Origin: a virus
DNA length: 64,000 nt
Direction: 5' to 3' (one strand)
IMG/VR virus record: IMGVR_UViG_3300023174_000068
Location: 1 to 64,000 of that record
Part shown: positions 1-64,000 of the stretch, one piece after another
How positions within the stretch are numbered: position 1 is the stretch's first letter
Layout: each line of letters starts with the position of its first letter
The notes under the pieces: model-generated
Database searches by the model: none
Told to the model about the DNA's origin: nothing
The model's input: the letters and a program-made list of their open reading frames with translations, nothing else
Translations under genes and position numbers: made by a program

Positions 1-1223
1 AGGATATAAGGAGTTCCAGTTTCAATTTGTGATTCTAAGATCTTACTCCAAACTTCTCTTGCTTTAACAGTTCTTTTTACCCGACCTTCAATTTCGTATT
101 TTAAGTAAAGTTGTCTAAACTCCTCGCCATACGTCTCATTTAGACCCTGACACTCATGTGGACACATAAGTGACCAATCTTCATCTAAATCAACTCTTTC
201 CATAAATAGGTCATTCATCCACATAGCTAAGAAAAGGTCTCTTGCTCTAATCTCATCTTTGCCCTGATTTTTACGAAGATCTAAAAATTCCATAATATCC
301 GCGTGCCAGGGCTCCATATAGATAGCAATTGACCCCTTTCGCTTACCGCCGCCCTGGTCAACAGCTCTGGCGGTTTCGTTAAAAATTTTCAAAAAAGGAA
401 TGATTCCATTAGAAGAACCATTTGTTCCGGCAATGTAAGTTCCCTTAGCTCTTACTTTGTTAAATGAAATACCGATACCTCCCGCATTTTTTGAAATTTG
501 AGCCGATTCTTTAAGTGTGTTGAAAATTCCTTCAATAGAGTCATCTTCTGTATCTAAAAGAAAACAAGAACTTAATTGTGGCCTTCCAGTTCCTGAGTTA
601 AATAGTGTTGGGGTAGCATGGGTATAATATCCTTCAGATAGTGTATTATAAGTTTCAATAACTTTTGGTAAATTATCTCCCCAGATTTGAATAGCAGTTC
701 TCATATACATATATTGAGGTCTTTCAGCAACCTCACCGTTTATTTTAAGAAGATAAGATTTTTCAAGAGTTTTAAAACCAAAATAATCAAAGTTATGATC
801 TCTTGAATGCACAATGGCTGAATCTAAGTCGTCTGCATTTTTTTTAACAATCTCTAAAAAAGATTCTGAAACAATAGGTGAATGTTTACCAGTTTTAGGA
901 TTAATATAATTATATAGATCATAAACTGTATCTGAAAAAGACTTTTTTGTTTCTTTATGCAACGCGGTAATTGCCAGCCTAGCAGCTAAAACAGAGTAGT
1001 CAGGGTGCTTTGTTGTAAGCGAGGCAGCTGTCTCTGTTGCCAATTGGTCAAGAGTTGATGTTTTTATATCAGGAGTGACACCTGCTATAACTTTTTGAGC
1101 CACATCAAATGATGAGATCCACTTTGGGTCTAATCCATAAGTTTGTTGATTGATTCTATCAAGAATCTTATCCAACATAACTGGTTCTTTTTTACCGTTT
1201 CTTTTAGTTACTTTTATATTCAT
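1..1223 (-). CDS. nrdA: Ribonucleoside-diphosphate reductase class Ia alpha subunit, 5' part (runs off the window)
   Basis: Manual translation from ATG at 1223: MNIKVTKRNGKKEPVMLDKI (ATP cone) ... ERPQYMYMR ... THATPTLFNSGTGRPQLSSCFLL ... QGGGKRKGSIAIYMEPWH. Not in the ORF track because it is truncated. Confidence 0.95.
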   Translation of the reverse strand, partial: MNIKVTKRNGKKEPVMLDKILDRINQQTYGLDPKWISSFDVAQKVIAGVTPDIKTSTLDQLATETAASLTTKHPDYSVLAARLAITALHKETKKSFSDTVYDLYNYINPKTGKHSPIVSESFLEIVKKNADDLDSAIVHSRDHNFDYFGFKTLEKSYLLKINGEVAERPQYMYMRTAIQIWGDNLPKVIETYNTLSEGYYTHATPTLFNSGTGRPQLSSCFLLDTEDDSIEGIFNTLKESAQISKNAGGIGISFNKVRAKGTYIAGTNGSSNGIIPFLKIFNETARAVDQGGGKRKGSIAIYMEPWHADIMEFLDLRKNQGKDEIRARDLFLAMWMNDLFMERVDLDEDWSLMCPHECQGLNETYGEEFRQLYLKYEIEGRVKRTVKAREVWSKILESQIETGTPYI

Positions 1224-1335
1224 ATTGCCTTATTTTTTTGTTAAATATATATTCTCTCATCAGAAAATGAGTTGGAGAAATGTCTATTTTTTTTAAATTT
1301 TTTATAGTCTGTTAAAAAAATTGTTACTAACATTT

Positions 1336-2301
1336 TTATAAAAAGTCTATGTTGTTTAGTTTATTTAGATTATACTTAAATTTAGAATTATTCAAAATTT
1401 TTGTAATGTCAACCAGTTTAACCTCATAAATCTTCTCAAATGAATCGACATTATAAAGTGAGTTTTGGTAATCAGTCTCTATAACAACTCCTGTGATTAG
1501 TTTTTCTTCTTCAACAATAGAATCAAACCAAACAAATTCAATTTCAGTTCCTACATAGATGTTTCTATTTGAGATTTCCTTTGAATTTTTGCTTTTTCCG
1601 ATATGATTTTGCAACTCTGCAATTATTAGATTTCTCCAATTGTTGTCTAGTAATTTAAACATATTAAAAAGGTTATCAGAAAAATAAACAGATAGCTCAT
1701 TAAATAATTCAATATTAGTAAAACTCTCATCAGAAAGATGCTTTCTAAGTAGTGAATAATATTGATTAAAGTCAACTCTGGAAGGTTTTCTTCTATTGTT
1801 TAGAAAATTAATCTCAGTGTGTTGACTTAAAACTTCATAAACTCTTTCTTTGACTAATTTGCTTCTAATATATAACTCGTTGTCAATAGATTCGGTATGA
1901 TAAATAGAAGATTTATCAACCTCAATTGATTCTTTATAATATGTAGAAAATCCTTCAAATGACTCTTCATCAATTGGATCTTCTTTTTTTCCCTTAAATA
2001 TAGAATCGTATTTTAATGAGTGTTTCCCTTCGATTTTGTGTTTTGAGAGTATAATATCATCGGTTGAATCCTCATTTTTTTCAATTTCCTGATCGGTAAT
2101 CTGTAGGTCATCTTCATCAATTTCAATTATAATATCTATCTCACCATCATCTAAAAAATCTAAATGTGTGTTATCATCCGTAGGTTCAACATCATCTTCT
2201 ACCTTATCATTGTCTATGAATTCAGAATCATTTTCAGAAGACATTTCTAAATTATCTGCATCAAAATCATCTTCTTCTGTTTTAGCCGTTTTTTTAGCCA
2301 T
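1336..2301 (-). CDS. Hypothetical protein with highly acidic N-terminus
   Basis: 321-aa ORF with D/E-rich first ~120 aa, preceded by a TAAAC-N15-TATATAA motif. Confidence 0.8.
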   Translation of the reverse strand: MAKKTAKTEEDDFDADNLEMSSENDSEFIDNDKVEDDVEPTDDNTHLDFLDDGEIDIIIEIDEDDLQITDQEIEKNEDSTDDIILSKHKIEGKHSLKYDSIFKGKKEDPIDEESFEGFSTYYKESIEVDKSSIYHTESIDNELYIRSKLVKERVYEVLSQHTEINFLNNRRKPSRVDFNQYYSLLRKHLSDESFTNIELFNELSVYFSDNLFNMFKLLDNNWRNLIIAELQNHIGKSKNSKEISNRNIYVGTEIEFVWFDSIVEEEKLITGVVIETDYQNSLYNVDSFEKIYEVKLVDITKILNNSKFKYNLNKLNNIDFL

Positions 2302-2317
2302 GAAATTATTTTTAATT

Positions 2318-2344
2318 TTATATAACCAAATAAGATTTAGTTTA
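2318..2344 (-). promoter_or_regulatory. Putative bipartite phage promoter TAAAC-N15-TATATAA
   Basis: Same motif and spacing recur at 4375-4401, 9770-9796, 35878-35904 and 49637-49663. Confidence 0.55.
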
Positions 2345-3511
2345 TTGATCTAAAAATTGATCATTTTCTAAGGTCAGATAAGTCGGATTTAAATTTAACC
2401 TAATTTGTGATTTTAAGAAATCACCATCTCGTTGTTTTAGAAGTTTAAATCTATAAATATTTTGACGCTTCATTTCCTCGGTTCTAATGATAGCAAAAAA
2501 TGTATCAGCAGTTTCAGCTATCGCCTTACTCTCAGGAACCGATTCAAGTGTGATATCGGATGAGTTCCAAGCATCTTTTGCCACTTGAACTCCTGTAATC
2601 ACAGGACACTTATATTTTGCACCTAATGCTCTTAAACCCTCGGCTAACGACTTACCCTTTGAATAAAGATTGTCACCGCCTAATCCCTTTGGAGCAGCAA
2701 CTAATGTGATATAATCGACAATTATTAAATCTATTTTGATATCTTTTTTGTCCCTTAACTTTTGCAGGTAGTAGTCAAAATCTGATACTGTGGCTGTTCC
2801 GGCTGCCCAAAATTTACTAAAAATCTTTCCAACTTTTTTATCAAAAATATCACCACCTTCTTTTATACTACCCAGGCCTCTAATTCTTTTGGTGATCATA
2901 TCGGTGTCTTTAGAAACAGCGTCATAATCATTAATGGGAATCTTTAGGCGCATAGCACCTAGTCTTTTCATAACTTTTCTTTCAGACATTTCTAAGGTTA
3001 TATAAAGCACATTATATCCGGCGTCGGCTGATTTGAAGGCGAAATTTTGCATCCAAAGTGAATTATGACTTAAAATATCATTGGTGTAATACTGTTTATT
3101 TGAACCACTGGAAAGTTGAATATCATACATGTGCGACTTTTGACCAGTTAATCCAATACCCATAACCATTTCTGGGCCGTCTTTTGTCATAATAAAATCA
3201 CCGCAACTTAAATCTTTAGTGCACAACTCAGTCAGGTCACACTTTTTATCGAGGAAATTTAAATTATCACATCTATATACCAAGTGCTCATCGGCACAAA
3301 TCAACTCTTTACCACCAGATGTTTGAATTACCCACTCGTCATATTCTACTGTTTTTCCAATACCCTCAATATCAACCCAACCATTTGGTGTCAGCACTTG
3401 CAAATCCTTAACCTCATAAGCCTCGATGAATTTGTCATAAAGGGGTCTATCATATTTGCCACTCAGAAGACTATCTGCTTCAATTATTTCAAAATTATCT
3501 AAATTATTCAT
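2342..3511 (-). CDS. gp41/DnaB-like replicative helicase, C-terminal half, preceded by a 150-aa C-intein
   Basis: Intein blocks ICADEH and MYDI...YYTNDILSHN followed by S+1; then helicase motifs LYITLEMS, LIIVDYI, VITGVQ, LLKQRDG. Confidence 0.93.
   Translation of the reverse strand: MNNLDNFEIIEADSLLSGKYDRPLYDKFIEAYEVKDLQVLTPNGWVDIEGIGKTVEYDEWVIQTSGGKELICADEHLVYRCDNLNFLDKKCDLTELCTKDLSCGDFIMTKDGPEMVMGIGLTGQKSHMYDIQLSSGSNKQYYTNDILSHNSLWMQNFAFKSADAGYNVLYITLEMSERKVMKRLGAMRLKIPINDYDAVSKDTDMITKRIRGLGSIKEGGDIFDKKVGKIFSKFWAAGTATVSDFDYYLQKLRDKKDIKIDLIIVDYITLVAAPKGLGGDNLYSKGKSLAEGLRALGAKYKCPVITGVQVAKDAWNSSDITLESVPESKAIAETADTFFAIIRTEEMKRQNIYRFKLLKQRDGDFLKSQIRLNLNPTYLTLENDQFLDQ
3062..3511 (-). mobile_element. 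Atypically split intein, C-fragment (150 aa), in DnaB/gp41
   Basis: Block B (CADEH), block F (MYDIQL) and block G (SHN/S) present; no block A. Confidence 0.9.
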
Positions 3512-3599
3512 TAATGAATTTTATACATTTTTCTATAGTTTGTTTTGAGTTTTTAGATAAATGTGTCAATTTTATGGGTTGAGGATAGGCGACAAGCAA
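3504..3599 (-). pseudogene. Probable C-terminal relic of a deleted free-standing endonuclease between the DnaB halves
   Basis: Start-less frame reading ...HLSKNSKQTIEKCIKFINE*, whose end overlaps the ATG of the C-intein gene (ATGAATAA). Confidence 0.45.
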
Positions 3600-3619
3600 T
3601 TCAAGCTATTATGCATTAA

Positions 3620-4351
3620 TTATCGCTTAGTCATTGTAATCCCCTTACTAATTTCGGAGAATAGTGTTCCGAAATCACGAATTGACATTTTGTCATTTTT
3701 CTTATTTTTTAAGACAATTTTACTGACAAAATGACAACATTTGCCGTTGTTAGTCTCTGCCATGATACAATTTAAGGTTTGTATATCCCAACCACCACCA
3801 AGCATATGGTCTAAAGTTTCGAATCCAGATTTTATCTTAAACTTTGATGAGTCCTGAACATGATTTTCTGGATCATCAAAATCAGAACCCATGTCATCAT
3901 CTTGCACAAAATTAGTTGATGACATTTCATCTACTATTGACTTAATTCTATCGGCGGCTTCTACAGCCTTATCAAAATCAGATATTTGGTCTAAGTTTCT
4001 AGTTTCATCAATAATATCAACGGTTCCGGTTTTAAGCCGGTTAGAAAGCACCCAGGCATTGAATTTTGGTTCAATAAAGTTTTTCTCATCGTATTCAGAA
4101 AGTTTGACTTGCAGAATTGATTTAAGTATTTCTTTTGTAATTTGACCCTCTTTGTCTTCTAAAGACACCATATCTAAAATTTGTCTAGCCGTTGGTATCT
4201 TACTGTCGCTTTGAGCTAAAATATAATTTCTTAATACACCATAGACAAACTGAATTTGAGAGTTTCTAAAAAAGTGAGGCTTTACAATATCAAAGTATTT
4301 CTTATACTGTAAAACGTAATTAAAAAAAACTTTTTCAAGCTGAGGTGTCAT
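3620..4351 (-). CDS. gp41/DnaB-like replicative helicase, N-terminal half, ending in a 39-aa N-intein
   Basis: KSGFETLDHMLGGG...LNCIMAETNNGK (Walker A up to GK), then CCHFVSKIVL (intein block A) and a stop. Confidence 0.93.
   Translation of the reverse strand: MTPQLEKVFFNYVLQYKKYFDIVKPHFFRNSQIQFVYGVLRNYILAQSDSKIPTARQILDMVSLEDKEGQITKEILKSILQVKLSEYDEKNFIEPKFNAWVLSNRLKTGTVDIIDETRNLDQISDFDKAVEAADRIKSIVDEMSSTNFVQDDDMGSDFDDPENHVQDSSKFKIKSGFETLDHMLGGGWDIQTLNCIMAETNNGKCCHFVSKIVLKNKKNDKMSIRDFGTLFSEISKGITMTKR
3623..3739 (-). mobile_element. Atypically split intein, N-fragment (39 aa), in DnaB/gp41
   Basis: Cys1 directly follows Walker A GK; splicing to S+1 restores AETNNGKS. Confidence 0.88.
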
Positions 4352-4374
4352 TATTTTATATTTCTATGTCTTTA

Positions 4375-4401
4375 TTATATAAAAAAATGAAAACTGGTTT
4401 A
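4375..4401 (-). promoter_or_regulatory. Putative bipartite promoter TAAAC-N15-TATATAA for the helicase
   Basis: Exact motif and spacing upstream of the ATG at 4351. Confidence 0.55.
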
Positions 4402-4405
4402 GTCT

Positions 4406-5218
4406 CTACTGCTCATTAATTGGCTCACCGTCAGTTTCGCTATCTAACATACCATGTGTAAAATCTCCAAATTTTTGAACAACCGGAGTTTCTATTTCAT
4501 CAATTATATCTTTTTCAGTTGAAGGAGTTATTAGTTTTTTTAACATTCTGAGAACCTCTACCATACCGTGTTTTGCAATTTTAGTTACTATACCAGTTGA
4601 CAAGATGAAAAAATTAGAAATCATTTCATCAACTCCCATATCGTATTTTACAATTATTTTAAGAACAGCATTTATTATTGGAATTAAAATTGCAGTGTAT
4701 GAAAACATATCGATAATTCCACCAATAGCCGCTCCTAAGTGTTTTCCAATTTTAGAAAAAATGTTTTTAATTCCAGTAAGTGCTTTAATCACCTTTTTTA
4801 CAATACCGTCGCCTATGCCTCTCATTCTTAACTCCTCTAACATAGACCGCGAGTCTTTGGTGAGACGGTCTTCTTCTTCTGAACTTTTAGATTTTTTTTC
4901 TTCCAGGTAAATAATGGTAATAGCGGCAATTGTTAATAAAACCGCTGATTGTTTTGAAAGCTCAAAGTTAAAAATTGACATGTTTTCTAACATCTGCATC
5001 ACCACCGGATATAGGGCCCCAATTCCAGCCCCAAAAGTAAACACCAGTTTAGTATCTAATTTTAAGTCAGAAAAGACCTTTTTTTCTATCCTTTTATACA
5101 CCGAATCTTCTTCACTTTTCTGGTCTTCAGATTCATTGACGTTTTGCCAAAGTGATTGGATAAAATCCTCCAATAAAATTTCAGAATGATTAAAGTCGGC
5201 AAATTTTTTTATTGACAT
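4406..5218 (-). CDS. Membrane protein with N-terminal capsid-targeting-like tag
   Basis: MSIKKFADF...LLE start, 3-4 hydrophobic helices, second tag-like VQKFGDF near the C-terminus, AATATATA upstream. Confidence 0.75.
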   Translation of the reverse strand: MSIKKFADFNHSEILLEDFIQSLWQNVNESEDQKSEEDSVYKRIEKKVFSDLKLDTKLVFTFGAGIGALYPVVMQMLENMSIFNFELSKQSAVLLTIAAITIIYLEEKKSKSSEEEDRLTKDSRSMLEELRMRGIGDGIVKKVIKALTGIKNIFSKIGKHLGAAIGGIIDMFSYTAILIPIINAVLKIIVKYDMGVDEMISNFFILSTGIVTKIAKHGMVEVLRMLKKLITPSTEKDIIDEIETPVVQKFGDFTHGMLDSETDGEPINEQ

Positions 5219-5236
5219 AGAGGTATATATTATTTT

Positions 5237-6229
5237 CTACTGATAAAAATCTTCGTCATAAGTTCCGTCTGTATTTTGAAATCTCCAATATAAACCCTCA
5301 GGTTCATAGTTATAGGCCCATTCATCTTGTATGTAACAAAATGTATCCATAAACGGGTATTCTTCTTCAGGAAAAAGAAAAGCGTTCATGATTTTTACTC
5401 TCGTTTTTAATCTTTCTACACCATCGTTTTTGATAAAACTAATTAAACCAGTATTTTTTTCTTTATAATAGTAGTCATGTTCTTTTGCCCATCTTACAAA
5501 ATGAAAATAATCTTTGTCATAAACATAGTAAATTCGGTCCATGATTTTTCTACCCATATAATCCTCCCAGATTAAGGCTCGACCAAGAATCTGTTTCTTT
5601 TGATCCAATAACACCAATAGTTTAACACTTGGCCAATATTGATAAAAGGAAATATACGAGGTGTCATTCATGCAGGAATTCATAAGTGGGTTAATGCCTC
5701 TATCATAATCATTAAAGTGGTACTTTCTTGAAAGATACCCATTTTTAATATCTGAACCAGTCCAGATTTCAAATTCTATATTTTCTTCAAGTGATTTCCA
5801 CTGATTTACAAAATTTTCAATTTCTGAATCTGAAAACTGGTCTTTGAAATATCCCCTTATAAATCTACCTACTTTCATTTCAACACGCGGTGAGTTAGAT
5901 ATAATCTCATCTTGTGAATTGGGGTGTGTCATTTGTTGCATCATTTTTTCACAGTCGGCTGCGTCTCCGTAAGTCGCAATAATCCAGTCTTTAATTCTCC
6001 AACTTTCACTAAATACCACTTTATCTGATTGATTAGATTCACCAATAAAAGTCCATTTACTTGGTCGCTTCCACATAGCATCACCAAAGTCATAAATTCG
6101 ATTAAATTCGTCGGTGATAGGTGACTTAATCTTTTGAATTTTGTGGTAAAAATCTTTCAAGAATATGGTCGGAAGCTCGACTTCACTTTTTGACTCTGCA
6201 ATAAATTGTAAATAACTAAGTAATGACAT
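5237..6229 (-). CDS. Phage hypothetical protein with capsid-targeting-like tag
   Basis: MSLLSYLQFIAE start; motifs MKVGRFI, NSCM, GRALIW, IMDRIY, YPFMDTF that I recall from large-phage hypothetical proteins. Confidence 0.8.
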   Translation of the reverse strand: MSLLSYLQFIAESKSEVELPTIFLKDFYHKIQKIKSPITDEFNRIYDFGDAMWKRPSKWTFIGESNQSDKVVFSESWRIKDWIIATYGDAADCEKMMQQMTHPNSQDEIISNSPRVEMKVGRFIRGYFKDQFSDSEIENFVNQWKSLEENIEFEIWTGSDIKNGYLSRKYHFNDYDRGINPLMNSCMNDTSYISFYQYWPSVKLLVLLDQKKQILGRALIWEDYMGRKIMDRIYYVYDKDYFHFVRWAKEHDYYYKEKNTGLISFIKNDGVERLKTRVKIMNAFLFPEEEYPFMDTFCYIQDEWAYNYEPEGLYWRFQNTDGTYDEDFYQ

Positions 6230-6302
6230 TTCTTTATATATTAAATATCATAAAAAATAAATATTTTTTTAATATATAAAGAATAAAAATACTAAATATA
6301 AT

Positions 6303-6752
6303 ATGAGACACGTAAAGAAATTTGAAGATTATGACTTGGGACCAAGGTTTTCTTCAGAAATGTTTGACAGCCAAGAAGACCCATCAACTGACGATGACCA
6401 TGACAGAGCAATCTCTGAAGAAGAAGAATGCGAGCCATGTGAAGCTGAAGAAGAAACCAATAATGTGATTCTAAAAACAGATGACCAAAGCAATGAAATC
6501 ACTAAAACCGATGATGAGAGGTCTTGGGGCGACGAATCTCAATTGAAAATTGAAAGTGTTAAATCCTTCAAAAGTTTTATTTCCGAAAATAAAAAACAAA
6601 AAAAAGTAACCTATAAAGAATCGGGACTTAAACATCCAGAAAAGGCAGATTTAGATGGCGATAAAAAACTCTCAGAGTGGGAATTGGCCAGAGGAAAAGC
6701 AATTGAAGATGCGATAGAGTCAAGAGAGAAAGAAGATGAGTCAAAAGATTAA
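6303..6752 (+). CDS. Acidic protein with two capsid-targeting-like tags and an EF-hand-like loop
   Basis: MRHVKKFEDY; internal ESVKSFKSFISE; DLDGDKKLSEWE loop. Confidence 0.75.
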   Translation: MRHVKKFEDYDLGPRFSSEMFDSQEDPSTDDDHDRAISEEEECEPCEAEEETNNVILKTDDQSNEITKTDDERSWGDESQLKIESVKSFKSFISENKKQKKVTYKESGLKHPEKADLDGDKKLSEWELARGKAIEDAIESREKEDESKD

Positions 6753-6817
6753 AGCGAGAGAGAGACTAAAAGAAATAAAAAATTCATACGATAATTTTTC
6801 ATGACTAATTAATTTAA

Positions 6818-8089
6818 TTACGCCTCAATCTTAACATTTACTTTTTTAATAGCTTCTTGAATCCAATCTGGTAAAAATTGAGAAGAGTGTTTAATAACAT
6901 CTCCAAATCCACCATCAATAATAATAGTATCAGCATAATCCATTTCAGAACGAACCGGTCTTCCAGTCATTTGTATCAGACCAGAAACGGTTTTCCAACT
7001 ATACCAATCCGGGTTATTTTTTTGTCTTAATTTATTTTTTTGAGATGCAAGACTGGGATAAGGAATTTTAGCAATAATTTGAAAACGAGCCGAATCGTTG
7101 TCAAAACTGACACCAGTATCCATAGACGGGCTTACAATTACGGTGGGTTCTTCTGATTCCATATGTAATCTTAACATTTCATCTTTATTAGATGAGTCAT
7201 GAAATATCAGTCTTGGATTTTTAATAGACGACTGAATCCAATTAGCTAATTCAAAGGAATTGGTGTGAATAATACCCTTTTGCTCTTTATACTTGTCAAG
7301 TAGTTTATTTATGTAAGGAATATATTTTCTAAAAGTTTCTTCTTTAGACTTAAATGACATTTTACCAATCGGCATATAGTAGATTGGTCTATTTTTTTTA
7401 GCAAAAGGTGAAGGTATTGAATAATATACGGCTTTTGATACATCAAGTCCATTTAATTGACAGAATAAATTTTTATCCAGTATTGTTCCCGACATCAAAA
7501 AAACCATATCATAGTGTGAAAAAACATATTTATCTAAATAGTCGTAAGCCCAGATTGGCTCAAGTGATAATTCTTTTTGTTTTGTTTTTTCATTCCAATT
7601 TGATTCTAAGACCCAATTATTAGGATTTTCTTTATACTCCTTTAAGAAAACTTCAATTTTAAGTTGATATTGCTTTAAGTCGGTGATTAAATTCATTATC
7701 TTAACATCTGGATTTCCAGTTTTTAAGACTTTAGACAATTTTAGATCTCTTTTGTCTGACTTTGATGACCTTATCACTCCTGACATACCTCTTTCCATAT
7801 CGGTCATAGTTTCGCTAATTTCTAAGTTGATATACTTAAGAAACTCTACATAGTCTAAAATGGAAGCGGTTGATTTTAGTTTTTTAATTATCTCACGCTC
7901 ATTTGAGAATTTAAACTTTTTGATGACCGTTTCGGTAATTTTAATTGTGATAAAATCAGACATAACATCATCGAAATCATGACAATTGCTAACACAGTGA
8001 TTGTTGGCAAAATAATTATGATTATCCTTTATGTGTAGATTATAAACATCTTCTGTGTAGTCTATTTTACTAATTTTTTTTATTTTCAT
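6818..8089 (-). CDS. DinG/Rad3-like SF2 helicase, C-terminal half, preceded by a 35-aa C-intein
   Basis: MKIKKISKIDYTEDVYNLHIKDNHNYFANNHCVSN|CH; then LMSGTI, SPSMDTGVSF, IIAKIPYP, IQMTGRPVRS. Confidence 0.92.
   Translation of the reverse strand: MKIKKISKIDYTEDVYNLHIKDNHNYFANNHCVSNCHDFDDVMSDFITIKITETVIKKFKFSNEREIIKKLKSTASILDYVEFLKYINLEISETMTDMERGMSGVIRSSKSDKRDLKLSKVLKTGNPDVKIMNLITDLKQYQLKIEVFLKEYKENPNNWVLESNWNEKTKQKELSLEPIWAYDYLDKYVFSHYDMVFLMSGTILDKNLFCQLNGLDVSKAVYYSIPSPFAKKNRPIYYMPIGKMSFKSKEETFRKYIPYINKLLDKYKEQKGIIHTNSFELANWIQSSIKNPRLIFHDSSNKDEMLRLHMESEEPTVIVSPSMDTGVSFDNDSARFQIIAKIPYPSLASQKNKLRQKNNPDWYSWKTVSGLIQMTGRPVRSEMDYADTIIIDGGFGDVIKHSSQFLPDWIQEAIKKVNVKIEA
7985..8089 (-). mobile_element. 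Canonically split intein, C-fragment (35 aa), in DinG-like helicase
   Basis: Basic MKIKKI start, VYNL (block F), HNYFAN..VSN/C (block G). Confidence 0.92.
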
Positions 8090-8972
8090 TTCTAAATTGT
8101 CTCAAATTTTTAATAACCTTCTTCTCACATGGCTGCCCCTTTAATAATTCAGGATTGTAATTTTTTTTAAACCACTTATCTGTAATTAATATAAATTTAT
8201 AACCATTTAGTTTACACCATTTTTTAGCATAATAGATTTTACTTTTTACTTTATCGTTATCCTTGTTAGATAGAGGCTTTATTTCATATAATATCCGATC
8301 TTTGAGGTCTACAAAATCGACAATATAATTAAACTCATCTCCAAGATATTGATAAGGTATTATTAGTTTCTCATATAATAAATTAGTGTTGAATAATTGA
8401 AAATAGGCTTCCCAACTAGATCTAGTTTTGATTTTGACAACTTCGTCCCCCCTTTGTAATTGAACCTCACATTTTGAGTTTGCCCAACTATTTGTAACGT
8501 TTGGGATAAATCTACCTTCTCTAATGTTTTTTTTCATTTTTTTGGAGTTTTTATCACACATTGATTTAAAACTTTCCTCTGTCATTCTATGACAAGTGTT
8601 ATTTTTTCCCATTTGTCTTTTTGATATAGATTTATAATTACAGTCTGGATTTTCACAGAATTTATAAATTCCATATTTTTGATTAACGTTTATATAATCT
8701 TGTCTATTGGGAAACAGTGAAGTCAATTTTCTATTACTATAACAGTTTTCATTTTTACACTTCTTATCCCAGTGTTCTGTTAAATAATTGAAGCAATGTT
8801 GATGGCTTTCAAAAATCAAATTTTTTTGAAATTTACTTATCAAAAAATTTAAAGTCGATATGGCGTCAGATTCTTTTTTTTTATAGATAAATTTTTCTTT
8901 GCAAGATGATAGAAAATCGTAAATCTCATCCTTCTGCATGACTGTCAAATTCATGTGATTCGATTTTTTCAT
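8070..8972 (-). CDS. Free-standing putative homing endonuclease (PD-(D/E)xK, TnsA-like C-terminal domain, Cys-rich N-terminus)
   Basis: RSSWE...YEKLIIPY...YIVDF...LYEIKP motifs; overlaps both split-intein gene halves. Confidence 0.8.
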   Translation of the reverse strand: MKKSNHMNLTVMQKDEIYDFLSSCKEKFIYKKKESDAISTLNFLISKFQKNLIFESHQHCFNYLTEHWDKKCKNENCYSNRKLTSLFPNRQDYINVNQKYGIYKFCENPDCNYKSISKRQMGKNNTCHRMTEESFKSMCDKNSKKMKKNIREGRFIPNVTNSWANSKCEVQLQRGDEVVKIKTRSSWEAYFQLFNTNLLYEKLIIPYQYLGDEFNYIVDFVDLKDRILYEIKPLSNKDNDKVKSKIYYAKKWCKLNGYKFILITDKWFKKNYNPELLKGQPCEKKVIKNLRQFRNENKKN

Positions 8973-9762
8973 TTATATATAAAATCTCATCATCTTCATT
9001 CAGATCCTCTACTTTTTTCCAACTACCATCAGATATTTTGACTTTGTGATTACCTGTTATTCTCAAAATGTCTCCATTATTCATTTCGATTTCATACATC
9101 TGGGCCCCTTTATTCAAATTATGATGCAACTTAACGACGGGTTTATTTTCTATTTCACCAGACTGCTCATTAATAGTTTTCACTAAATCACCAACTTGTA
9201 TGTCTTTAATTTTTTTAGTAGAATTATCCCAAAGAGTTATCTCAGTTTCTGGGTGTAGACACTCGTCCACAATTAACACTCGAGAACCTCTATTTTCTAT
9301 TAATTTTGGATTATAAATTGCATAGAGTATGTAAAGATAGAAATTTGTCAAAGAAATTCCACCAGAAATAAAACTTTCCCTTGCATAAGCATACGGACAA
9401 CTTTCACAAGTAGTTTTATTTAGCCTATTAAATTCAGCACCCTGTGCACAGGAGCAGGAATAGGCATCACACTCATAATTTTCTTTTCCTTTTAGGTCGC
9501 AAATCGATTGATAAGTATCAGAATATTGATTTTGAAGAATTTTAGAGTTGGTGATGATATCTATTTTAGATGACTTATCAACAGTTCTTCTAAACCAATC
9601 AGCAATCATTAAGGCCAAATGGCTTTTACCTGATCCAACAGGCATATTTAGTAGAAAAAACTTATTTAATTTATTTTTCTGGTATTCAGAATCAATAAAA
9701 CTAAGTGCCTCTTTTTGTTCTTTTCTTGGCTTATAAAGACCAAGGTCTTTTTTTAATGACAT
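8926..9762 (-). CDS. DinG/Rad3-like SF2 helicase, N-terminal half, ending in a 111-aa N-intein
   Basis: Q motif PRKEQ, Walker A MPVGSGKS, LKGKENYEC...CESCPY (Fe-S-like Cys), VLIVDE then CLHPETEI. Confidence 0.92.
   Translation of the reverse strand: MSLKKDLGLYKPRKEQKEALSFIDSEYQKNKLNKFFLLNMPVGSGKSHLALMIADWFRRTVDKSSKIDIITNSKILQNQYSDTYQSICDLKGKENYECDAYSCSCAQGAEFNRLNKTTCESCPYAYARESFISGGISLTNFYLYILYAIYNPKLIENRGSRVLIVDECLHPETEITLWDNSTKKIKDIQVGDLVKTINEQSGEIENKPVVKLHHNLNKGAQMYEIEMNNGDILRITGNHKVKISDGSWKKVEDLNEDDEILYINEKIESHEFDSHAEG
8929..9261 (-). mobile_element. Canonically split intein, N-fragment (111 aa), in DinG-like helicase
   Basis: Block A CLHPETEI, IKDIQVGD, block B ITGNH, WKKVEDL and an acidic tail. 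Confidence 0.92.
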
Positions 9763-9769
9763 ACAGGTT

Positions 9770-9796
9770 TTATATTAGAAATAGTTCTAAAGTTTA
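9770..9796 (-). promoter_or_regulatory. Putative bipartite promoter TAAAC-N15-AATATAA
   Basis: Immediately upstream of the ATG at 9762. Confidence 0.5.
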
Positions 9797-9850
9797 TCTA
9801 TATTAACCAATATTATATTTGTTATTAAACTAAAAAAATGAGGTTTTTTA

Positions 9851-10576
9851 TCACCCGTGGAATCCCCCACTAGCTGTTGATACACCAATTTGTTCACCAA
9901 ATTCTTCAAAACAAATATTCCAGTATTTTTTACCATCATATTCATTGCCTGGTTTAAAGGTTACAATTTTTTTATCACCCAGTTCCATAAGTTTACCCAA
10001 TAACATACTAGGTTCAAATATTCCTTGGTATTTTAGTTCTCTTGCCTTTTTTTGCAAATCTTCTTTTATGAAGTTCCAAGTTTGTTTTAGAGTCTCTAAT
10101 TCTTTACCCTTCATTTCTTCCGGGGTAGAATATTGACCGGTCTTATAATCAAACCAACCATTCTTTTTGATAAAATCAACCTGTAGAATTTGAGAAGGGC
10201 TGTTCACTATAGAGGCTGATTTTGTCCATTCTAATTTTTTATTTAAGCTCTCTTTGTTAATAGGCCAAGACTTAGCCACAGCGTCAAACTCAACATATGG
10301 ATTTTTTCCGATCAATTGAGCTCTCTTATTGTCTTCTCCTAACTCCTTAGCAATACCAATAGGGTCTTGATTTATTTTAATTTTACTTTCTGGGTTTTGC
10401 ATGTTCGCTAAAATTTGTTTTTCAATGTTTACCATTTCAGCGTCGAACTTGTCTTTTAGTGGTTTCAAATCTTCATCAGACTCTCTGCCTAGTAATTTTC
10501 TAACACCTTTAAATAATTCTTCTTCTTCGTTCAGAGAAGAATAGGTAAAGTTTTCGTAGGTTTTGATATACTTCAT
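9851..10576 (-). CDS. Hypothetical protein with capsid-targeting-like tag
   Basis: MKYIKTYENFTYSSLNE start; upstream region is a diverged copy of the 11658/12246 cassette. Confidence 0.8.
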   Translation of the reverse strand: MKYIKTYENFTYSSLNEEEELFKGVRKLLGRESDEDLKPLKDKFDAEMVNIEKQILANMQNPESKIKINQDPIGIAKELGEDNKRAQLIGKNPYVEFDAVAKSWPINKESLNKKLEWTKSASIVNSPSQILQVDFIKKNGWFDYKTGQYSTPEEMKGKELETLKQTWNFIKEDLQKKARELKYQGIFEPSMLLGKLMELGDKKIVTFKPGNEYDGKKYWNICFEEFGEQIGVSTASGGFHG

Positions 10577-10637
10577 AGTTTTTATTTTTTCTTAACTTAT
10601 ATATTCTTTTTTCAAACTTATTTTTTTTCAAAAAATT

Positions 10638-10668
10638 TTTGATAATTAGAAGAAATAATCTATATTTG
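10638..10668 (+). promoter_or_regulatory. Bacteroidota-type primary sigma promoter
   Basis: TTTG-N19-TATATTTG, matching the -33 TTTG / -7 TAnnTTTG consensus. Confidence 0.75.
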
Positions 10669-10697
10669 TATAAATAAACATTTAGAACACAAAAAAT

Positions 10698-10970
10698 ATG
10701 AAAAATCTATCAATATTCTACTTCAAATATTATAAATCTATTCATCACATTGTGTTCGTGTTGATAGTATTTTCTTTTTTGAAACTTTTATCTTTGTTTG
10801 TAGACATTTTCAACTTAGTATTTCAAATTAGTTCAATTGGTCTGTTTTTACAATTGGTTATTTTGGTATCTTGTTATTTCTTGAATGAGAGAGCTCTCGT
10901 TAAAGCGGGATTGACTCCAGAATACATGGCTGAAGAATTGGAAAGAGTGAAAAAAAAAAGAGGTGAATAA
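10698..10970 (+). CDS. Small two-helix membrane protein
   Basis: Two hydrophobic stretches, with its own host-type promoter and terminator. Confidence 0.7.
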   Translation: MKNLSIFYFKYYKSIHHIVFVLIVFSFLKLLSLFVDIFNLVFQISSIGLFLQLVILVSCYFLNERALVKAGLTPEYMAEELERVKKKRGE

Positions 10971-10987
10971 TTTCACCTCTTTTTTTT
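10952..10987. terminator. Bidirectional intrinsic terminator
   Basis: A8-GAGGTGAA-TAAT-TTCACCTC-T8 hairpin between convergent genes. Confidence 0.85.
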
Positions 10988-11002
10988 CAAATTTATAAAA
11001 AA

Positions 11003-11674
11003 TTAAAGACCTCCTTCTTCTCGAAGTTCTCCTTTTGTTTTTCCCTTTGTAGCGATAAGACCCGCGATTCCCAAAGCTAATCCGCCAAATAACATTCCTA
11101 ACATAAGAGGTCCTGCTATAATCGACAGACCTGTTCCAGTTGCAACAACAAGGCCAGTATTTACTGCATAAAGAATAGCACCAAGAAGTGAACTAATAAC
11201 ACCAGTATACTGAGCCCCAATTCCAAACCAATTCATTATTCTTTTTGCAGTTGAAACTTTCTTATCTTCAATCTCTTCTAAAATTAGTGAATATGCTTCG
11301 TAAATTTTTGTGCCAACTTTATGACCCCTAAGAGATTCTGCCTGTGCTTGAACTTTAACTAATTCTTCAGCCGTTTGTGATAAATCCGCTGGTGGCTCAT
11401 CACCTTTAAATGATTGAGTTTTAGCTGATAAATCATCTACATCCTTTGGATTTAGTTTATCAAACATGGGTTGAACATTTTTGTCCCAATATTCTTTTAA
11501 TTTAGGATTTTTCTTAATAATTTCTTCGAACATTTTTGCTCCCTGTTGCATTTTTTTACTTTTCCAGTTTTTCCACATACTTCCTAATTTAGACCATATG
11601 GAGCCTTCTCCCCACAATAAACCTTCATTTGTTGGCTCATAGTTGAAATTTTCGAATGTTTTTACGTATTTCAT
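11003..11674 (-). CDS. Membrane protein with capsid-targeting-like tag
   Basis: MKYVKTFENFNYEPTNE start; Gly-rich hydrophobic hairpin near the C-terminus. Confidence 0.8.
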   Translation of the reverse strand: MKYVKTFENFNYEPTNEGLLWGEGSIWSKLGSMWKNWKSKKMQQGAKMFEEIIKKNPKLKEYWDKNVQPMFDKLNPKDVDDLSAKTQSFKGDEPPADLSQTAEELVKVQAQAESLRGHKVGTKIYEAYSLILEEIEDKKVSTAKRIMNWFGIGAQYTGVISSLLGAILYAVNTGLVVATGTGLSIIAGPLMLGMLFGGLALGIAGLIATKGKTKGELREEGGL

Positions 11675-11725
11675 ATCTTTTTTTATTTTTTATAACTTAT
11701 ATATTTTAGTTAAAAACTGATTTTT
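11658..11725 (-). repeat. 68-bp direct repeat, copy A (promoter, leader and first codons)
   Basis: 67/68 identical to 12246-12313 by manual alignment. Confidence 0.9.
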
Positions 11726-11728
11726 AGA

Positions 11729-12262
11729 TTAGTATCTACCAGCAGTTCCAAAGGTAATGCCACCTTTTGTACCACCTTTGTTTATTAACGCATCCTTGCT
11801 CCATTCCGATTTCACTTTTTTGATAAATTCTTTATCTTTCATTAAATTGTCGTAAATAGACTGAGATAACGAATCTAAATCTTTAGCAGCCTCTGGATTC
11901 TTCTCTACTATTTCTTTCGCTCTCTTTTCAGCTTCTTCCTGAACCACCATCTTAAGACCTTTCTTTGCAGTCAATGCAGCGCTACCAAATCCACAAGCGG
12001 TTATAATTGCCGCTCCAGCTACAAATATAGCAGCTGATAACAATGTGAACGGTTCTTCTTCTTCATTTGTCTTTGTTGGAATCATTTTAATTTCATCTTG
12101 GACATCTAAGACTTCGTCTGTGTCTAGTCCTCTGCTTTTAGCCAAATTTTGAGTAGCTTTTTCTATTTCAGGTGAATTCGGCGTCAAACCAGATGGTGCA
12201 TCAAGTAATTGTTGCGCCTCCATGCCTTTAGAGTGTGATTCAAAAGTTTTTACGTATTTCAT
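11729..12262 (-). CDS. Single-pass membrane protein with capsid-targeting-like tag
   Basis: MKYVKTFESH start; TNEEEE followed by hydrophobic FTLLSAAIFVAGAAIITACGFG. Confidence 0.8.
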   Translation of the reverse strand: MKYVKTFESHSKGMEAQQLLDAPSGLTPNSPEIEKATQNLAKSRGLDTDEVLDVQDEIKMIPTKTNEEEEPFTLLSAAIFVAGAAIITACGFGSAALTAKKGLKMVVQEEAEKRAKEIVEKNPEAAKDLDSLSQSIYDNLMKDKEFIKKVKSEWSKDALINKGGTKGGITFGTAGRY

Positions 12263-12313
12263 ATCTTTTTTTATTTTTTATAACATATATATTTTAGTTA
12301 AAAACTGATTTTT
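12246..12313 (-). repeat. 68-bp direct repeat, copy B
   Basis: 67/68 identical to 11658-11725. Confidence 0.9.
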
Positions 12314-12377
12314 TTGTTTTATTAAAATAATTTAAAAAAATTTAAAATTTAATATATAATAAAAATCGATTTTACCT

Positions 12378-12545
12378 ATGCAATTTGTCCCACAGTATGA
12401 CGAATTTATGATTTATAAAACTCTAAGTGATATACATGGGTCTATAGACTCGTCTGAAAGTCTCAAAACTTTAGAAGTTGAAGACATTTATATGACTTGC
12501 GTAGAACAATTTGAAATAAAAGAATGTATTGATGGCAAAAATTGA
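12378..12545 (+). CDS. Small hypothetical protein (55 aa)
   Basis: Manual translation MQFVPQYDEFMIYK...IDGKN*; AATATATAA upstream; overlaps the next gene start. Confidence 0.55.
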   Translation: MQFVPQYDEFMIYKTLSDIHGSIDSSESLKTLEVEDIYMTCVEQFEIKECIDGKN

Positions 12546-13185
12546 GAAATTCTACGAATTCAATAAAGTTTCAGACACACTCCATGCATTTGACTTTGAT
12601 GACACTTTATTTGAAACACCAAAGTGGGAAGATGTTGCAAAAAAATTTATATTTGAAAACAACGCCGTCAAGGATTTAGTAGATATTGCTCTTTCTGAAA
12701 TTGGCAATAATAAATCAAAGTTAAAAACTCAAGATGGTCGGATATTTTTAGAAGACCCGTTAAATGTGTTCTCTGAAACAAAAAACTGGGTTAGAAAAGG
12801 CGCTAGATTATATTTAGTTCAACCCGATAAATTTACTTACTTAGATGAAAGTCTACCAACAGGACTTAAAAATATATCCAAAATTTATAAAGAAGTAGAA
12901 AATAAATGCATCATTACCGCTAGACCAGAAAGTATGAGAGATAAAATAGAAACGGTTTTAAAAAATTCTGGGTTAGAATATCCAAAATTTGGCCTTTGGA
13001 TGTGTCCGGATGGAAGAGTTAGAGCCGGTGTGTGGAAAGGTGAAAAAATATGTGAGATTAGTAAAAAATTCAAATTCAATGAAGTAATTTTTTATGACGA
13101 TAACTCAAAGTATCTAAGAGACTCAAAAAGAGTTGTTTCTGAAAAAATGCCACAGTTAATATTTAAAACCGTAAAGGTGTTTTAG
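12532..13185 (+). CDS. HAD-superfamily hydrolase (resembles RNA-repair phosphatases)
   Basis: AFDFDDTLF (motif I), IITAR (II), K (III), FYDDN (IV); N-terminus MAKIEKFYEF is tag-like. Confidence 0.8.
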   Translation: MAKIEKFYEFNKVSDTLHAFDFDDTLFETPKWEDVAKKFIFENNAVKDLVDIALSEIGNNKSKLKTQDGRIFLEDPLNVFSETKNWVRKGARLYLVQPDKFTYLDESLPTGLKNISKIYKEVENKCIITARPESMRDKIETVLKNSGLEYPKFGLWMCPDGRVRAGVWKGEKICEISKKFKFNEVIFYDDNSKYLRDSKRVVSEKMPQLIFKTVKVF

Positions 13186-13708
13186 AAAGGCAATCACTAC
13201 ACAATAGGGGTTTATCCGTTTTTTCATTCCATCTAAATTCCGATGAAGAGTTCATAATACACCTATTATTGCAATGTTCTAAGCCAAAACTGTGTAAGAT
13301 TTCATGAACAGTTGTTTCACAAAGTTTCTCACTGTTATGTGCGTAAATTTGATTACCGTAGCATATTCCCCGAATGCCAACTCCGTTGTCCACCAACTCT
13401 GAGTTGGTAACATAAACTGTAATTGGCTCGTCACTGTCATAATAAAAGAATGTGTCATTTCCAAACTCCATTTGAGCTTCGGATGGTAAATAGAGAAAAT
13501 TATTATAATCTGTAAACTTTGGACTATCTATTGTGCAGATAAATCCAAGTTTTTTCAGTTTTTTTTGAAGTGTATCAAGATGTGAACCACCGGTAGAATT
13601 TAGACTAACTAAAACAATATCAGGAATTAGTTTTTTTTCGATTTCATCTTTTATAAAAATGATATAAATAGAGAAAATGACCGCTAAAAGTATAAGTATT
13701 TTTTTCAC
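13163..13708 (-). CDS. Membrane-anchored zinc metalloprotease (archaemetzincin/matrixin-like)
   Basis: HEILHSFGLEHC..RCIMN...LCSDC; N-terminal signal anchor; GTG start. Confidence 0.85.
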   Translation of the reverse strand: MKKILILLAVIFSIYIIFIKDEIEKKLIPDIVLVSLNSTGGSHLDTLQKKLKKLGFICTIDSPKFTDYNNFLYLPSEAQMEFGNDTFFYYDSDEPITVYVTNSELVDNGVGIRGICYGNQIYAHNSEKLCETTVHEILHSFGLEHCNNRCIMNSSSEFRWNEKTDKPLLCSDCLSKTPLRF

Positions 13709-13722
13709 TTAAAAGATTTTAA

Positions 13723-13753
13723 CAAATATAATTAAAAAAAATAACTTATCAAA
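13723..13753 (-). promoter_or_regulatory. Bacteroidota-type primary sigma promoter
   Basis: TTTG-N19-TATATTTG on the minus strand upstream of 13708. Confidence 0.75.
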
Positions 13754-13762
13754 ATATTTTAT

Positions 13763-14401
13763 CTATTCTGGTATAAAAACTTCACCACCCAAGTCACCCC
13801 AAGCTAAACCACCATGTGGTCCAAGTTCTCCACTAAATACGTCACCAAGTGGAGCTGATTGGTCCATATTTTGAAGTTTCAACAGATTTGCAAGAACGGT
13901 TTCTTTTTCACCACCAGTTTTCAGACCAGCTACTAAATTTTGACAACCTTCTTCATAACTACCATTTCCCATTTTTTGAGCAACCACATCAGTGAAATCA
14001 CTCAATTTAGAATCAGGTCCTAAATCTGACCCAAATTGTCTATTCAAAAATTGGGTCTCTCCTTCTCCTGGTTTAAATTCAACCCACCTGCCTTTTACAT
14101 CTGGTTTCGGAACCGGAGGCTCGGTAGTAAAAGCTTTGTAAATTAAAGCCGCCCCGGCAACCGTTAGTGCCAATCCAATACCAAATTGGTTATTTTTTTC
14201 TCTAATAATTATACTTCTTAGATATTTTGCAGCTTCAGTAGGATCTTGAATATAAAGATTTCTCAATTTAGTCAAATCACTCTGAGGAAGTTTATCTAAT
14301 TCATCACCAGCAGATTGACCAGTAACTGTTCTTCTCATCTTTGCTCCAAAAGAAGCCAATCCCTCAGTGGTAAATTCATCAAACTTGATTATTCTGTTCA
14401 T
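13763..14401 (-). CDS. Single-pass membrane protein with capsid-targeting-like tag
   Basis: Likely start MNRIIKFDEFTTE (ATG 14401); TM FGIGLALTVAGAALIY; Pro-rich linker. Confidence 0.75.
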   Translation of the reverse strand: MNRIIKFDEFTTEGLASFGAKMRRTVTGQSAGDELDKLPQSDLTKLRNLYIQDPTEAAKYLRSIIIREKNNQFGIGLALTVAGAALIYKAFTTEPPVPKPDVKGRWVEFKPGEGETQFLNRQFGSDLGPDSKLSDFTDVVAQKMGNGSYEEGCQNLVAGLKTGGEKETVLANLLKLQNMDQSAPLGDVFSGELGPHGGLAWGDLGGEVFIPE

Positions 14402-14402
14402 A

Positions 14403-16043
14403 TTATTTTGTAAATTTTTTAAATGAAAACATTTCACTCACCGAATCTTGACTTTTGTAATACTCCATTATTTTTTTAAGTGAGGTATTGAAGTCTTTCA
14501 TATCGGCTCCAAATTCTCCAAGTGCTGAATACATGTTTTCACCTTCGAATTGTAGAGTTCTTTTTGCCAGTCGAGCCATTTTTTCAGCCACTACCTTTCT
14601 CTTATTTTTATCAGATATGATGTCAATACTTTCTTTATATAAAGGACCAAAATCAGGCAGTGTTTTAGAGTATTTACCATAAAGGTGTTCGTAGATATCA
14701 TTATATAGTGATTTGATAACATCCTTAGAAGGACTATCTAATTTTTTCTGAAGTATATCATCTATAAACTGTTCTGTTACTCCAATTCCTTTATCTTTTT
14801 GGTCAACTATATTATTCATAGATTTTTGGATATTCTTGTAAGCTTGAACAAGATAGTCTTCAGCAGCAGTAATTGTTACCTTTCTTGGTTGTTTTGAAAA
14901 TTCTTTTTCAAAAATTGCAAAACTTTTAATGGACTCCCCAACTACAGACATATTTTTTGCTGTAACTTTATTAGACTTTGATTTAATACCCTGTGATTTA
15001 GATAATTCGTCATTTTCTAATCCAACGCCACCAAAAGAAATAATCATACTTTTAAGAGATTGTAGATTTTTAATCATTTCTGGATAAATAGACTTCAATG
15101 ATTGAGAATCAACTTTTGGTTTTTCGTCAATAACCTCTTCAAAATCATTAGAAATTTCTTCAATGTCATCAGATGATATGTATTCTTCTTTAGATTTATT
15201 GGAAAAATAGTTACCCAGATACGCCAGACAATCCTCAACCGTTGGATAAGGCTTACATATCCAAATAGCCAATATAATTAAGCCGGCCATAAGTAACATA
15301 CCACCAATTGCTGCCATCAAAATTGGACTCATCCCGGCCAACACACCAGCTAATGAAATACCGGCTAATTTTAGGATGCCCATAATGATTAAACCAATGG
15401 TTCCTTTTTTTACAATCTGTGAAACCACTCCGTTAAATCTAGCATTTTTGATTCCTAATGCATAAGCCAGTTTTTCAAACATGCCATAATGGTGTATTTC
15501 ATCATCACCTATGTCGTTAGCAGATTCTGAAATCCTAACATTATTCCCCACTTGTTGAAGTTTATCTTCACTAAATCCTTCTTTAGACCAATCCACTAAA
15601 TTTTTTGCACTCCTACAAAGGTATGCCCAGATATTTTTGAAATTAGGTCGGTTATTTTCATCACAAAGTCCATTTCTTACAATAAAATCGCTAAATCCAC
15701 TTAGGAGGTCTTTTACCTTTTGAAACATGCCAGATCCTATTTCTTTGATTTTTTGAGAAACGGCTGAAATTAACTTTTTAATTGAAAAGTTTTTGAAGAA
15801 ATTAACAACTCCATTAAATACTCTTGAAATAACATCTCCGACACCCCTAATAACTGATTTTACAGCGGCTTTTCCTTTTTGGTATTTGTCCTTTAACCAC
15901 TTACCAATAAGCTCTTCGGTAATTAATCCCTCGATAGGTTTGATTATATCTTCAACAGAAATATTTTCCTCAGATAAGAATCTACTTTCTATTAATTTAG
16001 ACTCATATAATTTAGAGTAGTTGGAATAATTTTTAACTTTCAT
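14403..16043 (-). CDS. Membrane protein with tag motifs and a domain shared with 54386-57097
   Basis: Likely start MKVKNYSNYSKLYE (ATG 16043); two TM helices; PLYKESIDIISDKNK...VAEK domain. Confidence 0.8.
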   Translation of the reverse strand: MKVKNYSNYSKLYESKLIESRFLSEENISVEDIIKPIEGLITEELIGKWLKDKYQKGKAAVKSVIRGVGDVISRVFNGVVNFFKNFSIKKLISAVSQKIKEIGSGMFQKVKDLLSGFSDFIVRNGLCDENNRPNFKNIWAYLCRSAKNLVDWSKEGFSEDKLQQVGNNVRISESANDIGDDEIHHYGMFEKLAYALGIKNARFNGVVSQIVKKGTIGLIIMGILKLAGISLAGVLAGMSPILMAAIGGMLLMAGLIILAIWICKPYPTVEDCLAYLGNYFSNKSKEEYISSDDIEEISNDFEEVIDEKPKVDSQSLKSIYPEMIKNLQSLKSMIISFGGVGLENDELSKSQGIKSKSNKVTAKNMSVVGESIKSFAIFEKEFSKQPRKVTITAAEDYLVQAYKNIQKSMNNIVDQKDKGIGVTEQFIDDILQKKLDSPSKDVIKSLYNDIYEHLYGKYSKTLPDFGPLYKESIDIISDKNKRKVVAEKMARLAKRTLQFEGENMYSALGEFGADMKDFNTSLKKIMEYYKSQDSVSEMFSFKKFTK

Positions 16044-16097
16044 AAAATAAATTGTATTTTTATACAATCTATATATTAACTCCTAATTCTTTTTTTA

Positions 16098-17624
16098 TTA
16101 AATTTCGGATTCTAATTTTTTTATCTGATCCTGAACTTCTTTCAACTCTTCTTTTTTTTGCATCATAATTTTTTTATTCTTTTTTCTATCAGCATAAACA
16201 TCTTCAAGCATTCTTAGAGTTGGGGATTTTCTTTTTTCAAATACAACACCGTTCACACAAAGCACATGTTTTTCACTATCGATAGGTCTACCATTTGTGC
16301 ATTTAGTTTTATCTTTTTCATCTTGGAGACCAACAAAAGTCTCAGGAGCAATAAAAAACTGTCTTTGCGTTGTAGGATAAAGTGATGCAAAGTCATAAGT
16401 AACAACCCACTGGTTCATACCAACAACAGGGTCTTTAACCCACCCACCGGCAATTGTTGATTCAGCATCACCCTTTTCATCACGGAAAAGAACAATATTA
16501 TCCATTTTTCTAAACTTATTTCTTAAAACTCCTTCTGTGATGGCTAAAGAACCAAGTGCGTTGTTCATTTGAGAAACAACATCAACTATTCGAATTTTAG
16601 CCAGCGAAGAAATCGCATAGATTATGGAAATATAATTTCTAGACTCGTGGATTTTTTGAACCAACACCGAGTCAACTGCGTTATAATACATAAACGTCTC
16701 GAAATCATCTTCATATAGTTTTTGAAGCGAACCAGTATATTTAATTTTTTCAACTCCCACTAATTTATGTGACACGAAATCCAATGACGATGATTCTTTA
16801 ACTTTAATTGATGTGTCGCAAATTTCATAAAGTTGCATGTAATCGAATATCATTCTATGCGCAGGAACCTCACATTCGTTACCCCACATTTTAGTAATTC
16901 TTTTAGTAAATGAAGAAACGGCCGGATTTATAGTATATTCTCTACCATTGACCCATTTAGATATTTTTCTGGCCCTATTAACAAGGTAGACCCAGTCATA
17001 ATTTATAAAGTTCCAACCAGTTAGAAGCGGCATTTTTGGAACCATTTTGTAAAAAAAGGCATGCAACATCTCGAACTCATCTTCATATTTTACATACTTG
17101 AATTTATATTCTGTTCCAAACTTTTCAAAATATTTGTTAGTGTTGGTGATAATTCTATTTTGCATATCATCAGGCATATCTTTTAGACCAAGCAAAATAA
17201 TTTTATCTTCATAAACTATGGATATTGACAATACTTGAGTAATAGCCCCCTCTTTAACCACATTTCCCGCTGCGTCTTTAACGTCAGCCGCTTCAGGAAA
17301 TCCATCTATAATCTCAGTTTCAATATCAATAAAATAAATTTTTGGCAAGTTGAATTCAAAAATTTCAGATGTTTCTTCTTCTGGTAGCGAATCTAAAAAT
17401 TCATAGACAGCATATCTATCAGGCTGTGAGACTTCTATCTGCTTTACCGATTTTCCATCCCAGGATCTAAATTGGGGGTGTTTTTGTGGATCAGTATCCT
17501 CGCATGAGACGTACTTCATAGGATTGTCCCAATTGAAATACTTTAACTTAATATCCCCGCTTTTGTCAACAAAACTGACTACTAACTTTTTACTATTTGG
17601 TAAATATTGCGTCTCAACTAGCAC
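16098..17624 (-). CDS. Family B DNA polymerase, N-terminal subunit (exonuclease plus palm motif A only)
   Basis: FIDIET (ExoI), GWNFINYDW (ExoII), YNAVD (ExoIII), GGWV, YDFASLYP; ends after the first fingers helix with no KxxxNSxYG or YGDTDS. Confidence 0.9.
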   Translation of the reverse strand: MLVETQYLPNSKKLVVSFVDKSGDIKLKYFNWDNPMKYVSCEDTDPQKHPQFRSWDGKSVKQIEVSQPDRYAVYEFLDSLPEEETSEIFEFNLPKIYFIDIETEIIDGFPEAADVKDAAGNVVKEGAITQVLSISIVYEDKIILLGLKDMPDDMQNRIITNTNKYFEKFGTEYKFKYVKYEDEFEMLHAFFYKMVPKMPLLTGWNFINYDWVYLVNRARKISKWVNGREYTINPAVSSFTKRITKMWGNECEVPAHRMIFDYMQLYEICDTSIKVKESSSLDFVSHKLVGVEKIKYTGSLQKLYEDDFETFMYYNAVDSVLVQKIHESRNYISIIYAISSLAKIRIVDVVSQMNNALGSLAITEGVLRNKFRKMDNIVLFRDEKGDAESTIAGGWVKDPVVGMNQWVVTYDFASLYPTTQRQFFIAPETFVGLQDEKDKTKCTNGRPIDSEKHVLCVNGVVFEKRKSPTLRMLEDVYADRKKNKKIMMQKKEELKEVQDQIKKLESEI

Positions 17625-17670
17625 GTTTATTAATTTTTTATTTTTTATATAAATAAATTAGACGATTGTT

Positions 17671-17701
17671 ATTGTTTTAATAAAAAAAATGATTATATTT
17701 G
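17671..17701 (+). promoter_or_regulatory. Bacteroidota-type primary sigma promoter
   Basis: ATTG-N19-TATATTTG ending 4 nt before the ATG at 17706. Confidence 0.7.
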
Positions 17702-17705
17702 TGAT

Positions 17706-18137
17706 ATGAAATTTTTAGAAGTCCTCTTAAACAATTCACCAGAAGTGGTTGATATCAAAATCAACAATAAAATTAAAAATTTTGATAGATGGAAATTAGT
17801 ATCTATTTCAAAAGTTGATTCTGTTGAATTTGTCTTCAACGAAAAACAGTCAATTATGATGATTGTAAGCGACTTAGAATACGAAATCTTTGAAAGCCTC
17901 GTCGACACTATTGGTTGTAAAATTTTAAAAGTGGTTGACCACTCACAGGATGTTCTTTTCGATAATGCTATTTGTTTGGATTTTTTTGACCAATCTGGTC
18001 AGTCAGTTAGTCAGAAAATTCAGGATTTAATGACTAATTTCAAATTACAAATGTGCAACTGTGATGTTATTTTAGATAAAATATTAGAGAAAGGAATGGA
18101 TTCACTGACAGAGTTTGACAAGCAATTCTTAAAGTAA
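17706..18137 (+). CDS. Hypothetical protein with C-terminal DUF6576-like motif
   Basis: DVILDKILEKGMDSLTEFDKQFL. Confidence 0.7.
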   Translation: MKFLEVLLNNSPEVVDIKINNKIKNFDRWKLVSISKVDSVEFVFNEKQSIMMIVSDLEYEIFESLVDTIGCKILKVVDHSQDVLFDNAICLDFFDQSGQSVSQKIQDLMTNFKLQMCNCDVILDKILEKGMDSLTEFDKQFLK

Positions 18138-18138
18138 A

Positions 18139-18627
18139 TCAAAAATCACAATCAAAATAATCTAAGACTTGCTGATTTTTTTTATTAACAAAAAGAAGTT
18201 CTGCCCTCTTAACCAACTGATAGTCGTAATGTCTTCCTGTTTTAAATAGAGTTCTTATAAAAGGAATGTCGTTAGAGAAATTAATCTCGTTTTCATCTAC
18301 CATAAGGCAAAGAATTCTTCTATCATCATCAGGGTTATAATTAGTCACTTGACCCAAATGGTCTCTTTCTAAACCACTCTTTCCAAAACAAACAAATTTA
18401 GTGGTCAATGTCTCACCAGAAGGAGTCCATTTAATCTCAACATCGTCTCCAGGTAGGGTATTATTGTTTTCTTGATTGAGGTGTAACCGAATCCAAATAT
18501 AGACCTTTTGTTCATCAACTACTTTGGATGTTGCAATAACTTCGACATCGTCTGAAATATCGTTTGTGTCAATTTTTCTGATAATATCTACCAGTTGTTG
18601 TCTGTAATCTGATTTTACTAAATTCAT
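18139..18627 (-). CDS. Hypothetical protein
   Basis: 162-aa ORF downstream of thyA on the same strand. Confidence 0.75.
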   Translation of the reverse strand: MNLVKSDYRQQLVDIIRKIDTNDISDDVEVIATSKVVDEQKVYIWIRLHLNQENNNTLPGDDVEIKWTPSGETLTTKFVCFGKSGLERDHLGQVTNYNPDDDRRILCLMVDENEINFSNDIPFIRTLFKTGRHYDYQLVKRAELLFVNKKNQQVLDYFDCDF

Positions 18628-18643
18628 AATTTTATTTTTATTT

Positions 18644-19690
18644 TTAATTTGACAATTCAGCCTTTATCGAATCAGATGATTGATAATTGGAAATTTTAAT
18701 GTCTTCGTAAGTTAACTCAAAAATTGATGCACCCCTTAACTCCAATTTTGGTAGTTGGAAAGTTTTCTGTTTCATCTGAGTCTTACACTGTTCAATGTGA
18801 TTTAGGTAGATATGGCAATCTCCGCCATTAAAAATTAAATCCCCGGCAATCATATTAACCTCTTTTGCTAAAAGGTGTAAAAGTAAACCATATGAAGATA
18901 TATTAAATGGTAGACCTAAAAATGTATCCACCGAACGCTGGAACCATTTTAAGTCCAGCTTTCTTTTTGGAACTCCCAGTTCATCCAATTTCTCCAAATT
19001 TAAATCATCTCCATATGATATATGTTTACCTAGTGAATCACACCACCATTTAATTCTTTGTTCTAGAGTTAGTTCAGATGTATAACATTGAAATCCAAAA
19101 TGACACGGTGGAAGCAACATATCTGATAATTCACCCACGTTCCAAGCAGAAACCATCAGTCTTCTGGAATCCGGCGTGTTTTTTAATTGCCATATCAAAT
19201 CAGAAATCTGATCGATATAAACCGGTTTTTCATCTTCATATCCCCACTTGTTATAAAAACTAGTAAATTTATCAGTTTTTACTTTTCTCCATTGCCTACC
19301 ATAAACGGGCCCCAAGTCTCCCCACTGGTTTGAAAAATCATCGTCATTTTTAATCTTATCAGAAAACTCTTCTTTACTAAGAGAGACAGAATTTGCATCA
19401 AAAGAATTTTTATATCTTTTGTAGGCATCACCGGTCCAAATATTGACTCCGTTGTCAACTAAATATTTAATGTTGGTGTCTCCACGTAAAAACCAAATTA
19501 GTTCATGAATGATTCCTTTAATAAACATTTTTTTTGATGTTAAAAGCGGAAATCCATCAGACATATCAAATCTCATAGTCCAATCAAATACAGATAATGT
19601 TCCTGTTCCTGTTCTATCAGACTTTAACACCCCATTTTCAAGTATGTGTTTAATTAGTCTAAAATATTGACTATCGACATTATTTTTCAT
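18644..19690 (-). CDS. thyA: Thymidylate synthase
   Basis: DRTGTGT, ELIWFL, LGPVYG, SRRLMVSAWN, LPPCH, QRSVDTFLGLPFN, HIYLNH. Confidence 0.97.
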   Translation of the reverse strand: MKNNVDSQYFRLIKHILENGVLKSDRTGTGTLSVFDWTMRFDMSDGFPLLTSKKMFIKGIIHELIWFLRGDTNIKYLVDNGVNIWTGDAYKRYKNSFDANSVSLSKEEFSDKIKNDDDFSNQWGDLGPVYGRQWRKVKTDKFTSFYNKWGYEDEKPVYIDQISDLIWQLKNTPDSRRLMVSAWNVGELSDMLLPPCHFGFQCYTSELTLEQRIKWWCDSLGKHISYGDDLNLEKLDELGVPKRKLDLKWFQRSVDTFLGLPFNISSYGLLLHLLAKEVNMIAGDLIFNGGDCHIYLNHIEQCKTQMKQKTFQLPKLELRGASIFELTYEDIKISNYQSSDSIKAELSN

Positions 19691-20498
19691 ATTCCATTAC
19701 TTTATTTTTAATGACATAAGGACAACTGTGCTGCCATTTTGGATTGAACCAGAAAGTCCTTCCGGATTTATCTTTACAGGAAATTCCCTTTTGATAATAA
19801 ACCCATTTTTGAAACTCATGATAATCAGTGTCAAATGGATTAGTCCAATCAGATAACTGACCGCCATTTAAAGAATAGGCCTTCATTGGTATGTCTTTAC
19901 ACATATCTAATATTTTCGGAGTTGATTTTATAACAGTTCTTGCTTCTTCGAATGGGTTACAGTCTAAATAGTAGATTATGGTTGATCTTAGATAGTTGCC
20001 AATTCCGTTAAAGTATTGTTGATTTAGTAGCGCCTCACAAATCGGTAAATTAAAGAGGGTCTTATTTAGATTTTCTAAAATGTTATTTTTGAAATGTTCA
20101 AATTCTTTTGTTGGATCAGGTCCCCGCTTAACACCGGTAAATCCGCCAATTTTATATTTTGGACCCATGTACAAACCATATAAAAGAAGCGAATGCCCAT
20201 CAGTAGTATCGAATCTTAATCTAGTAAACTTTCTTTCAGACCAATTTACAGTTGGTGTAAATAACCAATTCCCAGACATTCCCATAAAAACTGAAATTGA
20301 TTGACTGCCTTCTTTGCCACATAACTTAATTTTTAGCTCTTTACCAAATGATTCGGCAATAATTGTAAATTCTGAAAATATCGTAAATTGTTCAGCATTA
20401 TTTCCCCTTAAGACATGAAATGATTTATTAAAAGTTCTACCTATACAATTTTGATTAATATAGTCAGACATTATTTTTAATTCGGCAATTTCAGGCAT
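19680..20498 (-). CDS. Fpg/Nei-family DNA glycosylase (NEIL1-like, zincless finger)
   Basis: N-terminal MPEIAE, FGKEL, FMGMSG, GPDP, H2TH LLNQQYFNGIGNYLR, C-terminal DKSGRTFWF. Confidence 0.88.
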   Translation of the reverse strand: MPEIAELKIMSDYINQNCIGRTFNKSFHVLRGNNAEQFTIFSEFTIIAESFGKELKIKLCGKEGSQSISVFMGMSGNWLFTPTVNWSERKFTRLRFDTTDGHSLLLYGLYMGPKYKIGGFTGVKRGPDPTKEFEHFKNNILENLNKTLFNLPICEALLNQQYFNGIGNYLRSTIIYYLDCNPFEEARTVIKSTPKILDMCKDIPMKAYSLNGGQLSDWTNPFDTDYHEFQKWVYYQKGISCKDKSGRTFWFNPKWQHSCPYVIKNKVMEYEK

Positions 20499-20547
20499 TA
20501 CGGATTTTATTAGGTTGGTTTAATTTTGTTTACAATGTTCAAAAAAA

Positions 20548-20889
20548 TTACTTACTATTTGGAAATTTTTCTTTTTTTAGCTCCTCTAAAATTTCCAAAA
20601 CCATCTCGACTTCTAAAACTAAGTCACTAAAATCTTTTTTATGAGCCTTTTCTCCCCAAAATTTCCAAAAAATAAAGTGACAGAATATAAAAAATGCATA
20701 CATCGACGCCGAGTTGCATAAGATAAAGGGATAAGCTAAGAATATAGCCATAGTGAGTACCCACATAAAATAAGAGGAACAACAACGTAACATTATCTTG
20801 TGCTGTAATACATAATGATTGAATTTTTTCTGTGAGAAATTCTGTGTGGTTATGGTCTCTTCAGCTTTTAATTTATTATAGTCTAGCAT
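20548..20889 (-). CDS. Small membrane protein
   Basis: Two hydrophobic helices; TATATAA upstream. Confidence 0.65.
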   Translation of the reverse strand: MLDYNKLKAEETITTQNFSQKKFNHYVLQHKIMLRCCSSYFMWVLTMAIFLAYPFILCNSASMYAFFIFCHFIFWKFWGEKAHKKDFSDLVLEVEMVLEILEELKKEKFPNSK

Positions 20890-20964
20890 ACCCGTTATAT
20901 AGAAAAAAGTAAAGTTTGTTGGGTTTATAAACTTATAAGAACCCAGCTATTAGATATATACTAT

Positions 20965-21141
20965 ATGCAAACAGATAAAACAAAAAAAAATCTTAAAATT
21001 CTGCAAACAGAAAAATCTTTGAAAAAAATCTGTAAAGAAAGGGGATGGAATATAGATAAGTTAACAACATCTCAAATCCTGTTTATTTACAGTTTACCAG
21101 AGTTTAATAATAATCGCCAGATCCAGCAACCTGGACTCTAA
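20965..21141 (+). CDS. Small hypothetical protein (58 aa)
   Basis: Manual translation MQTDKTKKN...CKERGWNIDKLTTSQILFI...; GATATATA directly upstream. Confidence 0.55.
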   Translation: MQTDKTKKNLKILQTEKSLKKICKERGWNIDKLTTSQILFIYSLPEFNNNRQIQQPGL

Positions 21142-21859
21142 CCACCGGTAGACTTTCCCAATCGATTTTGCAAACTACATCACAAAGTTGTTCTAAGTGT
21201 TTGATATCCTGTTTTTCTGAAACTGAATGCTCGTTGTAATATCCAACAGATATGTTTGTGCATTCCAAAATCAATTGTGTAAATTGTGCAGAGTCGGTAT
21301 AAATTCCAGTTGGATCAGGTCTATAATTAAAATTATCATTTTTTTCATTTAACATCCGACTAAGCGCCGTTGCAAATTCAATTGAACAACAAGGACCATA
21401 TATTTGCTCAGTGATGACAGAACTGGTTCCCCTTCTATCAAAAGAAACACATTTTGTGATTGTTTTTTTTGGATCAAATATTTCCCAATTTTCAGCCAAC
21501 TTAGAAGACCCGATACAACCCCGTTCTTCACCAACAAAAAAGAAATAAAGACCAGAAACACCAGATTCAATCATATTTAGCAAAACCACCATGCCAGCTT
21601 TATCATCGGCTCCTAAGATAGAAGACCCATCAGTTTTAATAAAATTATCCACAAAAACATGGTTAACTGGTTGGTTAAATGCAGAGGCGGTATCTAAGTG
21701 ACAAGTAAACATAGTGGTGGGGTTTTCACCTACTTTGATGTAAAAATTTCCAAATCCATCTCCTAAATAACCCTCTGGTAGATGACAAATAAGTTCACTC
21801 TCGGTTCCATGGGGATAGGTTTTGGTAGTCAATTGTAAAAATTTTTCTTTTATATTCAT
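21104..21859 (-). CDS. M20/M28-family zinc peptidase
   Basis: CHLDT, LGADDKAG, GEERGCIGS, SFDRRG, YTDS, NISVGYYNEH. Confidence 0.88.
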   Translation of the reverse strand: MNIKEKFLQLTTKTYPHGTESELICHLPEGYLGDGFGNFYIKVGENPTTMFTCHLDTASAFNQPVNHVFVDNFIKTDGSSILGADDKAGMVVLLNMIESGVSGLYFFFVGEERGCIGSSKLAENWEIFDPKKTITKCVSFDRRGTSSVITEQIYGPCCSIEFATALSRMLNEKNDNFNYRPDPTGIYTDSAQFTQLILECTNISVGYYNEHSVSEKQDIKHLEQLCDVVCKIDWESLPVVRVQVAGSGDYY

Positions 21860-21869
21860 TTTCTGATTT

Positions 21870-22400
21870 TTATTTTGTAAAAAGGTGTTCGATTTTTTTA
21901 TCTCTTATATAGGCCAATCTAAGTGAGTCGATAGTAGATTGTATGCCATTTATCTTATCATGTAACCAAATATCGCTTCTATTAAAGTCTTTATACTCTG
22001 TTCTGATTAGAAAATCATTAACGTCATCTCCAGTTTTGTAGTGGTATTCTTTGGCCACAATGATAAAATCGACATTTAACTTCTGTATTTCTGAAATATA
22101 AAGAAAAAGTTCAGTTCTATTAAGTGACCAAAAATCAAAAACTAGCAAATCAACTCTAAAAAGATTTGATTTCTCTGATATTTTTTCTCTGAAGTCATCA
22201 AAGTTATTAAATTCCAATTTATTACTTAGATAGTGATAGAGGCAAAGTTCCACAGTCTTATTCACTGTATCGACCCTAGGAGGAGTAAGCACCAAATAAT
22301 TATGACCGGCTAATTCAAAGAAATTGACAATATCAGAAACACCACGAGCGACACAATTAATGTCTCCGGTAAAGTAATTATATTTCTTTAAGTTAATCAT
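21870..22400 (-). CDS. Hypothetical protein
   Basis: 176-aa ORF with an LLVFD strand; function not assignable. Confidence 0.7.
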   Translation of the reverse strand: MINLKKYNYFTGDINCVARGVSDIVNFFELAGHNYLVLTPPRVDTVNKTVELCLYHYLSNKLEFNNFDDFREKISEKSNLFRVDLLVFDFWSLNRTELFLYISEIQKLNVDFIIVAKEYHYKTGDDVNDFLIRTEYKDFNRSDIWLHDKINGIQSTIDSLRLAYIRDKKIEHLFTK

Positions 22401-22435
22401 TTTATATAAGTGTTATATCTAGTTATATATAGTTT

Positions 22436-25400
22436 ATGATATTATTAACAAATATAAAAAAAGATATTTTAAGCAATTATAGTGGAGAATTCTGGGATTG
22501 TTTAAGACATAACTCTCTAAATACAAATATCACAAAAATTATAGTTTTCTCAGATACCGAAATAAAAAACATCCATAATATTCAAAAGGTATCATTTATC
22601 ACTAAATCTCAAATTTCTGACAGGGAGTTATATAATTTTTCAAATGCAAATTCAATAATTAAAAGTGACCCATTTGTTAAGTTTCATCATGATTTAAAAA
22701 AAATTTCAGACTTAGAATTAAAAAGTTTTATTTTAGTAGGTGATGGATTTGAGATATTTTCTAGATTTACAAAATCAGATTTGATTTCAAAAAATAGAGA
22801 TAAGTCCAAACCGGCGAATATCTACACGGTTAGAAAAAAAATTGTGTCAAAAAAAATTAAGCCCCAAATAACTGAGCCAGAAAAAACCACCTCTCAATTT
22901 GGAACAGCAACTATTTCAGACAACAAATTAGACGTGGTTATTCTTTCTGTTGACTACAATGACTTTCTTATACTAACTCTTGCTAAAAACATACAATTTT
23001 TTGAAAACATCACGGTCATAACAACAAAAGAGGATTTAGTTTGTCAACAAATTTGTAACAAACTTGGAGTCAAATTTTTAACAACAGACGCCATGTATCG
23101 CGGAGGTTCAAAATTTAATAAGGGTGCTGCAATGGAATTTGCAATAAAATCTCTTGATAATCCTGAATTTATCTTACTTTTAGACTGTGACATTATAATA
23201 AAAAATCCGATAGATGTCTCAAAATTAGAATGTGATGTACTCTATACAAAAGATAGAGTGATATTAGAAGATTATCAGACGTGGCTTAGTTATCAGAAAA
23301 ACGGAGTGGAATTTGAAAACAGTCAGATAAACCCAGATGAAAGAGGCCTTGGGTTTTTTCAGTTATTTCATATTGATTCAAAATGCATAGATAGAAATTC
23401 TCCTTATCCAACAGATTCAGGGGATGCCTCTTGGACCGACCTAAAGTTTAGAGATAAATTTCAGAAAAGAGTCAACTTAGGCCGGTGTGTTCACTTAGGA
23501 AGCCCTTACAAAAACTGGAGTGGAAGATTGACATCCGAGTTTATTGAAGTAGAGGAATTTAGTAAATTATTTCAAAAAATTTCTATGTCAGGCATAAATT
23601 CTTACTTTGATAACATATACTGTCTTAACTTGGACAGAAGAACAGATAGATGGATTGAAATGTCTAAAAAATTTCAAAGTTGGAATATGTCGGTAGAGAG
23701 GTTTTCGGCCATAGACGGAGAAAACCTACCAGACGAAGAAATTTACATTCCCACTGAAATAGAAAATAAATACTCTCTATGTTGTCTTAGAAGTCATAGA
23801 AATATAATATTAGATGCTAAAGATAAAAATTATGATAAAATTTTAATATTTGAAGATGATGTAATTTTTGATAAAGATTTTGAAAAAAAATTAAAACAAA
23901 TAAAAAAAATTTTTTGGAAATTACTTTATTTAGGCGCATCTCAATTTGATTGGAAAGGTATAAAAATTAAAGATGGATTTTATAACTGCAAAAAGACTTT
24001 AGGAACCTTTGCCTATGCAATTGACAGAAGCATGTATGACATAATTTTAGAAGCAACTAAGTTAGAAGAAAAACCAATAGACCATTATTTATCGAATTTA
24101 CAAGAAAACAATAATCAATATTGCTTTAGTTTTTTCCCACACATAGTAATATCAAATGTCACAAATTCAGAAATCAGAGATCCCAAAAAATTTGATGATT
24201 ATGCTAGAATTTGCAAATGGAATTTAGAAAACTTCAATTTAGAAGAAAATGGTAATAATCCTAAAAAGTCAATTTCAATAATAGTTCCATGTTATAATCA
24301 ATCTAAATTTCTAATCGAATGTGTAGATTCCTGTTTGAACCAAACAATTGTTCCAAGTGAGATAGTAGTATTACTAATGGATGAAAAGTCGATTGATTTA
24401 TCAAACATCTTACAAAAAAAGTCAACTATCATAAAGTGTATAGAATCTGAAAAGATGTTTCTATCAGAAGCAAGAAATAAATTAGTAAGTTTAGTGACTT
24501 CTGATTATTTTATACCACTTGATGCTGATGATACTTTACCAGAAAACTTTTTAGAAGAAGTATCAAAAATAAATGCTGATGTTGTATATGTTGGTTCAAA
24601 ATATTTTGGTTCAAAAAACGGAACTTGGCCTGATCCGATAAACGAAGAAATAGATTGGACAAAGCTAACAACTTTTAGAAGAAATTCATTAGTATGCACA
24701 GCTCTTATAAAAAGGCAGTCATTTATTGAATCTGGTCTGTACAATGAAAAACTTTGGGCATTTGAAGACATGGCTCTTTGGATTAAAATGTTTGAAAAAA
24801 AATTTGACTTTAAAAAATGTTTTAACACGCATTTAAATTACAGAAAGCACGAAACTCAGAGTTCACTTCTTGTTCGAGCAACGTCAAGCGAAGAAAACAA
24901 AAAAGAACTTAAAGACATAATTATGACCGATGTCTTTTATAAAAGGACTCCTAAAATTATACACTATGTTTGGATAGGAGATAAGAAATTTTCATCAGAA
25001 ATTCTTAATAATTGGAAAAAATACTTACCAGAAAGTGAATGGACCTATATGTTTTGGAACGAAGAGAATTTTGATATGTCTTCTTCAAAATTTTTACAAA
25101 AATCATATCAATTAAAAAAGTATGGTATATGCGTCGATTATATAAGAGCTAAAGTTTTATATGAATGGGGAGGTGTTTGGTTAGACACAGATTGTGTTAT
25201 TAACGATGATATATCACCATTTCTTCAATATGACTTTTTTTCAAGTTGGGAAAATGAAAATTTCATAAATATTGGATTAATAGGGTGTAGCCCAAGACTT
25301 GAACAAATTAAAAATATACTAAACTTCTATACTGATATAGATCCAAAATATGAAGTATTAAATGACCACTTTTCTTTTGTCAAAGAAATAGGAACCGGTC

Positions 25401-25651
25401 CAATAATATTGACAAATGAGATTTTAAAAACATCAAATATAAGAAATGGTGGATTTACAAAAGAATTTACAATCGATGATAAAAAGTTCTTGATTGAGAC
25501 TCCGGATGTATTTGTCATAGATGACAGGTCGAGTGGTAGAATCAATTACGCCGTTCATCTTTTTGAAGGTTCTTGGACAGAAAAGAAAGAAAAATGGTCA
25601 GATGTTGTAAAACTTTCTTATGACCAATGGAAATCTAAAAATAATATCTAG
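22436..25651 (+). CDS. Multidomain glycosyltransferase (GT-A/GT2-like + GT25 + GT2 + GT32-like)
   Basis: FNKG..LLLDCD; YCLNLDRRTDRW..LIFEDD; SIIVPCYNQ..PLDADD..FED; PKIIHYVW..DYIR..GGVWLDTD. Confidence 0.88.
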   Translation: MILLTNIKKDILSNYSGEFWDCLRHNSLNTNITKIIVFSDTEIKNIHNIQKVSFITKSQISDRELYNFSNANSIIKSDPFVKFHHDLKKISDLELKSFILVGDGFEIFSRFTKSDLISKNRDKSKPANIYTVRKKIVSKKIKPQITEPEKTTSQFGTATISDNKLDVVILSVDYNDFLILTLAKNIQFFENITVITTKEDLVCQQICNKLGVKFLTTDAMYRGGSKFNKGAAMEFAIKSLDNPEFILLLDCDIIIKNPIDVSKLECDVLYTKDRVILEDYQTWLSYQKNGVEFENSQINPDERGLGFFQLFHIDSKCIDRNSPYPTDSGDASWTDLKFRDKFQKRVNLGRCVHLGSPYKNWSGRLTSEFIEVEEFSKLFQKISMSGINSYFDNIYCLNLDRRTDRWIEMSKKFQSWNMSVERFSAIDGENLPDEEIYIPTEIENKYSLCCLRSHRNIILDAKDKNYDKILIFEDDVIFDKDFEKKLKQIKKIFWKLLYLGASQFDWKGIKIKDGFYNCKKTLGTFAYAIDRSMYDIILEATKLEEKPIDHYLSNLQENNNQYCFSFFPHIVISNVTNSEIRDPKKFDDYARICKWNLENFNLEENGNNPKKSISIIVPCYNQSKFLIECVDSCLNQTIVPSEIVVLLMDEKSIDLSNILQKKSTIIKCIESEKMFLSEARNKLVSLVTSDYFIPLDADDTLPENFLEEVSKINADVVYVGSKYFGSKNGTWPDPINEEIDWTKLTTFRRNSLVCTALIKRQSFIESGLYNEKLWAFEDMALWIKMFEKKFDFKKCFNTHLNYRKHETQSSLLVRATSSEENKKELKDIIMTDVFYKRTPKIIHYVWIGDKKFSSEILNNWKKYLPESEWTYMFWNEENFDMSSSKFLQKSYQLKKYGICVDYIRAKVLYEWGGVWLDTDCVINDDISPFLQYDFFSSWENENFINIGLIGCSPRLEQIKNILNFYTDIDPKYEVLNDHFSFVKEIGTGPIILTNEILKTSNIRNGGFTKEFTIDDKKFLIETPDVFVIDDRSSGRINYAVHLFEGSWTEKKEKWSDVVKLSYDQWKSKNNI

Positions 25652-25655
25652 TGGT

Positions 25656-26330
25656 ATGTCGAAAAAAAGAGTTATTATTTTAGGAAAAGGTCGAAGTGGA
25701 ACTACTTTGATGCAGAGGATTTTACACTGCGCAATAGACGATGGTTTTTTTTGTGGAGAAAATGGTGGTTTTTGGTTCTTCATGTACTATGCAATGTATG
25801 GCACAGGGAGTGACTTACCAGGGTTTGTGAGAACCGAATTGTCTAAAGAAGGCGAGTATACAAAAGAAGATAATTATAAACCGTGTTGGTGGAATTTTTA
25901 TAACAAAGAAAAACTTCTACAAGATTACAGAAATTTATTTGATAACATGTACTTGTCACACAAAAGTAGGGTTTTTGGATTTAAAGAAATTCGATTTCCA
26001 TCTGATTACACCAGTTTACAAAATTATATAAACTTCCTCAAAGAATTATTCCCGGATATTTTTTTTATTTTCACCGTCAGAGATATCGAAACTCTATCAA
26101 AGTCGGGTTGGTGGCCAGAATCAATATCACAAGATGCCAATGTCAGATTGGATATCATAAAATCTCAAGAAAATTTGACTGAAATATCAAAGAATAACTC
26201 AAATTGTTTGCTATTTAGATATGAAAACTACTCTAGTATTGAAGAGATTGAAAAAGTTTTTCATTTTCTAGGAGAATACATAAATCATGAGAAAATAAAG
26301 ATGGTTTTATCAAATAGGTATAATAACTAA
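25656..26330 (+). CDS. Sulfotransferase-family protein
   Basis: Likely start MSKKRVIILGKGRSGTT (PAPS-binding loop), FGFKEIR, FTVRD, RYE. Confidence 0.8.
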   Translation: MSKKRVIILGKGRSGTTLMQRILHCAIDDGFFCGENGGFWFFMYYAMYGTGSDLPGFVRTELSKEGEYTKEDNYKPCWWNFYNKEKLLQDYRNLFDNMYLSHKSRVFGFKEIRFPSDYTSLQNYINFLKELFPDIFFIFTVRDIETLSKSGWWPESISQDANVRLDIIKSQENLTEISKNNSNCLLFRYENYSSIEEIEKVFHFLGEYINHEKIKMVLSNRYNN

Positions 26331-26372
26331 AACAAAATTATAGTCACTACCTATAATAATAAAAAAAATTCT

Positions 26373-27134
26373 ATGTCAAGTCCCTATTCATTTACTTACA
26401 TCATAGGTTATCGCCATCAACCCGATAGACTACAAAATCTAAGGAGAGTTCTTGATTGGATTAATGGTTTTCAAAATGTTGATATTATCGTTGTTGAACA
26501 GGATAAACATTCTAAAATTTCACACTTAAATCTAAAATGTAGGCATCTATTTCTTAGAACAAATCAACCGTATAATAAATCTTGGTCATTTAACTATGCT
26601 ACTAAAATGGCAAAATCTAATATTGTGGTTTTTGCAGACTCTGACTTAATAATGAATCCACAAGAATTTATTGAAAGTCTAAAAATGTTAGAACAATATG
26701 AAATGGTAAATCCATATAAGTCGGTAATTGACCTACAACCCGACGAATCATCTCTACCATTAGAAAACTTATTTGCTATTACTCGACCAGGCCGAGGAGA
26801 AACTGACCATCAAAAAGTTCCAATTTGTGGAGGTATCTGTATTTTTAGAAAAGAAGCCATTAACAAAATTGGTGGTTGGAATGAAAGGTTTGTAGGATGG
26901 GGCGCAGAAGATGATTTTGTTTCGATTAAAGTAGAACATTTTCTAAAATGGAAACAACAAGATTTTAGGTGTTTTCACCTGCATCACAACAGACCGGCTC
27001 CTAATATGCAGGATTATCAAAAAAATCTTACACTACACAATACTTATAAGAATATGAGTAAAGAAGAAATGAGAAAAATCTTATATCAAGATGTTCCAAA
27101 AAATGGTATGAAAAATAAATATGATGTTTTCTAG
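26373..27134 (+). CDS. Glycosyltransferase (GT2 with GT7-like C-terminus)
   Basis: VVEQD, YNKSWSFN, FADSD, GGWNERFVGWGAEDD, HLHH. Confidence 0.88.
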   Translation: MSSPYSFTYIIGYRHQPDRLQNLRRVLDWINGFQNVDIIVVEQDKHSKISHLNLKCRHLFLRTNQPYNKSWSFNYATKMAKSNIVVFADSDLIMNPQEFIESLKMLEQYEMVNPYKSVIDLQPDESSLPLENLFAITRPGRGETDHQKVPICGGICIFRKEAINKIGGWNERFVGWGAEDDFVSIKVEHFLKWKQQDFRCFHLHHNRPAPNMQDYQKNLTLHNTYKNMSKEEMRKILYQDVPKNGMKNKYDVF

Positions 27135-27330
27135 ATTTTGGGATTGGATTAGGACATCTTTTACTAAAACTTCATCTTCTAAAAAGAGGTCTTTGACTGA
27201 CGAAGAGTTTATTGAATTTAAGTCTAAAAGACAAAAAAAATTAGACTCTATATTGGACAAAATATCAAAAAACGGAATTGATTCCCTTTCAAATAGTGAA
27301 AAGAACTTTTTAGATAATTTTCAAAGATGA
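27121..27330 (+). CDS. Small DUF6576-like protein
   Basis: LDSILDKISKNGIDSLSNSEKNFL. Confidence 0.7.
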   Translation: MMFSRFWDWIRTSFTKTSSSKKRSLTDEEFIEFKSKRQKKLDSILDKISKNGIDSLSNSEKNFLDNFQR

Positions 27331-27873
27331 TTAATTTTTTGAGGCAACTCTAAGTTTATCATACTTACTTAAAAGCGACCACATATCAGACCATTCTTGT
27401 TTTGGATTTTTTACCACTTTCTGATTCCATCGATTGTTGTTAAAATACTCCACTATCATTCCTGTTTTTAACTCATCCACACTTTTTGGACTCCAATACC
27501 TCCTTTTTTCAACAAACGAAAAGCTAAGTCCATTAACTAAATAAGACATATTATCATCATCTGTGTTATACATAGTCTGAGACATAGGTCTTTCTTGACC
27601 ATCTCTAAATATCTTCATAACTTCGGTGTGTGCAAAGTATTTAATAAATCCAGAGTCTTGATTAAAGATATCAAGTAGAAAAATAATTTCGTTTCTTAAC
27701 TGGTCATTGTCGAAATTTCCCCAAGCAATCACAGAATCTTCATAGTTTCCTCTATAGTACCCCTTAATTGGAGTGACCTGAAATTCTTTAGTATAAAGAA
27801 CGGAAATTAAATCATCTATTTTTTTAGAAGACAATAATATAAAAGATAAGTCTGGGTTGTTTAAATCAATCAC
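27331..27873 (-). CDS. Hypothetical protein
   Basis: 180-aa ORF, GTG start directly after AATATATA. Confidence 0.75.
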   Translation of the reverse strand: MIDLNNPDLSFILLSSKKIDDLISVLYTKEFQVTPIKGYYRGNYEDSVIAWGNFDNDQLRNEIIFLLDIFNQDSGFIKYFAHTEVMKIFRDGQERPMSQTMYNTDDDNMSYLVNGLSFSFVEKRRYWSPKSVDELKTGMIVEYFNNNRWNQKVVKNPKQEWSDMWSLLSKYDKLRVASKN

Positions 27874-27897
27874 TCAGTATATATTAAAATATACCAG

Positions 27898-29118
27898 TTA
27901 AATTAGGTGAAACTCCCTATTAATTTCTGCATCAAAAATTTGTTTTACTTCGTTATGCCACTTTTTTTGATATATGATGCTATCGTGAATGGTGATTAAT
28001 TTTATATCTGGATAAATTAAGTTAATTTTTTTAATGATGTTATTAAAGATTAGATTAGATTCGGCTTTCTGTAAATCATGTGCTAAGACCTTATAACCAC
28101 CGCATTCTTTTTTATAAAATTTAATGAATTTATGTATTGTTGGAAAAATTTGACTAAAGCTAATATCAGCTTTTGAATTGTGTCGATTAAGTCCAAAAAG
28201 TACTTTATAAGTCATTTGCTTTACTAATTTTCGATTTTTCTCTTCTAATATTTTTCCCCAATATTCATAGAAATTTCCAGATAAGGTTAGATTTTTAAAG
28301 AAATTAACTTCTTCTTTATCAACCCACAGGAGGTCGTGTTGATGGATTAATTTCCAAAGAAAAAGTGGTTGGCTATTTTTTATATCAATTTCCCCGGTTG
28401 ATTCGCCGTCGATTTCTAAACAATTTTTTCTAATAAAAGATTTTAATATGGTAAAGTTGGTATGTAATCGACCATAATTATCAAAATGATAGAATAAATG
28501 CTTAGAATTTATTGACTCAATAGAATAAATATTTCTATTATAATTATCACGGTCTTCGTTTTTAAGTAGGTCTAAATAAAAAACGCTTCTCTCGACATCA
28601 ATAGTCACAGAAAAAAGGTCAGAAATTAATTTTTGCCTAACTTGGACATCGATAGAGGATTTTACATCATCAGTTGGATCTGTGGTATCAAAGATTCTTC
28701 TTTTAAATTTCTTTAATAAGAATTTATCAGAATTATTGAATCTTTTGATTTGCCCCTTAAATACCAGAGGATTTAGACCATATATCCGTGATGAAACCCC
28801 GGCTTTATAGTTTTTTTTAAGAATGATGATTTGATTTTCAATAAGCCAATCAATGTAAAGTTTATATTGATAACCGTATTTTTCTTTTAACACCTGTGCA
28901 TTGATAACAAATTTATTTTCTTGCTTAAAATAATATTTCAACATAAGAGTGTGTACCAGGTCTATTAGATAACTAGACTTTATTTTAGAATCTCGAAATT
29001 GAATAATTTTTTTTTTAGAGATTTCGAATAAACAATGTGGTAAAAATTGTAGTAGGGTCTTTTTATTTTTAAGGTTATCGATAAGATTTGTTTTGTGGTA
29101 AGATAAATCCATCAGCAT
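27898..29118 (-). CDS. Minimal PolA / T7-RNA-polymerase-fold nucleotidyltransferase
   Basis: GRLHT, EIDIKNSQP (motif A), RKLVKQMTYKVLFG (motif B), LQKAES, TIHDSI (motif C). Confidence 0.7.
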   Translation of the reverse strand: MLMDLSYHKTNLIDNLKNKKTLLQFLPHCLFEISKKKIIQFRDSKIKSSYLIDLVHTLMLKYYFKQENKFVINAQVLKEKYGYQYKLYIDWLIENQIIILKKNYKAGVSSRIYGLNPLVFKGQIKRFNNSDKFLLKKFKRRIFDTTDPTDDVKSSIDVQVRQKLISDLFSVTIDVERSVFYLDLLKNEDRDNYNRNIYSIESINSKHLFYHFDNYGRLHTNFTILKSFIRKNCLEIDGESTGEIDIKNSQPLFLWKLIHQHDLLWVDKEEVNFFKNLTLSGNFYEYWGKILEEKNRKLVKQMTYKVLFGLNRHNSKADISFSQIFPTIHKFIKFYKKECGGYKVLAHDLQKAESNLIFNNIIKKINLIYPDIKLITIHDSIIYQKKWHNEVKQIFDAEINREFHLI

Positions 29119-29150
29119 AGGATTTATATCTTGTTTTTTAGCCTAAGTTT

Positions 29151-30467
29151 TTATTTTTTACCACCTGTAGATAGTTTACTCTTTTTAGACTTAACACCCT
29201 TTTTGTCTGATTCAGGAGTTTTTTCAAATTCACTATAAACATCTGGATAAACTTGATCAGTTGAATCTACATCATATTTTATATCAAAGAAGTCGCTAAA
29301 ATCTAAAAGTCCAACTTTTCCAAGTTCGATTTCTTGAACTCTTTGTAAATATTTATCTATATAAGACCTGATTTGGTCTACAAATTTATTGAATAAGATA
29401 ACTGTGTTGTCTGAAAAAATTCCGATTGGTTTTTTTCTTTTTTTACTAAAGCTTCCAAGAATCACTTTGAATATGTATTCAAATTTATCAGAGTATGACA
29501 GGTATTCAATTGTAAGTTTATTTTTTATTAATTGTGTGTTTATTTTAAATTTATCTTTATCGAAAAACTTAGGAACCACAAAATCAAAATTTTCAATATC
29601 ATCTTTAACTTGATTAATGTAGAGATTAAACAACTTTGACATCAAAAAAATATACATCTCTTCAAAATTTTCACCTTTGATTTTGATATCTTCTAAATTA
29701 ATAGACTGGCAAAAATTAAGAAAATTTACCAATATTAGTGTATAGATTTCAACAAATTCTGTTGAGTTTGAATCATCGGCTCTTCTATAAAGTGGATTTA
29801 ATAGTTCAAAAGAGATATCTTTAGTCTTACTTTTAATTATTAATTTTTGTAAATTATTTTGAAATTCGTTTTCCATTAAAAAGGAATTTTGAATACTTGG
29901 GTTTAGAATCTTGTAAAAGAAGAAAGAGAATGACTTCTCTCCAAAAACAAATTCTAAATCATGTTCTGATGTATTTAAGAAATAAAGTATTGCCTCTTTC
30001 ATAGTTTCGGTTAATCTACCTTGATAGATAACAGGAATTGAATCAACTTGGAAAAGTCTAGCATACTCACCGATTTCATCGATTTGAAAACCATATTTAC
30101 CCTGTTTATAAATAGAAGTAAGTACAAGTCCATTTTGGGGAACTCTACTATACTGGATGTTAGCCGGTTGCTCATCAGGGAAATATTCAAAGCAAAACCA
30201 CCACTTTCTATTAAGCAAACTTTTAACTCTCTGTTCTAAACTATTTAGATAATCAAAAACAGGATTATAATAATTCTGCATTGCCAAGTCGACAAGATTG
30301 ATTTTCTCACCATTGACTGATTTTGTTCTGATTTGAAAATTATGACCATCCCAGTTAACCCAGATTTTTGAACCCTGTATATCTTCAATTATAATTAGTT
30401 CATCGTTTAGGATGTCATTAATTATATTATCGTCTTCGACGGAATTTAAGGTTAATAATCTACTCAT
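29151..30467 (-). CDS. RNA/DNA ligase-like nucleotidyltransferase-fold protein, apparently lacking the catalytic Lys
   Basis: IIIEDIQGSKI in place of EKxDG; FEYF; IPVIYQG. Confidence 0.5.
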   Translation of the reverse strand: MSRLLTLNSVEDDNIINDILNDELIIIEDIQGSKIWVNWDGHNFQIRTKSVNGEKINLVDLAMQNYYNPVFDYLNSLEQRVKSLLNRKWWFCFEYFPDEQPANIQYSRVPQNGLVLTSIYKQGKYGFQIDEIGEYARLFQVDSIPVIYQGRLTETMKEAILYFLNTSEHDLEFVFGEKSFSFFFYKILNPSIQNSFLMENEFQNNLQKLIIKSKTKDISFELLNPLYRRADDSNSTEFVEIYTLILVNFLNFCQSINLEDIKIKGENFEEMYIFLMSKLFNLYINQVKDDIENFDFVVPKFFDKDKFKINTQLIKNKLTIEYLSYSDKFEYIFKVILGSFSKKRKKPIGIFSDNTVILFNKFVDQIRSYIDKYLQRVQEIELGKVGLLDFSDFFDIKYDVDSTDQVYPDVYSEFEKTPESDKKGVKSKKSKLSTGGKK

Positions 30468-30505
30468 AATTGATTTCTGTTTTTATCAATCGTATATATA
30501 AAAAA

Positions 30506-30829
30506 CTACTTTTCTTTTAAAAAATTTAACATTATTGAGATATCTTCTGACTCCTCGCCACTTAAATCGGCCCGACTACCACCGGCTTTAAGATATTCTG
30601 TAAGTATGCTGTTATAATCATCTCCAAAAAAGAGGTCACTTGTTAAATCATTCTTTGAATCAGGATTTTGAAAATTATGCACCTGTTTAAGCCCAGTGTG
30701 TGATTTATTAATTGTATTTGGACTAACCGTATCACCATAAGCCGGTCCGAAATAACTACCTTGAGCCTTTTGAGGAATCTCCGTTCCTGATATCTCATTA
30801 ATAAATTGAGTATATTTTTTAATTTTCAT
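30506..30829 (-). CDS. Small protein with capsid-targeting-like tag
   Basis: MKIKKYTQFINE start. Confidence 0.75.
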   Translation of the reverse strand: MKIKKYTQFINEISGTEIPQKAQGSYFGPAYGDTVSPNTINKSHTGLKQVHNFQNPDSKNDLTSDLFFGDDYNSILTEYLKAGGSRADLSGEESEDISIMLNFLKEK

Positions 30830-31250
30830 CTACTTCTATTTTTTCAAAATATTCATCATGTTCTTCAAGTGAATACTGATTTTTTTGCAGATTATATATT
30901 AAATTATATAAAAATTTATCCTCTAGCGGATGGACAACTCCACCGGTCATAATAACTAAAACTGATTCGGTTCCGTAGTCAACCTCTAAATTTACGATTC
31001 TAAGTCCAAACTTACCATCTCTATCGTGTAAATTACAAATAATAACAATTTTCGATTCGATAAGTTCGTTTATTTTTTGACTCACCGAGCACTTCGAAAG
31101 TAGCATAAAATCTTTGTTATGAACAGGAAAAGGTGTGATGACTCGACTAACAGCAACTGTCTCTGAGCTCAATTTTTCGATTGGTTTTTGAGTCTCACTA
31201 GTATCTAAATCAGGTAGAAGATACTTCCTGAAGATTTTTCTAATTTTCAT
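30819..31250 (-). CDS. Hypothetical protein
   Basis: 143-aa ORF with AATATATA upstream. Confidence 0.7.
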   Translation of the reverse strand: MKIRKIFRKYLLPDLDTSETQKPIEKLSSETVAVSRVITPFPVHNKDFMLLSKCSVSQKINELIESKIVIICNLHDRDGKFGLRIVNLEVDYGTESVLVIMTGGVVHPLEDKFLYNLIYNLQKNQYSLEEHDEYFEKIEVDEN

Positions 31251-31328
31251 AATTAAATCTTCTTTTATTGTATATATTAATCAGAGATATTGTGGTTTTT
31301 ATATATACTTTGAAAATTTCTGTTTTTT

Positions 31329-34300
31329 ATGGATAAACAATTATTAAAAGCATTAGACAATATCGGAGTAGGTCTGGAGGCACTTGTAGAGGCACTACAA
31401 AAAAGTGGCGAAGCAAAATCTAATGTTGGAGAAGCAGTTCAATCAGGTGATTTTGGCAAATCACTGGAACAAATTTCGGTTGAAATCCAATCAATTAAGA
31501 CTGATACTCAAGAAATCCTAAAAAACCAAAAAACGCTAATTGCCTTAGCAAAGAAAAAAGAGACAGAAAAAAAGACCGGAGACCCTAAAGACCCAATGAC
31601 CGATGCAGGTGATCCAAAAAAAACAGGGGCTCTAAAAAAGGGACTGGCTACTATTCTATTAATTGCTGTGGCGGTATTAGCCATAGGAATGGCCTTTAAA
31701 TTAGTTGGCAAAGTTAATATTATGTCAGTTATCGCATTAGGAATAGGTATCGTATTGGTGGCCTTTGCTTTTGAGAGGGTTGCAAAAATAAAAGGCGCAT
31801 CTGGTGGCCCACTAACGATAAAAGAGGCTCTTACGACTTCTCTTATCATGGTCACAATGTCACTAGCAACGATGATCTCATCAAAATTATTGTCAAAAAT
31901 AACACCAATTTCCATTAAACAAGCCCTGACAGCCGCCGTAATAGCTTTACTATTTGTTTTAGTAGCACCAGCAATTGGTAAACTGATATCATCTCTAATG
32001 ACGTCACAGGAGGTTGGATTCGAGGGCATTACGATAAAAACTCAAAAATTAGATATGACCGCCTTTATGGGTGCCTTAGTTATGGTTCCGCTGTTGATGA
32101 TTACCAGTTCAATAGGTATTATGATATCTTCAAAAATTTTATCACTAGTAGTGCCTCTTAAAATAACTCAACTAATTACAATAACCCTTATAGCCGTGAT
32201 GTTTGCTGTTGTCGCAAAAGGCATCGCTGGTCTTATTACCGCATTTACCACCACAACTGAGGCATCAGGGAGTGGATTTGGATTTAAAACTCAGAGCATT
32301 GGTATTGGAAAAGTTGCAGCCATGGCTCTAATATTACCAATTATAATGGTTGCCATATCTGCAGGAATTGCGTTATCCTCAAAAGTGCTACAAATGATAC
32401 AACCAATTGGCTTCAGACAAGCAGTGACCGCGATATTGATTGCCGGTATGTTTGCTGTTGTATCAATGGGTATAGGTAAGCTGATAAACTCATTAGGTCC
32501 GTTTGCTCTTGTGGCTATATTAGCACTGCCATTTGCTATGGTAGCAATTGCACTTGGTATCGCAATGGCTGCTAAAATTTTCGCCGTTTTCAAGTCATCA
32601 TTTGATAAACTAAGTTGGGCAACTATGTTCAAAATTTTATTACTCGGAGTAGCAATTGGAGCAATAACCTTTGTGATGTCATACGCGATAAAGAATCTGA
32701 AAAATCTTGATCTTAAAACAGTGATTCTACTACCGCTTTTATTGACGTTAATATCACTTGCCGTTGCTGCTTCTGCTTATATCTTTGGCCAAGACAAAGT
32801 GATCCTCAGTTTAGGAAAAATAACTTTTATGACAATTGTAAAAATTGCACTCGTAGGTATTGCTATTGGTATCATCACAATCGTAGCTGCTTTTGCTCTT
32901 AAAATATTGGGTGATATAAGTTTTAAGAAAGTAATCTTACTACCAATTCTTTTCACTTTAATATCACTGGCAGTTGCGGTATCTAGTTGGATTTTTGCAA
33001 AATTTTCCAAATCATTTGACAAATTAACCTTTTCAACAATATTTAGAATAATTTTCTTTGGAATCGCAATTGCCATAGTTGCTATTGCTATGGCAATTGC
33101 TGTAAAAATCATAAATATTCTAATCAACCCATTAGATGCTCTCAAAGGAGGCTTAGTGATTGTGATTTTAGCCGGTGTAATAGCACTTACTTCACTTATT
33201 CTAAACATAGGCAAATACAATAAATATCCCTCGGTAAAATGGGGTCTTGGCGTAGCATTAGCACTTACAGCATTCGGAGTAGGTGCTTTGGCATTAGGTT
33301 CAGCCGTATTTGGCCCACAGGCTTTAGTTTTCTTAGCCGGTCTTGCAGCAATTATGTTGGTAGCAGTTGCAATTGTTGGCGCTGACGCCATTTTATCTGC
33401 CGGAAAATACAACAAATATCCAAGTATTGGTTGGTCCGCATCCGTAGCACTAACTTTAGGTGCCTTTACGGCAGGTATTATTGTGCTAGGTCTAAACGTT
33501 CTTAATCCTTTCTTTTATGCTGGCTTCCCGCTTCTTAAAAAAGTAGCAAATAGTATAGTCGATGTGTCAAATATCCTATCAAAGGGCAAATATAATGCGA
33601 ACTTTGGTCAATGGGCCGCAGGAGTTGTCTTACTCTACGCAACTTTTACTCCAATCATACTAATTTTAGGTGCTGTGGCAATCGCCGGTAAAATCTCTGG
33701 CTTCTTTGGTGGACCAGATCCTTTTAAAGAAGGTCAAAAAATGTTGGTATCGGTGGCTAACTCTATTATAGCTGTTGATAAAATATTAGCAAAAGGAACA
33801 TATAAAGGCGGTCCTTCGAAAAAATGGGCCGAGGGTGTATCTTTAGCCATAGGTGCCTTTGGTCCAGTTTACGCTATGTTAGTGAAAGCAGCCGTCTTCA
33901 AAGCTTTTGGTGCTAGCGGAGTATCTCCAAAAGATTTTGTAAAAGCCATCAAGATTACTTCACAAGGTATAGTAGCAGCGGCTGCGTTTTTTGCTAAAAA
34001 TAAAGCAGTTTTTAAAGACGGTCCCCCTAAAAAATGGGCAGAAGGTGTTGGATTAGCGATTGGAGCATTTGCTCCAGTATTTAAAACACTAAGTGAAGGG
34101 GGTGGGTGGTTTTCGTCAGGGAAAGACGCCGTTGAAGACATGATTTGGGGTATCTTAGCTGTAACTAGGGCAATTGTAGGATCAGGTAGTATACTTTCTA
34201 ATAGCAAAATTCAGTTCACCAATTATCCATCCAAAAAGTGGGGAACAGGAATAAAACAAGCAATAGAGTCTTTTGTTGGTATCTTTGAGATGTTAGACAA

Positions 34301-35783
34301 AAAAGGTCTATCAACGGATTATTTTGCTTATTTGTCTAAAGGTGTAGCATCTGCTGCAGTATCGATGGCCGTGGTAGCTAATGCATTTTATAAAAACAGG
34401 AAGTCATTTGGATTCACTATTTCTCTAAACTGGATAAAAGGAGTTAAGATTAACATACTCGAGTTTGCAAAACTTGCTCTTCAATTAGATAAAATGCTTG
34501 TGTCTGAAAAGACTGTTACCACAGAGGCCAGTGTGGGTTTTGGTCTAGCAAAAGTTAGTTTAAGTAAAACAGTTAAAGTAAGAAAAGACCTTAGCTTACC
34601 AAAGGACATAGCGATTCAAATGGCAAATGTGGCTCAAATTCTATGGCACAATAAAAAATTCTTTTCGTATAGTCTGCCTTCAAATTGGATAAAAGGAGTT
34701 AAGATTAACATACTCGAGTTTGCAAAACTTGCTCTTCAATTAGATAAAATGCTTGTGTCTGAAAAGACTGTTACCACAGAGGCCAGTGTGGGTTTTGGTC
34801 TAGCAAAAGTTAGTTTAAGTAAAACAGTTAAAGTAAGAAAAGACCTTAGCTTACCAAAGGACATAGCGATTCAAATGGCAAATGTGGCTCAAATTCTATG
34901 GCACAATAAAAAATTCTTTTCGTATAGTCTGCCTTCAGAATGGGTAACAAATTTGTCCAAAAATTTACTGAGATATTTTTTCTTACAAAAACAACTAGAG
35001 TCATTATCAGGTGAAAGCAAATTAAAATCTGCTCTAATGATTGGTCTTACCGCAGTGAATCCATTACTGGGTCTTGGATTTGCCGGAGCGTCCGCTTTAA
35101 TGGAATCTCGTTCGGATGATACTGTGGCCAAAGCGGCTAAAAAATTAGTTAAAGTTGCTTGGATAATGTATTCAGGTAGAAAGGCATTTGACATGAAGAT
35201 AGATCCAAACTTCATGGCAAAAGTAGGGAAGAACTTGATAGACTTTGCATATGTGGTGAAAAAGATTGCAGAAATTGAGAGAAGTAACTCTGGGGGAAAT
35301 TTCCTTAGAGACTTGACAGGAAATGACCCAATATCCTCTTATTCGAAAAAAATGATAAAGTTAGCTAAGGGTTATGACGCAATGGCCAATGCTCTACTCA
35401 AACTGGGTAGGGCTATAAAGATACTTAAACTTAAAGACCTCAAGGAACTCGCAAAAATCACATCAGAGGTTTCATCAGGCACTTACAACCCAGAAAGGAG
35501 GATTTCTCCTGTTGTAACCAAAGACCTCTTTTCAGCTAAAAAGGTCAAAGTTGAGTCTAATTCAGGTGCAAGAAATTATAATCCTAAGTTTGAAGAACTT
35601 ATCAAAGAAATTAAAACAGCTGTATCGGTTCTAAAGTCAATAAAAGGAGATTCATCAAGTATAAATAAATATTTATCAGACGCTGATAGTGAACCAAGTA
35701 AACCAGTAGTCGTTGGTCAGGATCCCCCTAAAAAAACACCACCAGCAGCGCCGGCTTCGCTTTTCGATTTTTTTCATCTATAA
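31329..35783 (+). CDS. Probable tail tape measure protein
   Basis: 1484 aa, Ala/Ile/Leu/Gly-rich helical repeats, recurring PSxKWxxGV units, TATATA upstream. Confidence 0.6.
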   Translation: MDKQLLKALDNIGVGLEALVEALQKSGEAKSNVGEAVQSGDFGKSLEQISVEIQSIKTDTQEILKNQKTLIALAKKKETEKKTGDPKDPMTDAGDPKKTGALKKGLATILLIAVAVLAIGMAFKLVGKVNIMSVIALGIGIVLVAFAFERVAKIKGASGGPLTIKEALTTSLIMVTMSLATMISSKLLSKITPISIKQALTAAVIALLFVLVAPAIGKLISSLMTSQEVGFEGITIKTQKLDMTAFMGALVMVPLLMITSSIGIMISSKILSLVVPLKITQLITITLIAVMFAVVAKGIAGLITAFTTTTEASGSGFGFKTQSIGIGKVAAMALILPIIMVAISAGIALSSKVLQMIQPIGFRQAVTAILIAGMFAVVSMGIGKLINSLGPFALVAILALPFAMVAIALGIAMAAKIFAVFKSSFDKLSWATMFKILLLGVAIGAITFVMSYAIKNLKNLDLKTVILLPLLLTLISLAVAASAYIFGQDKVILSLGKITFMTIVKIALVGIAIGIITIVAAFALKILGDISFKKVILLPILFTLISLAVAVSSWIFAKFSKSFDKLTFSTIFRIIFFGIAIAIVAIAMAIAVKIINILINPLDALKGGLVIVILAGVIALTSLILNIGKYNKYPSVKWGLGVALALTAFGVGALALGSAVFGPQALVFLAGLAAIMLVAVAIVGADAILSAGKYNKYPSIGWSASVALTLGAFTAGIIVLGLNVLNPFFYAGFPLLKKVANSIVDVSNILSKGKYNANFGQWAAGVVLLYATFTPIILILGAVAIAGKISGFFGGPDPFKEGQKMLVSVANSIIAVDKILAKGTYKGGPSKKWAEGVSLAIGAFGPVYAMLVKAAVFKAFGASGVSPKDFVKAIKITSQGIVAAAAFFAKNKAVFKDGPPKKWAEGVGLAIGAFAPVFKTLSEGGGWFSSGKDAVEDMIWGILAVTRAIVGSGSILSNSKIQFTNYPSKKWGTGIKQAIESFVGIFEMLDKKGLSTDYFAYLSKGVASAAVSMAVVANAFYKNRKSFGFTISLNWIKGVKINILEFAKLALQLDKMLVSEKTVTTEASVGFGLAKVSLSKTVKVRKDLSLPKDIAIQMANVAQILWHNKKFFSYSLPSNWIKGVKINILEFAKLALQLDKMLVSEKTVTTEASVGFGLAKVSLSKTVKVRKDLSLPKDIAIQMANVAQILWHNKKFFSYSLPSEWVTNLSKNLLRYFFLQKQLESLSGESKLKSALMIGLTAVNPLLGLGFAGASALMESRSDDTVAKAAKKLVKVAWIMYSGRKAFDMKIDPNFMAKVGKNLIDFAYVVKKIAEIERSNSGGNFLRDLTGNDPISSYSKKMIKLAKGYDAMANALLKLGRAIKILKLKDLKELAKITSEVSSGTYNPERRISPVVTKDLFSAKKVKVESNSGARNYNPKFEELIKEIKTAVSVLKSIKGDSSSINKYLSDADSEPSKPVVVGQDPPKKTPPAAPASLFDFFHL
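34431..34937 (+). repeat. In-frame tandem duplication, period 255 bp (85 codons)
   Basis: 34431-34682 and 34686-34937 read identical over 252 bp. Confidence 0.92.
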
Positions 35784-35877
35784 AGTTTCTATGGCCTGCA
35801 TTTTTTTTATTTAAATAGCGGTTTATTTTTTTTGATGAATGTAAATTAACAAATAAAGGTAGATGTTCATAGGTGGG

Positions 35878-35904
35878 TAAACAAAATTTAAAAAAAATAT
35901 ATAA
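35878..35904 (+). promoter_or_regulatory. Putative bipartite promoter TAAAC-N15-TATATAA
   Basis: Exact motif upstream of the ATG at 35913. Confidence 0.55.
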
Positions 35905-35912
35905 AACCTAAT

Positions 35913-36320
35913 ATGTTAAAAAAGTTGAGAACCTTCTTTTACTGGCGAAAAATAATTAATAACAATAAAACGATTATTCAAAATAGGTTTAACTTAAGAA
36001 AAGATTATGCCTGTAGACTCTATACGGTAATAAATGTTCCAGAGGAATTAGTTGGTGATTCATACAGTTTGAGAAAAAGTGATGTAGATATTATTACAAA
36101 AAATTATGTCGAAACCTATACAAAAGATGTAAGTAAGTGGCTAAATGAAAATGGCCTTACAGAACTTTATAAGGTATATGAAATAAGAAAAGTGGAAAAA
36201 TATTCTTGGCTTATAGTAATAGGTTTTTCTCAGTTTGAAACTAATAAATTCTACAATAGATTATACTATGTATTTATACCATTAGTAGTAATATTATCTT
36301 TAGCACTATTACTAATTTAA
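35913..36320 (+). CDS. Hypothetical protein with C-terminal membrane anchor
   Basis: C-terminal LYYVFIPLVVILSLALLLI. Confidence 0.75.
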   Translation: MLKKLRTFFYWRKIINNNKTIIQNRFNLRKDYACRLYTVINVPEELVGDSYSLRKSDVDIITKNYVETYTKDVSKWLNENGLTELYKVYEIRKVEKYSWLIVIGFSQFETNKFYNRLYYVFIPLVVILSLALLLI

Positions 36321-36370
36321 TAATCTAAACTTTTTTACTCTTTTAACTTATAAATAATAAAAAAAAATAA

Positions 36371-36799
36371 ATGGACAGATTTTACGATTTATCACAAGAT
36401 ACTATTGATTCTTTTTTCTCAGTATTCAATAAAAAATCTTTCCCTGTTTCAATTAAAATTGAATTTATCGGGGACACAAAACAAAAAAACTTAGTCAAGA
36501 TTTCTAAAATAGCAGATGACTATGCCTTTATCTTACAAAAAGAACTAAAAGTATCAATCAACGAAGATCTACTAAATCATTACGATGATGAGTCTATTAC
36601 TATCCTTTTTGAACAGGAGATTGACAAAATTAATATGAATATTGAATCAGGAAAAATTAAATTAGTAAAAACCGATTTGAATACTTTTTCATCACTTGTA
36701 AATAAGTGGGGAGTTGAAAAAGTAGCCAGAGCAAACAAAGTAGAAGAACTTTATAACCAACAAAAACAAGATAGCAGAGATGAAGAATTTATCATTTAA
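36371..36799 (+). CDS. Hypothetical protein (possibly a degenerate phage metallopeptidase fold)
   Basis: 142 aa; ILFEQEIDKI where HExxH would be expected. Confidence 0.65.
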   Translation: MDRFYDLSQDTIDSFFSVFNKKSFPVSIKIEFIGDTKQKNLVKISKIADDYAFILQKELKVSINEDLLNHYDDESITILFEQEIDKINMNIESGKIKLVKTDLNTFSSLVNKWGVEKVARANKVEELYNQQKQDSRDEEFII

Positions 36800-37034
36800 C
36801 AACTTAGGAGAGAATTATTTAAGGGCGCTGACAAAAAAGTATGAGGCTCAAATGGAAGAAGCGATGGCTAATCTGGCTTTATATTTTTCCAACACTAATC
36901 TAGCTTCAATAGGCGAGCATTCCGACTTATTGGAAGAACACGACAAATGGCTTGAGGTTTATGCAGCCGCCAAAGATAAATTAGAATGTCTTTTAGAACT
37001 ATATCCTAAAAAGACTGACCAAATTAACGGATAA
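36780..37034 (+). CDS. Small coiled-coil hypothetical protein
   Basis: Two helices linked by SIGEHSD. Confidence 0.75.
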   Translation: MKNLSFNNLGENYLRALTKKYEAQMEEAMANLALYFSNTNLASIGEHSDLLEEHDKWLEVYAAAKDKLECLLELYPKKTDQING

Positions 37035-37050
37035 AAAAATAAATAAAAAA

Positions 37051-37695
37051 ATGGGTAAAAAATTAGAAACAGCAGTAGTAAAACCAGAAACTACAATAAC
37101 TAGAGCTGAAACCGAGATGCAACTAATTGCAACAGAACAAGAAAATAAACTAGACTCAATTATTCAGGAAATTAAAGACTATATGTCTAATAACTCCGGA
37201 AAAGGTAAAACAAATAGCGAAAAAGATGAGATGTATTTATCAGCTCAAAAAATTTGGAAATCTTTTATCGACACACTTGAGTCAGTCAGATATAATTTCT
37301 TTTTAGATAAAGAACAAGCTAAGTATCTACAAGACCTAATCCAAAATAAACTAGAATATGATGTCAATTCAGTATTTTTTGCAATCGAAATTAAATCACT
37401 GATTGATTCTATTAGAAACTCTAAAACGGATATTTCTTCTTTTCCGATGTCAGCAACAGATGTAACTTATATCTATCATCTAATATCACAACATAAAGTT
37501 AAGGGATTGGGCAAAGATTCCATAAACTTTTCTCAAATTTTACTTATGATTGGAAGTGTTAGTAAAATTTTTAACTATTACGACACAACTGGTAAAAACT
37601 TAGCAACAGATATACAAGATTGGGTTTTGACTTTTGATGATAGCGTTAATTTTGACAACTCTATCAAAGCACAAGTAGTAGAACCACAGGGATAA
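37051..37695 (+). CDS. Hypothetical protein
   Basis: 214-aa helical ORF in the same operon. Confidence 0.75.
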   Translation: MGKKLETAVVKPETTITRAETEMQLIATEQENKLDSIIQEIKDYMSNNSGKGKTNSEKDEMYLSAQKIWKSFIDTLESVRYNFFLDKEQAKYLQDLIQNKLEYDVNSVFFAIEIKSLIDSIRNSKTDISSFPMSATDVTYIYHLISQHKVKGLGKDSINFSQILLMIGSVSKIFNYYDTTGKNLATDIQDWVLTFDDSVNFDNSIKAQVVEPQG

Positions 37696-37796
37696 TAATA
37701 TCTAAATATCTTTTACTAAACCCCAAAAAGCAAGGATAATAACTTTTGATGACTTAAAAGTAGCGGGTATTTTCTATCAAATTCTGTTTTTTTTTA

Positions 37797-40700
37797 TTAA
37801 ACAACTGGTGTTATCGGAACAAAGGGACCAACGTTGTCTATCAGTCTATAAGGCTCAACTAAGTCTTTAAGTCCTCTAATGAAATAGTTTTTCTTATCTC
37901 TCCAGATAGCCCCTCTACCGCTATGTGATACGACCTCAATAGTCAGATAAGGATCAAGATTTGAGTCGATTGAAAAATTGAAAGGTTGAAGCATATTACC
38001 TAACCTTTGTTCTTCTATATACTGAACTGGCTCGTAGTTTATTTGTTTCCACTCTGTTATCTTTAGCCAATTGTTGGGATCGGATGCCGGGGTCGCTGAC
38101 TGTGTCGAACCAAGTCCACTTGAAACATAATAATCCTGTTGATATTTTACAACCGTGGCCGGTTGATAACTTACCCCAGATTTCCATAAAAGAGCGCTTT
38201 CATATTTTCTTGGGTTATTGATTCTATTATTATCTTTCTGTGATTCGTATATCTTATCATAATAAAATACTTTATCACCAGTTTGATAGGTAACATAAGG
38301 CGCCCATTCTTTATAGACTTTATAAGTTCGAATTTTGATATCAAAAATATCAGGGTGTGTTAATCTATCGACAAAGTCGTTATTTGGAAGAGCTTTTTTT
38401 ATCAATTCACCAGCAATATCTCTAATATTATTTGGATTGACGTTTGAGCCAGTGCCGGCAATTATTGAATAAAAATCTAATACACAATTGTAAACAGTAG
38501 ATCCAGAATTTACCGGTTGTAGATAAAGCTCGTTTAATTTGAAAGTTATCGGAGTCATTTGCTCTCTAATACTAAAGATTTGACAATCATAAACCTCGTG
38601 GCTAATTTGATTATCACCAGAGGTCCAAGAGTCTCCAGTAATATCAGTTATGTTATGAGTTAGTGGTATTATGTTTCTTTTTAACCAATATTTTAGACCT
38701 TGTAGTTTAATGATGATTTCATCTAAGTCATAATTTAAAATGTAATTACCTTCTTTGTCTGTAATTTTATACGTAAGATTAAAGTTATTAGTTCCTTTAT
38801 ACTTTTCACTTGGTAACATCTTTTCAATAAAGTCTCTTCTTTCCCAACCTTTTACGGTATTGTCGAAAATATCAGGAATTTCAACTTTGAAAAGTTTCCC
38901 AAAGTTTGGATCAGTGCTATCATTATATTTATAATACTCGTTTAATTGTAGGTCATTATATCCAAAGTAATTGATAGCATTTATTATCGATTTATAAGCT
39001 CCGACATAAGGAAAAATATCATTTTTAACCATCAACATTTCTTTTCTTTTTTTGTTCAAAAAAGTCCAGTCAATGCCTCCTTCATTTATATCATAATCTT
39101 TGAATATAAAAACATGATTAGGATCAATTAGTTTACCAACATTATTAAGTTCTATCTTAAATCTCTCATCTTCTTCTTCAGATTGACCATAAGTAATAAA
39201 CCTACCTATTTCTCTATCAACAACTTGTATCCTGAGCCTTAAATAAGTGGTAGAACCATATTTTGGAAAATTAATCAACTTGGTCGATTCTGGATAAAAA
39301 TAGTCAAAAGATTGGTCTAAAAAATCAACAATCAGCACTTTTGTAAAAACATTTTTAATTACTACAATTGTTCCGTTATTTTCAGAGGTATATTGACCTC
39401 TCACATTTGTTGTATCGTTGATATAGATAACAATTCTCTGGCCAATTTTCAATCCGCGACCGGTGAAATTTTCTGAAGATGTCTCACTAATTGATATTCT
39501 ACCAGTTCTCGTGGTCGGTGATGTAATAGTTTCAATCGAAATCGTGGTCAGGCTATCTGACATAATATAAAAATCGATGTCTTCTCTTTTGAACAATTGT
39601 AATACCGATCTTAGGGCTCCGGCGGTTTCTGATTTATATCCAATAAACAATTCAAGTGATTCAGACTCAACTTCGAAGTCGTTTAAATCATCTAAGTAAC
39701 TCAAGTCAAAATTTATTTCTTCAAATACCGTCTGTTGATAAGCCGAAAATGAAACTCTGCTCTTATCTGTGTTTGGTAATTTATTTAAAACAATGTTTTG
39801 AAGTGGCTTTTCACCGGTATAAGCATATGGTCCAGTTTTAGCCAGTTGATTTCCCGAAAAGTCGTAAAGAAAAAACTCAGGAACTTGATCTGTTAACCAT
39901 CTCCAATAATATTGCACTGCTACGTCTCCTTCGAAGTTTTCTCGAGGTCTTCTATAATATTCTCTAGTTTTCAACCAAATGCTCTTTCTTGGAACATAGT
40001 CTGGATGTAATGTTCCATATTGGTTGTCACCAATTGCTGAAAAGGTGTTTCCAGTTGGAATTAAGTTCAAATTTATTTCAACATCGATTTCCACAAATTT
40101 ATTCAGTTGTGGCTGTATACTCCAAACAGAATTTCTTTCTGGGTTAAAGATTATTCTTCCCGTTTGCGAGCCAAAACTTTCTACATGCTTAATTTGACCA
40201 AAATTTGGAGTAACTACAAATATAGTATTCAATGATTGTGATGATATATAAACATCGCCGTCATATTGATTAATAACTTGGTAGCCCCATTGTGTGACAT
40301 ATGATTGTTTGAAGGTATCAAAACCGACGTCTAACATGGTAAATTTACCAGAAGAGTCTGATATATCAATCTGATTAGTCAAATTATTATAAATTACATC
40401 CACAAAGTTTTGAGTGGTGATACCGGATATTTGCGTAACTTGGGAGTTGTCAATTTTATAAATACTAGCAGAACCCCAGGTGTAGATCGCCTCATAAACC
40501 GGATCATAAAAAATAGAATTCGTTAGCCCTGGTATGTTATAGACGGTTTGAATTGACCTATCTGTCGGATTCGTTGGGAAATTATCAGTTACACCACCAT
40601 TGACTCTTAAAACGTTATTAGCATCAGTTGTGATATACATGTCACCTTCAAAGTCATTAAACACCATTGCCCCGGTTCTTGTGACACCAATTGGGAAAAG

Positions 40701-43601
40701 AGGGTCAGTTGAATTTATCGTATACGTTTGCTGAGAAGTGAAATTAGAAACATCCCAAACATCAACTCTGGCCGCATTATCATAACTAATATACATATCA
40801 CCGTTGATTGGATTTAGTTCCATATCAAAGGCATTCCAGCTTGGATTACTAAATGTAATACTAGATACTAGAGTATTTGATGTTGGATCAACTACATATA
40901 AGTTTTGCTTTGATAAGCAATACAGGTAGCTGTTTTTAGTGTTGAATCTCATTTCAATGCTTTGGGTATTACCCGGGAGTGAAACAGTTGCTATGATGTT
41001 ACCATAAAATGCATCAACTGCCACAAGGTAATCACCAAATCCATAAATAGAGTTACTTAATTCAATATAATCCAGGTCAACAAGTCCAGGTATAGCAGTA
41101 TAGTCATTTTGTGTATAGACATTATTAGTAGTAATATAATAAGTGGTAAATGATTTGAAAGCCGAACTAAACATTTGCGGGTTATACGGACCGGCACCAC
41201 TACTTGTAATAGAAATTGGAACCACGCAAGCAGTTTGTCCAAAACCAGTATCAAACGCCAGTGTTTGAAACGCAGATGTATTACAAGGGTTTCCAGTCAG
41301 TCCCCAAAAAGGTCCCTGATAGCTTAAATTTAATGTCTTTGGATTTAAATATTGAATCACATAATCTTGGTTCATCCAGGTATAGAAGGTGTTGTTAATT
41401 GTAAACGCCATTCCGGTTGCAAAACCTTCTGTTAAAAAACTATATGTCGATGACTGGGGCAATATCACTTCATTCGATGCCACTACAACTCCGGGATTTC
41501 CGGTGAGTAACTTTTTAATTTTGTAATCTTCGATTCCAGGTAAATTAACTTTACCAGTAGTTATCACATAGTCTAGGTTTTGAATAGGATTTAATATATC
41601 AAACGTCAGAATAGAATTAAAATTTGTAATTTGCACTAAATGGTTTTCAAGCACAGTTTGGCTGTGTTGAGATTCCCAATTTGCTAAAGTTAACGGAACA
41701 TTTGGTAGCGAATTTGTACCAATAACGGATTGAACGCCATAGTCGTCTCCATCTATGTTAATATTGAAATAAGTACCCATGTTAAAAAAGGTAACCTTAG
41801 AATGTTCGATATAATAAGCGGCGCTTGTTCCGACTTTTATTGATGTTACATCTACTTCTACATTTGGATATTCAGACTTAATCACAATAGTGTTAAAAAA
41901 TACTGAATTAAATGTGCCAGTATATTTCAATTCGGCAATTATACCTAGTTTTAAAAGGTCAATAGTCCACCTGGATAACCAATTTCTTAAAGTTCTGTCG
42001 ATGGTTCTTTCCATATCAAGATAAGCCCCTGTATAAATTAAAACCGTTTGCTCTTCATAAACTTGACCACCTATAACAATCTTAAATCCATAGTTATCTA
42101 AGTCAGTAAAGACAATATTAATTTTTTTATTTTCAGAATAGTCGTAATTTAACTCAGCGGTAACTTCTTCTTTGACACCTACTATTCTTTCTTTGGTCTG
42201 CAGAGATTGACCAATCGAATGTGTTGGTGAGAGTTGGTCAAAGTAAAAATTAACCTCAGCATATTTTGATGGCCAAATCAAATCAGCTCTGAGTTGGTTG
42301 TTTTGATAAAAAAGATCTATATCAAAAATCTTAGCACCAGAGCTGTATAATTGAGCAAATTGGGCTAAAGTTGTCTCAGCTGAATAAGTCCAACCAAGTG
42401 TGTAGTAAAACTTATCAGTGGTTAGATAGATTTGAGCAGATAATAAATTTTCATAAGTAAATGAATCGGTAATCTTTATATAAGTTGGTTTACTCCAGTA
42501 TTGTCCGTTTTCTGGAGTGATAAAAGATGTAGCTAAGTTGGAAATACTTTGTGTATATGCCTGTATACATTCGTATATTTTTCCATTCCAAATAGCCTGT
42601 GACTGTGTGGCAAAATAGGTTGTCTGTGAGATAGTTCTAAAGTCGAAAATATCATCAACTGTAAAAAAGTTTTGATTTGCGGAAATCTGAGGTCCAATTA
42701 TTTTAATTTCGGTTCCAGGTCTTAAATTTACCGGAAATTTATAAATATCACCAATCAATATCTTAGATTGTGTTAAAGTTAGTGGACCTTGATAGAGAAG
42801 TGGAACTTCTGTTCGAGTTAATATCTCCATAATCAACGTGGAGTTTATAGGAAGTTGAGACTTATCAACAGAATATTCAAAATGACTAAGATCACCGTAG
42901 TTAGGATTATCAACTGTCAGTATTTTATCATCATTTTTACTACCAACAACATTTAATTTTCGATTTACATAATACTTATCGAAAAATTCAGGCTCATTCC
43001 AATTTGAAAGTTTTGGGAAATAGTTTGGCTGTATATAATCATAGACACCAAAAGCATTTATTCCAGAAATAGTTGTGGTGGAAAAATTGTCCGGATCTGA
43101 ATAAATTGAATAATATTGCGCTTCAAAGGTTGCGTTATCAACTAAAGAAAGTATCATAATTCTATCACTTGAACTGGCCAGAACTGTGTAGACTTGGTTA
43201 ATGTTAATAAATTCTAAGATTGTATTGTTGAATTTTATGAGACTACCTTTAGGAAATTTTCTACCAATGTCTTTTCCATATATCCACTTTGAATAGAATT
43301 TTGGATCATTATTTGTTGGTTCTATTCTTATAATAGATTCAGCATCTACGTATTTTGAACCCCAGAAGTGAAATCCTCTCTCGTTAAAAAGTTGCCATTT
43401 TTTTGTCGTCAATTCACCCACCGATTCAAATTCAAAACTTGGGATATTCTCTAAAGTATACAACGCGGCTGTCTTATAAGTATCAGTGGAACTTTCATGG
43501 AATAAGATGTCACCTTCAAAACGATCAGTTGATTGATTGTATTCTATGTTTAGGTGATCACCTTCTTTATTAAAAAATCTTAAATTTAAGTGGTTTGACA
43601 T
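37797..43601 (-). CDS. Large virion structural protein (baseplate/tail associated) with beta-propeller and CBM5/12-like modules
   Basis: 1934 aa, T/S/N/Y-rich; YVTN-like blades (LYVVDPTSNTLVSSI); WxxxxxYxxGDKVFY modules; GAYKSIINAINYFGY. Confidence 0.7.
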   Translation of the reverse strand: MSNHLNLRFFNKEGDHLNIEYNQSTDRFEGDILFHESSTDTYKTAALYTLENIPSFEFESVGELTTKKWQLFNERGFHFWGSKYVDAESIIRIEPTNNDPKFYSKWIYGKDIGRKFPKGSLIKFNNTILEFININQVYTVLASSSDRIMILSLVDNATFEAQYYSIYSDPDNFSTTTISGINAFGVYDYIQPNYFPKLSNWNEPEFFDKYYVNRKLNVVGSKNDDKILTVDNPNYGDLSHFEYSVDKSQLPINSTLIMEILTRTEVPLLYQGPLTLTQSKILIGDIYKFPVNLRPGTEIKIIGPQISANQNFFTVDDIFDFRTISQTTYFATQSQAIWNGKIYECIQAYTQSISNLATSFITPENGQYWSKPTYIKITDSFTYENLLSAQIYLTTDKFYYTLGWTYSAETTLAQFAQLYSSGAKIFDIDLFYQNNQLRADLIWPSKYAEVNFYFDQLSPTHSIGQSLQTKERIVGVKEEVTAELNYDYSENKKINIVFTDLDNYGFKIVIGGQVYEEQTVLIYTGAYLDMERTIDRTLRNWLSRWTIDLLKLGIIAELKYTGTFNSVFFNTIVIKSEYPNVEVDVTSIKVGTSAAYYIEHSKVTFFNMGTYFNINIDGDDYGVQSVIGTNSLPNVPLTLANWESQHSQTVLENHLVQITNFNSILTFDILNPIQNLDYVITTGKVNLPGIEDYKIKKLLTGNPGVVVASNEVILPQSSTYSFLTEGFATGMAFTINNTFYTWMNQDYVIQYLNPKTLNLSYQGPFWGLTGNPCNTSAFQTLAFDTGFGQTACVVPISITSSGAGPYNPQMFSSAFKSFTTYYITTNNVYTQNDYTAIPGLVDLDYIELSNSIYGFGDYLVAVDAFYGNIIATVSLPGNTQSIEMRFNTKNSYLYCLSKQNLYVVDPTSNTLVSSITFSNPSWNAFDMELNPINGDMYISYDNAARVDVWDVSNFTSQQTYTINSTDPLFPIGVTRTGAMVFNDFEGDMYITTDANNVLRVNGGVTDNFPTNPTDRSIQTVYNIPGLTNSIFYDPVYEAIYTWGSASIYKIDNSQVTQISGITTQNFVDVIYNNLTNQIDISDSSGKFTMLDVGFDTFKQSYVTQWGYQVINQYDGDVYISSQSLNTIFVVTPNFGQIKHVESFGSQTGRIIFNPERNSVWSIQPQLNKFVEIDVEINLNLIPTGNTFSAIGDNQYGTLHPDYVPRKSIWLKTREYYRRPRENFEGDVAVQYYWRWLTDQVPEFFLYDFSGNQLAKTGPYAYTGEKPLQNIVLNKLPNTDKSRVSFSAYQQTVFEEINFDLSYLDDLNDFEVESESLELFIGYKSETAGALRSVLQLFKREDIDFYIMSDSLTTISIETITSPTTRTGRISISETSSENFTGRGLKIGQRIVIYINDTTNVRGQYTSENNGTIVVIKNVFTKVLIVDFLDQSFDYFYPESTKLINFPKYGSTTYLRLRIQVVDREIGRFITYGQSEEEDERFKIELNNVGKLIDPNHVFIFKDYDINEGGIDWTFLNKKRKEMLMVKNDIFPYVGAYKSIINAINYFGYNDLQLNEYYKYNDSTDPNFGKLFKVEIPDIFDNTVKGWERRDFIEKMLPSEKYKGTNNFNLTYKITDKEGNYILNYDLDEIIIKLQGLKYWLKRNIIPLTHNITDITGDSWTSGDNQISHEVYDCQIFSIREQMTPITFKLNELYLQPVNSGSTVYNCVLDFYSIIAGTGSNVNPNNIRDIAGELIKKALPNNDFVDRLTHPDIFDIKIRTYKVYKEWAPYVTYQTGDKVFYYDKIYESQKDNNRINNPRKYESALLWKSGVSYQPATVVKYQQDYYVSSGLGSTQSATPASDPNNWLKITEWKQINYEPVQYIEEQRLGNMLQPFNFSIDSNLDPYLTIEVVSHSGRGAIWRDKKNYFIRGLKDLVEPYRLIDNVGPFVPITPVV

Positions 43602-43670
43602 TAAAACGACTAATTTCAGTTATATATTAATTTGAGTGCTTCTTAATATCAAAAAAATAATATATACATC

Positions 43671-44027
43671 ATGGCCAAAATAAGAAACTACCAGGGTTTT
43701 ATTAATGAAGGATTTTATAGAAAATTGAACTCCAAAAAGAAAGTTTCAGTTGAGTTAGACCAAACTGTTAAAAAAATTTTAGACACTTTGGCTGAATATG
43801 ATATTTACAGTTGGGATGATTTCATATCCTCCAATAAAATCGATAGATATCTAATTGATAAAATTATAGACAATTCTACAAAAAACATGAAAGAATTACA
43901 AGAAGTCAGATTCAAATTAAGAGTTGAATTATCTAATACAAATCAATTACGGGAATATCTAAAGGAGTTAGAAGAAATGGAAGATTACGAAAAATGCGCT
44001 CTTATTGTAAAAAAATTGAGTTCATAA
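43671..44027 (+). CDS. Small protein with capsid-targeting-like tag and C-terminal UVR-like motif
   Basis: MAKIRNYQGFINE; EEMEDYEKCALI. Confidence 0.75.
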   Translation: MAKIRNYQGFINEGFYRKLNSKKKVSVELDQTVKKILDTLAEYDIYSWDDFISSNKIDRYLIDKIIDNSTKNMKELQEVRFKLRVELSNTNQLREYLKELEEMEDYEKCALIVKKLSS

Positions 44028-44042
44028 ATTAATAAATAAACT

Positions 44043-44954
44043 ATGAAAGTTAAAAAAGTTCAAGATTTAGAACAACAAATGGGATTTTCTGCAACTTCTA
44101 TGAATATAGATAAATCTAAACCTTCTATCAAGACATCTACAGATGAGTTAAATAAAAAAGAAAAGAAAAACCAAAAACGAAATAAAATTCATAAATTCGA
44201 AGCCTTTATTGACATTCACATTGATAACATAGAAAACCTAAAAATTGGTTATAAAAATGACCAATCTAATGAATTTGATGCTGATTATGAAGAAGAAGCA
44301 GAAGCTTCAGGCTGTGGTTGTTGTAGCGTCTGCACGGGACTATCAGATTGTGACTGTGGATGTGATGATTGCAAGTGTGATGAGTTAGAAGATGATTCTG
44401 ATTTAAGTCCAACAGAAGACCTAATGTATCACATCATAAATTCTATTCCGGTAACAGAGAGTGTGTTTAGACCTGGATCTAAAAAGTTTTATTCCACTAT
44501 TAAACAGGCTAGAAAACTATTTGAACGGGGATTAATTGAGTTGTCTAAAATAGACAAAGAACTTTTTGAAACAACCGATATGGGTAAATTTGCTTACTTC
44601 AATGGTGAATTAGTTCCATTAGATTTACCGATGGAAAATATAGTAGAATTAAATGAAGCTGAATACAAAGGTAAAGAAGTTAAATTAAATCACCCAATGA
44701 GAAACTCCGGTGATGGGAAAAAATACTTTGTATATGTTAAGGACTCTAAGTCTGGAAAAGTAATAAAAATAAACTTTGGTGATGTTAAAGGAGGACTGAC
44801 GGCCAAGGTAAGTGATCCAAAAGCAAGAAAATCATTTGCGGCTAGACACCAGTGTCATTTGAAGAAAGATAAAACTAAAGCTGGGTACTGGAGCTGTAGA
44901 CTCAATAAATTTGGTCATCTTTTTGGCGGACGCACTTATCCCGGATTCTGGTAA
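44043..44954 (+). CDS. Hypothetical protein with Cys-rich cluster and basic C-terminal domain
   Basis: CGCCSVCTGLSDCDCGCDDCKC; LNE followed by KKYFVYVK..NFGD..ARKSFAARHQC..AGYWSC. Confidence 0.8.
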   Translation: MKVKKVQDLEQQMGFSATSMNIDKSKPSIKTSTDELNKKEKKNQKRNKIHKFEAFIDIHIDNIENLKIGYKNDQSNEFDADYEEEAEASGCGCCSVCTGLSDCDCGCDDCKCDELEDDSDLSPTEDLMYHIINSIPVTESVFRPGSKKFYSTIKQARKLFERGLIELSKIDKELFETTDMGKFAYFNGELVPLDLPMENIVELNEAEYKGKEVKLNHPMRNSGDGKKYFVYVKDSKSGKVIKINFGDVKGGLTAKVSDPKARKSFAARHQCHLKKDKTKAGYWSCRLNKFGHLFGGRTYPGFW

Positions 44955-44977
44955 TCCAAAAATTCAGTAAGTAAAAT

Positions 44978-45253
44978 ATGTCATTGCCTTTTCAAGAAAC
45001 TAAACTAGAGAATAATATATTTATAAGAGAGTTCAGTCATGACACTGACTCTGGTGAATTTGTTTGGCACAGAGACCGCGAATCTCGTATAATAGAACCT
45101 ATTGGTGAAACAGATTGGTTAATACAGTTAGACAATGAACTTCCGAAAAAGATTGAAGGTAAAATATTCATCCCAGTCGGAATTTATCACAGATTAATAA
45201 AGGGGACTGGTGATTTACAGATTAAACTGGAAAAGAAGAATGACCGAATCTAA
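44978..45253 (+). CDS. Small cupin-fold protein
   Basis: WHRDRE...IFIPVGIYHRLIKG. Confidence 0.8.
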   Translation: MSLPFQETKLENNIFIREFSHDTDSGEFVWHRDRESRIIEPIGETDWLIQLDNELPKKIEGKIFIPVGIYHRLIKGTGDLQIKLEKKNDRI

Positions 45254-45410
45254 GTTTGATAAACTTATTTAGCTCAATACACTTTTCGAACTCCTCCAAC
45301 ATTTCAAGTTCTTTAACGACTTTTCTTAGATATTTTTCTGTATAGATTTTAAGTTCTTTTGAATATGGTTTATCACCCATGCACCTTTCAAATACCTCAA
45401 TTGCATTCAT
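45222..45410 (-). CDS. Small protein with UVR-like motif
   Basis: LEMLEEFEKCIEL; starts 1 bp after the nuclease stop. Confidence 0.65.
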   Translation of the reverse strand: MNAIEVFERCMGDKPYSKELKIYTEKYLRKVVKELEMLEEFEKCIELNKFIKLRFGHSSFPV

Positions 45411-45411
45411 T

Positions 45412-46530
45412 TTAATCGTTTTGTGTGTTATAATTTTCTTTGTATATCTTAATTATCTCTTCATACTCTAAAACTACCCCGGATTTGAATTTTTCATTGT
45501 CATAGTTTTGTTTTAGAATATATTCTTTAACATAATCTTCATAATCTAAGGCAATTGATATTTCATTAGGCTCTACTTGCTTTTCCGCGGCAGATGGGTC
45601 TTCCCCATCAACTAATTCTTTTGTAATATCATCGATGTACTCAACCGAAGCAAAATTACTCTTTTCAAGAATTATCTCTAACTTTCTTCTCAACTTTCTA
45701 TTTGATATTAACAGATTATTCGAAATTGAAATATCAATGTAGTCTTTTGATGTTTTTAAATCATCTAACTTATCTATATCTTCTTCATTAATGACTCTGA
45801 ATTTTCTAAATATAGGGGAGTATGTATTTGGTATAAAATCAATTTCATCCGTATTTAGATCCAATACAGTAATTCCCTTTTGGTCACCCATATCATTTCT
45901 ATCCATTTGATAAAGTGAACCGATAAACTCGAAGTTTGAATTAATTTGCCTAATATGCACATGACCTGAGAAAACACGTTTAAATCTACTAAATTCATCC
46001 ACATCTATTTTATCAGGATTTCTGTGAGCTACTGAATTCAAGTGCATTCTACACCCGTTTAAGTCAGAGTGACAAAATAAATAATCACCAGTATTTGACT
46101 GTATCTCTTTAATCATATCAAGTCTTTTCTCTACCCAAGGCATTAATATTAAATCTTTATCATTTATTGTTATCTTAGTTGTTTTTTCAAAAACACTTAT
46201 TCTATCATTTAAGTAACTATAAATTCTAACGGAATTTACCTCATTACTTCCTTTATTAAACAAGTCATGATTACCAACCATTATATACATTGGTATAACT
46301 TCTGATATATCTTTTAATATCTTCTCTACTTTATTCAAAACGTTTATAGGAATCGATGTTCTATTATCAAATAGATCACCAAGGTGTATTAGTATATCAC
46401 CTTCTTTTACATTTTTTTTCAACTCTGGTATTAAAAAGTTATACATAGTTGATTCCATCATTTTCAACCATCTATCCAAATTATTTAAATAGATACCGAA
46501 GTGGGTATCTGTTATCATATATACTTTCAT
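45412..46530 (-). CDS. gp47/SbcD/Mre11-like recombination nuclease subunit
   Basis: TDTHFG, HLGDLFD, VGNHD, FSGHVH metallophosphoesterase motifs. Confidence 0.92.
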   Translation of the reverse strand: MKVYMITDTHFGIYLNNLDRWLKMMESTMYNFLIPELKKNVKEGDILIHLGDLFDNRTSIPINVLNKVEKILKDISEVIPMYIMVGNHDLFNKGSNEVNSVRIYSYLNDRISVFEKTTKITINDKDLILMPWVEKRLDMIKEIQSNTGDYLFCHSDLNGCRMHLNSVAHRNPDKIDVDEFSRFKRVFSGHVHIRQINSNFEFIGSLYQMDRNDMGDQKGITVLDLNTDEIDFIPNTYSPIFRKFRVINEEDIDKLDDLKTSKDYIDISISNNLLISNRKLRRKLEIILEKSNFASVEYIDDITKELVDGEDPSAAEKQVEPNEISIALDYEDYVKEYILKQNYDNEKFKSGVVLEYEEIIKIYKENYNTQND

Positions 46531-46538
46531 TTTAAATA

Positions 46539-47270
46539 TTAATTTTTATATTTCCATCTAAAACCATTTGATGATTTTCTTTGACCTTTACAAACTTGAA
46601 CAATTTTACCATTATGAGTTTTTGTTAATTCTGCGGCCTCTTTTATTGATTTAAATTCAGCAATAAAGTTACCATCAATATCCATTTGTATTATCTCTCG
46701 TTCATAGTTACCAAAGTGCATCATTTTTTCTATAAAATCAATTGGTATTTTTTCCAGATAACCATCTTTTTTATATCTCCATATAAACTTACCAGCGGTT
46801 TTTCTAACACCTCGACAACAAGGGCCTACATTTATAACACCAGTGTTAGCAACAGCTTCTCCAACTGAAGAAAATTCTTTAATGAAAACACCGTCCAATC
46901 CATATTGCAAAACAGGTACATCAGAGTATCCTTGACCACCTTCAACCACATTTGATAATGGTCCATTACCCTCTGTTACCCTACCAATTTTAGAAATCAC
47001 ATACTTTTCATATTCAAATGCCTCACTCTCTGATAAATTCTCTTTAATTTTTAAAGATTTAATTTCCATATTGTTTTGGTGGATTTTATTTATTATATTG
47101 TTTTTAATAGTATTGTTTTTTATATCTTTTAAAGATGATTTAATTCTATCATTAATTCCCCTACCAACATAAAAAGGTTGATAGTTAAAATATAACCCAT
47201 CAGCATAATCAAATATTCCCGGTTTATCTCCTCTTAAAAAGATATATACATAAAAATTATTAGTAAGCAT
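46539..47270 (-). CDS. Free-standing GIY-YIG-like homing endonuclease with two NUMOD1-like repeats
   Basis: FYVYIF..PFYVGRG..R..E..LSN; two copies of QYxxDGxFIxEFxSxxEA..CxGxRK..W.Y. Confidence 0.82.
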   Translation of the reverse strand: MLTNNFYVYIFLRGDKPGIFDYADGLYFNYQPFYVGRGINDRIKSSLKDIKNNTIKNNIINKIHQNNMEIKSLKIKENLSESEAFEYEKYVISKIGRVTEGNGPLSNVVEGGQGYSDVPVLQYGLDGVFIKEFSSVGEAVANTGVINVGPCCRGVRKTAGKFIWRYKKDGYLEKIPIDFIEKMMHFGNYEREIIQMDIDGNFIAEFKSIKEAAELTKTHNGKIVQVCKGQRKSSNGFRWKYKN

Positions 47271-47299
47271 GATTTTTATATAAAAAAGGTCGTGATTAC

Positions 47300-47671
47300 C
47301 TATTCATTTTGTTTTCTCTTTGCTTCTCTAGCACACTTTTCACATCCACTCCCGGCATAAAGGTGAGCATTAGGAGTCTGGCTAAATTCACCGTGGTGAG
47401 GACACATTATTATGACTTTAGTTCTACAATTTTGATAAATTACTAATTCATAATTATATTTGAAATTATGAATAATGTTAGACCTATAGATAAAGTCTCT
47501 GCTTTTTTTACTCTTTCTATTTAATGATTTCAATTCTTTAGATATTGAGACTTCTTTTGACTTACAACTTTTATTGCAGTATTTTCTATCCGGTCTTCCC
47601 CAATTTATCTTTTTTCCACAATATCTATAATGGCAGTTCATAGTATTATTTATTAAAAGTGGAAATGGCAT
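47300..47671 (-). CDS. Zinc-ribbon protein (DUF723-like endonuclease DNA-binding repeat, no nuclease domain)
   Basis: CHYRYCG..YCNKSC; KVIIMCPHHGEFSQTPNAHLYAGSGCEKC; true start may be 47641. Confidence 0.7.
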   Translation of the reverse strand: MPFPLLINNTMNCHYRYCGKKINWGRPDRKYCNKSCKSKEVSISKELKSLNRKSKKSRDFIYRSNIIHNFKYNYELVIYQNCRTKVIIMCPHHGEFSQTPNAHLYAGSGCEKCAREAKRKQNE

Positions 47672-47753
47672 TTTTTACAACATAATTTAAAAATTGCCAT
47701 ATAAAGAGAATTATGTGAGTAATATATAAAGTACAAAAAAAATAATTACTACT

Positions 47754-48371
47754 ATGCCACTACCACATTTTGCAAACGTTATAAACGCCGGAGCACCAGG
47801 GGGACCAGGTACCTCACCAGACGAAATTGTGTATTTGAACCTTTTTGAAATTACGTTCATTTTACCAGTTGCTTTACAAGCTAACAGAAATGCTATTTTG
47901 CTTCTTCAAAATGCAACTAAAATTGACTTAAATCTAACAGAGTTTGACGTAACAGCTAAACCACAAAGATTTAAATATTCTACTAGAATGTTTATGACAC
48001 CTCCAACAAAGACAGATGGAACTTTAAGTATTCCATTTCAAGTAAATGTTAATCAGTCTGGTTCGATGGAAACTTGGAACACTCTTAAAGCTTGGTATGA
48101 TTTAGTATTTAACTCTCAAAACGGTTCTACTTTTTACAAGTCCGATATCATTGGAACTATTATTGTAAACCAACACGATAAAAAAGGTGTTGTTCTAAGA
48201 AGAGTGACTTTTCAAAATGTTCAGATAACTAAAATCGGTGGATATTCTTTAGATTGGTCACAAAATAGCATCATAGAAAACGCAACTGCCGATTTTGTTT
48301 ACGACTACTTTATCGACGAATATATCGATAATGGATATGCTATCAATCCGGGTATTATCTCTGGATATTAA
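47754..48371 (+). CDS. Tail tube protein (T4 gp19-like)
   Basis: ~200 aa, LKAWYDLVFN, YKSDIIGTIIVNQHDKKG, LDW, FVYDYF pattern typical of gp19-like tubes. Confidence 0.8.
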   Translation: MPLPHFANVINAGAPGGPGTSPDEIVYLNLFEITFILPVALQANRNAILLLQNATKIDLNLTEFDVTAKPQRFKYSTRMFMTPPTKTDGTLSIPFQVNVNQSGSMETWNTLKAWYDLVFNSQNGSTFYKSDIIGTIIVNQHDKKGVVLRRVTFQNVQITKIGGYSLDWSQNSIIENATADFVYDYFIDEYIDNGYAINPGIISGY

Positions 48372-48396
48372 TAATTTTGAAAATTTCAATTTACAA

Positions 48397-48423
48397 AAAA
48401 GCCCATCTTTTAGATGGGCTTTT
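48397..48423. terminator. Bidirectional intrinsic terminator
   Basis: AAAAGCCCATCT-TTT-AGATGGGCTTTT between convergent genes. Confidence 0.88.
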
Positions 48424-48428
48424 GTTTT

Positions 48429-48668
48429 TTAGAGTGATGGCATGTTAAAGTTTGGCATTTTGAAGTTGTTGGCCACTGAATTGTAATCGGGTAATTTTTG
48501 ATTTCCTTCCTGTTTTTTTCTATCTTTCTCTTCTTCTTCAATTAGCTCATTTACTAATTTTATATTTTCTTCAAACAACCAGAATGGCCATAAATCAATT
48601 GACCATTCTTGAAGTCTCCAATGTTTTTGCAACATTAATTTATTCTTTAATAAATGAGTCAAAGGCAT
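48429..48668 (-). CDS. gp51-like baseplate hub assembly protein
   Basis: Likely start MPLTHLLKNKLMLQKHW..IDLWPFW..LIEEEEK, overlapping the end of the gp26-like gene. Confidence 0.6.
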   Translation of the reverse strand: MPLTHLLKNKLMLQKHWRLQEWSIDLWPFWLFEENIKLVNELIEEEEKDRKKQEGNQKLPDYNSVANNFKMPNFNMPSL

Positions 48669-49587
48669 CTGAAATAACGAAAACACCTGAGGCTCCGTCG
48701 GGAAATTGCATGTCAGTGCGGACCTCCTGACCACACTCGCAAAGTGATTTTATTTGTGAAATACCGATTGTCATTTTATTTACCGCTGCGTTCAAAAATT
48801 GAAAAGAAATGTCATCCATTTCTTCAAATTCCCGCAATTTAGCTTTAATTCCGTCATAGGTTATTGATGATCTACCAGCTAACATAAAAGGAATTATTTT
48901 CAAAAAAGAAAGATTTGGTGTTCGTTTCTCCTGATTTTCTTTAACGATATAATCAGTAAATGCTTTTTGAAGACCAATATTAGGTGGTGTCAATTCAAAA
49001 TATTTTCCATTTACAGTGCTAAAATTAAAAGTTCTAGATGATAGGCTGAAGTATTTTTCTAACTTAGCATCTTGTTCGTGAAAAACAAAGTTCTTTCGGG
49101 TTAGTTCGATTTTGACTTCAGAACCACAAGAGCATTTAGTAGTAACTGCTAGAGCATTTCCCTGTTGAAAAGTTAACTCTCTGATAAGAAATATTAAAAA
49201 TAATCTATCTTGATCTTTAATTTCGAGATAGGAAGCAATTTTTCCATCTGGATATTTTACTCGGACACATGCTTGTAACATATCATTCATTTTTTCAACG
49301 ATGTCGTAAAAGTTTGTGTCGTCAACCATTGAATAGGCTTGGATCTCTCTAACTTGAGCCGGTCTAACCATAAATAAAGTTCCGGTTGGATAGTATTTAC
49401 CACAGGGTAATTCTCTAATGTCCATGTTGAAAAATTGTAAATCAGAAGTTCTCGAAGTCGTGTTTTGTTCCACAAAAGGTAGATCATCTGTTTCTATTCC
49501 ATTTTTCACATTATTAGCGTGGTCTAAGTCCTGAAGATGTCTTTTTAGATACTCTTCTTCGGTCATTTCGTTTTTTTTATTTGACAT
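48640..49587 (-). CDS. gp26-like baseplate hub assembly / tail chaperone protein
   Basis: LPCGKYY..VRP, DRLFLIFLIR, CSCG and CECG pairs. Confidence 0.7.
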   Translation of the reverse strand: MSNKKNEMTEEEYLKRHLQDLDHANNVKNGIETDDLPFVEQNTTSRTSDLQFFNMDIRELPCGKYYPTGTLFMVRPAQVREIQAYSMVDDTNFYDIVEKMNDMLQACVRVKYPDGKIASYLEIKDQDRLFLIFLIRELTFQQGNALAVTTKCSCGSEVKIELTRKNFVFHEQDAKLEKYFSLSSRTFNFSTVNGKYFELTPPNIGLQKAFTDYIVKENQEKRTPNLSFLKIIPFMLAGRSSITYDGIKAKLREFEEMDDISFQFLNAAVNKMTIGISQIKSLCECGQEVRTDMQFPDGASGVFVISDAFDSFIKE

Positions 49588-49636
49588 ATTTTTGATAAAT
49601 TAATTTTTTTATATATAAGATATATTATCTTCTCTA

Positions 49637-49663
49637 TTATATAATTTTATTATTGTTAGTTTA
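49637..49663 (-). promoter_or_regulatory. Putative bipartite promoter TAAAC-N15-TATATAA
   Basis: Exact motif; a further TATATA lies closer to the ATG at 49587. Confidence 0.5.
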
Positions 49664-49770
49664 GTCAAAATCTGATTGTTTTTTTATTTTTGATGATTAG
49701 GTGTATTAAAAATCAATTTTTTTACCACACACATATCACGGTCTGGTGACACAGCTAATTATTCTTGCAT

Positions 49771-49796
49771 AAAAAAACCCTCAAATTGAGGGTTTT
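49771..49796 (-). terminator. Intrinsic terminator of the tail sheath gene
   Basis: AAAACCCTCAA-N-TTGAGGGTTTT hairpin with T7 tail on the minus strand. Confidence 0.85.
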
Positions 49797-49814
49797 AATA
49801 TTTTAACTAAGTAT

Positions 49815-52800
49815 TTATCCGTTGATGAATCCACCTGCTTCGATAGCTCCTGTTCTAAGGATTGTTATGTTATTTACGATAATACCCATACCTTTAATCG
49901 GTTCGACATAAGTATCCAGAACTCCGATTTGATTATCTATCAACTCTGCGGTGTTATTCTCTTCATCCATTTTATTGAAGTAGTTGTAAAGACCATTTCT
50001 AGAAACATAAGTTTCACAAATTGTATCAGCTCTCAACTTAATCTCTGCTCTGATATCAGGTGTGTTGAATCTCCATTGGAAATCTAACAACATTCTTGAT
50101 AATTCTCTTTCTAGCTCGATTAACACTTCTCTTACGTGGATGTAAGATAATGCTGATTTTACAAGTGTTTGACCAGTGTTTTCAGTCTCAATTACAAATC
50201 CTCTATTTCTTTTGAACACTAAAGGATTTATTTGTGCTTGATTTAAGAACTCAATATCTTCTAGTGTGAAATCTAACTCAAGTGAGTTAATTCCGGTAAT
50301 TCTACCGTTAGTAACACCAGCAGCTATTGTCCAAGGTGTAACATTTCCTATATTTGAAATGTGTTTTGCCATATATGTTGTAGCAACAAATGGAGCCGAT
50401 GGGTGTTCCAGTGGTCTACCGTTATCATTAATTAACACATAAGGGAAGAAATATCCAACAGAAGTAACCCCTGGTCCCTTCGCAAAGGAGTAGAAAAATG
50501 CAGGACTACTTTCTGGGTCACCACCTTTTGCAACGTATTCCATTTGCAACACACCTTCAGTATTAGTGAAAGCTGGTGAAGAAGAATTTCTAAAATCTCT
50601 AGCCGAAGGCATATTGATAAATCCAAAACAATCAAGTCTTGTTCCACAGATATCAACTAGTGGTTGTTTACTAAATTCAGTTAAACCAAGACCAAAGCAG
50701 TCTATCAGGTATCTGAAGTCAATTGCTTCTTTATTTGTTATAGCCTTAAATAGCGGAGTTCCTTTAGAGATTGTATTCAAAATAGCGGTTTGCCTTTCTT
50801 CTGTCCCATCCGGCATAGAGGCTGTTCTTATTCTAAATCCTTTAAGGGCTATAGTTTTAAGTGTTGTAGCATATTGATCAACTGTTACAAATCTATTTGT
50901 CTGAAGAGCATCTCCTGTAAATCTGGTAAGAATTCTTGAGTCACAAGTAATCTCAGTTAAACTAAGATCCCCTGAGTATCTTCTTTTTGATAAAATTCTT
51001 GTCAATTTTCTTGGATACTGACCAACTGCTAAAGTTGTTGGGTCGTAATATGCTTCCAAGAAATCACCAACTTTAATTTCGGTGTATCTAGCACTATTGA
51101 CTAAAATTTTATTTGGAACCTGTACATAACCAGCAGGTAGCTCACATTCTATAGTTTGTTTATAATTAGATTTTTCTGATTTAATGTAAAAATCATTATT
51201 TGCTTTATGTGCAACATAGCTTGGTGTTTCTAGATCCGACTCTACAAAATCCGTATATAGGTTGTTAGAACCATCTAAATACATTTTCAAATAGTGTCTC
51301 ACCAAATAATCGTTAATTCTCATCTGGTCATTAAGTTCTTCATAAACCACTTCTTCTGAAACTGTATAAGCATAAGACCCGGTTCCGTATCCAAGCGATG
51401 TAGCGATCTGATGAGGCGTATAACCATTGAAATCGTTTACCGGATTTACAATTAGAGTGAACGGTCCTTTGTTCAAAGTAGATCCAGGAAACTGAAGTTG
51501 TTCAAAAGTTTGTAGGTCAATTTCATTGTCCCAGTTTGCAACATCAGAACGGAAAACTATATAGTTGTAACCAGCATATGCTTGTGTTAATCCACCATTT
51601 GGTGCTTCCTCTCCATCTACAAAATAAACGTCTACGCCGTTGTTTAACAGGTTAGTCGCGCTGTAAGTAGCCCCAGAGTATGGTAAGAACATTCTATTAC
51701 TAAAGAAATAATCCCCAGTGTTTACAAGTCCATCTTCAAATTTTTGATGTAGAGTTGAATACTTACCAGAAACACCCACTGAATTAAAATCAGCTATAGT
51801 TGATTTTGATTCAACACCATCAGTTCCTAAGATGATTTCGTTATCTGATGTGTAAACACAGAAGAAACCAGCTAAAATATCACTTAACTGAGCCGATGTT
51901 AATCCTGTTTTGAGTCTAAAAGATTTGTTGAAAAGTGAACTTTGAACAATATTTGAAATAGTAATATTTTCAAAGCTATACTTTTCATAAGTATTAGGGT
52001 TAAGAACCAATGACATTTGGTTTTTATTTGAATTATCAATTAAATTAACCAATCTATTGAACAATTTTATTTTTCTATATTGCTCATAGTTTGAGGTGTC
52101 AGCAACTGCGTTGGTTCCAGGGAATTCAATAACTATTTCATCTCCATATCCAGGTAGCACCTCATAGATGTAATAATCATCTGTTGAGTTAGTTCCAAAA
52201 CTATAATCTTTGAATCCGTTTGTGTCAACGCTAATGTTTTCTACTGTAAAGTTTTGTGGCGCAACAAACGATTGAGAAGCTATGCCAAGGTCTAAATAAC
52301 CTAACACTGTATCTGATGCATTCACTGATGGATTAACATCAGGTGCGTATGTAGCGACGGTTTTGATTTCTCCGGTTGTATCAACAACAAAAGCCACAGA
52401 ATAAGTTGCAATTGAAGTATTGAAAGGATAGTCAGTTGAATTAAGTGTCAATGTAGCTGTCGCTGAGATTGGAACGTATTGATTTCCAACAATCACATAA
52501 GCTCCATTAGGATTAACGTCATAAGTAATACTGATTGAAGTCGTAGCGGTTACGATACTAGGAGTGGCTGAATGTAAAGAAACATTATAAACTGAACTCT
52601 CAGCAAACCATGCTGTTCTTTCTGTGTTCTCTACCACACCAGAAGTTAGTGGTTTGTCACTCAAGGAACCAGACCAGTTATATGCATGATCCGTTTGGTT
52701 ATTAAATGAGTAAGTTCCAAGCATCGCTGTGACATTTCCTGGTAAATCTAATGGTGTAGACTCAATTAGAACGTCTTCGGTGATTGTTTCTCTATAGGAA

Positions 52801-53771
52801 AGGAAGTTGATTTCATTTTTACCACCATCTGATATTGTGTTTCCGATTAGGTCGATTAAACCGTTAGGATAATCTTTTTCAATTAATTCATTATTAAATG
52901 CACAGAACACGCCTGTCTTATCGGTATCTCTATTGATTGTAGTTTCAATAAAAATGTTTCTACCATTTAAGTCTCTAAAATAAGGTATCAAAGATAATCC
53001 CTCATAAAAAGCGAGTGATGTAACATTTCTATCATTTGCAAAATTTCTAACTTGATCCTTTCTCAAACCAGAAGCACTAAAGCAGTTCACCCATCTTGGA
53101 TCAACTGCTAATTCTTGGTAATTTGACCAGTCACCAGCAACAATCAAAACATCAACAAGATAATCAGAAGCAAAATCCAACCCATTAACATATGTTGGTA
53201 GTTTTTCGATTGAACCATACCATTCAAGCAATGTTCTATCAAATCCAGTAACAGTAGATTTGAAAACAAACACAGATACGTATCTATCAGACAAGTTTGT
53301 AATACTAAATGCTCTTTCTGAGTATCCTGTATTATTTTTTGTTAGGTTAATGAAAGATTCTGTGTCTCTTTTCCAGAAACCAGTCGTATCAAAAAATCTT
53401 CTATACGGTCCTTCTCTTTCGATGTCGTTTGAATACGCAGGAGATGAAGAAAGTGATTGATATTCTAACTTATCTAAATTATCATCTGTTAATAACAAGT
53501 TCATTGCAAAAACCGGGGAAGTTTCCAGCATTTTGCTAATGGTTCTGTGAAAGAATGATTTTTTTCTTTCTAAGCCTCTATCTAGTTGACCGAATATTGA
53601 TTCAAGCTCGTTTGAGTTTGTTATTCGTATGGGAGTATTGACAGGTCCCTTTTTGGAAACACCAATTACTAAATTTGTTATTCCCTGAACAGTTGGACTT
53701 GTGATAACCGACTTGTCGAATTCTTCGATAAAGATTCCCGGTCTTTTGTATTTTCCAATTTGAATTGCCAT
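49815..53771 (-). CDS. Contractile tail sheath protein (T4 gp18-like) with large insertions
   Basis: RPGIFIEEFDKS..SKKGPVNTP..FG; C-terminal PWTIAAGVTNG, INP, IHVRE, DEENNT, YVEP. Confidence 0.92.
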   Translation of the reverse strand: MAIQIGKYKRPGIFIEEFDKSVITSPTVQGITNLVIGVSKKGPVNTPIRITNSNELESIFGQLDRGLERKKSFFHRTISKMLETSPVFAMNLLLTDDNLDKLEYQSLSSSPAYSNDIEREGPYRRFFDTTGFWKRDTESFINLTKNNTGYSERAFSITNLSDRYVSVFVFKSTVTGFDRTLLEWYGSIEKLPTYVNGLDFASDYLVDVLIVAGDWSNYQELAVDPRWVNCFSASGLRKDQVRNFANDRNVTSLAFYEGLSLIPYFRDLNGRNIFIETTINRDTDKTGVFCAFNNELIEKDYPNGLIDLIGNTISDGGKNEINFLSYRETITEDVLIESTPLDLPGNVTAMLGTYSFNNQTDHAYNWSGSLSDKPLTSGVVENTERTAWFAESSVYNVSLHSATPSIVTATTSISITYDVNPNGAYVIVGNQYVPISATATLTLNSTDYPFNTSIATYSVAFVVDTTGEIKTVATYAPDVNPSVNASDTVLGYLDLGIASQSFVAPQNFTVENISVDTNGFKDYSFGTNSTDDYYIYEVLPGYGDEIVIEFPGTNAVADTSNYEQYRKIKLFNRLVNLIDNSNKNQMSLVLNPNTYEKYSFENITISNIVQSSLFNKSFRLKTGLTSAQLSDILAGFFCVYTSDNEIILGTDGVESKSTIADFNSVGVSGKYSTLHQKFEDGLVNTGDYFFSNRMFLPYSGATYSATNLLNNGVDVYFVDGEEAPNGGLTQAYAGYNYIVFRSDVANWDNEIDLQTFEQLQFPGSTLNKGPFTLIVNPVNDFNGYTPHQIATSLGYGTGSYAYTVSEEVVYEELNDQMRINDYLVRHYLKMYLDGSNNLYTDFVESDLETPSYVAHKANNDFYIKSEKSNYKQTIECELPAGYVQVPNKILVNSARYTEIKVGDFLEAYYDPTTLAVGQYPRKLTRILSKRRYSGDLSLTEITCDSRILTRFTGDALQTNRFVTVDQYATTLKTIALKGFRIRTASMPDGTEERQTAILNTISKGTPLFKAITNKEAIDFRYLIDCFGLGLTEFSKQPLVDICGTRLDCFGFINMPSARDFRNSSSPAFTNTEGVLQMEYVAKGGDPESSPAFFYSFAKGPGVTSVGYFFPYVLINDNGRPLEHPSAPFVATTYMAKHISNIGNVTPWTIAAGVTNGRITGINSLELDFTLEDIEFLNQAQINPLVFKRNRGFVIETENTGQTLVKSALSYIHVREVLIELERELSRMLLDFQWRFNTPDIRAEIKLRADTICETYVSRNGLYNYFNKMDEENNTAELIDNQIGVLDTYVEPIKGMGIIVNNITILRTGAIEAGGFING

Positions 53772-53840
53772 AATGATTTGTACTTTATTTTTAAGTATAT
53801 ATAAAAGTCAAAAAATGAATTTTTTTCTATTTTACGTCGG

Positions 53841-54389
53841 CTAAACTTTCTTTTTTAGTTCAGTTAATTCATCTTTGGCCTTTTTCATGAGTTCATCATG
53901 TTCCTTTAAAACTTGTTTTATTTGTTTTTCTTTTTCAGCAAGTGTTACAGTAATAGTAGATTGGTCATCAGAGTTCTGTTTCAATTGCGTTTCAATATTT
54001 TTTAATGAAACTGGTTCGTTCTTATTAAGCTCTTTTCTATCCAACAATTCAGATTTTTTGTTCTTTTTATCTTCTCGCGTTTTAATTAATTCTTTAATTT
54101 CATTTTCTAATCGGCAAATTTTCATCCAATCAACTGCAAATTTATTCCTACCTTCTTTTTCAGGCATCAATTTTTCTATTTCTTGTGAAATTTCTGCATC
54201 GTTTTTTGTTGAACTATAAAGCTGTTCAATTTTAGATTTGAGTGAATTGTAGTCTGATAATTGTTTTTCTAAATCCTTTAGTTCGTCTCTACTCTCTTCC
54301 TTTTCAATCTTTTGGTCAGTCGTTTCTGGTTCTAACTCTTCGTTCAATTGCAGTTGTTTAATAAAATGTTTGAACTTTTTAATTATCAT
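53841..54389 (-). CDS. Coiled-coil protein with capsid-targeting-like tag
   Basis: MIIKKFKHFIKQLQLNE followed by an E/K-rich coil. Confidence 0.75.
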   Translation of the reverse strand: MIIKKFKHFIKQLQLNEELEPETTDQKIEKEESRDELKDLEKQLSDYNSLKSKIEQLYSSTKNDAEISQEIEKLMPEKEGRNKFAVDWMKICRLENEIKELIKTREDKKNKKSELLDRKELNKNEPVSLKNIETQLKQNSDDQSTITVTLAEKEKQIKQVLKEHDELMKKAKDELTELKKKV

Positions 54390-57097
54390 GATAATTTAAT
54401 TACAGGAATGAAGTCTTGTTTTTCGCCAAATTTAGTTGTTGTTAAAGTTGTTATATTTGGCAAAATTGATTTTATACCCTTCACCGACTGGGTGTTTTTA
54501 TCACTATCGAGTGCTTTGAAAAGATACATTTCACCCGCCTTTTCACCCTCTTTAACTAAATAGCTTGGTATTTTAATATCTTTTAATGAAATAATATTTG
54601 TTTGCGGTTTGCCCTCTTGTAGATACACTGAATTTATTTCTATTTTGTTCAACCGACCTCCCGTAAGCTTCACTAAATTATCAGCAGAAATCACAGTCTG
54701 TAAAATTGGATAAGGACCTGAGCCGGTTTTTTCTAGTAAATTCATTGATGTCAAGTCTCCTTTGTCTAATTTCACAGAAGGTTCATATTGTCTTAATATT
54801 CGCTGAAAGTTAAACATTGATTTTGAGACATAAAGGAAGTAGTTTGAAGCCTGTCCACTTGGTATAAAAAAGTATAATATTTCAATCCTTCCCTCATTGT
54901 TTTTTCCAGTTACCGCAAAGATGGTTCCTCTAAACTTCTTTTCTTTGAAGGAATCTGCTAAATTTTTTGCGGATTGGAATTTTAATTTTGATGTTTCTAT
55001 CTTATCAGCCACTGGCCCAATTTCTTCTAAATCAGTTTTACCATCGGCGCCTGTATATGATAACGGTGTGTCGTCTTGATTTCCAGAAAAGAAAGCTTCG
55101 GCAACGACACCAAAGTATTTATTTAAGGTTCTTTTTTGAACACCGCCTTCTTCACCTCTCATACTACCACCTGATTTATAAAGTTCATCACCGTCAAGGA
55201 AGTCAAGCATCATTTGTCGAAGAGCCACCCCGGCTCCTTCTTTTATATTTCCACTACCATCTTCTATCTTTGTTTTAGCAGCAAATATCGGAGCATATTT
55301 AGTATTTGATAAAACATCCATCACCGCGTCTTCCCACATATTAAAAGTTTTGTTATGTCGGTAGGGACCATCTTCGGTTGCTGAAGGCTCCCCTGAGCTG
55401 TAACCAAATGCGGTATACTCTGACCAAGTTGATGCTTTTACTTCCCCCTTAGTGGTCCCCACTGGTATAATTGATGTTGTGTGTAATTTATAAGCTCGGT
55501 TGAATATTCTAACTATTTCAATTATTGGATTCATTCCTCTAATAACTAAGAATTTAGGGTCTTTAACATTTTCCTGGACTTGCGTCTCGATTTTCTTTGC
55601 TTCTTCCTCTGCGACTAAATAGTCATCTATCTCTAAATTTTCTTTGAAATATGTTTTTATTTTTTCAGAAACAGATTCTCCACCCTCTTCATTCCCATCT
55701 GCCTCTTTTATTAGTTTTACAAATCTGTCGTATTTAAATAAAATTGATTCCTGTTTCTTTTCCGGATTAAGTTGTGATGGTTCAACTTTCATTAGCATTT
55801 TAAGACTTTCAACAAAATCTTTAAGAGGTGTAGACAAGTCTCCATAGCTACCATAAAGACCTTTACCATCAAATTGCAGAGCTCTTCTACAAAATCTTGC
55901 TATTTTTTCAGCAACTACAATCTTCTTATTTTTGTCTGATATGATTTCGATACTTTCTTTATATAAGGGATCTGTTGGCGCGTTTAGTGTTGCCTTTTTA
56001 TCACCAACTAAATATCTTAGAATTTCTTTGTAAAGACTCTTTATCACTTTTTTTGATTCGTCATCATTTTTTTTAGACAAAATTTCATTTAAGAAGGTAT
56101 TGGTCACCGCTATTCCTTTTTCTTTTGGATTTTCAAGAATTTGAATTGATGTTCTTAGCTTAGCAAAAGCCTGATTCGCATGGGATTCACCGGAACTTGT
56201 CTGATTTCTCTCTGATTCAAAAATAAAACTTTCTTTTTTTGGTTTCCCAAAATTAAGTTTAAGACCCTTAGGTAAGGTCATCTTTGATATCGGAATTTTT
56301 GTCTGCGCAGCCTTAGTAATAAAGGGTTGTAGTGCTTGTTGGTTTGATTTTATAATCTCATCCAATGTAAGACCAAATTTATTTACCTGCTTATCCAATT
56401 GAAGTTTTTCTATTGTCTCACCACCCTTTAATTCATGCGCGATTGCTTGTTGAGAAGACAATTGACTTGGTACATTAGAAATTTTGACTTTTTTGTAGTT
56501 CAATAAGACTAGAGAAAGTGAGCTTAAATTCTTTATCATAAGCGGATAATATGAACTAAGTGATTTTTCTGAATCACCTTCTTTTGAATCACCTTTTTCA
56601 CCATCTGAATCTTTGAATTGATTAAGAAATTCTAAAAACTTCTTTAGTTTTTCGATTATCTCTTTCTTTTTTTCCTCTGACTCTTTTTCCACGCTCAGAC
56701 TCTCTATCTGAGAGGTAGTGTCGGCGGTCATCTGTTTTAATACATCGACTTTTTCACCGTCTTCAACCGCATTTGCTAAACTTTTTAAAACCTCGGAAAT
56801 TTGAATGTCACTAATCTGAGTTTTCTGTTTTTCAGGCAAATCATAATACGATCCTTCACCTATCAAATTATCAAATTGTTCTTTAAGTGAATTTATAACA
56901 AAAGTCATTTTTGTCATTTTTGCCCCAATGCCAATCTTTCTAACTACCCAATTAACTAATTTACCCAAAAGTGAATCACCCCAAGTAATTTCATTTTTAA
57001 ATGCCTCGTTTAAATGTTGCGTTTTTTTATAAGATTCAAATTGTCTTCTTTCGTGTAAATTTTGTAGATAGTCATCTCTTTTTTTAAGGTATTTCAT
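54386..57097 (-). CDS. Large putative internal head protein with LysM-like segment and a domain shared with 14403-16043
   Basis: RQFESY..LNE; HELKGGETIEKL..FGLTLDEIIKSN..LPKGLKL; PLYKESIEIISDKNK..VAEK; internal ESILFKYDRF..IKE. Confidence 0.75.
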   Translation of the reverse strand: MKYLKKRDDYLQNLHERRQFESYKKTQHLNEAFKNEITWGDSLLGKLVNWVVRKIGIGAKMTKMTFVINSLKEQFDNLIGEGSYYDLPEKQKTQISDIQISEVLKSLANAVEDGEKVDVLKQMTADTTSQIESLSVEKESEEKKKEIIEKLKKFLEFLNQFKDSDGEKGDSKEGDSEKSLSSYYPLMIKNLSSLSLVLLNYKKVKISNVPSQLSSQQAIAHELKGGETIEKLQLDKQVNKFGLTLDEIIKSNQQALQPFITKAAQTKIPISKMTLPKGLKLNFGKPKKESFIFESERNQTSSGESHANQAFAKLRTSIQILENPKEKGIAVTNTFLNEILSKKNDDESKKVIKSLYKEILRYLVGDKKATLNAPTDPLYKESIEIISDKNKKIVVAEKIARFCRRALQFDGKGLYGSYGDLSTPLKDFVESLKMLMKVEPSQLNPEKKQESILFKYDRFVKLIKEADGNEEGGESVSEKIKTYFKENLEIDDYLVAEEEAKKIETQVQENVKDPKFLVIRGMNPIIEIVRIFNRAYKLHTTSIIPVGTTKGEVKASTWSEYTAFGYSSGEPSATEDGPYRHNKTFNMWEDAVMDVLSNTKYAPIFAAKTKIEDGSGNIKEGAGVALRQMMLDFLDGDELYKSGGSMRGEEGGVQKRTLNKYFGVVAEAFFSGNQDDTPLSYTGADGKTDLEEIGPVADKIETSKLKFQSAKNLADSFKEKKFRGTIFAVTGKNNEGRIEILYFFIPSGQASNYFLYVSKSMFNFQRILRQYEPSVKLDKGDLTSMNLLEKTGSGPYPILQTVISADNLVKLTGGRLNKIEINSVYLQEGKPQTNIISLKDIKIPSYLVKEGEKAGEMYLFKALDSDKNTQSVKGIKSILPNITTLTTTKFGEKQDFIPVIKLS

Positions 57098-57261
57098 GGT
57101 AAAATATTATAAAATTTTTTTTATATATTAAAAAAAATATAGTTGAATTTTAAATAAAAAAAAATTAATACCAATTTCTAAAAAATTTAAGAAAAATCCA
57201 AAGTTTGTTTTTTTTAATGAATTTTTTTTGTATATATATCGTATAAAATTATTACTATGTA

Positions 57262-57576
57262 ATGGGTATTTCAGAACTGGTCTTTAATAAAAAGGCACTA
57301 AAATCAAAAAAAGATATTTTAGACGTACTCAGAAAACTAGAACTTTATTGGCTTATTGATTCAGAATGTGAAGGAGCATGTATTGAGATTGAAAAGAATA
57401 CAGTTATCTGGCATTCTGGACTATACTTAACCGGCGATTGGAACTTCGGTATTTTCTTAAACGGTGACTTTAGGGGTAACTGGATAAATGGTATCTGGGG
57501 TGATGGTTTATTCGATGATGATATTTATCAGAAAATTGAAATATCAAAAAACGTATTTACGTTAAAAAGAAAATAA
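57262..57576 (+). CDS. Hypothetical protein with short G-x-W-x-x pentapeptide repeats
   Basis: GDWNFGIFLNGDFRGNWINGIWGDG. Confidence 0.7.
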   Translation: MGISELVFNKKALKSKKDILDVLRKLELYWLIDSECEGACIEIEKNTVIWHSGLYLTGDWNFGIFLNGDFRGNWINGIWGDGLFDDDIYQKIEISKNVFTLKRK

Positions 57577-57616
57577 ACATAACCCAATCAACGGTCCAAA
57601 AAATAATTTATTCACT

Positions 57617-58066
57617 ATGAAACGAAAAAAATTATTGACCGATGAATGTCACACGATTCTCTATCAAAATACAAAAACCACTATTAACCAAACAACAGAT
57701 GGTTATGTCTTTGAAATTGGTTCAGAAATAACAAATGACTTAGGTGAAGGCGTTGCGATTTTAATGTTTTATGGAGAATCAGACCAAAAAATCTGGGATT
57801 TAGAGATACAAAACCGAAACAGTGATATCATACCAGCTAAGACGCTATACTGGCTCACCGGTGGTCCAACAGAGTGGAAAACTATGAACAATTATAAAAT
57901 TCCGTGGTGCGAGTGCCATTTGGATTTTCAACAGGAGTTTGGTCTTTTAATATTAAAAATTATCAGAAATTCTAAAAAACTATCCGATATCAAAGAAGGA
58001 TTTACTCAATATACTAATTTACCAATTCTATATGATTGGGCATTAAGTAAAGAAATTATTTACTAA
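57617..58066 (+). CDS. Hypothetical protein
   Basis: 149-aa ORF. Confidence 0.75.
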   Translation: MKRKKLLTDECHTILYQNTKTTINQTTDGYVFEIGSEITNDLGEGVAILMFYGESDQKIWDLEIQNRNSDIIPAKTLYWLTGGPTEWKTMNNYKIPWCECHLDFQQEFGLLILKIIRNSKKLSDIKEGFTQYTNLPILYDWALSKEIIY

Positions 58067-58099
58067 TACTCTAGAAATTTAATTAATATATATTAAATT

Positions 58100-58339
58100 A
58101 TGGAGAATTTATCAACAGTTTGTAGAAATCCTTGGTGTAAAGCTACGTTTTTCTATACAGAAAATGACATGATCGACGAAGGAGAATCAAAAGTCCCGCC
58201 ACAGGTGTGTAAAAAATGTAATAGTTTCAACTCAGAATTGAGTGGTGGCGTTGAATGGATTGATAGAGAATACCCAAAAGATTACCCAAACATGAGATAT
58301 CACCAAATTAAATACAAAGTTACAAACTATAGACAATGA
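58100..58339 (+). CDS. Small zinc-ribbon protein
   Basis: CRNPWC...CKKC; AATATATA upstream. Confidence 0.75.
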   Translation: MENLSTVCRNPWCKATFFYTENDMIDEGESKVPPQVCKKCNSFNSELSGGVEWIDREYPKDYPNMRYHQIKYKVTNYRQ

Positions 58340-59184
58340 ATGCTCTTTTTTTTGATATTGATTCTATAATAAAAGTAGAAAGCAAGGTTTGGGTTGTTTC
58401 AAAAAAATATCCCAATAGACCTTTAATCAAACTTAGCGAATCTGAATTTAATTTGATACAAACTGGAATTTTCAAAACCAAAGGTGTAGAGCTTAACATA
58501 TCAGGCAAGAATCAATGGATTAGCGAAGAGACTTATAATCTAATAAAATCAGCTTGTAAAAAAAACTCGGTTGATATAACTGCACTTGCTTTTTCAATGA
58601 AAGAATTTAATGACCCAGAAATAATTGATAGTTTAGAATATCATATCTTCAAAGAGCACCTAATCGATTGTAAAAATTACACCGGTCATATTTATCTACT
58701 TTGTTCAAAAAATACACTTAGAAACTACGAAAAAATTATACAAAAGGTGAAAAGTTACTTAGAATCAATTGGTGTAGAGTTATTTGGACACTATGCCTTA
58801 TCGGAAACTTTTTTCAATAGAGATGAAGATAAAATAGTGCAATCTAAGAACAAACTTTTGATACAACACTTAGTTGGATACAAAACCGATGATGATAAAT
58901 TTACAGACAATCAAATTCAGCAGTATAAAAACATCACCTATTATGACAGCGACTCCAAATCAATTGATTTTTCAAAAAGTATAAATAATCTACTAAAAAT
59001 TCTTTATGATAATTCAACTGATTCGATTAAAGATGAAATTAAGACCAAAGTTGATAACTCAGAAATAAAATTACTTTCAAACTTTGTAACCTACAATTTA
59101 AGTAACCCCTTTGTAAAGTTTGAGACAAAAATTAGCCTATATAATTTAGTAAAATCTTTTGAGAGTTTTAAGTGGAGAGACTAA
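58336..59184 (+). CDS. HAD-like hypothetical protein
   Basis: FFDIDS at the N-terminus, YYDSD late; C-terminal LVKSFESF tag-like motif. Confidence 0.65.
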   Translation: MNALFFDIDSIIKVESKVWVVSKKYPNRPLIKLSESEFNLIQTGIFKTKGVELNISGKNQWISEETYNLIKSACKKNSVDITALAFSMKEFNDPEIIDSLEYHIFKEHLIDCKNYTGHIYLLCSKNTLRNYEKIIQKVKSYLESIGVELFGHYALSETFFNRDEDKIVQSKNKLLIQHLVGYKTDDDKFTDNQIQQYKNITYYDSDSKSIDFSKSINNLLKILYDNSTDSIKDEIKTKVDNSEIKLLSNFVTYNLSNPFVKFETKISLYNLVKSFESFKWRD

Positions 59185-59807
59185 CCCCGTTTATCACTGT
59201 CTTTATTTAACATAGCCTTTTTTATCAACTCATTTAGATCCCTGTTACTTGTTATCACACCATCTTTAACCGACTGACCATCAACATCATCTGTTTTTAT
59301 ATCAGGATTTTCAATTTCGTTATATCCCATATCCTTTCTTAGCGTTTTATAAAACTTTTCCAAATCAGTTCTTTGACCCGAAAGGAATTTAGCATTTTCT
59401 CGTATTTGACCAATAGTTTGATTGACTACCTCGTGCATTCTAGCTGAATTATCACCGTTGTCTATTTGCCTAAGCTGTGATAAGAAGTTTTTTCTAGTCA
59501 TTTTAGTTAAAAATATTGCCTCGGCATAAACCATAGCATCTTCTTTCATTTTGTTTTTAATGTAGGGATGGTCTTTCAATTGTGGTATATCGCTTAGATA
59601 AAGATCTACTAACGACTCTAAAACACCCATTGATTGTTGAGAAGAAGTAGTTAAGTCAGAATCGTAGTCATAGATTTCGATTTCTCCTAAATTAGGAAGG
59701 TCTTCCGGTTTTGCAAGGTGTTTTGAAATATCAAAGTCGGTCCCCTCAGACTGAATCTGTTCGAATTCATCTTGTAATCTATTTCTTTCATTTTCGGACT
59801 TTGACAT
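59181..59807 (-). CDS. Helical hypothetical protein divergent from terL (terminase small subunit candidate)
   Basis: 208 aa; shares the TATATA at ~59826 with terL-N; function inferred from position only. Confidence 0.55.
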   Translation of the reverse strand: MSKSENERNRLQDEFEQIQSEGTDFDISKHLAKPEDLPNLGEIEIYDYDSDLTTSSQQSMGVLESLVDLYLSDIPQLKDHPYIKNKMKEDAMVYAEAIFLTKMTRKNFLSQLRQIDNGDNSARMHEVVNQTIGQIRENAKFLSGQRTDLEKFYKTLRKDMGYNEIENPDIKTDDVDGQSVKDGVITSNRDLNELIKKAMLNKDSDKRG

Positions 59808-59848
59808 AAAGGCGGTTTTTTACAATATATATTAAAAATAAAGTCTCC

Positions 59849-60376
59849 GTGATGGCAAAACAAGGTGAAGAATTAGAAAGGCAAATGATATTTACCACCA
59901 ATGTCGTAAATGAATCGACAGATAAGATTAATGATGGTATTGTCATTAAAAGATATCAAAATCCATGGCTAAAAAGTGAAGTGGGTGTAAGAAGAGCGGG
60001 TGTGGCATTTAAGATGACACAAGATGAACAACAGGAGTATATAAATTGCGCTTTGGATATACACTACTTTGTAGAAAAATACTGCAAAGTGAAAAGAGAA
60101 GATGGTTCAATTGGTAACATAAGTCTCAGGGATTATCAAAATGAAATACTTGATAATTTGGTAAATAGTCGATTTAATATAATAATGGCGAGTCGGCAAG
60201 TTGGAAAATGCTTTTCTTTTAACACAATAATATCGATTGAAAAAAATGATATCCAATATGATGTTAGAATAGGAAAGCTCTATTATTCAATGATTTCCAA
60301 AGAAAGAAAGCTTACAATTTTAGAAAAAATTAAGATTAAGTTATATGACTATCTATACAGATTAGAAAATCTCTAA
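59849..60376 (+). CDS. terL: Terminase large subunit (gp17-like), N-terminal half, ending in a 55-aa N-intein
   Basis: CALDIHYFVEKY..LRDYQ..IIMASRQVGK then CFSFNTII (intein block A). Confidence 0.92.
   Translation: MMAKQGEELERQMIFTTNVVNESTDKINDGIVIKRYQNPWLKSEVGVRRAGVAFKMTQDEQQEYINCALDIHYFVEKYCKVKREDGSIGNISLRDYQNEILDNLVNSRFNIIMASRQVGKCFSFNTIISIEKNDIQYDVRIGKLYYSMISKERKLTILEKIKIKLYDYLYRLENL
60209..60373 (+). mobile_element. Atypically split intein, N-fragment (55 aa), in TerL
   Basis: Cys1 after Walker A GK; ~30-aa core (..VRIGKLY) plus a helical extension. Confidence 0.88.
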
Positions 60377-60447
60377 ACAATACTTATTACTATCGGTGAT
60401 AATATTGCGAATAAACAAACGGGTATCTGAATTGAGATGTAATAAGT

Positions 60448-62172
60448 TTATTGAACTATAAATTCCCATTTAATTTTACCACAATCCCATATTTTTTTAA
60501 TATTTAACTTATTTTCACTTATACCGGTTTTTGATTTTCTAAATCTTGATTTATGAACTCTAATACCCTCAAAAATATATTTATAGTCTGGAACACTTGA
60601 ACTAACTTTTTTGAATCCTAATTTTTTATATAGATTGCCTTCGGACCAGTCACGGTCTGCATAACTAATAACCCGATCGACATTATAATTATTTAAAAAA
60701 TATTTAAATAATTTACTTGCCCCTCCTATAATATTATGGTCTATTCTATTGCAAAATCTATTTATGTTCCAACCGCTTATCTTTTTTCTCCCCTCGTAAT
60801 GATCGAAAGTCATTAAACTCACAAGTTCATCATTATAATAAAGACCTAATTTCAAACACGAAGCAGCCTTTCCTTGTATGTGGTTTTCTTCTAAGAATTT
60901 AGTAACTGCTACTGTATCTCCAATTTCTCTAACGCAGCATTTTCTGGCAAGTATTCTTTTATCAGTTAATCCTATCCAATTTTTTATTTGTGATTTTATT
61001 ATTTTGTTTTTAAACACCCAATCGTCTTCCCAGATATGTATAATCCTGATTCCTCTTTCACTAAAATATTTAGTTTTATCTAAATGGTAACTCTTATCTC
61101 TGTACTTATCTGAATGCCAATATAAACCATTGAATTCAAATCCTAAATTCAAATGGGGTAAATAAATATCTATTTCCAAACCATCCCTGTATGATTGTAT
61201 AATTTCCCCCTTATAGATTGATTTTATATACTCATAAAGTCCATTTTCCTTAATTGATTGAGAATCGCTTATTGGATTACAAACAGTACAAAGTGGTAGA
61301 TTAATTTCCTTTCTTTTCAAATAATTATCAGATGATATTTCGAATTGATGGCCTTTTTCACATTTGTATAATGATGTTTTATTTTTTAAATAAGTTATGA
61401 AATTCTCAGAAAATATTTTTTTACCAAATTTACTCAAGTTTGATTTATTATAATTATCAACTCCCCACTTTTTTATATTATCTAAACTTACCCTTTCTTT
61501 ACATTCTTCAGTTTTAGAATAGCTATCTACTCCCCATTTATATATTGATGTTTGTTTAATTTTATCTTTGAATTCTTCAGTTTTAGAATAATTATCAACT
61601 CCCCACTTATATAATGAGACTTCTTTAATCTTTTCTTTAATAACATCAGATTTTGACGGATTATCTACTCCCCATTTACTTAAACTTTTTTCTTTAAACT
61701 TGGTTTTAAATTCTCCGGTTTTTGAATAATGATCGACTCCCCACTTTTCTAATGTAGTTTGTTTAATTTTTTCCTTAAACTCATCAGTTTTGGAATAGTG
61801 CTCAACTCCCCACTTTTCTAAAATTTTATTTTCTAATATCTTTTTAACCTTTTTAGACTTCATTGGATTATCAACTCCCCACTTTTCAATATTAGTTTCT
61901 TTTCTTTTTAAATTAATACAATCTATTGAATTACAACAGTGTTTTTGTCCATCATTTTCTATCTTTAAATATTTTCTCCATTCAGTATCATACACACTTT
62001 TACAGAAATCACATATAGGTTTTACTTTATATCCTGATCCATTTGGTAGCATATTAACAGGTATTTTTAATTCTTGATTCGATTTGACACTCAATTTATC
62101 ACCGAATTGGTTTATTATTTTCTTTTGATTGTAGTTATTTACATATATAGTTGCGTATTCAGAAGATAGCAT
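60448..62172 (-). CDS. Free-standing putative homing endonuclease (Hef-like PD-(D/E)xK) with seven 23-aa KWGV repeats
   Basis: CDFC and C..GH..CTVC zinc motifs; EIDIYLP..GFEFNGLYWHS; IHIWEDDW; C-terminal ARKC..NHIQG..GGASKL..SYAD..IWDCG. Confidence 0.85.
   Translation of the reverse strand: MLSSEYATIYVNNYNQKKIINQFGDKLSVKSNQELKIPVNMLPNGSGYKVKPICDFCKSVYDTEWRKYLKIENDGQKHCCNSIDCINLKRKETNIEKWGVDNPMKSKKVKKILENKILEKWGVEHYSKTDEFKEKIKQTTLEKWGVDHYSKTGEFKTKFKEKSLSKWGVDNPSKSDVIKEKIKEVSLYKWGVDNYSKTEEFKDKIKQTSIYKWGVDSYSKTEECKERVSLDNIKKWGVDNYNKSNLSKFGKKIFSENFITYLKNKTSLYKCEKGHQFEISSDNYLKRKEINLPLCTVCNPISDSQSIKENGLYEYIKSIYKGEIIQSYRDGLEIDIYLPHLNLGFEFNGLYWHSDKYRDKSYHLDKTKYFSERGIRIIHIWEDDWVFKNKIIKSQIKNWIGLTDKRILARKCCVREIGDTVAVTKFLEENHIQGKAASCLKLGLYYNDELVSLMTFDHYEGRKKISGWNINRFCNRIDHNIIGGASKLFKYFLNNYNVDRVISYADRDWSEGNLYKKLGFKKVSSSVPDYKYIFEGIRVHKSRFRKSKTGISENKLNIKKIWDCGKIKWEFIVQ
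61440..61900 (-). repeat. Seven imperfect 69-bp coding repeats
   Basis: ACTCCCCA anchors at 61460, 61529, 61598, 61667, 61736, 61805, 61874; they encode KWGV(D/E)xxxK. Confidence 0.9.
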
Positions 62173-62188
62173 AATCTATATATAAAAT
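62173..62188. promoter_or_regulatory. Putative bidirectional TATATA late promoter
   Basis: 16-bp gap AATCTATATATAAAAT between two divergent start codons. Confidence 0.55.
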
Positions 62189-62626
62189 ATGATTAAATCT
62201 GTTTTAATAAGGATAATAAAGTTTTTAATAACTTTTATTGAAAGAGTAGAACTGAGAAATTCGTCACTAGACGAAAATGACATCAATAAAAAAATACTAA
62301 ATTCTATTAATGTTTTCGGGTTTAAAGTTAGAACTGATGCAGGATATGAAAAATTAACAGATTTGCATATAACCCAACCATATAGGCACTATGTTCTTAA
62401 AACAGATGGTTATGAATTATCATGTGCTGATAATCATATAGTCTTTGATAAGGACTATAATGAAGTATTTGTAAAAGATTTGGTGGTGAATGACATAATA
62501 CAAACAGAGTCAGGATTACAAAGAGTAATATCTTTAAAGCAGGATAACTTTAAATCATCTATGTTTGACGCAACCGTTAATCATCAAAACCACAGATTTT
62601 ACACAAATGGCATACTTTCACACAAT
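62189..62626 (+). mobile_element. Atypically split intein, C-fragment (146 aa), in TerL
   Basis: Block B CADNH, block F MFD, block G SHN/T; splicing restores SRQVGKT. Confidence 0.9.
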
Positions 62627-64000
62627 ACAATCTCATCGGCAATTTTCATGTTACATAAAATACTATTTGATAATGACAAAAACATTATGATAGTTGCAAA
62701 CAAAGGTGACACAGCTGTCGAGATTGTTGATAAAGTAAAATCAATTTATTCACTACTGCCATTTTTTCTAAAACCCGGTGTCAAAACTTGGAATCAAAAA
62801 TCTTTAACTTTTGAAAACGGTTGTCGTATCAAAACTTCAGCTAGAACAAAAACACCAGCGATTGGTTTTACTATTGATGTGCTCTATTTAGATGAGTTTG
62901 CCCATATTCCATCAAATATCATTGAACCATACTACACGGCGGCTTTTCCAACTACAGCGGCGGTTCAGAACTCAAAAATAATTATAACATCAACTCCAAA
63001 TGGAATGAATCTATTTCACAGGCTACTTACAGATGCTGAAAGACCAGAAGGTGATCCGCAAAAAAACAACTATAAACCAATGCGGGTTTATTGGTACCAA
63101 GTTCCTGGAAGATTCGTTACCTACATTAGATTAAATTCACATAAACTATGGGATAACAAGTTAACGAAAGAAGATGTGTTAGAACAATGTAGGGAAAAAT
63201 TTGAAATGCGAACAAAAGTAGAAATGATTTGGAATTCTGATTTACAAAAAGACATCATTTGTGTTTATAATAATGAGCACTGCTCTGATGACGAAGTAAA
63301 ATCAACTATGATAAAGACCGAGAACAGAGAAATTTCAATTAGGTTAATTTCAGAAGTCACTACCTGGAAAGAAGAAGCTATCAAGGATATTGGAGGCGAA
63401 GACGCCTTTAATCAGGAATATGGTCTAAGGTTTATAAACGAATCTAAATCCTTATTAAATGAATCCATTATCGATGAGCTATTGAGGAGTAAGAAAAATT
63501 ATATTTTTGAGGAGATTGCTGAATTTGAGAGGATTAAGTTTGATTATTCAGACTTAAAATGGATAGATGATGAAGAAATTTATTTACCAATAAAAAGAAA
63601 GGATTACAAAATTGTAATATCTGTTGACTTAGCCGAAGGTCTAGGTCAAGATTACTCCGTAATTAACATTTTCAAAGTTGGCGTAAAACCAACGGATTTA
63701 ATAGAACTTCAAAAGGCTAAATACGAATCGATTGTTGATTTTTTTAGATTAGAACAAATTGGAATTTATCGAAGCAATATTATTTCAATAAAACAAGTAG
63801 CAGAACTTCTTTATCTACTAGCCTTCGAATTTTTTAATCCAGAAAATGTCAAAATTGTTTTAGAGTTAAACAACTATGGCAATACGCTGCTTGCAGAAAT
63901 GCCCCACGTCTTTGAAGGAAATAATGATTACGGTTCCTCAATTTTTATGAGATATAAACACAGAATTGATTCAAATGAAGAAAAAGTAGGTCTCAAAGTC
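62189..64000 (+). CDS. terL: Terminase large subunit, C-terminal half, preceded by a 146-aa C-intein (runs off the window)
   Basis: Manual translation: MIKSVLIRIIK..LSCADNH..MFD..RFYTNGILSHN|TISSA..IVANK..FENG..LYLDEFAHI..IITSTPNG..FNQEY..SVDLAEGLGQDYS. Confidence 0.93.
   Translation, partial: MIKSVLIRIIKFLITFIERVELRNSSLDENDINKKILNSINVFGFKVRTDAGYEKLTDLHITQPYRHYVLKTDGYELSCADNHIVFDKDYNEVFVKDLVVNDIIQTESGLQRVISLKQDNFKSSMFDATVNHQNHRFYTNGILSHNTISSAIFMLHKILFDNDKNIMIVANKGDTAVEIVDKVKSIYSLLPFFLKPGVKTWNQKSLTFENGCRIKTSARTKTPAIGFTIDVLYLDEFAHIPSNIIEPYYTAAFPTTAAVQNSKIIITSTPNGMNLFHRLLTDAERPEGDPQKNNYKPMRVYWYQVPGRFVTYIRLNSHKLWDNKLTKEDVLEQCREKFEMRTKVEMIWNSDLQKDIICVYNNEHCSDDEVKSTMIKTENREISIRLISEVTTWKEEAIKDIGGEDAFNQEYGLRFINESKSLLNESIIDELLRSKKNYIFEEIAEFERIKFDYSDLKWIDDEEIYLPIKRKDYKIVISVDLAEGLGQDYSVINIFKVGVKPTDLIELQKAKYESIVDFFRLEQIGIYRSNIISIKQVAELLYLLAFEFFNPENVKIVLELNNYGNTLLAEMPHVFEGNNDYGSSIFMRYKHRIDSNEEKVGLKV

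Follow-up and report, generated by a model that had tools for sequence, protein, structure and literature searches.

Three essential ATPase genes in the window, those for the DnaB/gp41 helicase, the DinG helicase and the terminase TerL, are very probably fractured genes, each encoding two polypeptides that carry the N- and C-fragments (IntN and IntC) of a class-1 intein and would be joined by trans-splicing. The window is the whole stretch of DNA analysed here, 64 kb of a 131-kb contig, which represents about 23% of one genome. The proposed source is a huge phage from fresh water, related to the 630–735-kb uncultured phages LR745206 and LR7565xx. An earlier note on this DNA claimed three split inteins that break catalytic motifs. 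This is borne out, and the lengths and junctions are exactly as claimed: GK/S with 39 + 150 aa in DnaB/gp41, DE/CH with 111 + 35 aa in DinG, and GK/T with 55 + 146 aa in TerL (the slash marks a splice junction). All six open reading frames (ORFs), two per gene, are present at the positions given there. The +1 nucleophiles are likewise Ser (DnaB), Cys (DinG) and Thr (TerL), at the junctions SHN/S, VSN/C and SHN/T.

What is observed directly is how the sequence is organised, that precisely matching intein-free sites exist, that the fragments are homologous to inteins that have been tested, and that these features are conserved and recur in separate samples. Splicing itself and the absence of cross-reaction between the pairs are inferred. 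The IntN and IntC fragments would associate, Cys1 would form a thioester, and this would be attacked by the +1 residue (Ser in DnaB, Cys in DinG, Thr in TerL). The terminal Asn would then cyclise, and the new peptide bond would restore GKS or GKT in the P-loops and DECH in the DExH box.

Anatomy of the three loci

The DnaB/gp41 locus is on the minus strand. Its N piece (3620–4351) consists of a 204-aa N-extein (3740..4351), which ends in the Walker A sequence ..NNGK and shares 75–90% identity with the corresponding exteins in IMG/VR relatives, and the 39-aa IntN (3623..3739), which starts with Cys1 (..NNGK/CCHFVSK..) and is closed by a stop codon at 3620–3622. The IntN of relatives at the same site is 35–38 aa long. 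The C piece (2342–3511) begins with the 150-aa IntC (3062..3511), containing block B CADEH and ending in ..ILSHN/SLWM. It is followed by a 239-aa C-extein (2345..3061) with the +1 Ser of GK/S, which matches Pfam DnaB_C from profile position 38; the alignment of T4 gp41 to the C piece begins at S204. H76, H149 and N150 of IntC are invariant in an alignment of 12 sequences. A profile of 12 IntC sequences matches CatC (2.2e-7) and the gp41-1 intein (4e-4), while the single DnaB sequence alone reaches only 0.002.

Between the two pieces is a 108-nt spacer (3512–3619, minus strand) with five in-frame stops. Inside it, overlapping the IntC start codon, lies a 16-codon ghost of a same-strand homing endonuclease gene (3507..3554), KNSKQTIEKCIKFINE followed by a stop. 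[quoted passage not shown] The reading of this locus as one with a lost endonuclease holds, judged from this remnant.

Among 68 DnaB loci in IMG/VR, 18 have the IntC, 43 are contiguous without an intein, 5 are cut, and 2 have a related IntC in another gene. Complete intein loci number 16; a same-strand endonuclease ORF of 386–481 aa lies between the halves in 12 of them and none is seen in the other 4. A protein database search with the IntC region found 453 proteins at E<=1e-3, and among the 120 matches listed, nearly all are 385–393 aa, the same split architecture. The exact DnaB C-piece protein is found on seven contigs, the longest being 492,847 bp. Contiguous alleles of the intein also exist (P0002, 615 aa; P0108, 612 aa). 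The IntC shows pN of 0.16–0.22 against a saturated pS of 0.71–0.80.

The DinG locus, also on the minus strand, has an N piece (8926–9762) with a 167-aa DinG/Rad3-like helicase N-extein (9262..9762; Pfam ResIII) ending in ..LIVDE. Its 111-aa IntN (8929..9261) starts with CLHPETE.., contains block B TGNH, and matches Pfam Hint (E=7.7e-11) and Intein_splicing positions 1–95. The C piece (6818–8089) starts with the 35-aa IntC (7985..8089; Intein_splicing positions 122–152), which ends in HCVSN with a penultimate Ser, and continues into a 388-aa C-extein (6821..7984) with the +1 Cys (CHDFDD) and a match to Pfam Helicase_C_2 (7.5e-14). A free-standing gene for a 300-aa endonuclease (8070..8972, same strand; phrog_15427 'endonuclease', 3.2e-25) overlaps both intein ORFs. 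Its TnsA-like N-terminal match is weak (6.5e-4, below the cut-off). Homologues with 57–61% identity are at the same place in contigs L171 and L188. DinG carries a canonically split intein, whose two parts flank a predicted live gene for a PD-(D/E)xK-type endonuclease. Among 29 DinG loci in IMG/VR, 3 have the split intein and 26 are contiguous (15 DEAH, 5 DECH and 6 DESH).

The TerL pieces are on the plus strand. The N piece (59849–60376) contains a 120-aa N-extein (59849..60208) ending in ..SRQVGK and the 55-aa IntN (60209..60373; ..QVGK/CFSF..), which consists of the intein start and a helical tail. The tail is conserved in seven aligned loci and LR756501, and Cys1 is invariant. The C piece (62189 onward) starts with the 146-aa IntC (62189..62626), which has a helical head at its N-terminus, contains block B CADNH and ends in ..ILSHN/TISS. 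Its C-extein (62627..64000, continuing to genome position 64402) has the +1 Thr of GK/T and matches Terminase_6N; the T4 gp17 alignment to the C piece begins at T167. In an alignment of nine sequences, 51 IntC columns are invariant, including H83 of CADNH. The IntC matches VidaL (6vgv, E=3.6e-8) and CatC (6dsl, 2.1e-7). Comparison of TerL with L081 gives dN/dS of 0.17 for IntN, 0.36 for IntC and 0.06 for the extein. In IMG/VR, 12 of 80 TerL loci have the IntC, 66 are contiguous without an intein, and 2 are without the N part. In LR756501, the TerL intein ends in LN rather than HN, and a second TerL-like paralogue is present.

A 1758-nt secondary insert (60383..62140, minus strand) with an antisense homing endonuclease gene (ORF 60448–62172, 574 aa; phrog_3339 'homing endonuclease', 2e-106; DUF7487, 8e-29) sits in the 47-nt TerL spacer. 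It is absent from L080, in which the flanking DNA is 99.2% identical, and a decayed remnant is found in L081. Relatives have a same-strand, putatively Vsr-like endonuclease in the spacer at 9 of the 11 loci with both halves. The antisense gene was rejected as a stage of the same element, being a secondary cassette of another family. The three loci had been described as three stages of one life cycle (sense, antisense and lost endonuclease). The loss at DnaB agrees with this, but the antisense endonuclease of TerL is an unrelated insert. The spacer endonuclease genes probably come and go: DnaB has lost its own and kept a ghost, while the TerL lineage probably lost the usual same-strand gene and was later invaded by an unrelated antisense one. 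Against DUF559, the L021 endonuclease alone scores above the cut-off (21.6 vs 20.6 bits); the others match MTES_1575, below the cut-off.

Splicing features, empty sites and a fourth split gene

Cys1 is the first residue of the DnaB, DinG and TerL IntN. The block B His is present in all three and invariant in the DnaB and TerL alignments, as are the termini SHN/S and SHN/T, respectively. The block B Thr of TxxH is replaced by Ala in DnaB and TerL; the motifs CADEH/CADNH and YTNxILSHN, named in the earlier note, were both found. Inteins with a penultimate Ser, as in DinG, or with an LN end, as in LR756501 TerL, are known among active inteins; either feature could lower the activity. Comparison with intein models and known split inteins, which had been suggested, gave significant matches (Hint, VidaL and CatC). 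DnaB and TerL have block B within IntC, and their IntN, at 39 and 55 aa, are longer than the 15–37 aa reported for natural atypical inteins (PMC13014065). These two inteins probably belong to a single atypically split family within which they have diverged, one with a short IntN and block B in IntC, that targets the GK/S or GK/T site of P-loop ATPases. A third P-loop host of this family is a gp46/Rad50-like ATPase in the related contig L078.

In LR745206, the nearest relative, dnaB, dinG and terL are all unbroken and their sequence equals the predicted spliced products. The intein-free sites read ..ETNGGKSLWMQNF, ..SRQVGKTISASIF and ..LIVDEAHDFDD, with DEAHDFDD at the DinG junction and SRQVGKTISAS in the contiguous TerL.

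The count of three is right for the window, but the genome has at least four such genes, since PolB is also split. The PolB N-terminal half with the exonuclease domain and motif A lies in the window (16098..17624, minus strand). The remainder, about 90 kb off and outside the window on the same 131-kb contig, bears the fourth split intein at motif C. This intein has Ser1 in block A and reads ILVHN/S in block G; the gene between its halves encodes a free-standing endonuclease (phrog_22677, with a weak Vsr/DUF559-like match).

Across the 131-kb contig, DnaB, DinG and TerL were each found only once. As the contig is about 23% of the genome, intact second copies may lie elsewhere, so the claimed dependence of replication and packaging on trans-splicing is likely rather than certain.

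Partner choice and alternative readings

The earlier note regarded the two atypical pairs as similar and feared cross-splicing into helicase-terminase chimeras. The likeness is real for the IntC fragments (34% identity over 124 aa, E=2e-17). The IntN fragments have no significant likeness, 193 of 2000 shuffles reaching their score. For this reason such cross-splicing looks less likely than feared. Moreover, the tail and head extensions of TerL are conserved and absent from the DnaB pair. In the model of the TerL complex, the IntN tail (chain residues 42–65) packs against the IntC head (residues 3–21), which predicts an extra helix-helix clamp. The model scored 0.89 (best control, 0.00), with partner pLDDT of at least 84 and contact agreement of at least 76% in replicate runs. 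It was built on custom alignments. The mark it passed was also attained by 58 of 80 complexes of known structure and by 2 of 110 mismatched pairs, and resemblance to already solved split inteins may account for the pass. It might be speculated, tentatively, that this clade carries mutually orthogonal atypically split inteins hopping among the GK/S and GK/T sites of DnaB, TerL and gp46/Rad50. Partners would be chosen by add-ons at the split site and not by the HINT core, the add-ons being the TerL clamp and an apparently duplicated first helix in DnaB.

It is rather unlikely that the DnaB and TerL pairs splice yet are not orthogonal, with cross-association or cross-splicing tolerated or limited by early and late expression. 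The homology of the IntC fragments would fit this. GOS-TerL and AceL-TerL IntN are described as interchangeable (PMC11766414), and the off-target signal reported for a 24 × 24 matrix came mainly from atypically split inteins (PMC7090010). The lack of significant likeness between the IntN fragments, the TerL extensions missing in DnaB, and the purifying selection that keeps both families argue against it.

Much less probable is that no covalent splicing takes place and the enzyme pieces are kept in contact by the intein fragments and TerL helices, acting as mere interaction domains like those of the Aeh1 fragmented NrdA, a ribonucleotide reductase reported to be joined by domains derived from a mobile element (PMC3045599). 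PolB is also broken once without any intein, in both the present contig and LR745206, and the predicted helix-helix interface of TerL would be large and non-catalytic. Yet all of the aligned relatives keep Cys1, the His of block B, the C-terminal Asn and the nucleophile at +1, which indicates catalysis, as nothing else would preserve these residues. Besides, each break interrupts a P-loop or a DExH box, so that an intein of 146–201 aa left uncut would occupy the active site.

The remaining alternative, that the genes are misassembled contiguous inteins or dead genes with intact copies elsewhere, could appeal to the incomplete contig (just about 23%), the contiguous DnaB alleles P0002 and P0108, and the second TerL-like paralogue of LR756501, but is largely refuted and very improbable: the same split forms in hundreds of independent metagenome proteins and contigs exclude assembly error, the DnaB–DinG stretch is present at 1.00 of sampled words in five runs from three studies of 2013–2019 (four of the five being possible sources of the DNA), the DnaB spacer has its five stops, the intein parts are under purifying selection, and the 131 kb hold no second copy. 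The two halves of DnaB, of DinG and of TerL are distinct ORFs of a single genome, each with a start and a stop codon of its own, and the layout recurs in independent contigs. Runs from RNA libraries that contain the DNA do not demonstrate transcription.

Relation to known inteins and meaning

With trans-spliced fractured genes as the preferred reading, the closest precedents are the fractured genes described in 2009 by Dassa, London, Stoddard, Schueler-Furman and Pietrokovski (PMC2677866), whose hosts include the gp41 helicase and terminase. Fractured genes, atypical TerL inteins and insertion in the P-loop are all already published, and the present loci add members. In the 2009 set, the gp41-7 locus is described as free of an endonuclease, one terminase has a long C-part (122 aa) with all N-motifs but N1, and Vsr-like endonucleases are at half of the loci (PMC2677866). 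The inteins gp41-1 to gp41-7 have a canonical split (88–105 + 33–54 aa) and lie at P-SSM2 gp41 position 356, whereas the DnaB intein here is atypical and at the P-loop. The three coding regions of those loci are on one strand, unlike the antisense endonuclease of TerL here; DinG has its endonuclease on the same strand, and DnaB has a same-strand remnant. DinG is outside the eight enzyme types listed in 2009, although the supplementary tables of that paper may hold overlapping sites. At least four such loci on one contig also differ from what that report describes.

The TerL and DnaB pairs are clearly homologous to the inteins AceL-TerL and GOS-TerL and their consensus, Cat (PDB 6dsl), and resemble them in having a fairly short IntN and a long IntC; the TerL pair also shares the terminase host. 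Those fragments are given as 25/104, 37/115 and 30/104 aa with Cys+1 (PMC11766414). Here they are 55/146 aa with Thr+1 at GK/T, with a conserved helix added to each fragment, and 39/150 aa with Ser+1 in a helicase. Among solved structures, VidaL (PDB 6vgv), a natural atypical split intein, matches the TerL IntC best in sequence. It is reported to have a 16-aa IntN, split after strand beta-2 at site S1 (PMC13014065), shorter than the 39 and 55 aa here, which would correspond to a split after the first helix, at site S2. The insertion point, GK/T or GK/S, is that of the 'classic' P-loop inteins between the invariant Lys and Thr/Ser, such as mycobacteriophage TerL1-a (PMC5050341); those are described as contiguous, whereas these are split. 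A contiguous form of the TerL intein is seemingly present in Ackermannviridae (Ag3 TerL, 736 aa, matching query residues 47–306). The PolB locus resembles the split PolB intein of the Pseudomonas jumbo phage MIJ3 in Ser1, ILVHN/S and an endonuclease between the halves (PMC6892783). The MIJ3 endonuclease is reported as HNH, while that of PolB here is phrog_22677, and PolB here is broken again without an intein.

The loci are relevant to protein engineering and to intein evolution. Natural atypically split inteins are valued tools for protein ligation. Four characterised ones are named in one report (PMC13014065), and two further atypical families appear here, with dozens to hundreds of natural variants. 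The predicted TerL clamp could be borrowed for better affinity or specificity; if add-ons do set the choice of partner, this would be a new transferable means of making short-IntN inteins specific. At the same sites, one clade has every state of the cycle: empty, contiguous mini-intein, split with an endonuclease, decayed, lost, and re-invaded by an unrelated endonuclease. The 2009 gene-breaking model can therefore be examined on real alleles. If the reading is true, the birth and healing of split inteins would be recorded directly in alleles that exist side by side (contiguous, split with an endonuclease, ghost and re-fused), and a huge phage would need at least four trans-splicing reactions for its replication, repair and packaging.

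Split genes and their inteins

Three genes are each encoded as two separate pieces, with intein fragments (IntN and IntC; a slash marks the junction with the extein) at the break. The DnaB N piece (3620–4351, −) carries an IntN of 39 aa with the junction ..NNGK/CCHFV.., and its C piece (2342–3511, −) carries an IntC of 150 aa with the junction ..ILSHN/SLWM. For DinG, the N piece (8926–9762, −) contains an IntN of 111 aa (..IVDE/CLHPETE..) and the C piece (6818–8089, −) an IntC of 35 aa (..HCVSN/CHDF). For TerL, they are an IntN of 55 aa (59849–60376, +; ..QVGK/CFSF..) and an IntC of 146 aa (62189 onward, +; ..ILSHN/TISS). ORF lists and translations match exactly the three gene pairs described in an earlier note on this DNA. 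The extein identities proposed there are borne out by Pfam: the matches begin at profile position 38 of DnaB_C and 15 of Terminase_6N, and the DinG pieces match ResIII and Helicase_C_2. Structure alignments with T4 gp41 and gp17 begin at the Ser and Thr, respectively, after the Walker A lysine. In PMC5050341, insertion of an intein after the Walker A Lys and before the Ser/Thr is termed "classic".

The intein identity is supported by comparison with intein HMMs and known inteins. The DinG IntN matches Pfam Hint (7.7e-11), and the DinG IntC corresponds to the end of Intein_splicing. The TerL IntC matches two solved atypical split inteins, VidaL (3.6e-8) and CatC (2.1e-7). A lone DnaB IntC sequence scores only 0.002 against CatC; the profile built from 12 natural DnaB IntC sequences scores 2.2e-7 against it and 4e-4 against the gp41-1 intein. 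The alignments show no variation at Cys1, at the block B His, at the terminal Asn or at the +1 nucleophile. In LR745206, an uncultured huge phage, DnaB, TerL and DinG are each one ORF, and the sites read ..ETNGGKSLWMQNF.., ..SRQVGKTISASIF.. and ..LIVDEAHDFDD... These are exactly the predicted ligation products, except that DinG has Ala in place of the +1 Cys.

Between this phage and its relatives, pS is saturated (0.7–0.8). The non-synonymous divergence of the DnaB IntC is 0.16–0.22, slightly above that of the exteins (0.11–0.15). Compared with L081, a close relative, the dN/dS values are 0.17 for the TerL IntN, 0.36 for the TerL IntC and 0.06 for the extein. The intein fragments are constrained, less so than the host proteins.

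The possibility that the breaks are assembly errors, raised in the earlier note, is excluded because the same split forms recur across loci, proteins and sequencing runs. Among 68 DnaB loci in IMG/VR, 18 contain the split intein and 43 are contiguous without an intein; five are cut, and two have a related IntC in another gene. The TerL survey (80 loci) gave 12 split, 66 contiguous and intein-free, and two without the N part. DinG is split in three of 29 loci; the other 26 are contiguous without an intein (15 DEAH, 5 DECH, 6 DESH). The DnaB IntC region is found in 453 proteins of a large collection at E ≤ 1e-3, and among the 120 listed nearly all are 385–393 aa long, corresponding to the same split architecture. 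Seven contigs, the longest of 492,847 bp, encode the DnaB C protein of this very phage. The DnaB-DinG stretch is present at 1.00 of sampled words in five runs from three studies; four of these runs are marked as ones from which this DNA may derive, and the fifth is an RNA library. Besides, the two DnaB ORFs share one frame and the 108-nt spacer between them contains five in-frame stops, so the DnaB break is not a single-base error.

Endonucleases and allelic states

The earlier note regarded the three loci as stages in the life cycle of one element, with a sense, an antisense and a lost endonuclease. The loss at DnaB is directly supported. In 12 of the 16 complete intein-bearing relatives, a same-strand gene of 386–481 aa lies between an IntN of 35–38 aa and the IntC; the remaining four have none. 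This family matches phrog_22677, and its Vsr/DUF559-type matches are weak. The DnaB spacer here encodes KNSKQTIEKCIKFINE followed by a stop, 14 of whose 16 residues are those of the C-terminus of the relatives' endonuclease. This remnant overlaps the IntC start codon, as the intact gene does in the relatives. At the DinG locus, both intein ORFs overlap with a gene of 300 aa on the same strand, whose matches are phrog_15427 "endonuclease" (3.2e-25) and, at a weak level, a TnsA-like N-terminal domain. Its homologues occupy the same position in two related contigs (L171 and L188), and it is mostly deleted in a third (L175).

The antisense gene at TerL, however, does not fit a single life cycle. 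Nine of 11 relatives having both TerL halves contain a same-strand endonuclease of 322–341 aa. Here, the spacer contains a 1758-nt insert (60383–62140) with an antisense 574-aa gene, which matches phrog_3339 "homing endonuclease" (2e-106) and DUF7487, a family other than those of the same-strand endonucleases. In the related contig L080 the spacer is only 47 nt and the flanking DNA is 99.2% identical, and only fragments of the insert are left in L081. Since one relative is empty, another retains fragments and the gene is of another family, the antisense gene is, judging from these sequences, a later and independent invader of a spacer already free of endonuclease.

A second stretch resembling the DUF7487 repeats lies outside the window at genome positions 86249–86539, and may be another homing endonuclease gene. 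By eye, the ORF at 46539–47270 (−) opens with a GIY-YIG-like motif, which makes it another candidate for a free-standing endonuclease. Next to it is a gene for an Mre11/gp47-like nuclease (45412–46530, −), to which the 131-kb contig yielded no gp46/Rad50 partner.

Unsplit alleles are also seen. The DnaB intein is unsplit, at the identical site, in two database proteins of close relatives: P0002, of 615 aa, and P0108, of 612 aa. In P0002 the sequence ..SEISKGDYN-LLSGKYD.. resembles a split-form IntN tail joined in frame to the IntC body, and this protein may be a re-healed (re-fused) allele. In split DnaB forms the tail of the IntN is similar to the head of the IntC, and the first helix may thus be encoded twice. 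Two apparent additional cases were rejected. The tblastn rows for gp41 of Aeromonas phage 31 (query 23–364) are alignment overreach, the CDS of 468 aa being an ordinary gp41, and the row for LR745206 TerL (from query residue 104) falls in a contiguous ORF.

Relationship of the two atypical pairs

The earlier note considered the DnaB and TerL pairs, both atypical, to be similar enough for cross-splicing to matter. The similarity holds for the IntC fragments, which are homologous (34% identity, E = 2e-17), but not detectably for the IntN fragments. BLASTP gave no alignment between the two IntNs, and 193 of 2000 shuffles reached the score of their local alignment.

The TerL pair has about 25 additional residues on either side of the split, and 7–9 relatives in the alignments conserve them, as does the distant LR756501. 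In a model of the TerL IntN–IntC complex, the IntN tail helix packs on the IntC head helix, besides the expected beta-strand docking. The model scored 0.89 against 0.00 for the best control, with a partner pLDDT of at least 84 and a contact agreement between runs of at least 76%. Of 80 solved complexes, 58 reached the mark that this model passed, as did 2 of 110 mismatched pairs. The model used our own alignments, and its pass may stem from resemblance to inteins already solved. The modeled contact between tail and head argues for specific pairing. By contrast, IntN fragments are described as swappable between related atypical TerL inteins (PMC11766414), and off-target signal as coming mostly from atypical splits (PMC7090010).

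Related inteins are seen in other hosts. In the related contig L078 (2700–5938), a gp46/Rad50-like ATPase is split at Walker A GK/S by a related atypical intein, whose parts are a 33-aa IntN, a Vsr-like endonuclease on the same strand and a 124-aa IntC. Identity of this IntC to the TerL and DnaB IntCs of the window is 46% and 39%, respectively. A contiguous relative of the TerL intein seems to be present in TerL of the Ackermannviridae (Ag3, 736 aa). In the 735-kb phage LR756501 (L009 to L011), the two TerL halves are 12 kb apart with endonuclease-free flanks, and the IntC ends with LN, not HN. This phage also has a second, intein-free TerL-like paralogue of 390 aa with GIT in place of GKT.

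The fractured polymerase and the phage

The record is 131,438 bp long with a CheckV completeness of 23%, and the window, with a GC content of about 31%, is its first half. The tail-sheath protein is closest to those of the uncultured huge phages LR745206 (634 kb, 64.5% identity) and LR756502 (642 kb); the 735-kb LR756501/3 are more distant matches. The DNA of this phage was found again in freshwater and lake metagenomes from several studies (2013–2019). Megablast of 59000–64000 against cultured and deposited phages gave no match. The ribonucleotide reductase alpha gene (3–1223, −) is truncated by the contig start. Two large proteins without a Pfam family (14403–16067, −, and 54386–57097, −) share a conserved C-terminal stretch, ..PLYKESI.IISDKNK..VAEK.AR...R.LQF.G..; they may be paralogues that belong to the virion or serve as cargo. 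Additional inteins are present in related contigs. In one of them (G004), a further intein lies a few kb past the DnaB gene, and a fifth intein just outside this record is possible.

PolB is broken twice. Its N-half (16098–17624, −) is about 90 kb from the remainder (genome 106386 onward, +) on the opposite strand. This break, at the tip of the fingers domain, is intein-free. The N-half ORF of LR745206 stops at the same point and the remainder begins a separate ORF. The split recalls the annotated gp43A/gp43B of Aeromonas phage 31. Outside the window, in the stretch 106386–106560 of the genome (+; 2387–2560 of the genome stretch L005), the PolB middle gene has motif B broken by 43 nt in which a stop codon and a perfect GC hairpin are found. 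Reading picks up again in frame from Leu CUG to CUA, and the resulting QLAL-KLVLNGSYG is exactly the contiguous sequence of LR745206. Similar stop-plus-hairpin inserts are at other codons of motif B in the relatives L189 (matched GTT/GTT) and L190 (matched GCT/GCT), and after NGSY in L191 and L192. The 43-nt insert is confirmed by contigs of three studies. No joined form was found in contigs of four runs. The two RNA-library runs do not demonstrate transcription, and the lack of coverage of L005 positions 2435–2506 in contigs of run X8 carries no weight either way. No other GC-rich perfect hairpin turned up in a scan of the 131-kb contig, so the insert is not a repeated element of this contig. 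Based on these features, it looks like a gene-60-type ribosomal hop. According to its abstract, the Manning and Atkins preprint describes such hops only in topoisomerase genes.

The second PolB break, located by searching the whole contig with Intein_splicing and DNA_pol_B and reading the region, is an intein outside the window. The IntN has the junction ..YADTD/SCHKDSL.., the IntC has ..ILVHN/SLFV, and an endonuclease of 366 aa is encoded between them on the same strand. LR745206 has YGDTDSIFV uninterrupted in one ORF, and thus Ser1 is the first intein residue and the insertion point is the classic one in motif C, as published for the split PolB intein of the jumbo phage MIJ3 (PMC6892783). 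An IMG/VR scan with the PolB C piece is dominated by distant polymerases, with close relatives at four of the 80 kept loci.

Fractured genes have been published, including gp41, terminase, an endonuclease-free locus and an atypically long terminase C-part (PMC2677866), and the natural atypical inteins described are AceL-TerL, GOS-TerL, VidaL and PolB16 (PMC11766414, PMC13014065). In huge gut phages, genes are reported to be commonly broken up by introns, inteins and endonucleases. In the literature searched, we found no DinG host (supplementary tables of PMC2677866, which may list relevant sites, aside), no 39-aa or 55-aa IntN variant with split-site add-ons, no antisense secondary endonuclease, no four fractured genes on one contig, and no full series of allelic states. 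These loci belong to a known kind of arrangement, with some variant features. The observation in the earlier note is confirmed and its interpretation partly supported. The genome has at least four split inteins rather than three. Because PolB is also fractured, replication, repair and packaging of this phage would likely need at least four splicing reactions.
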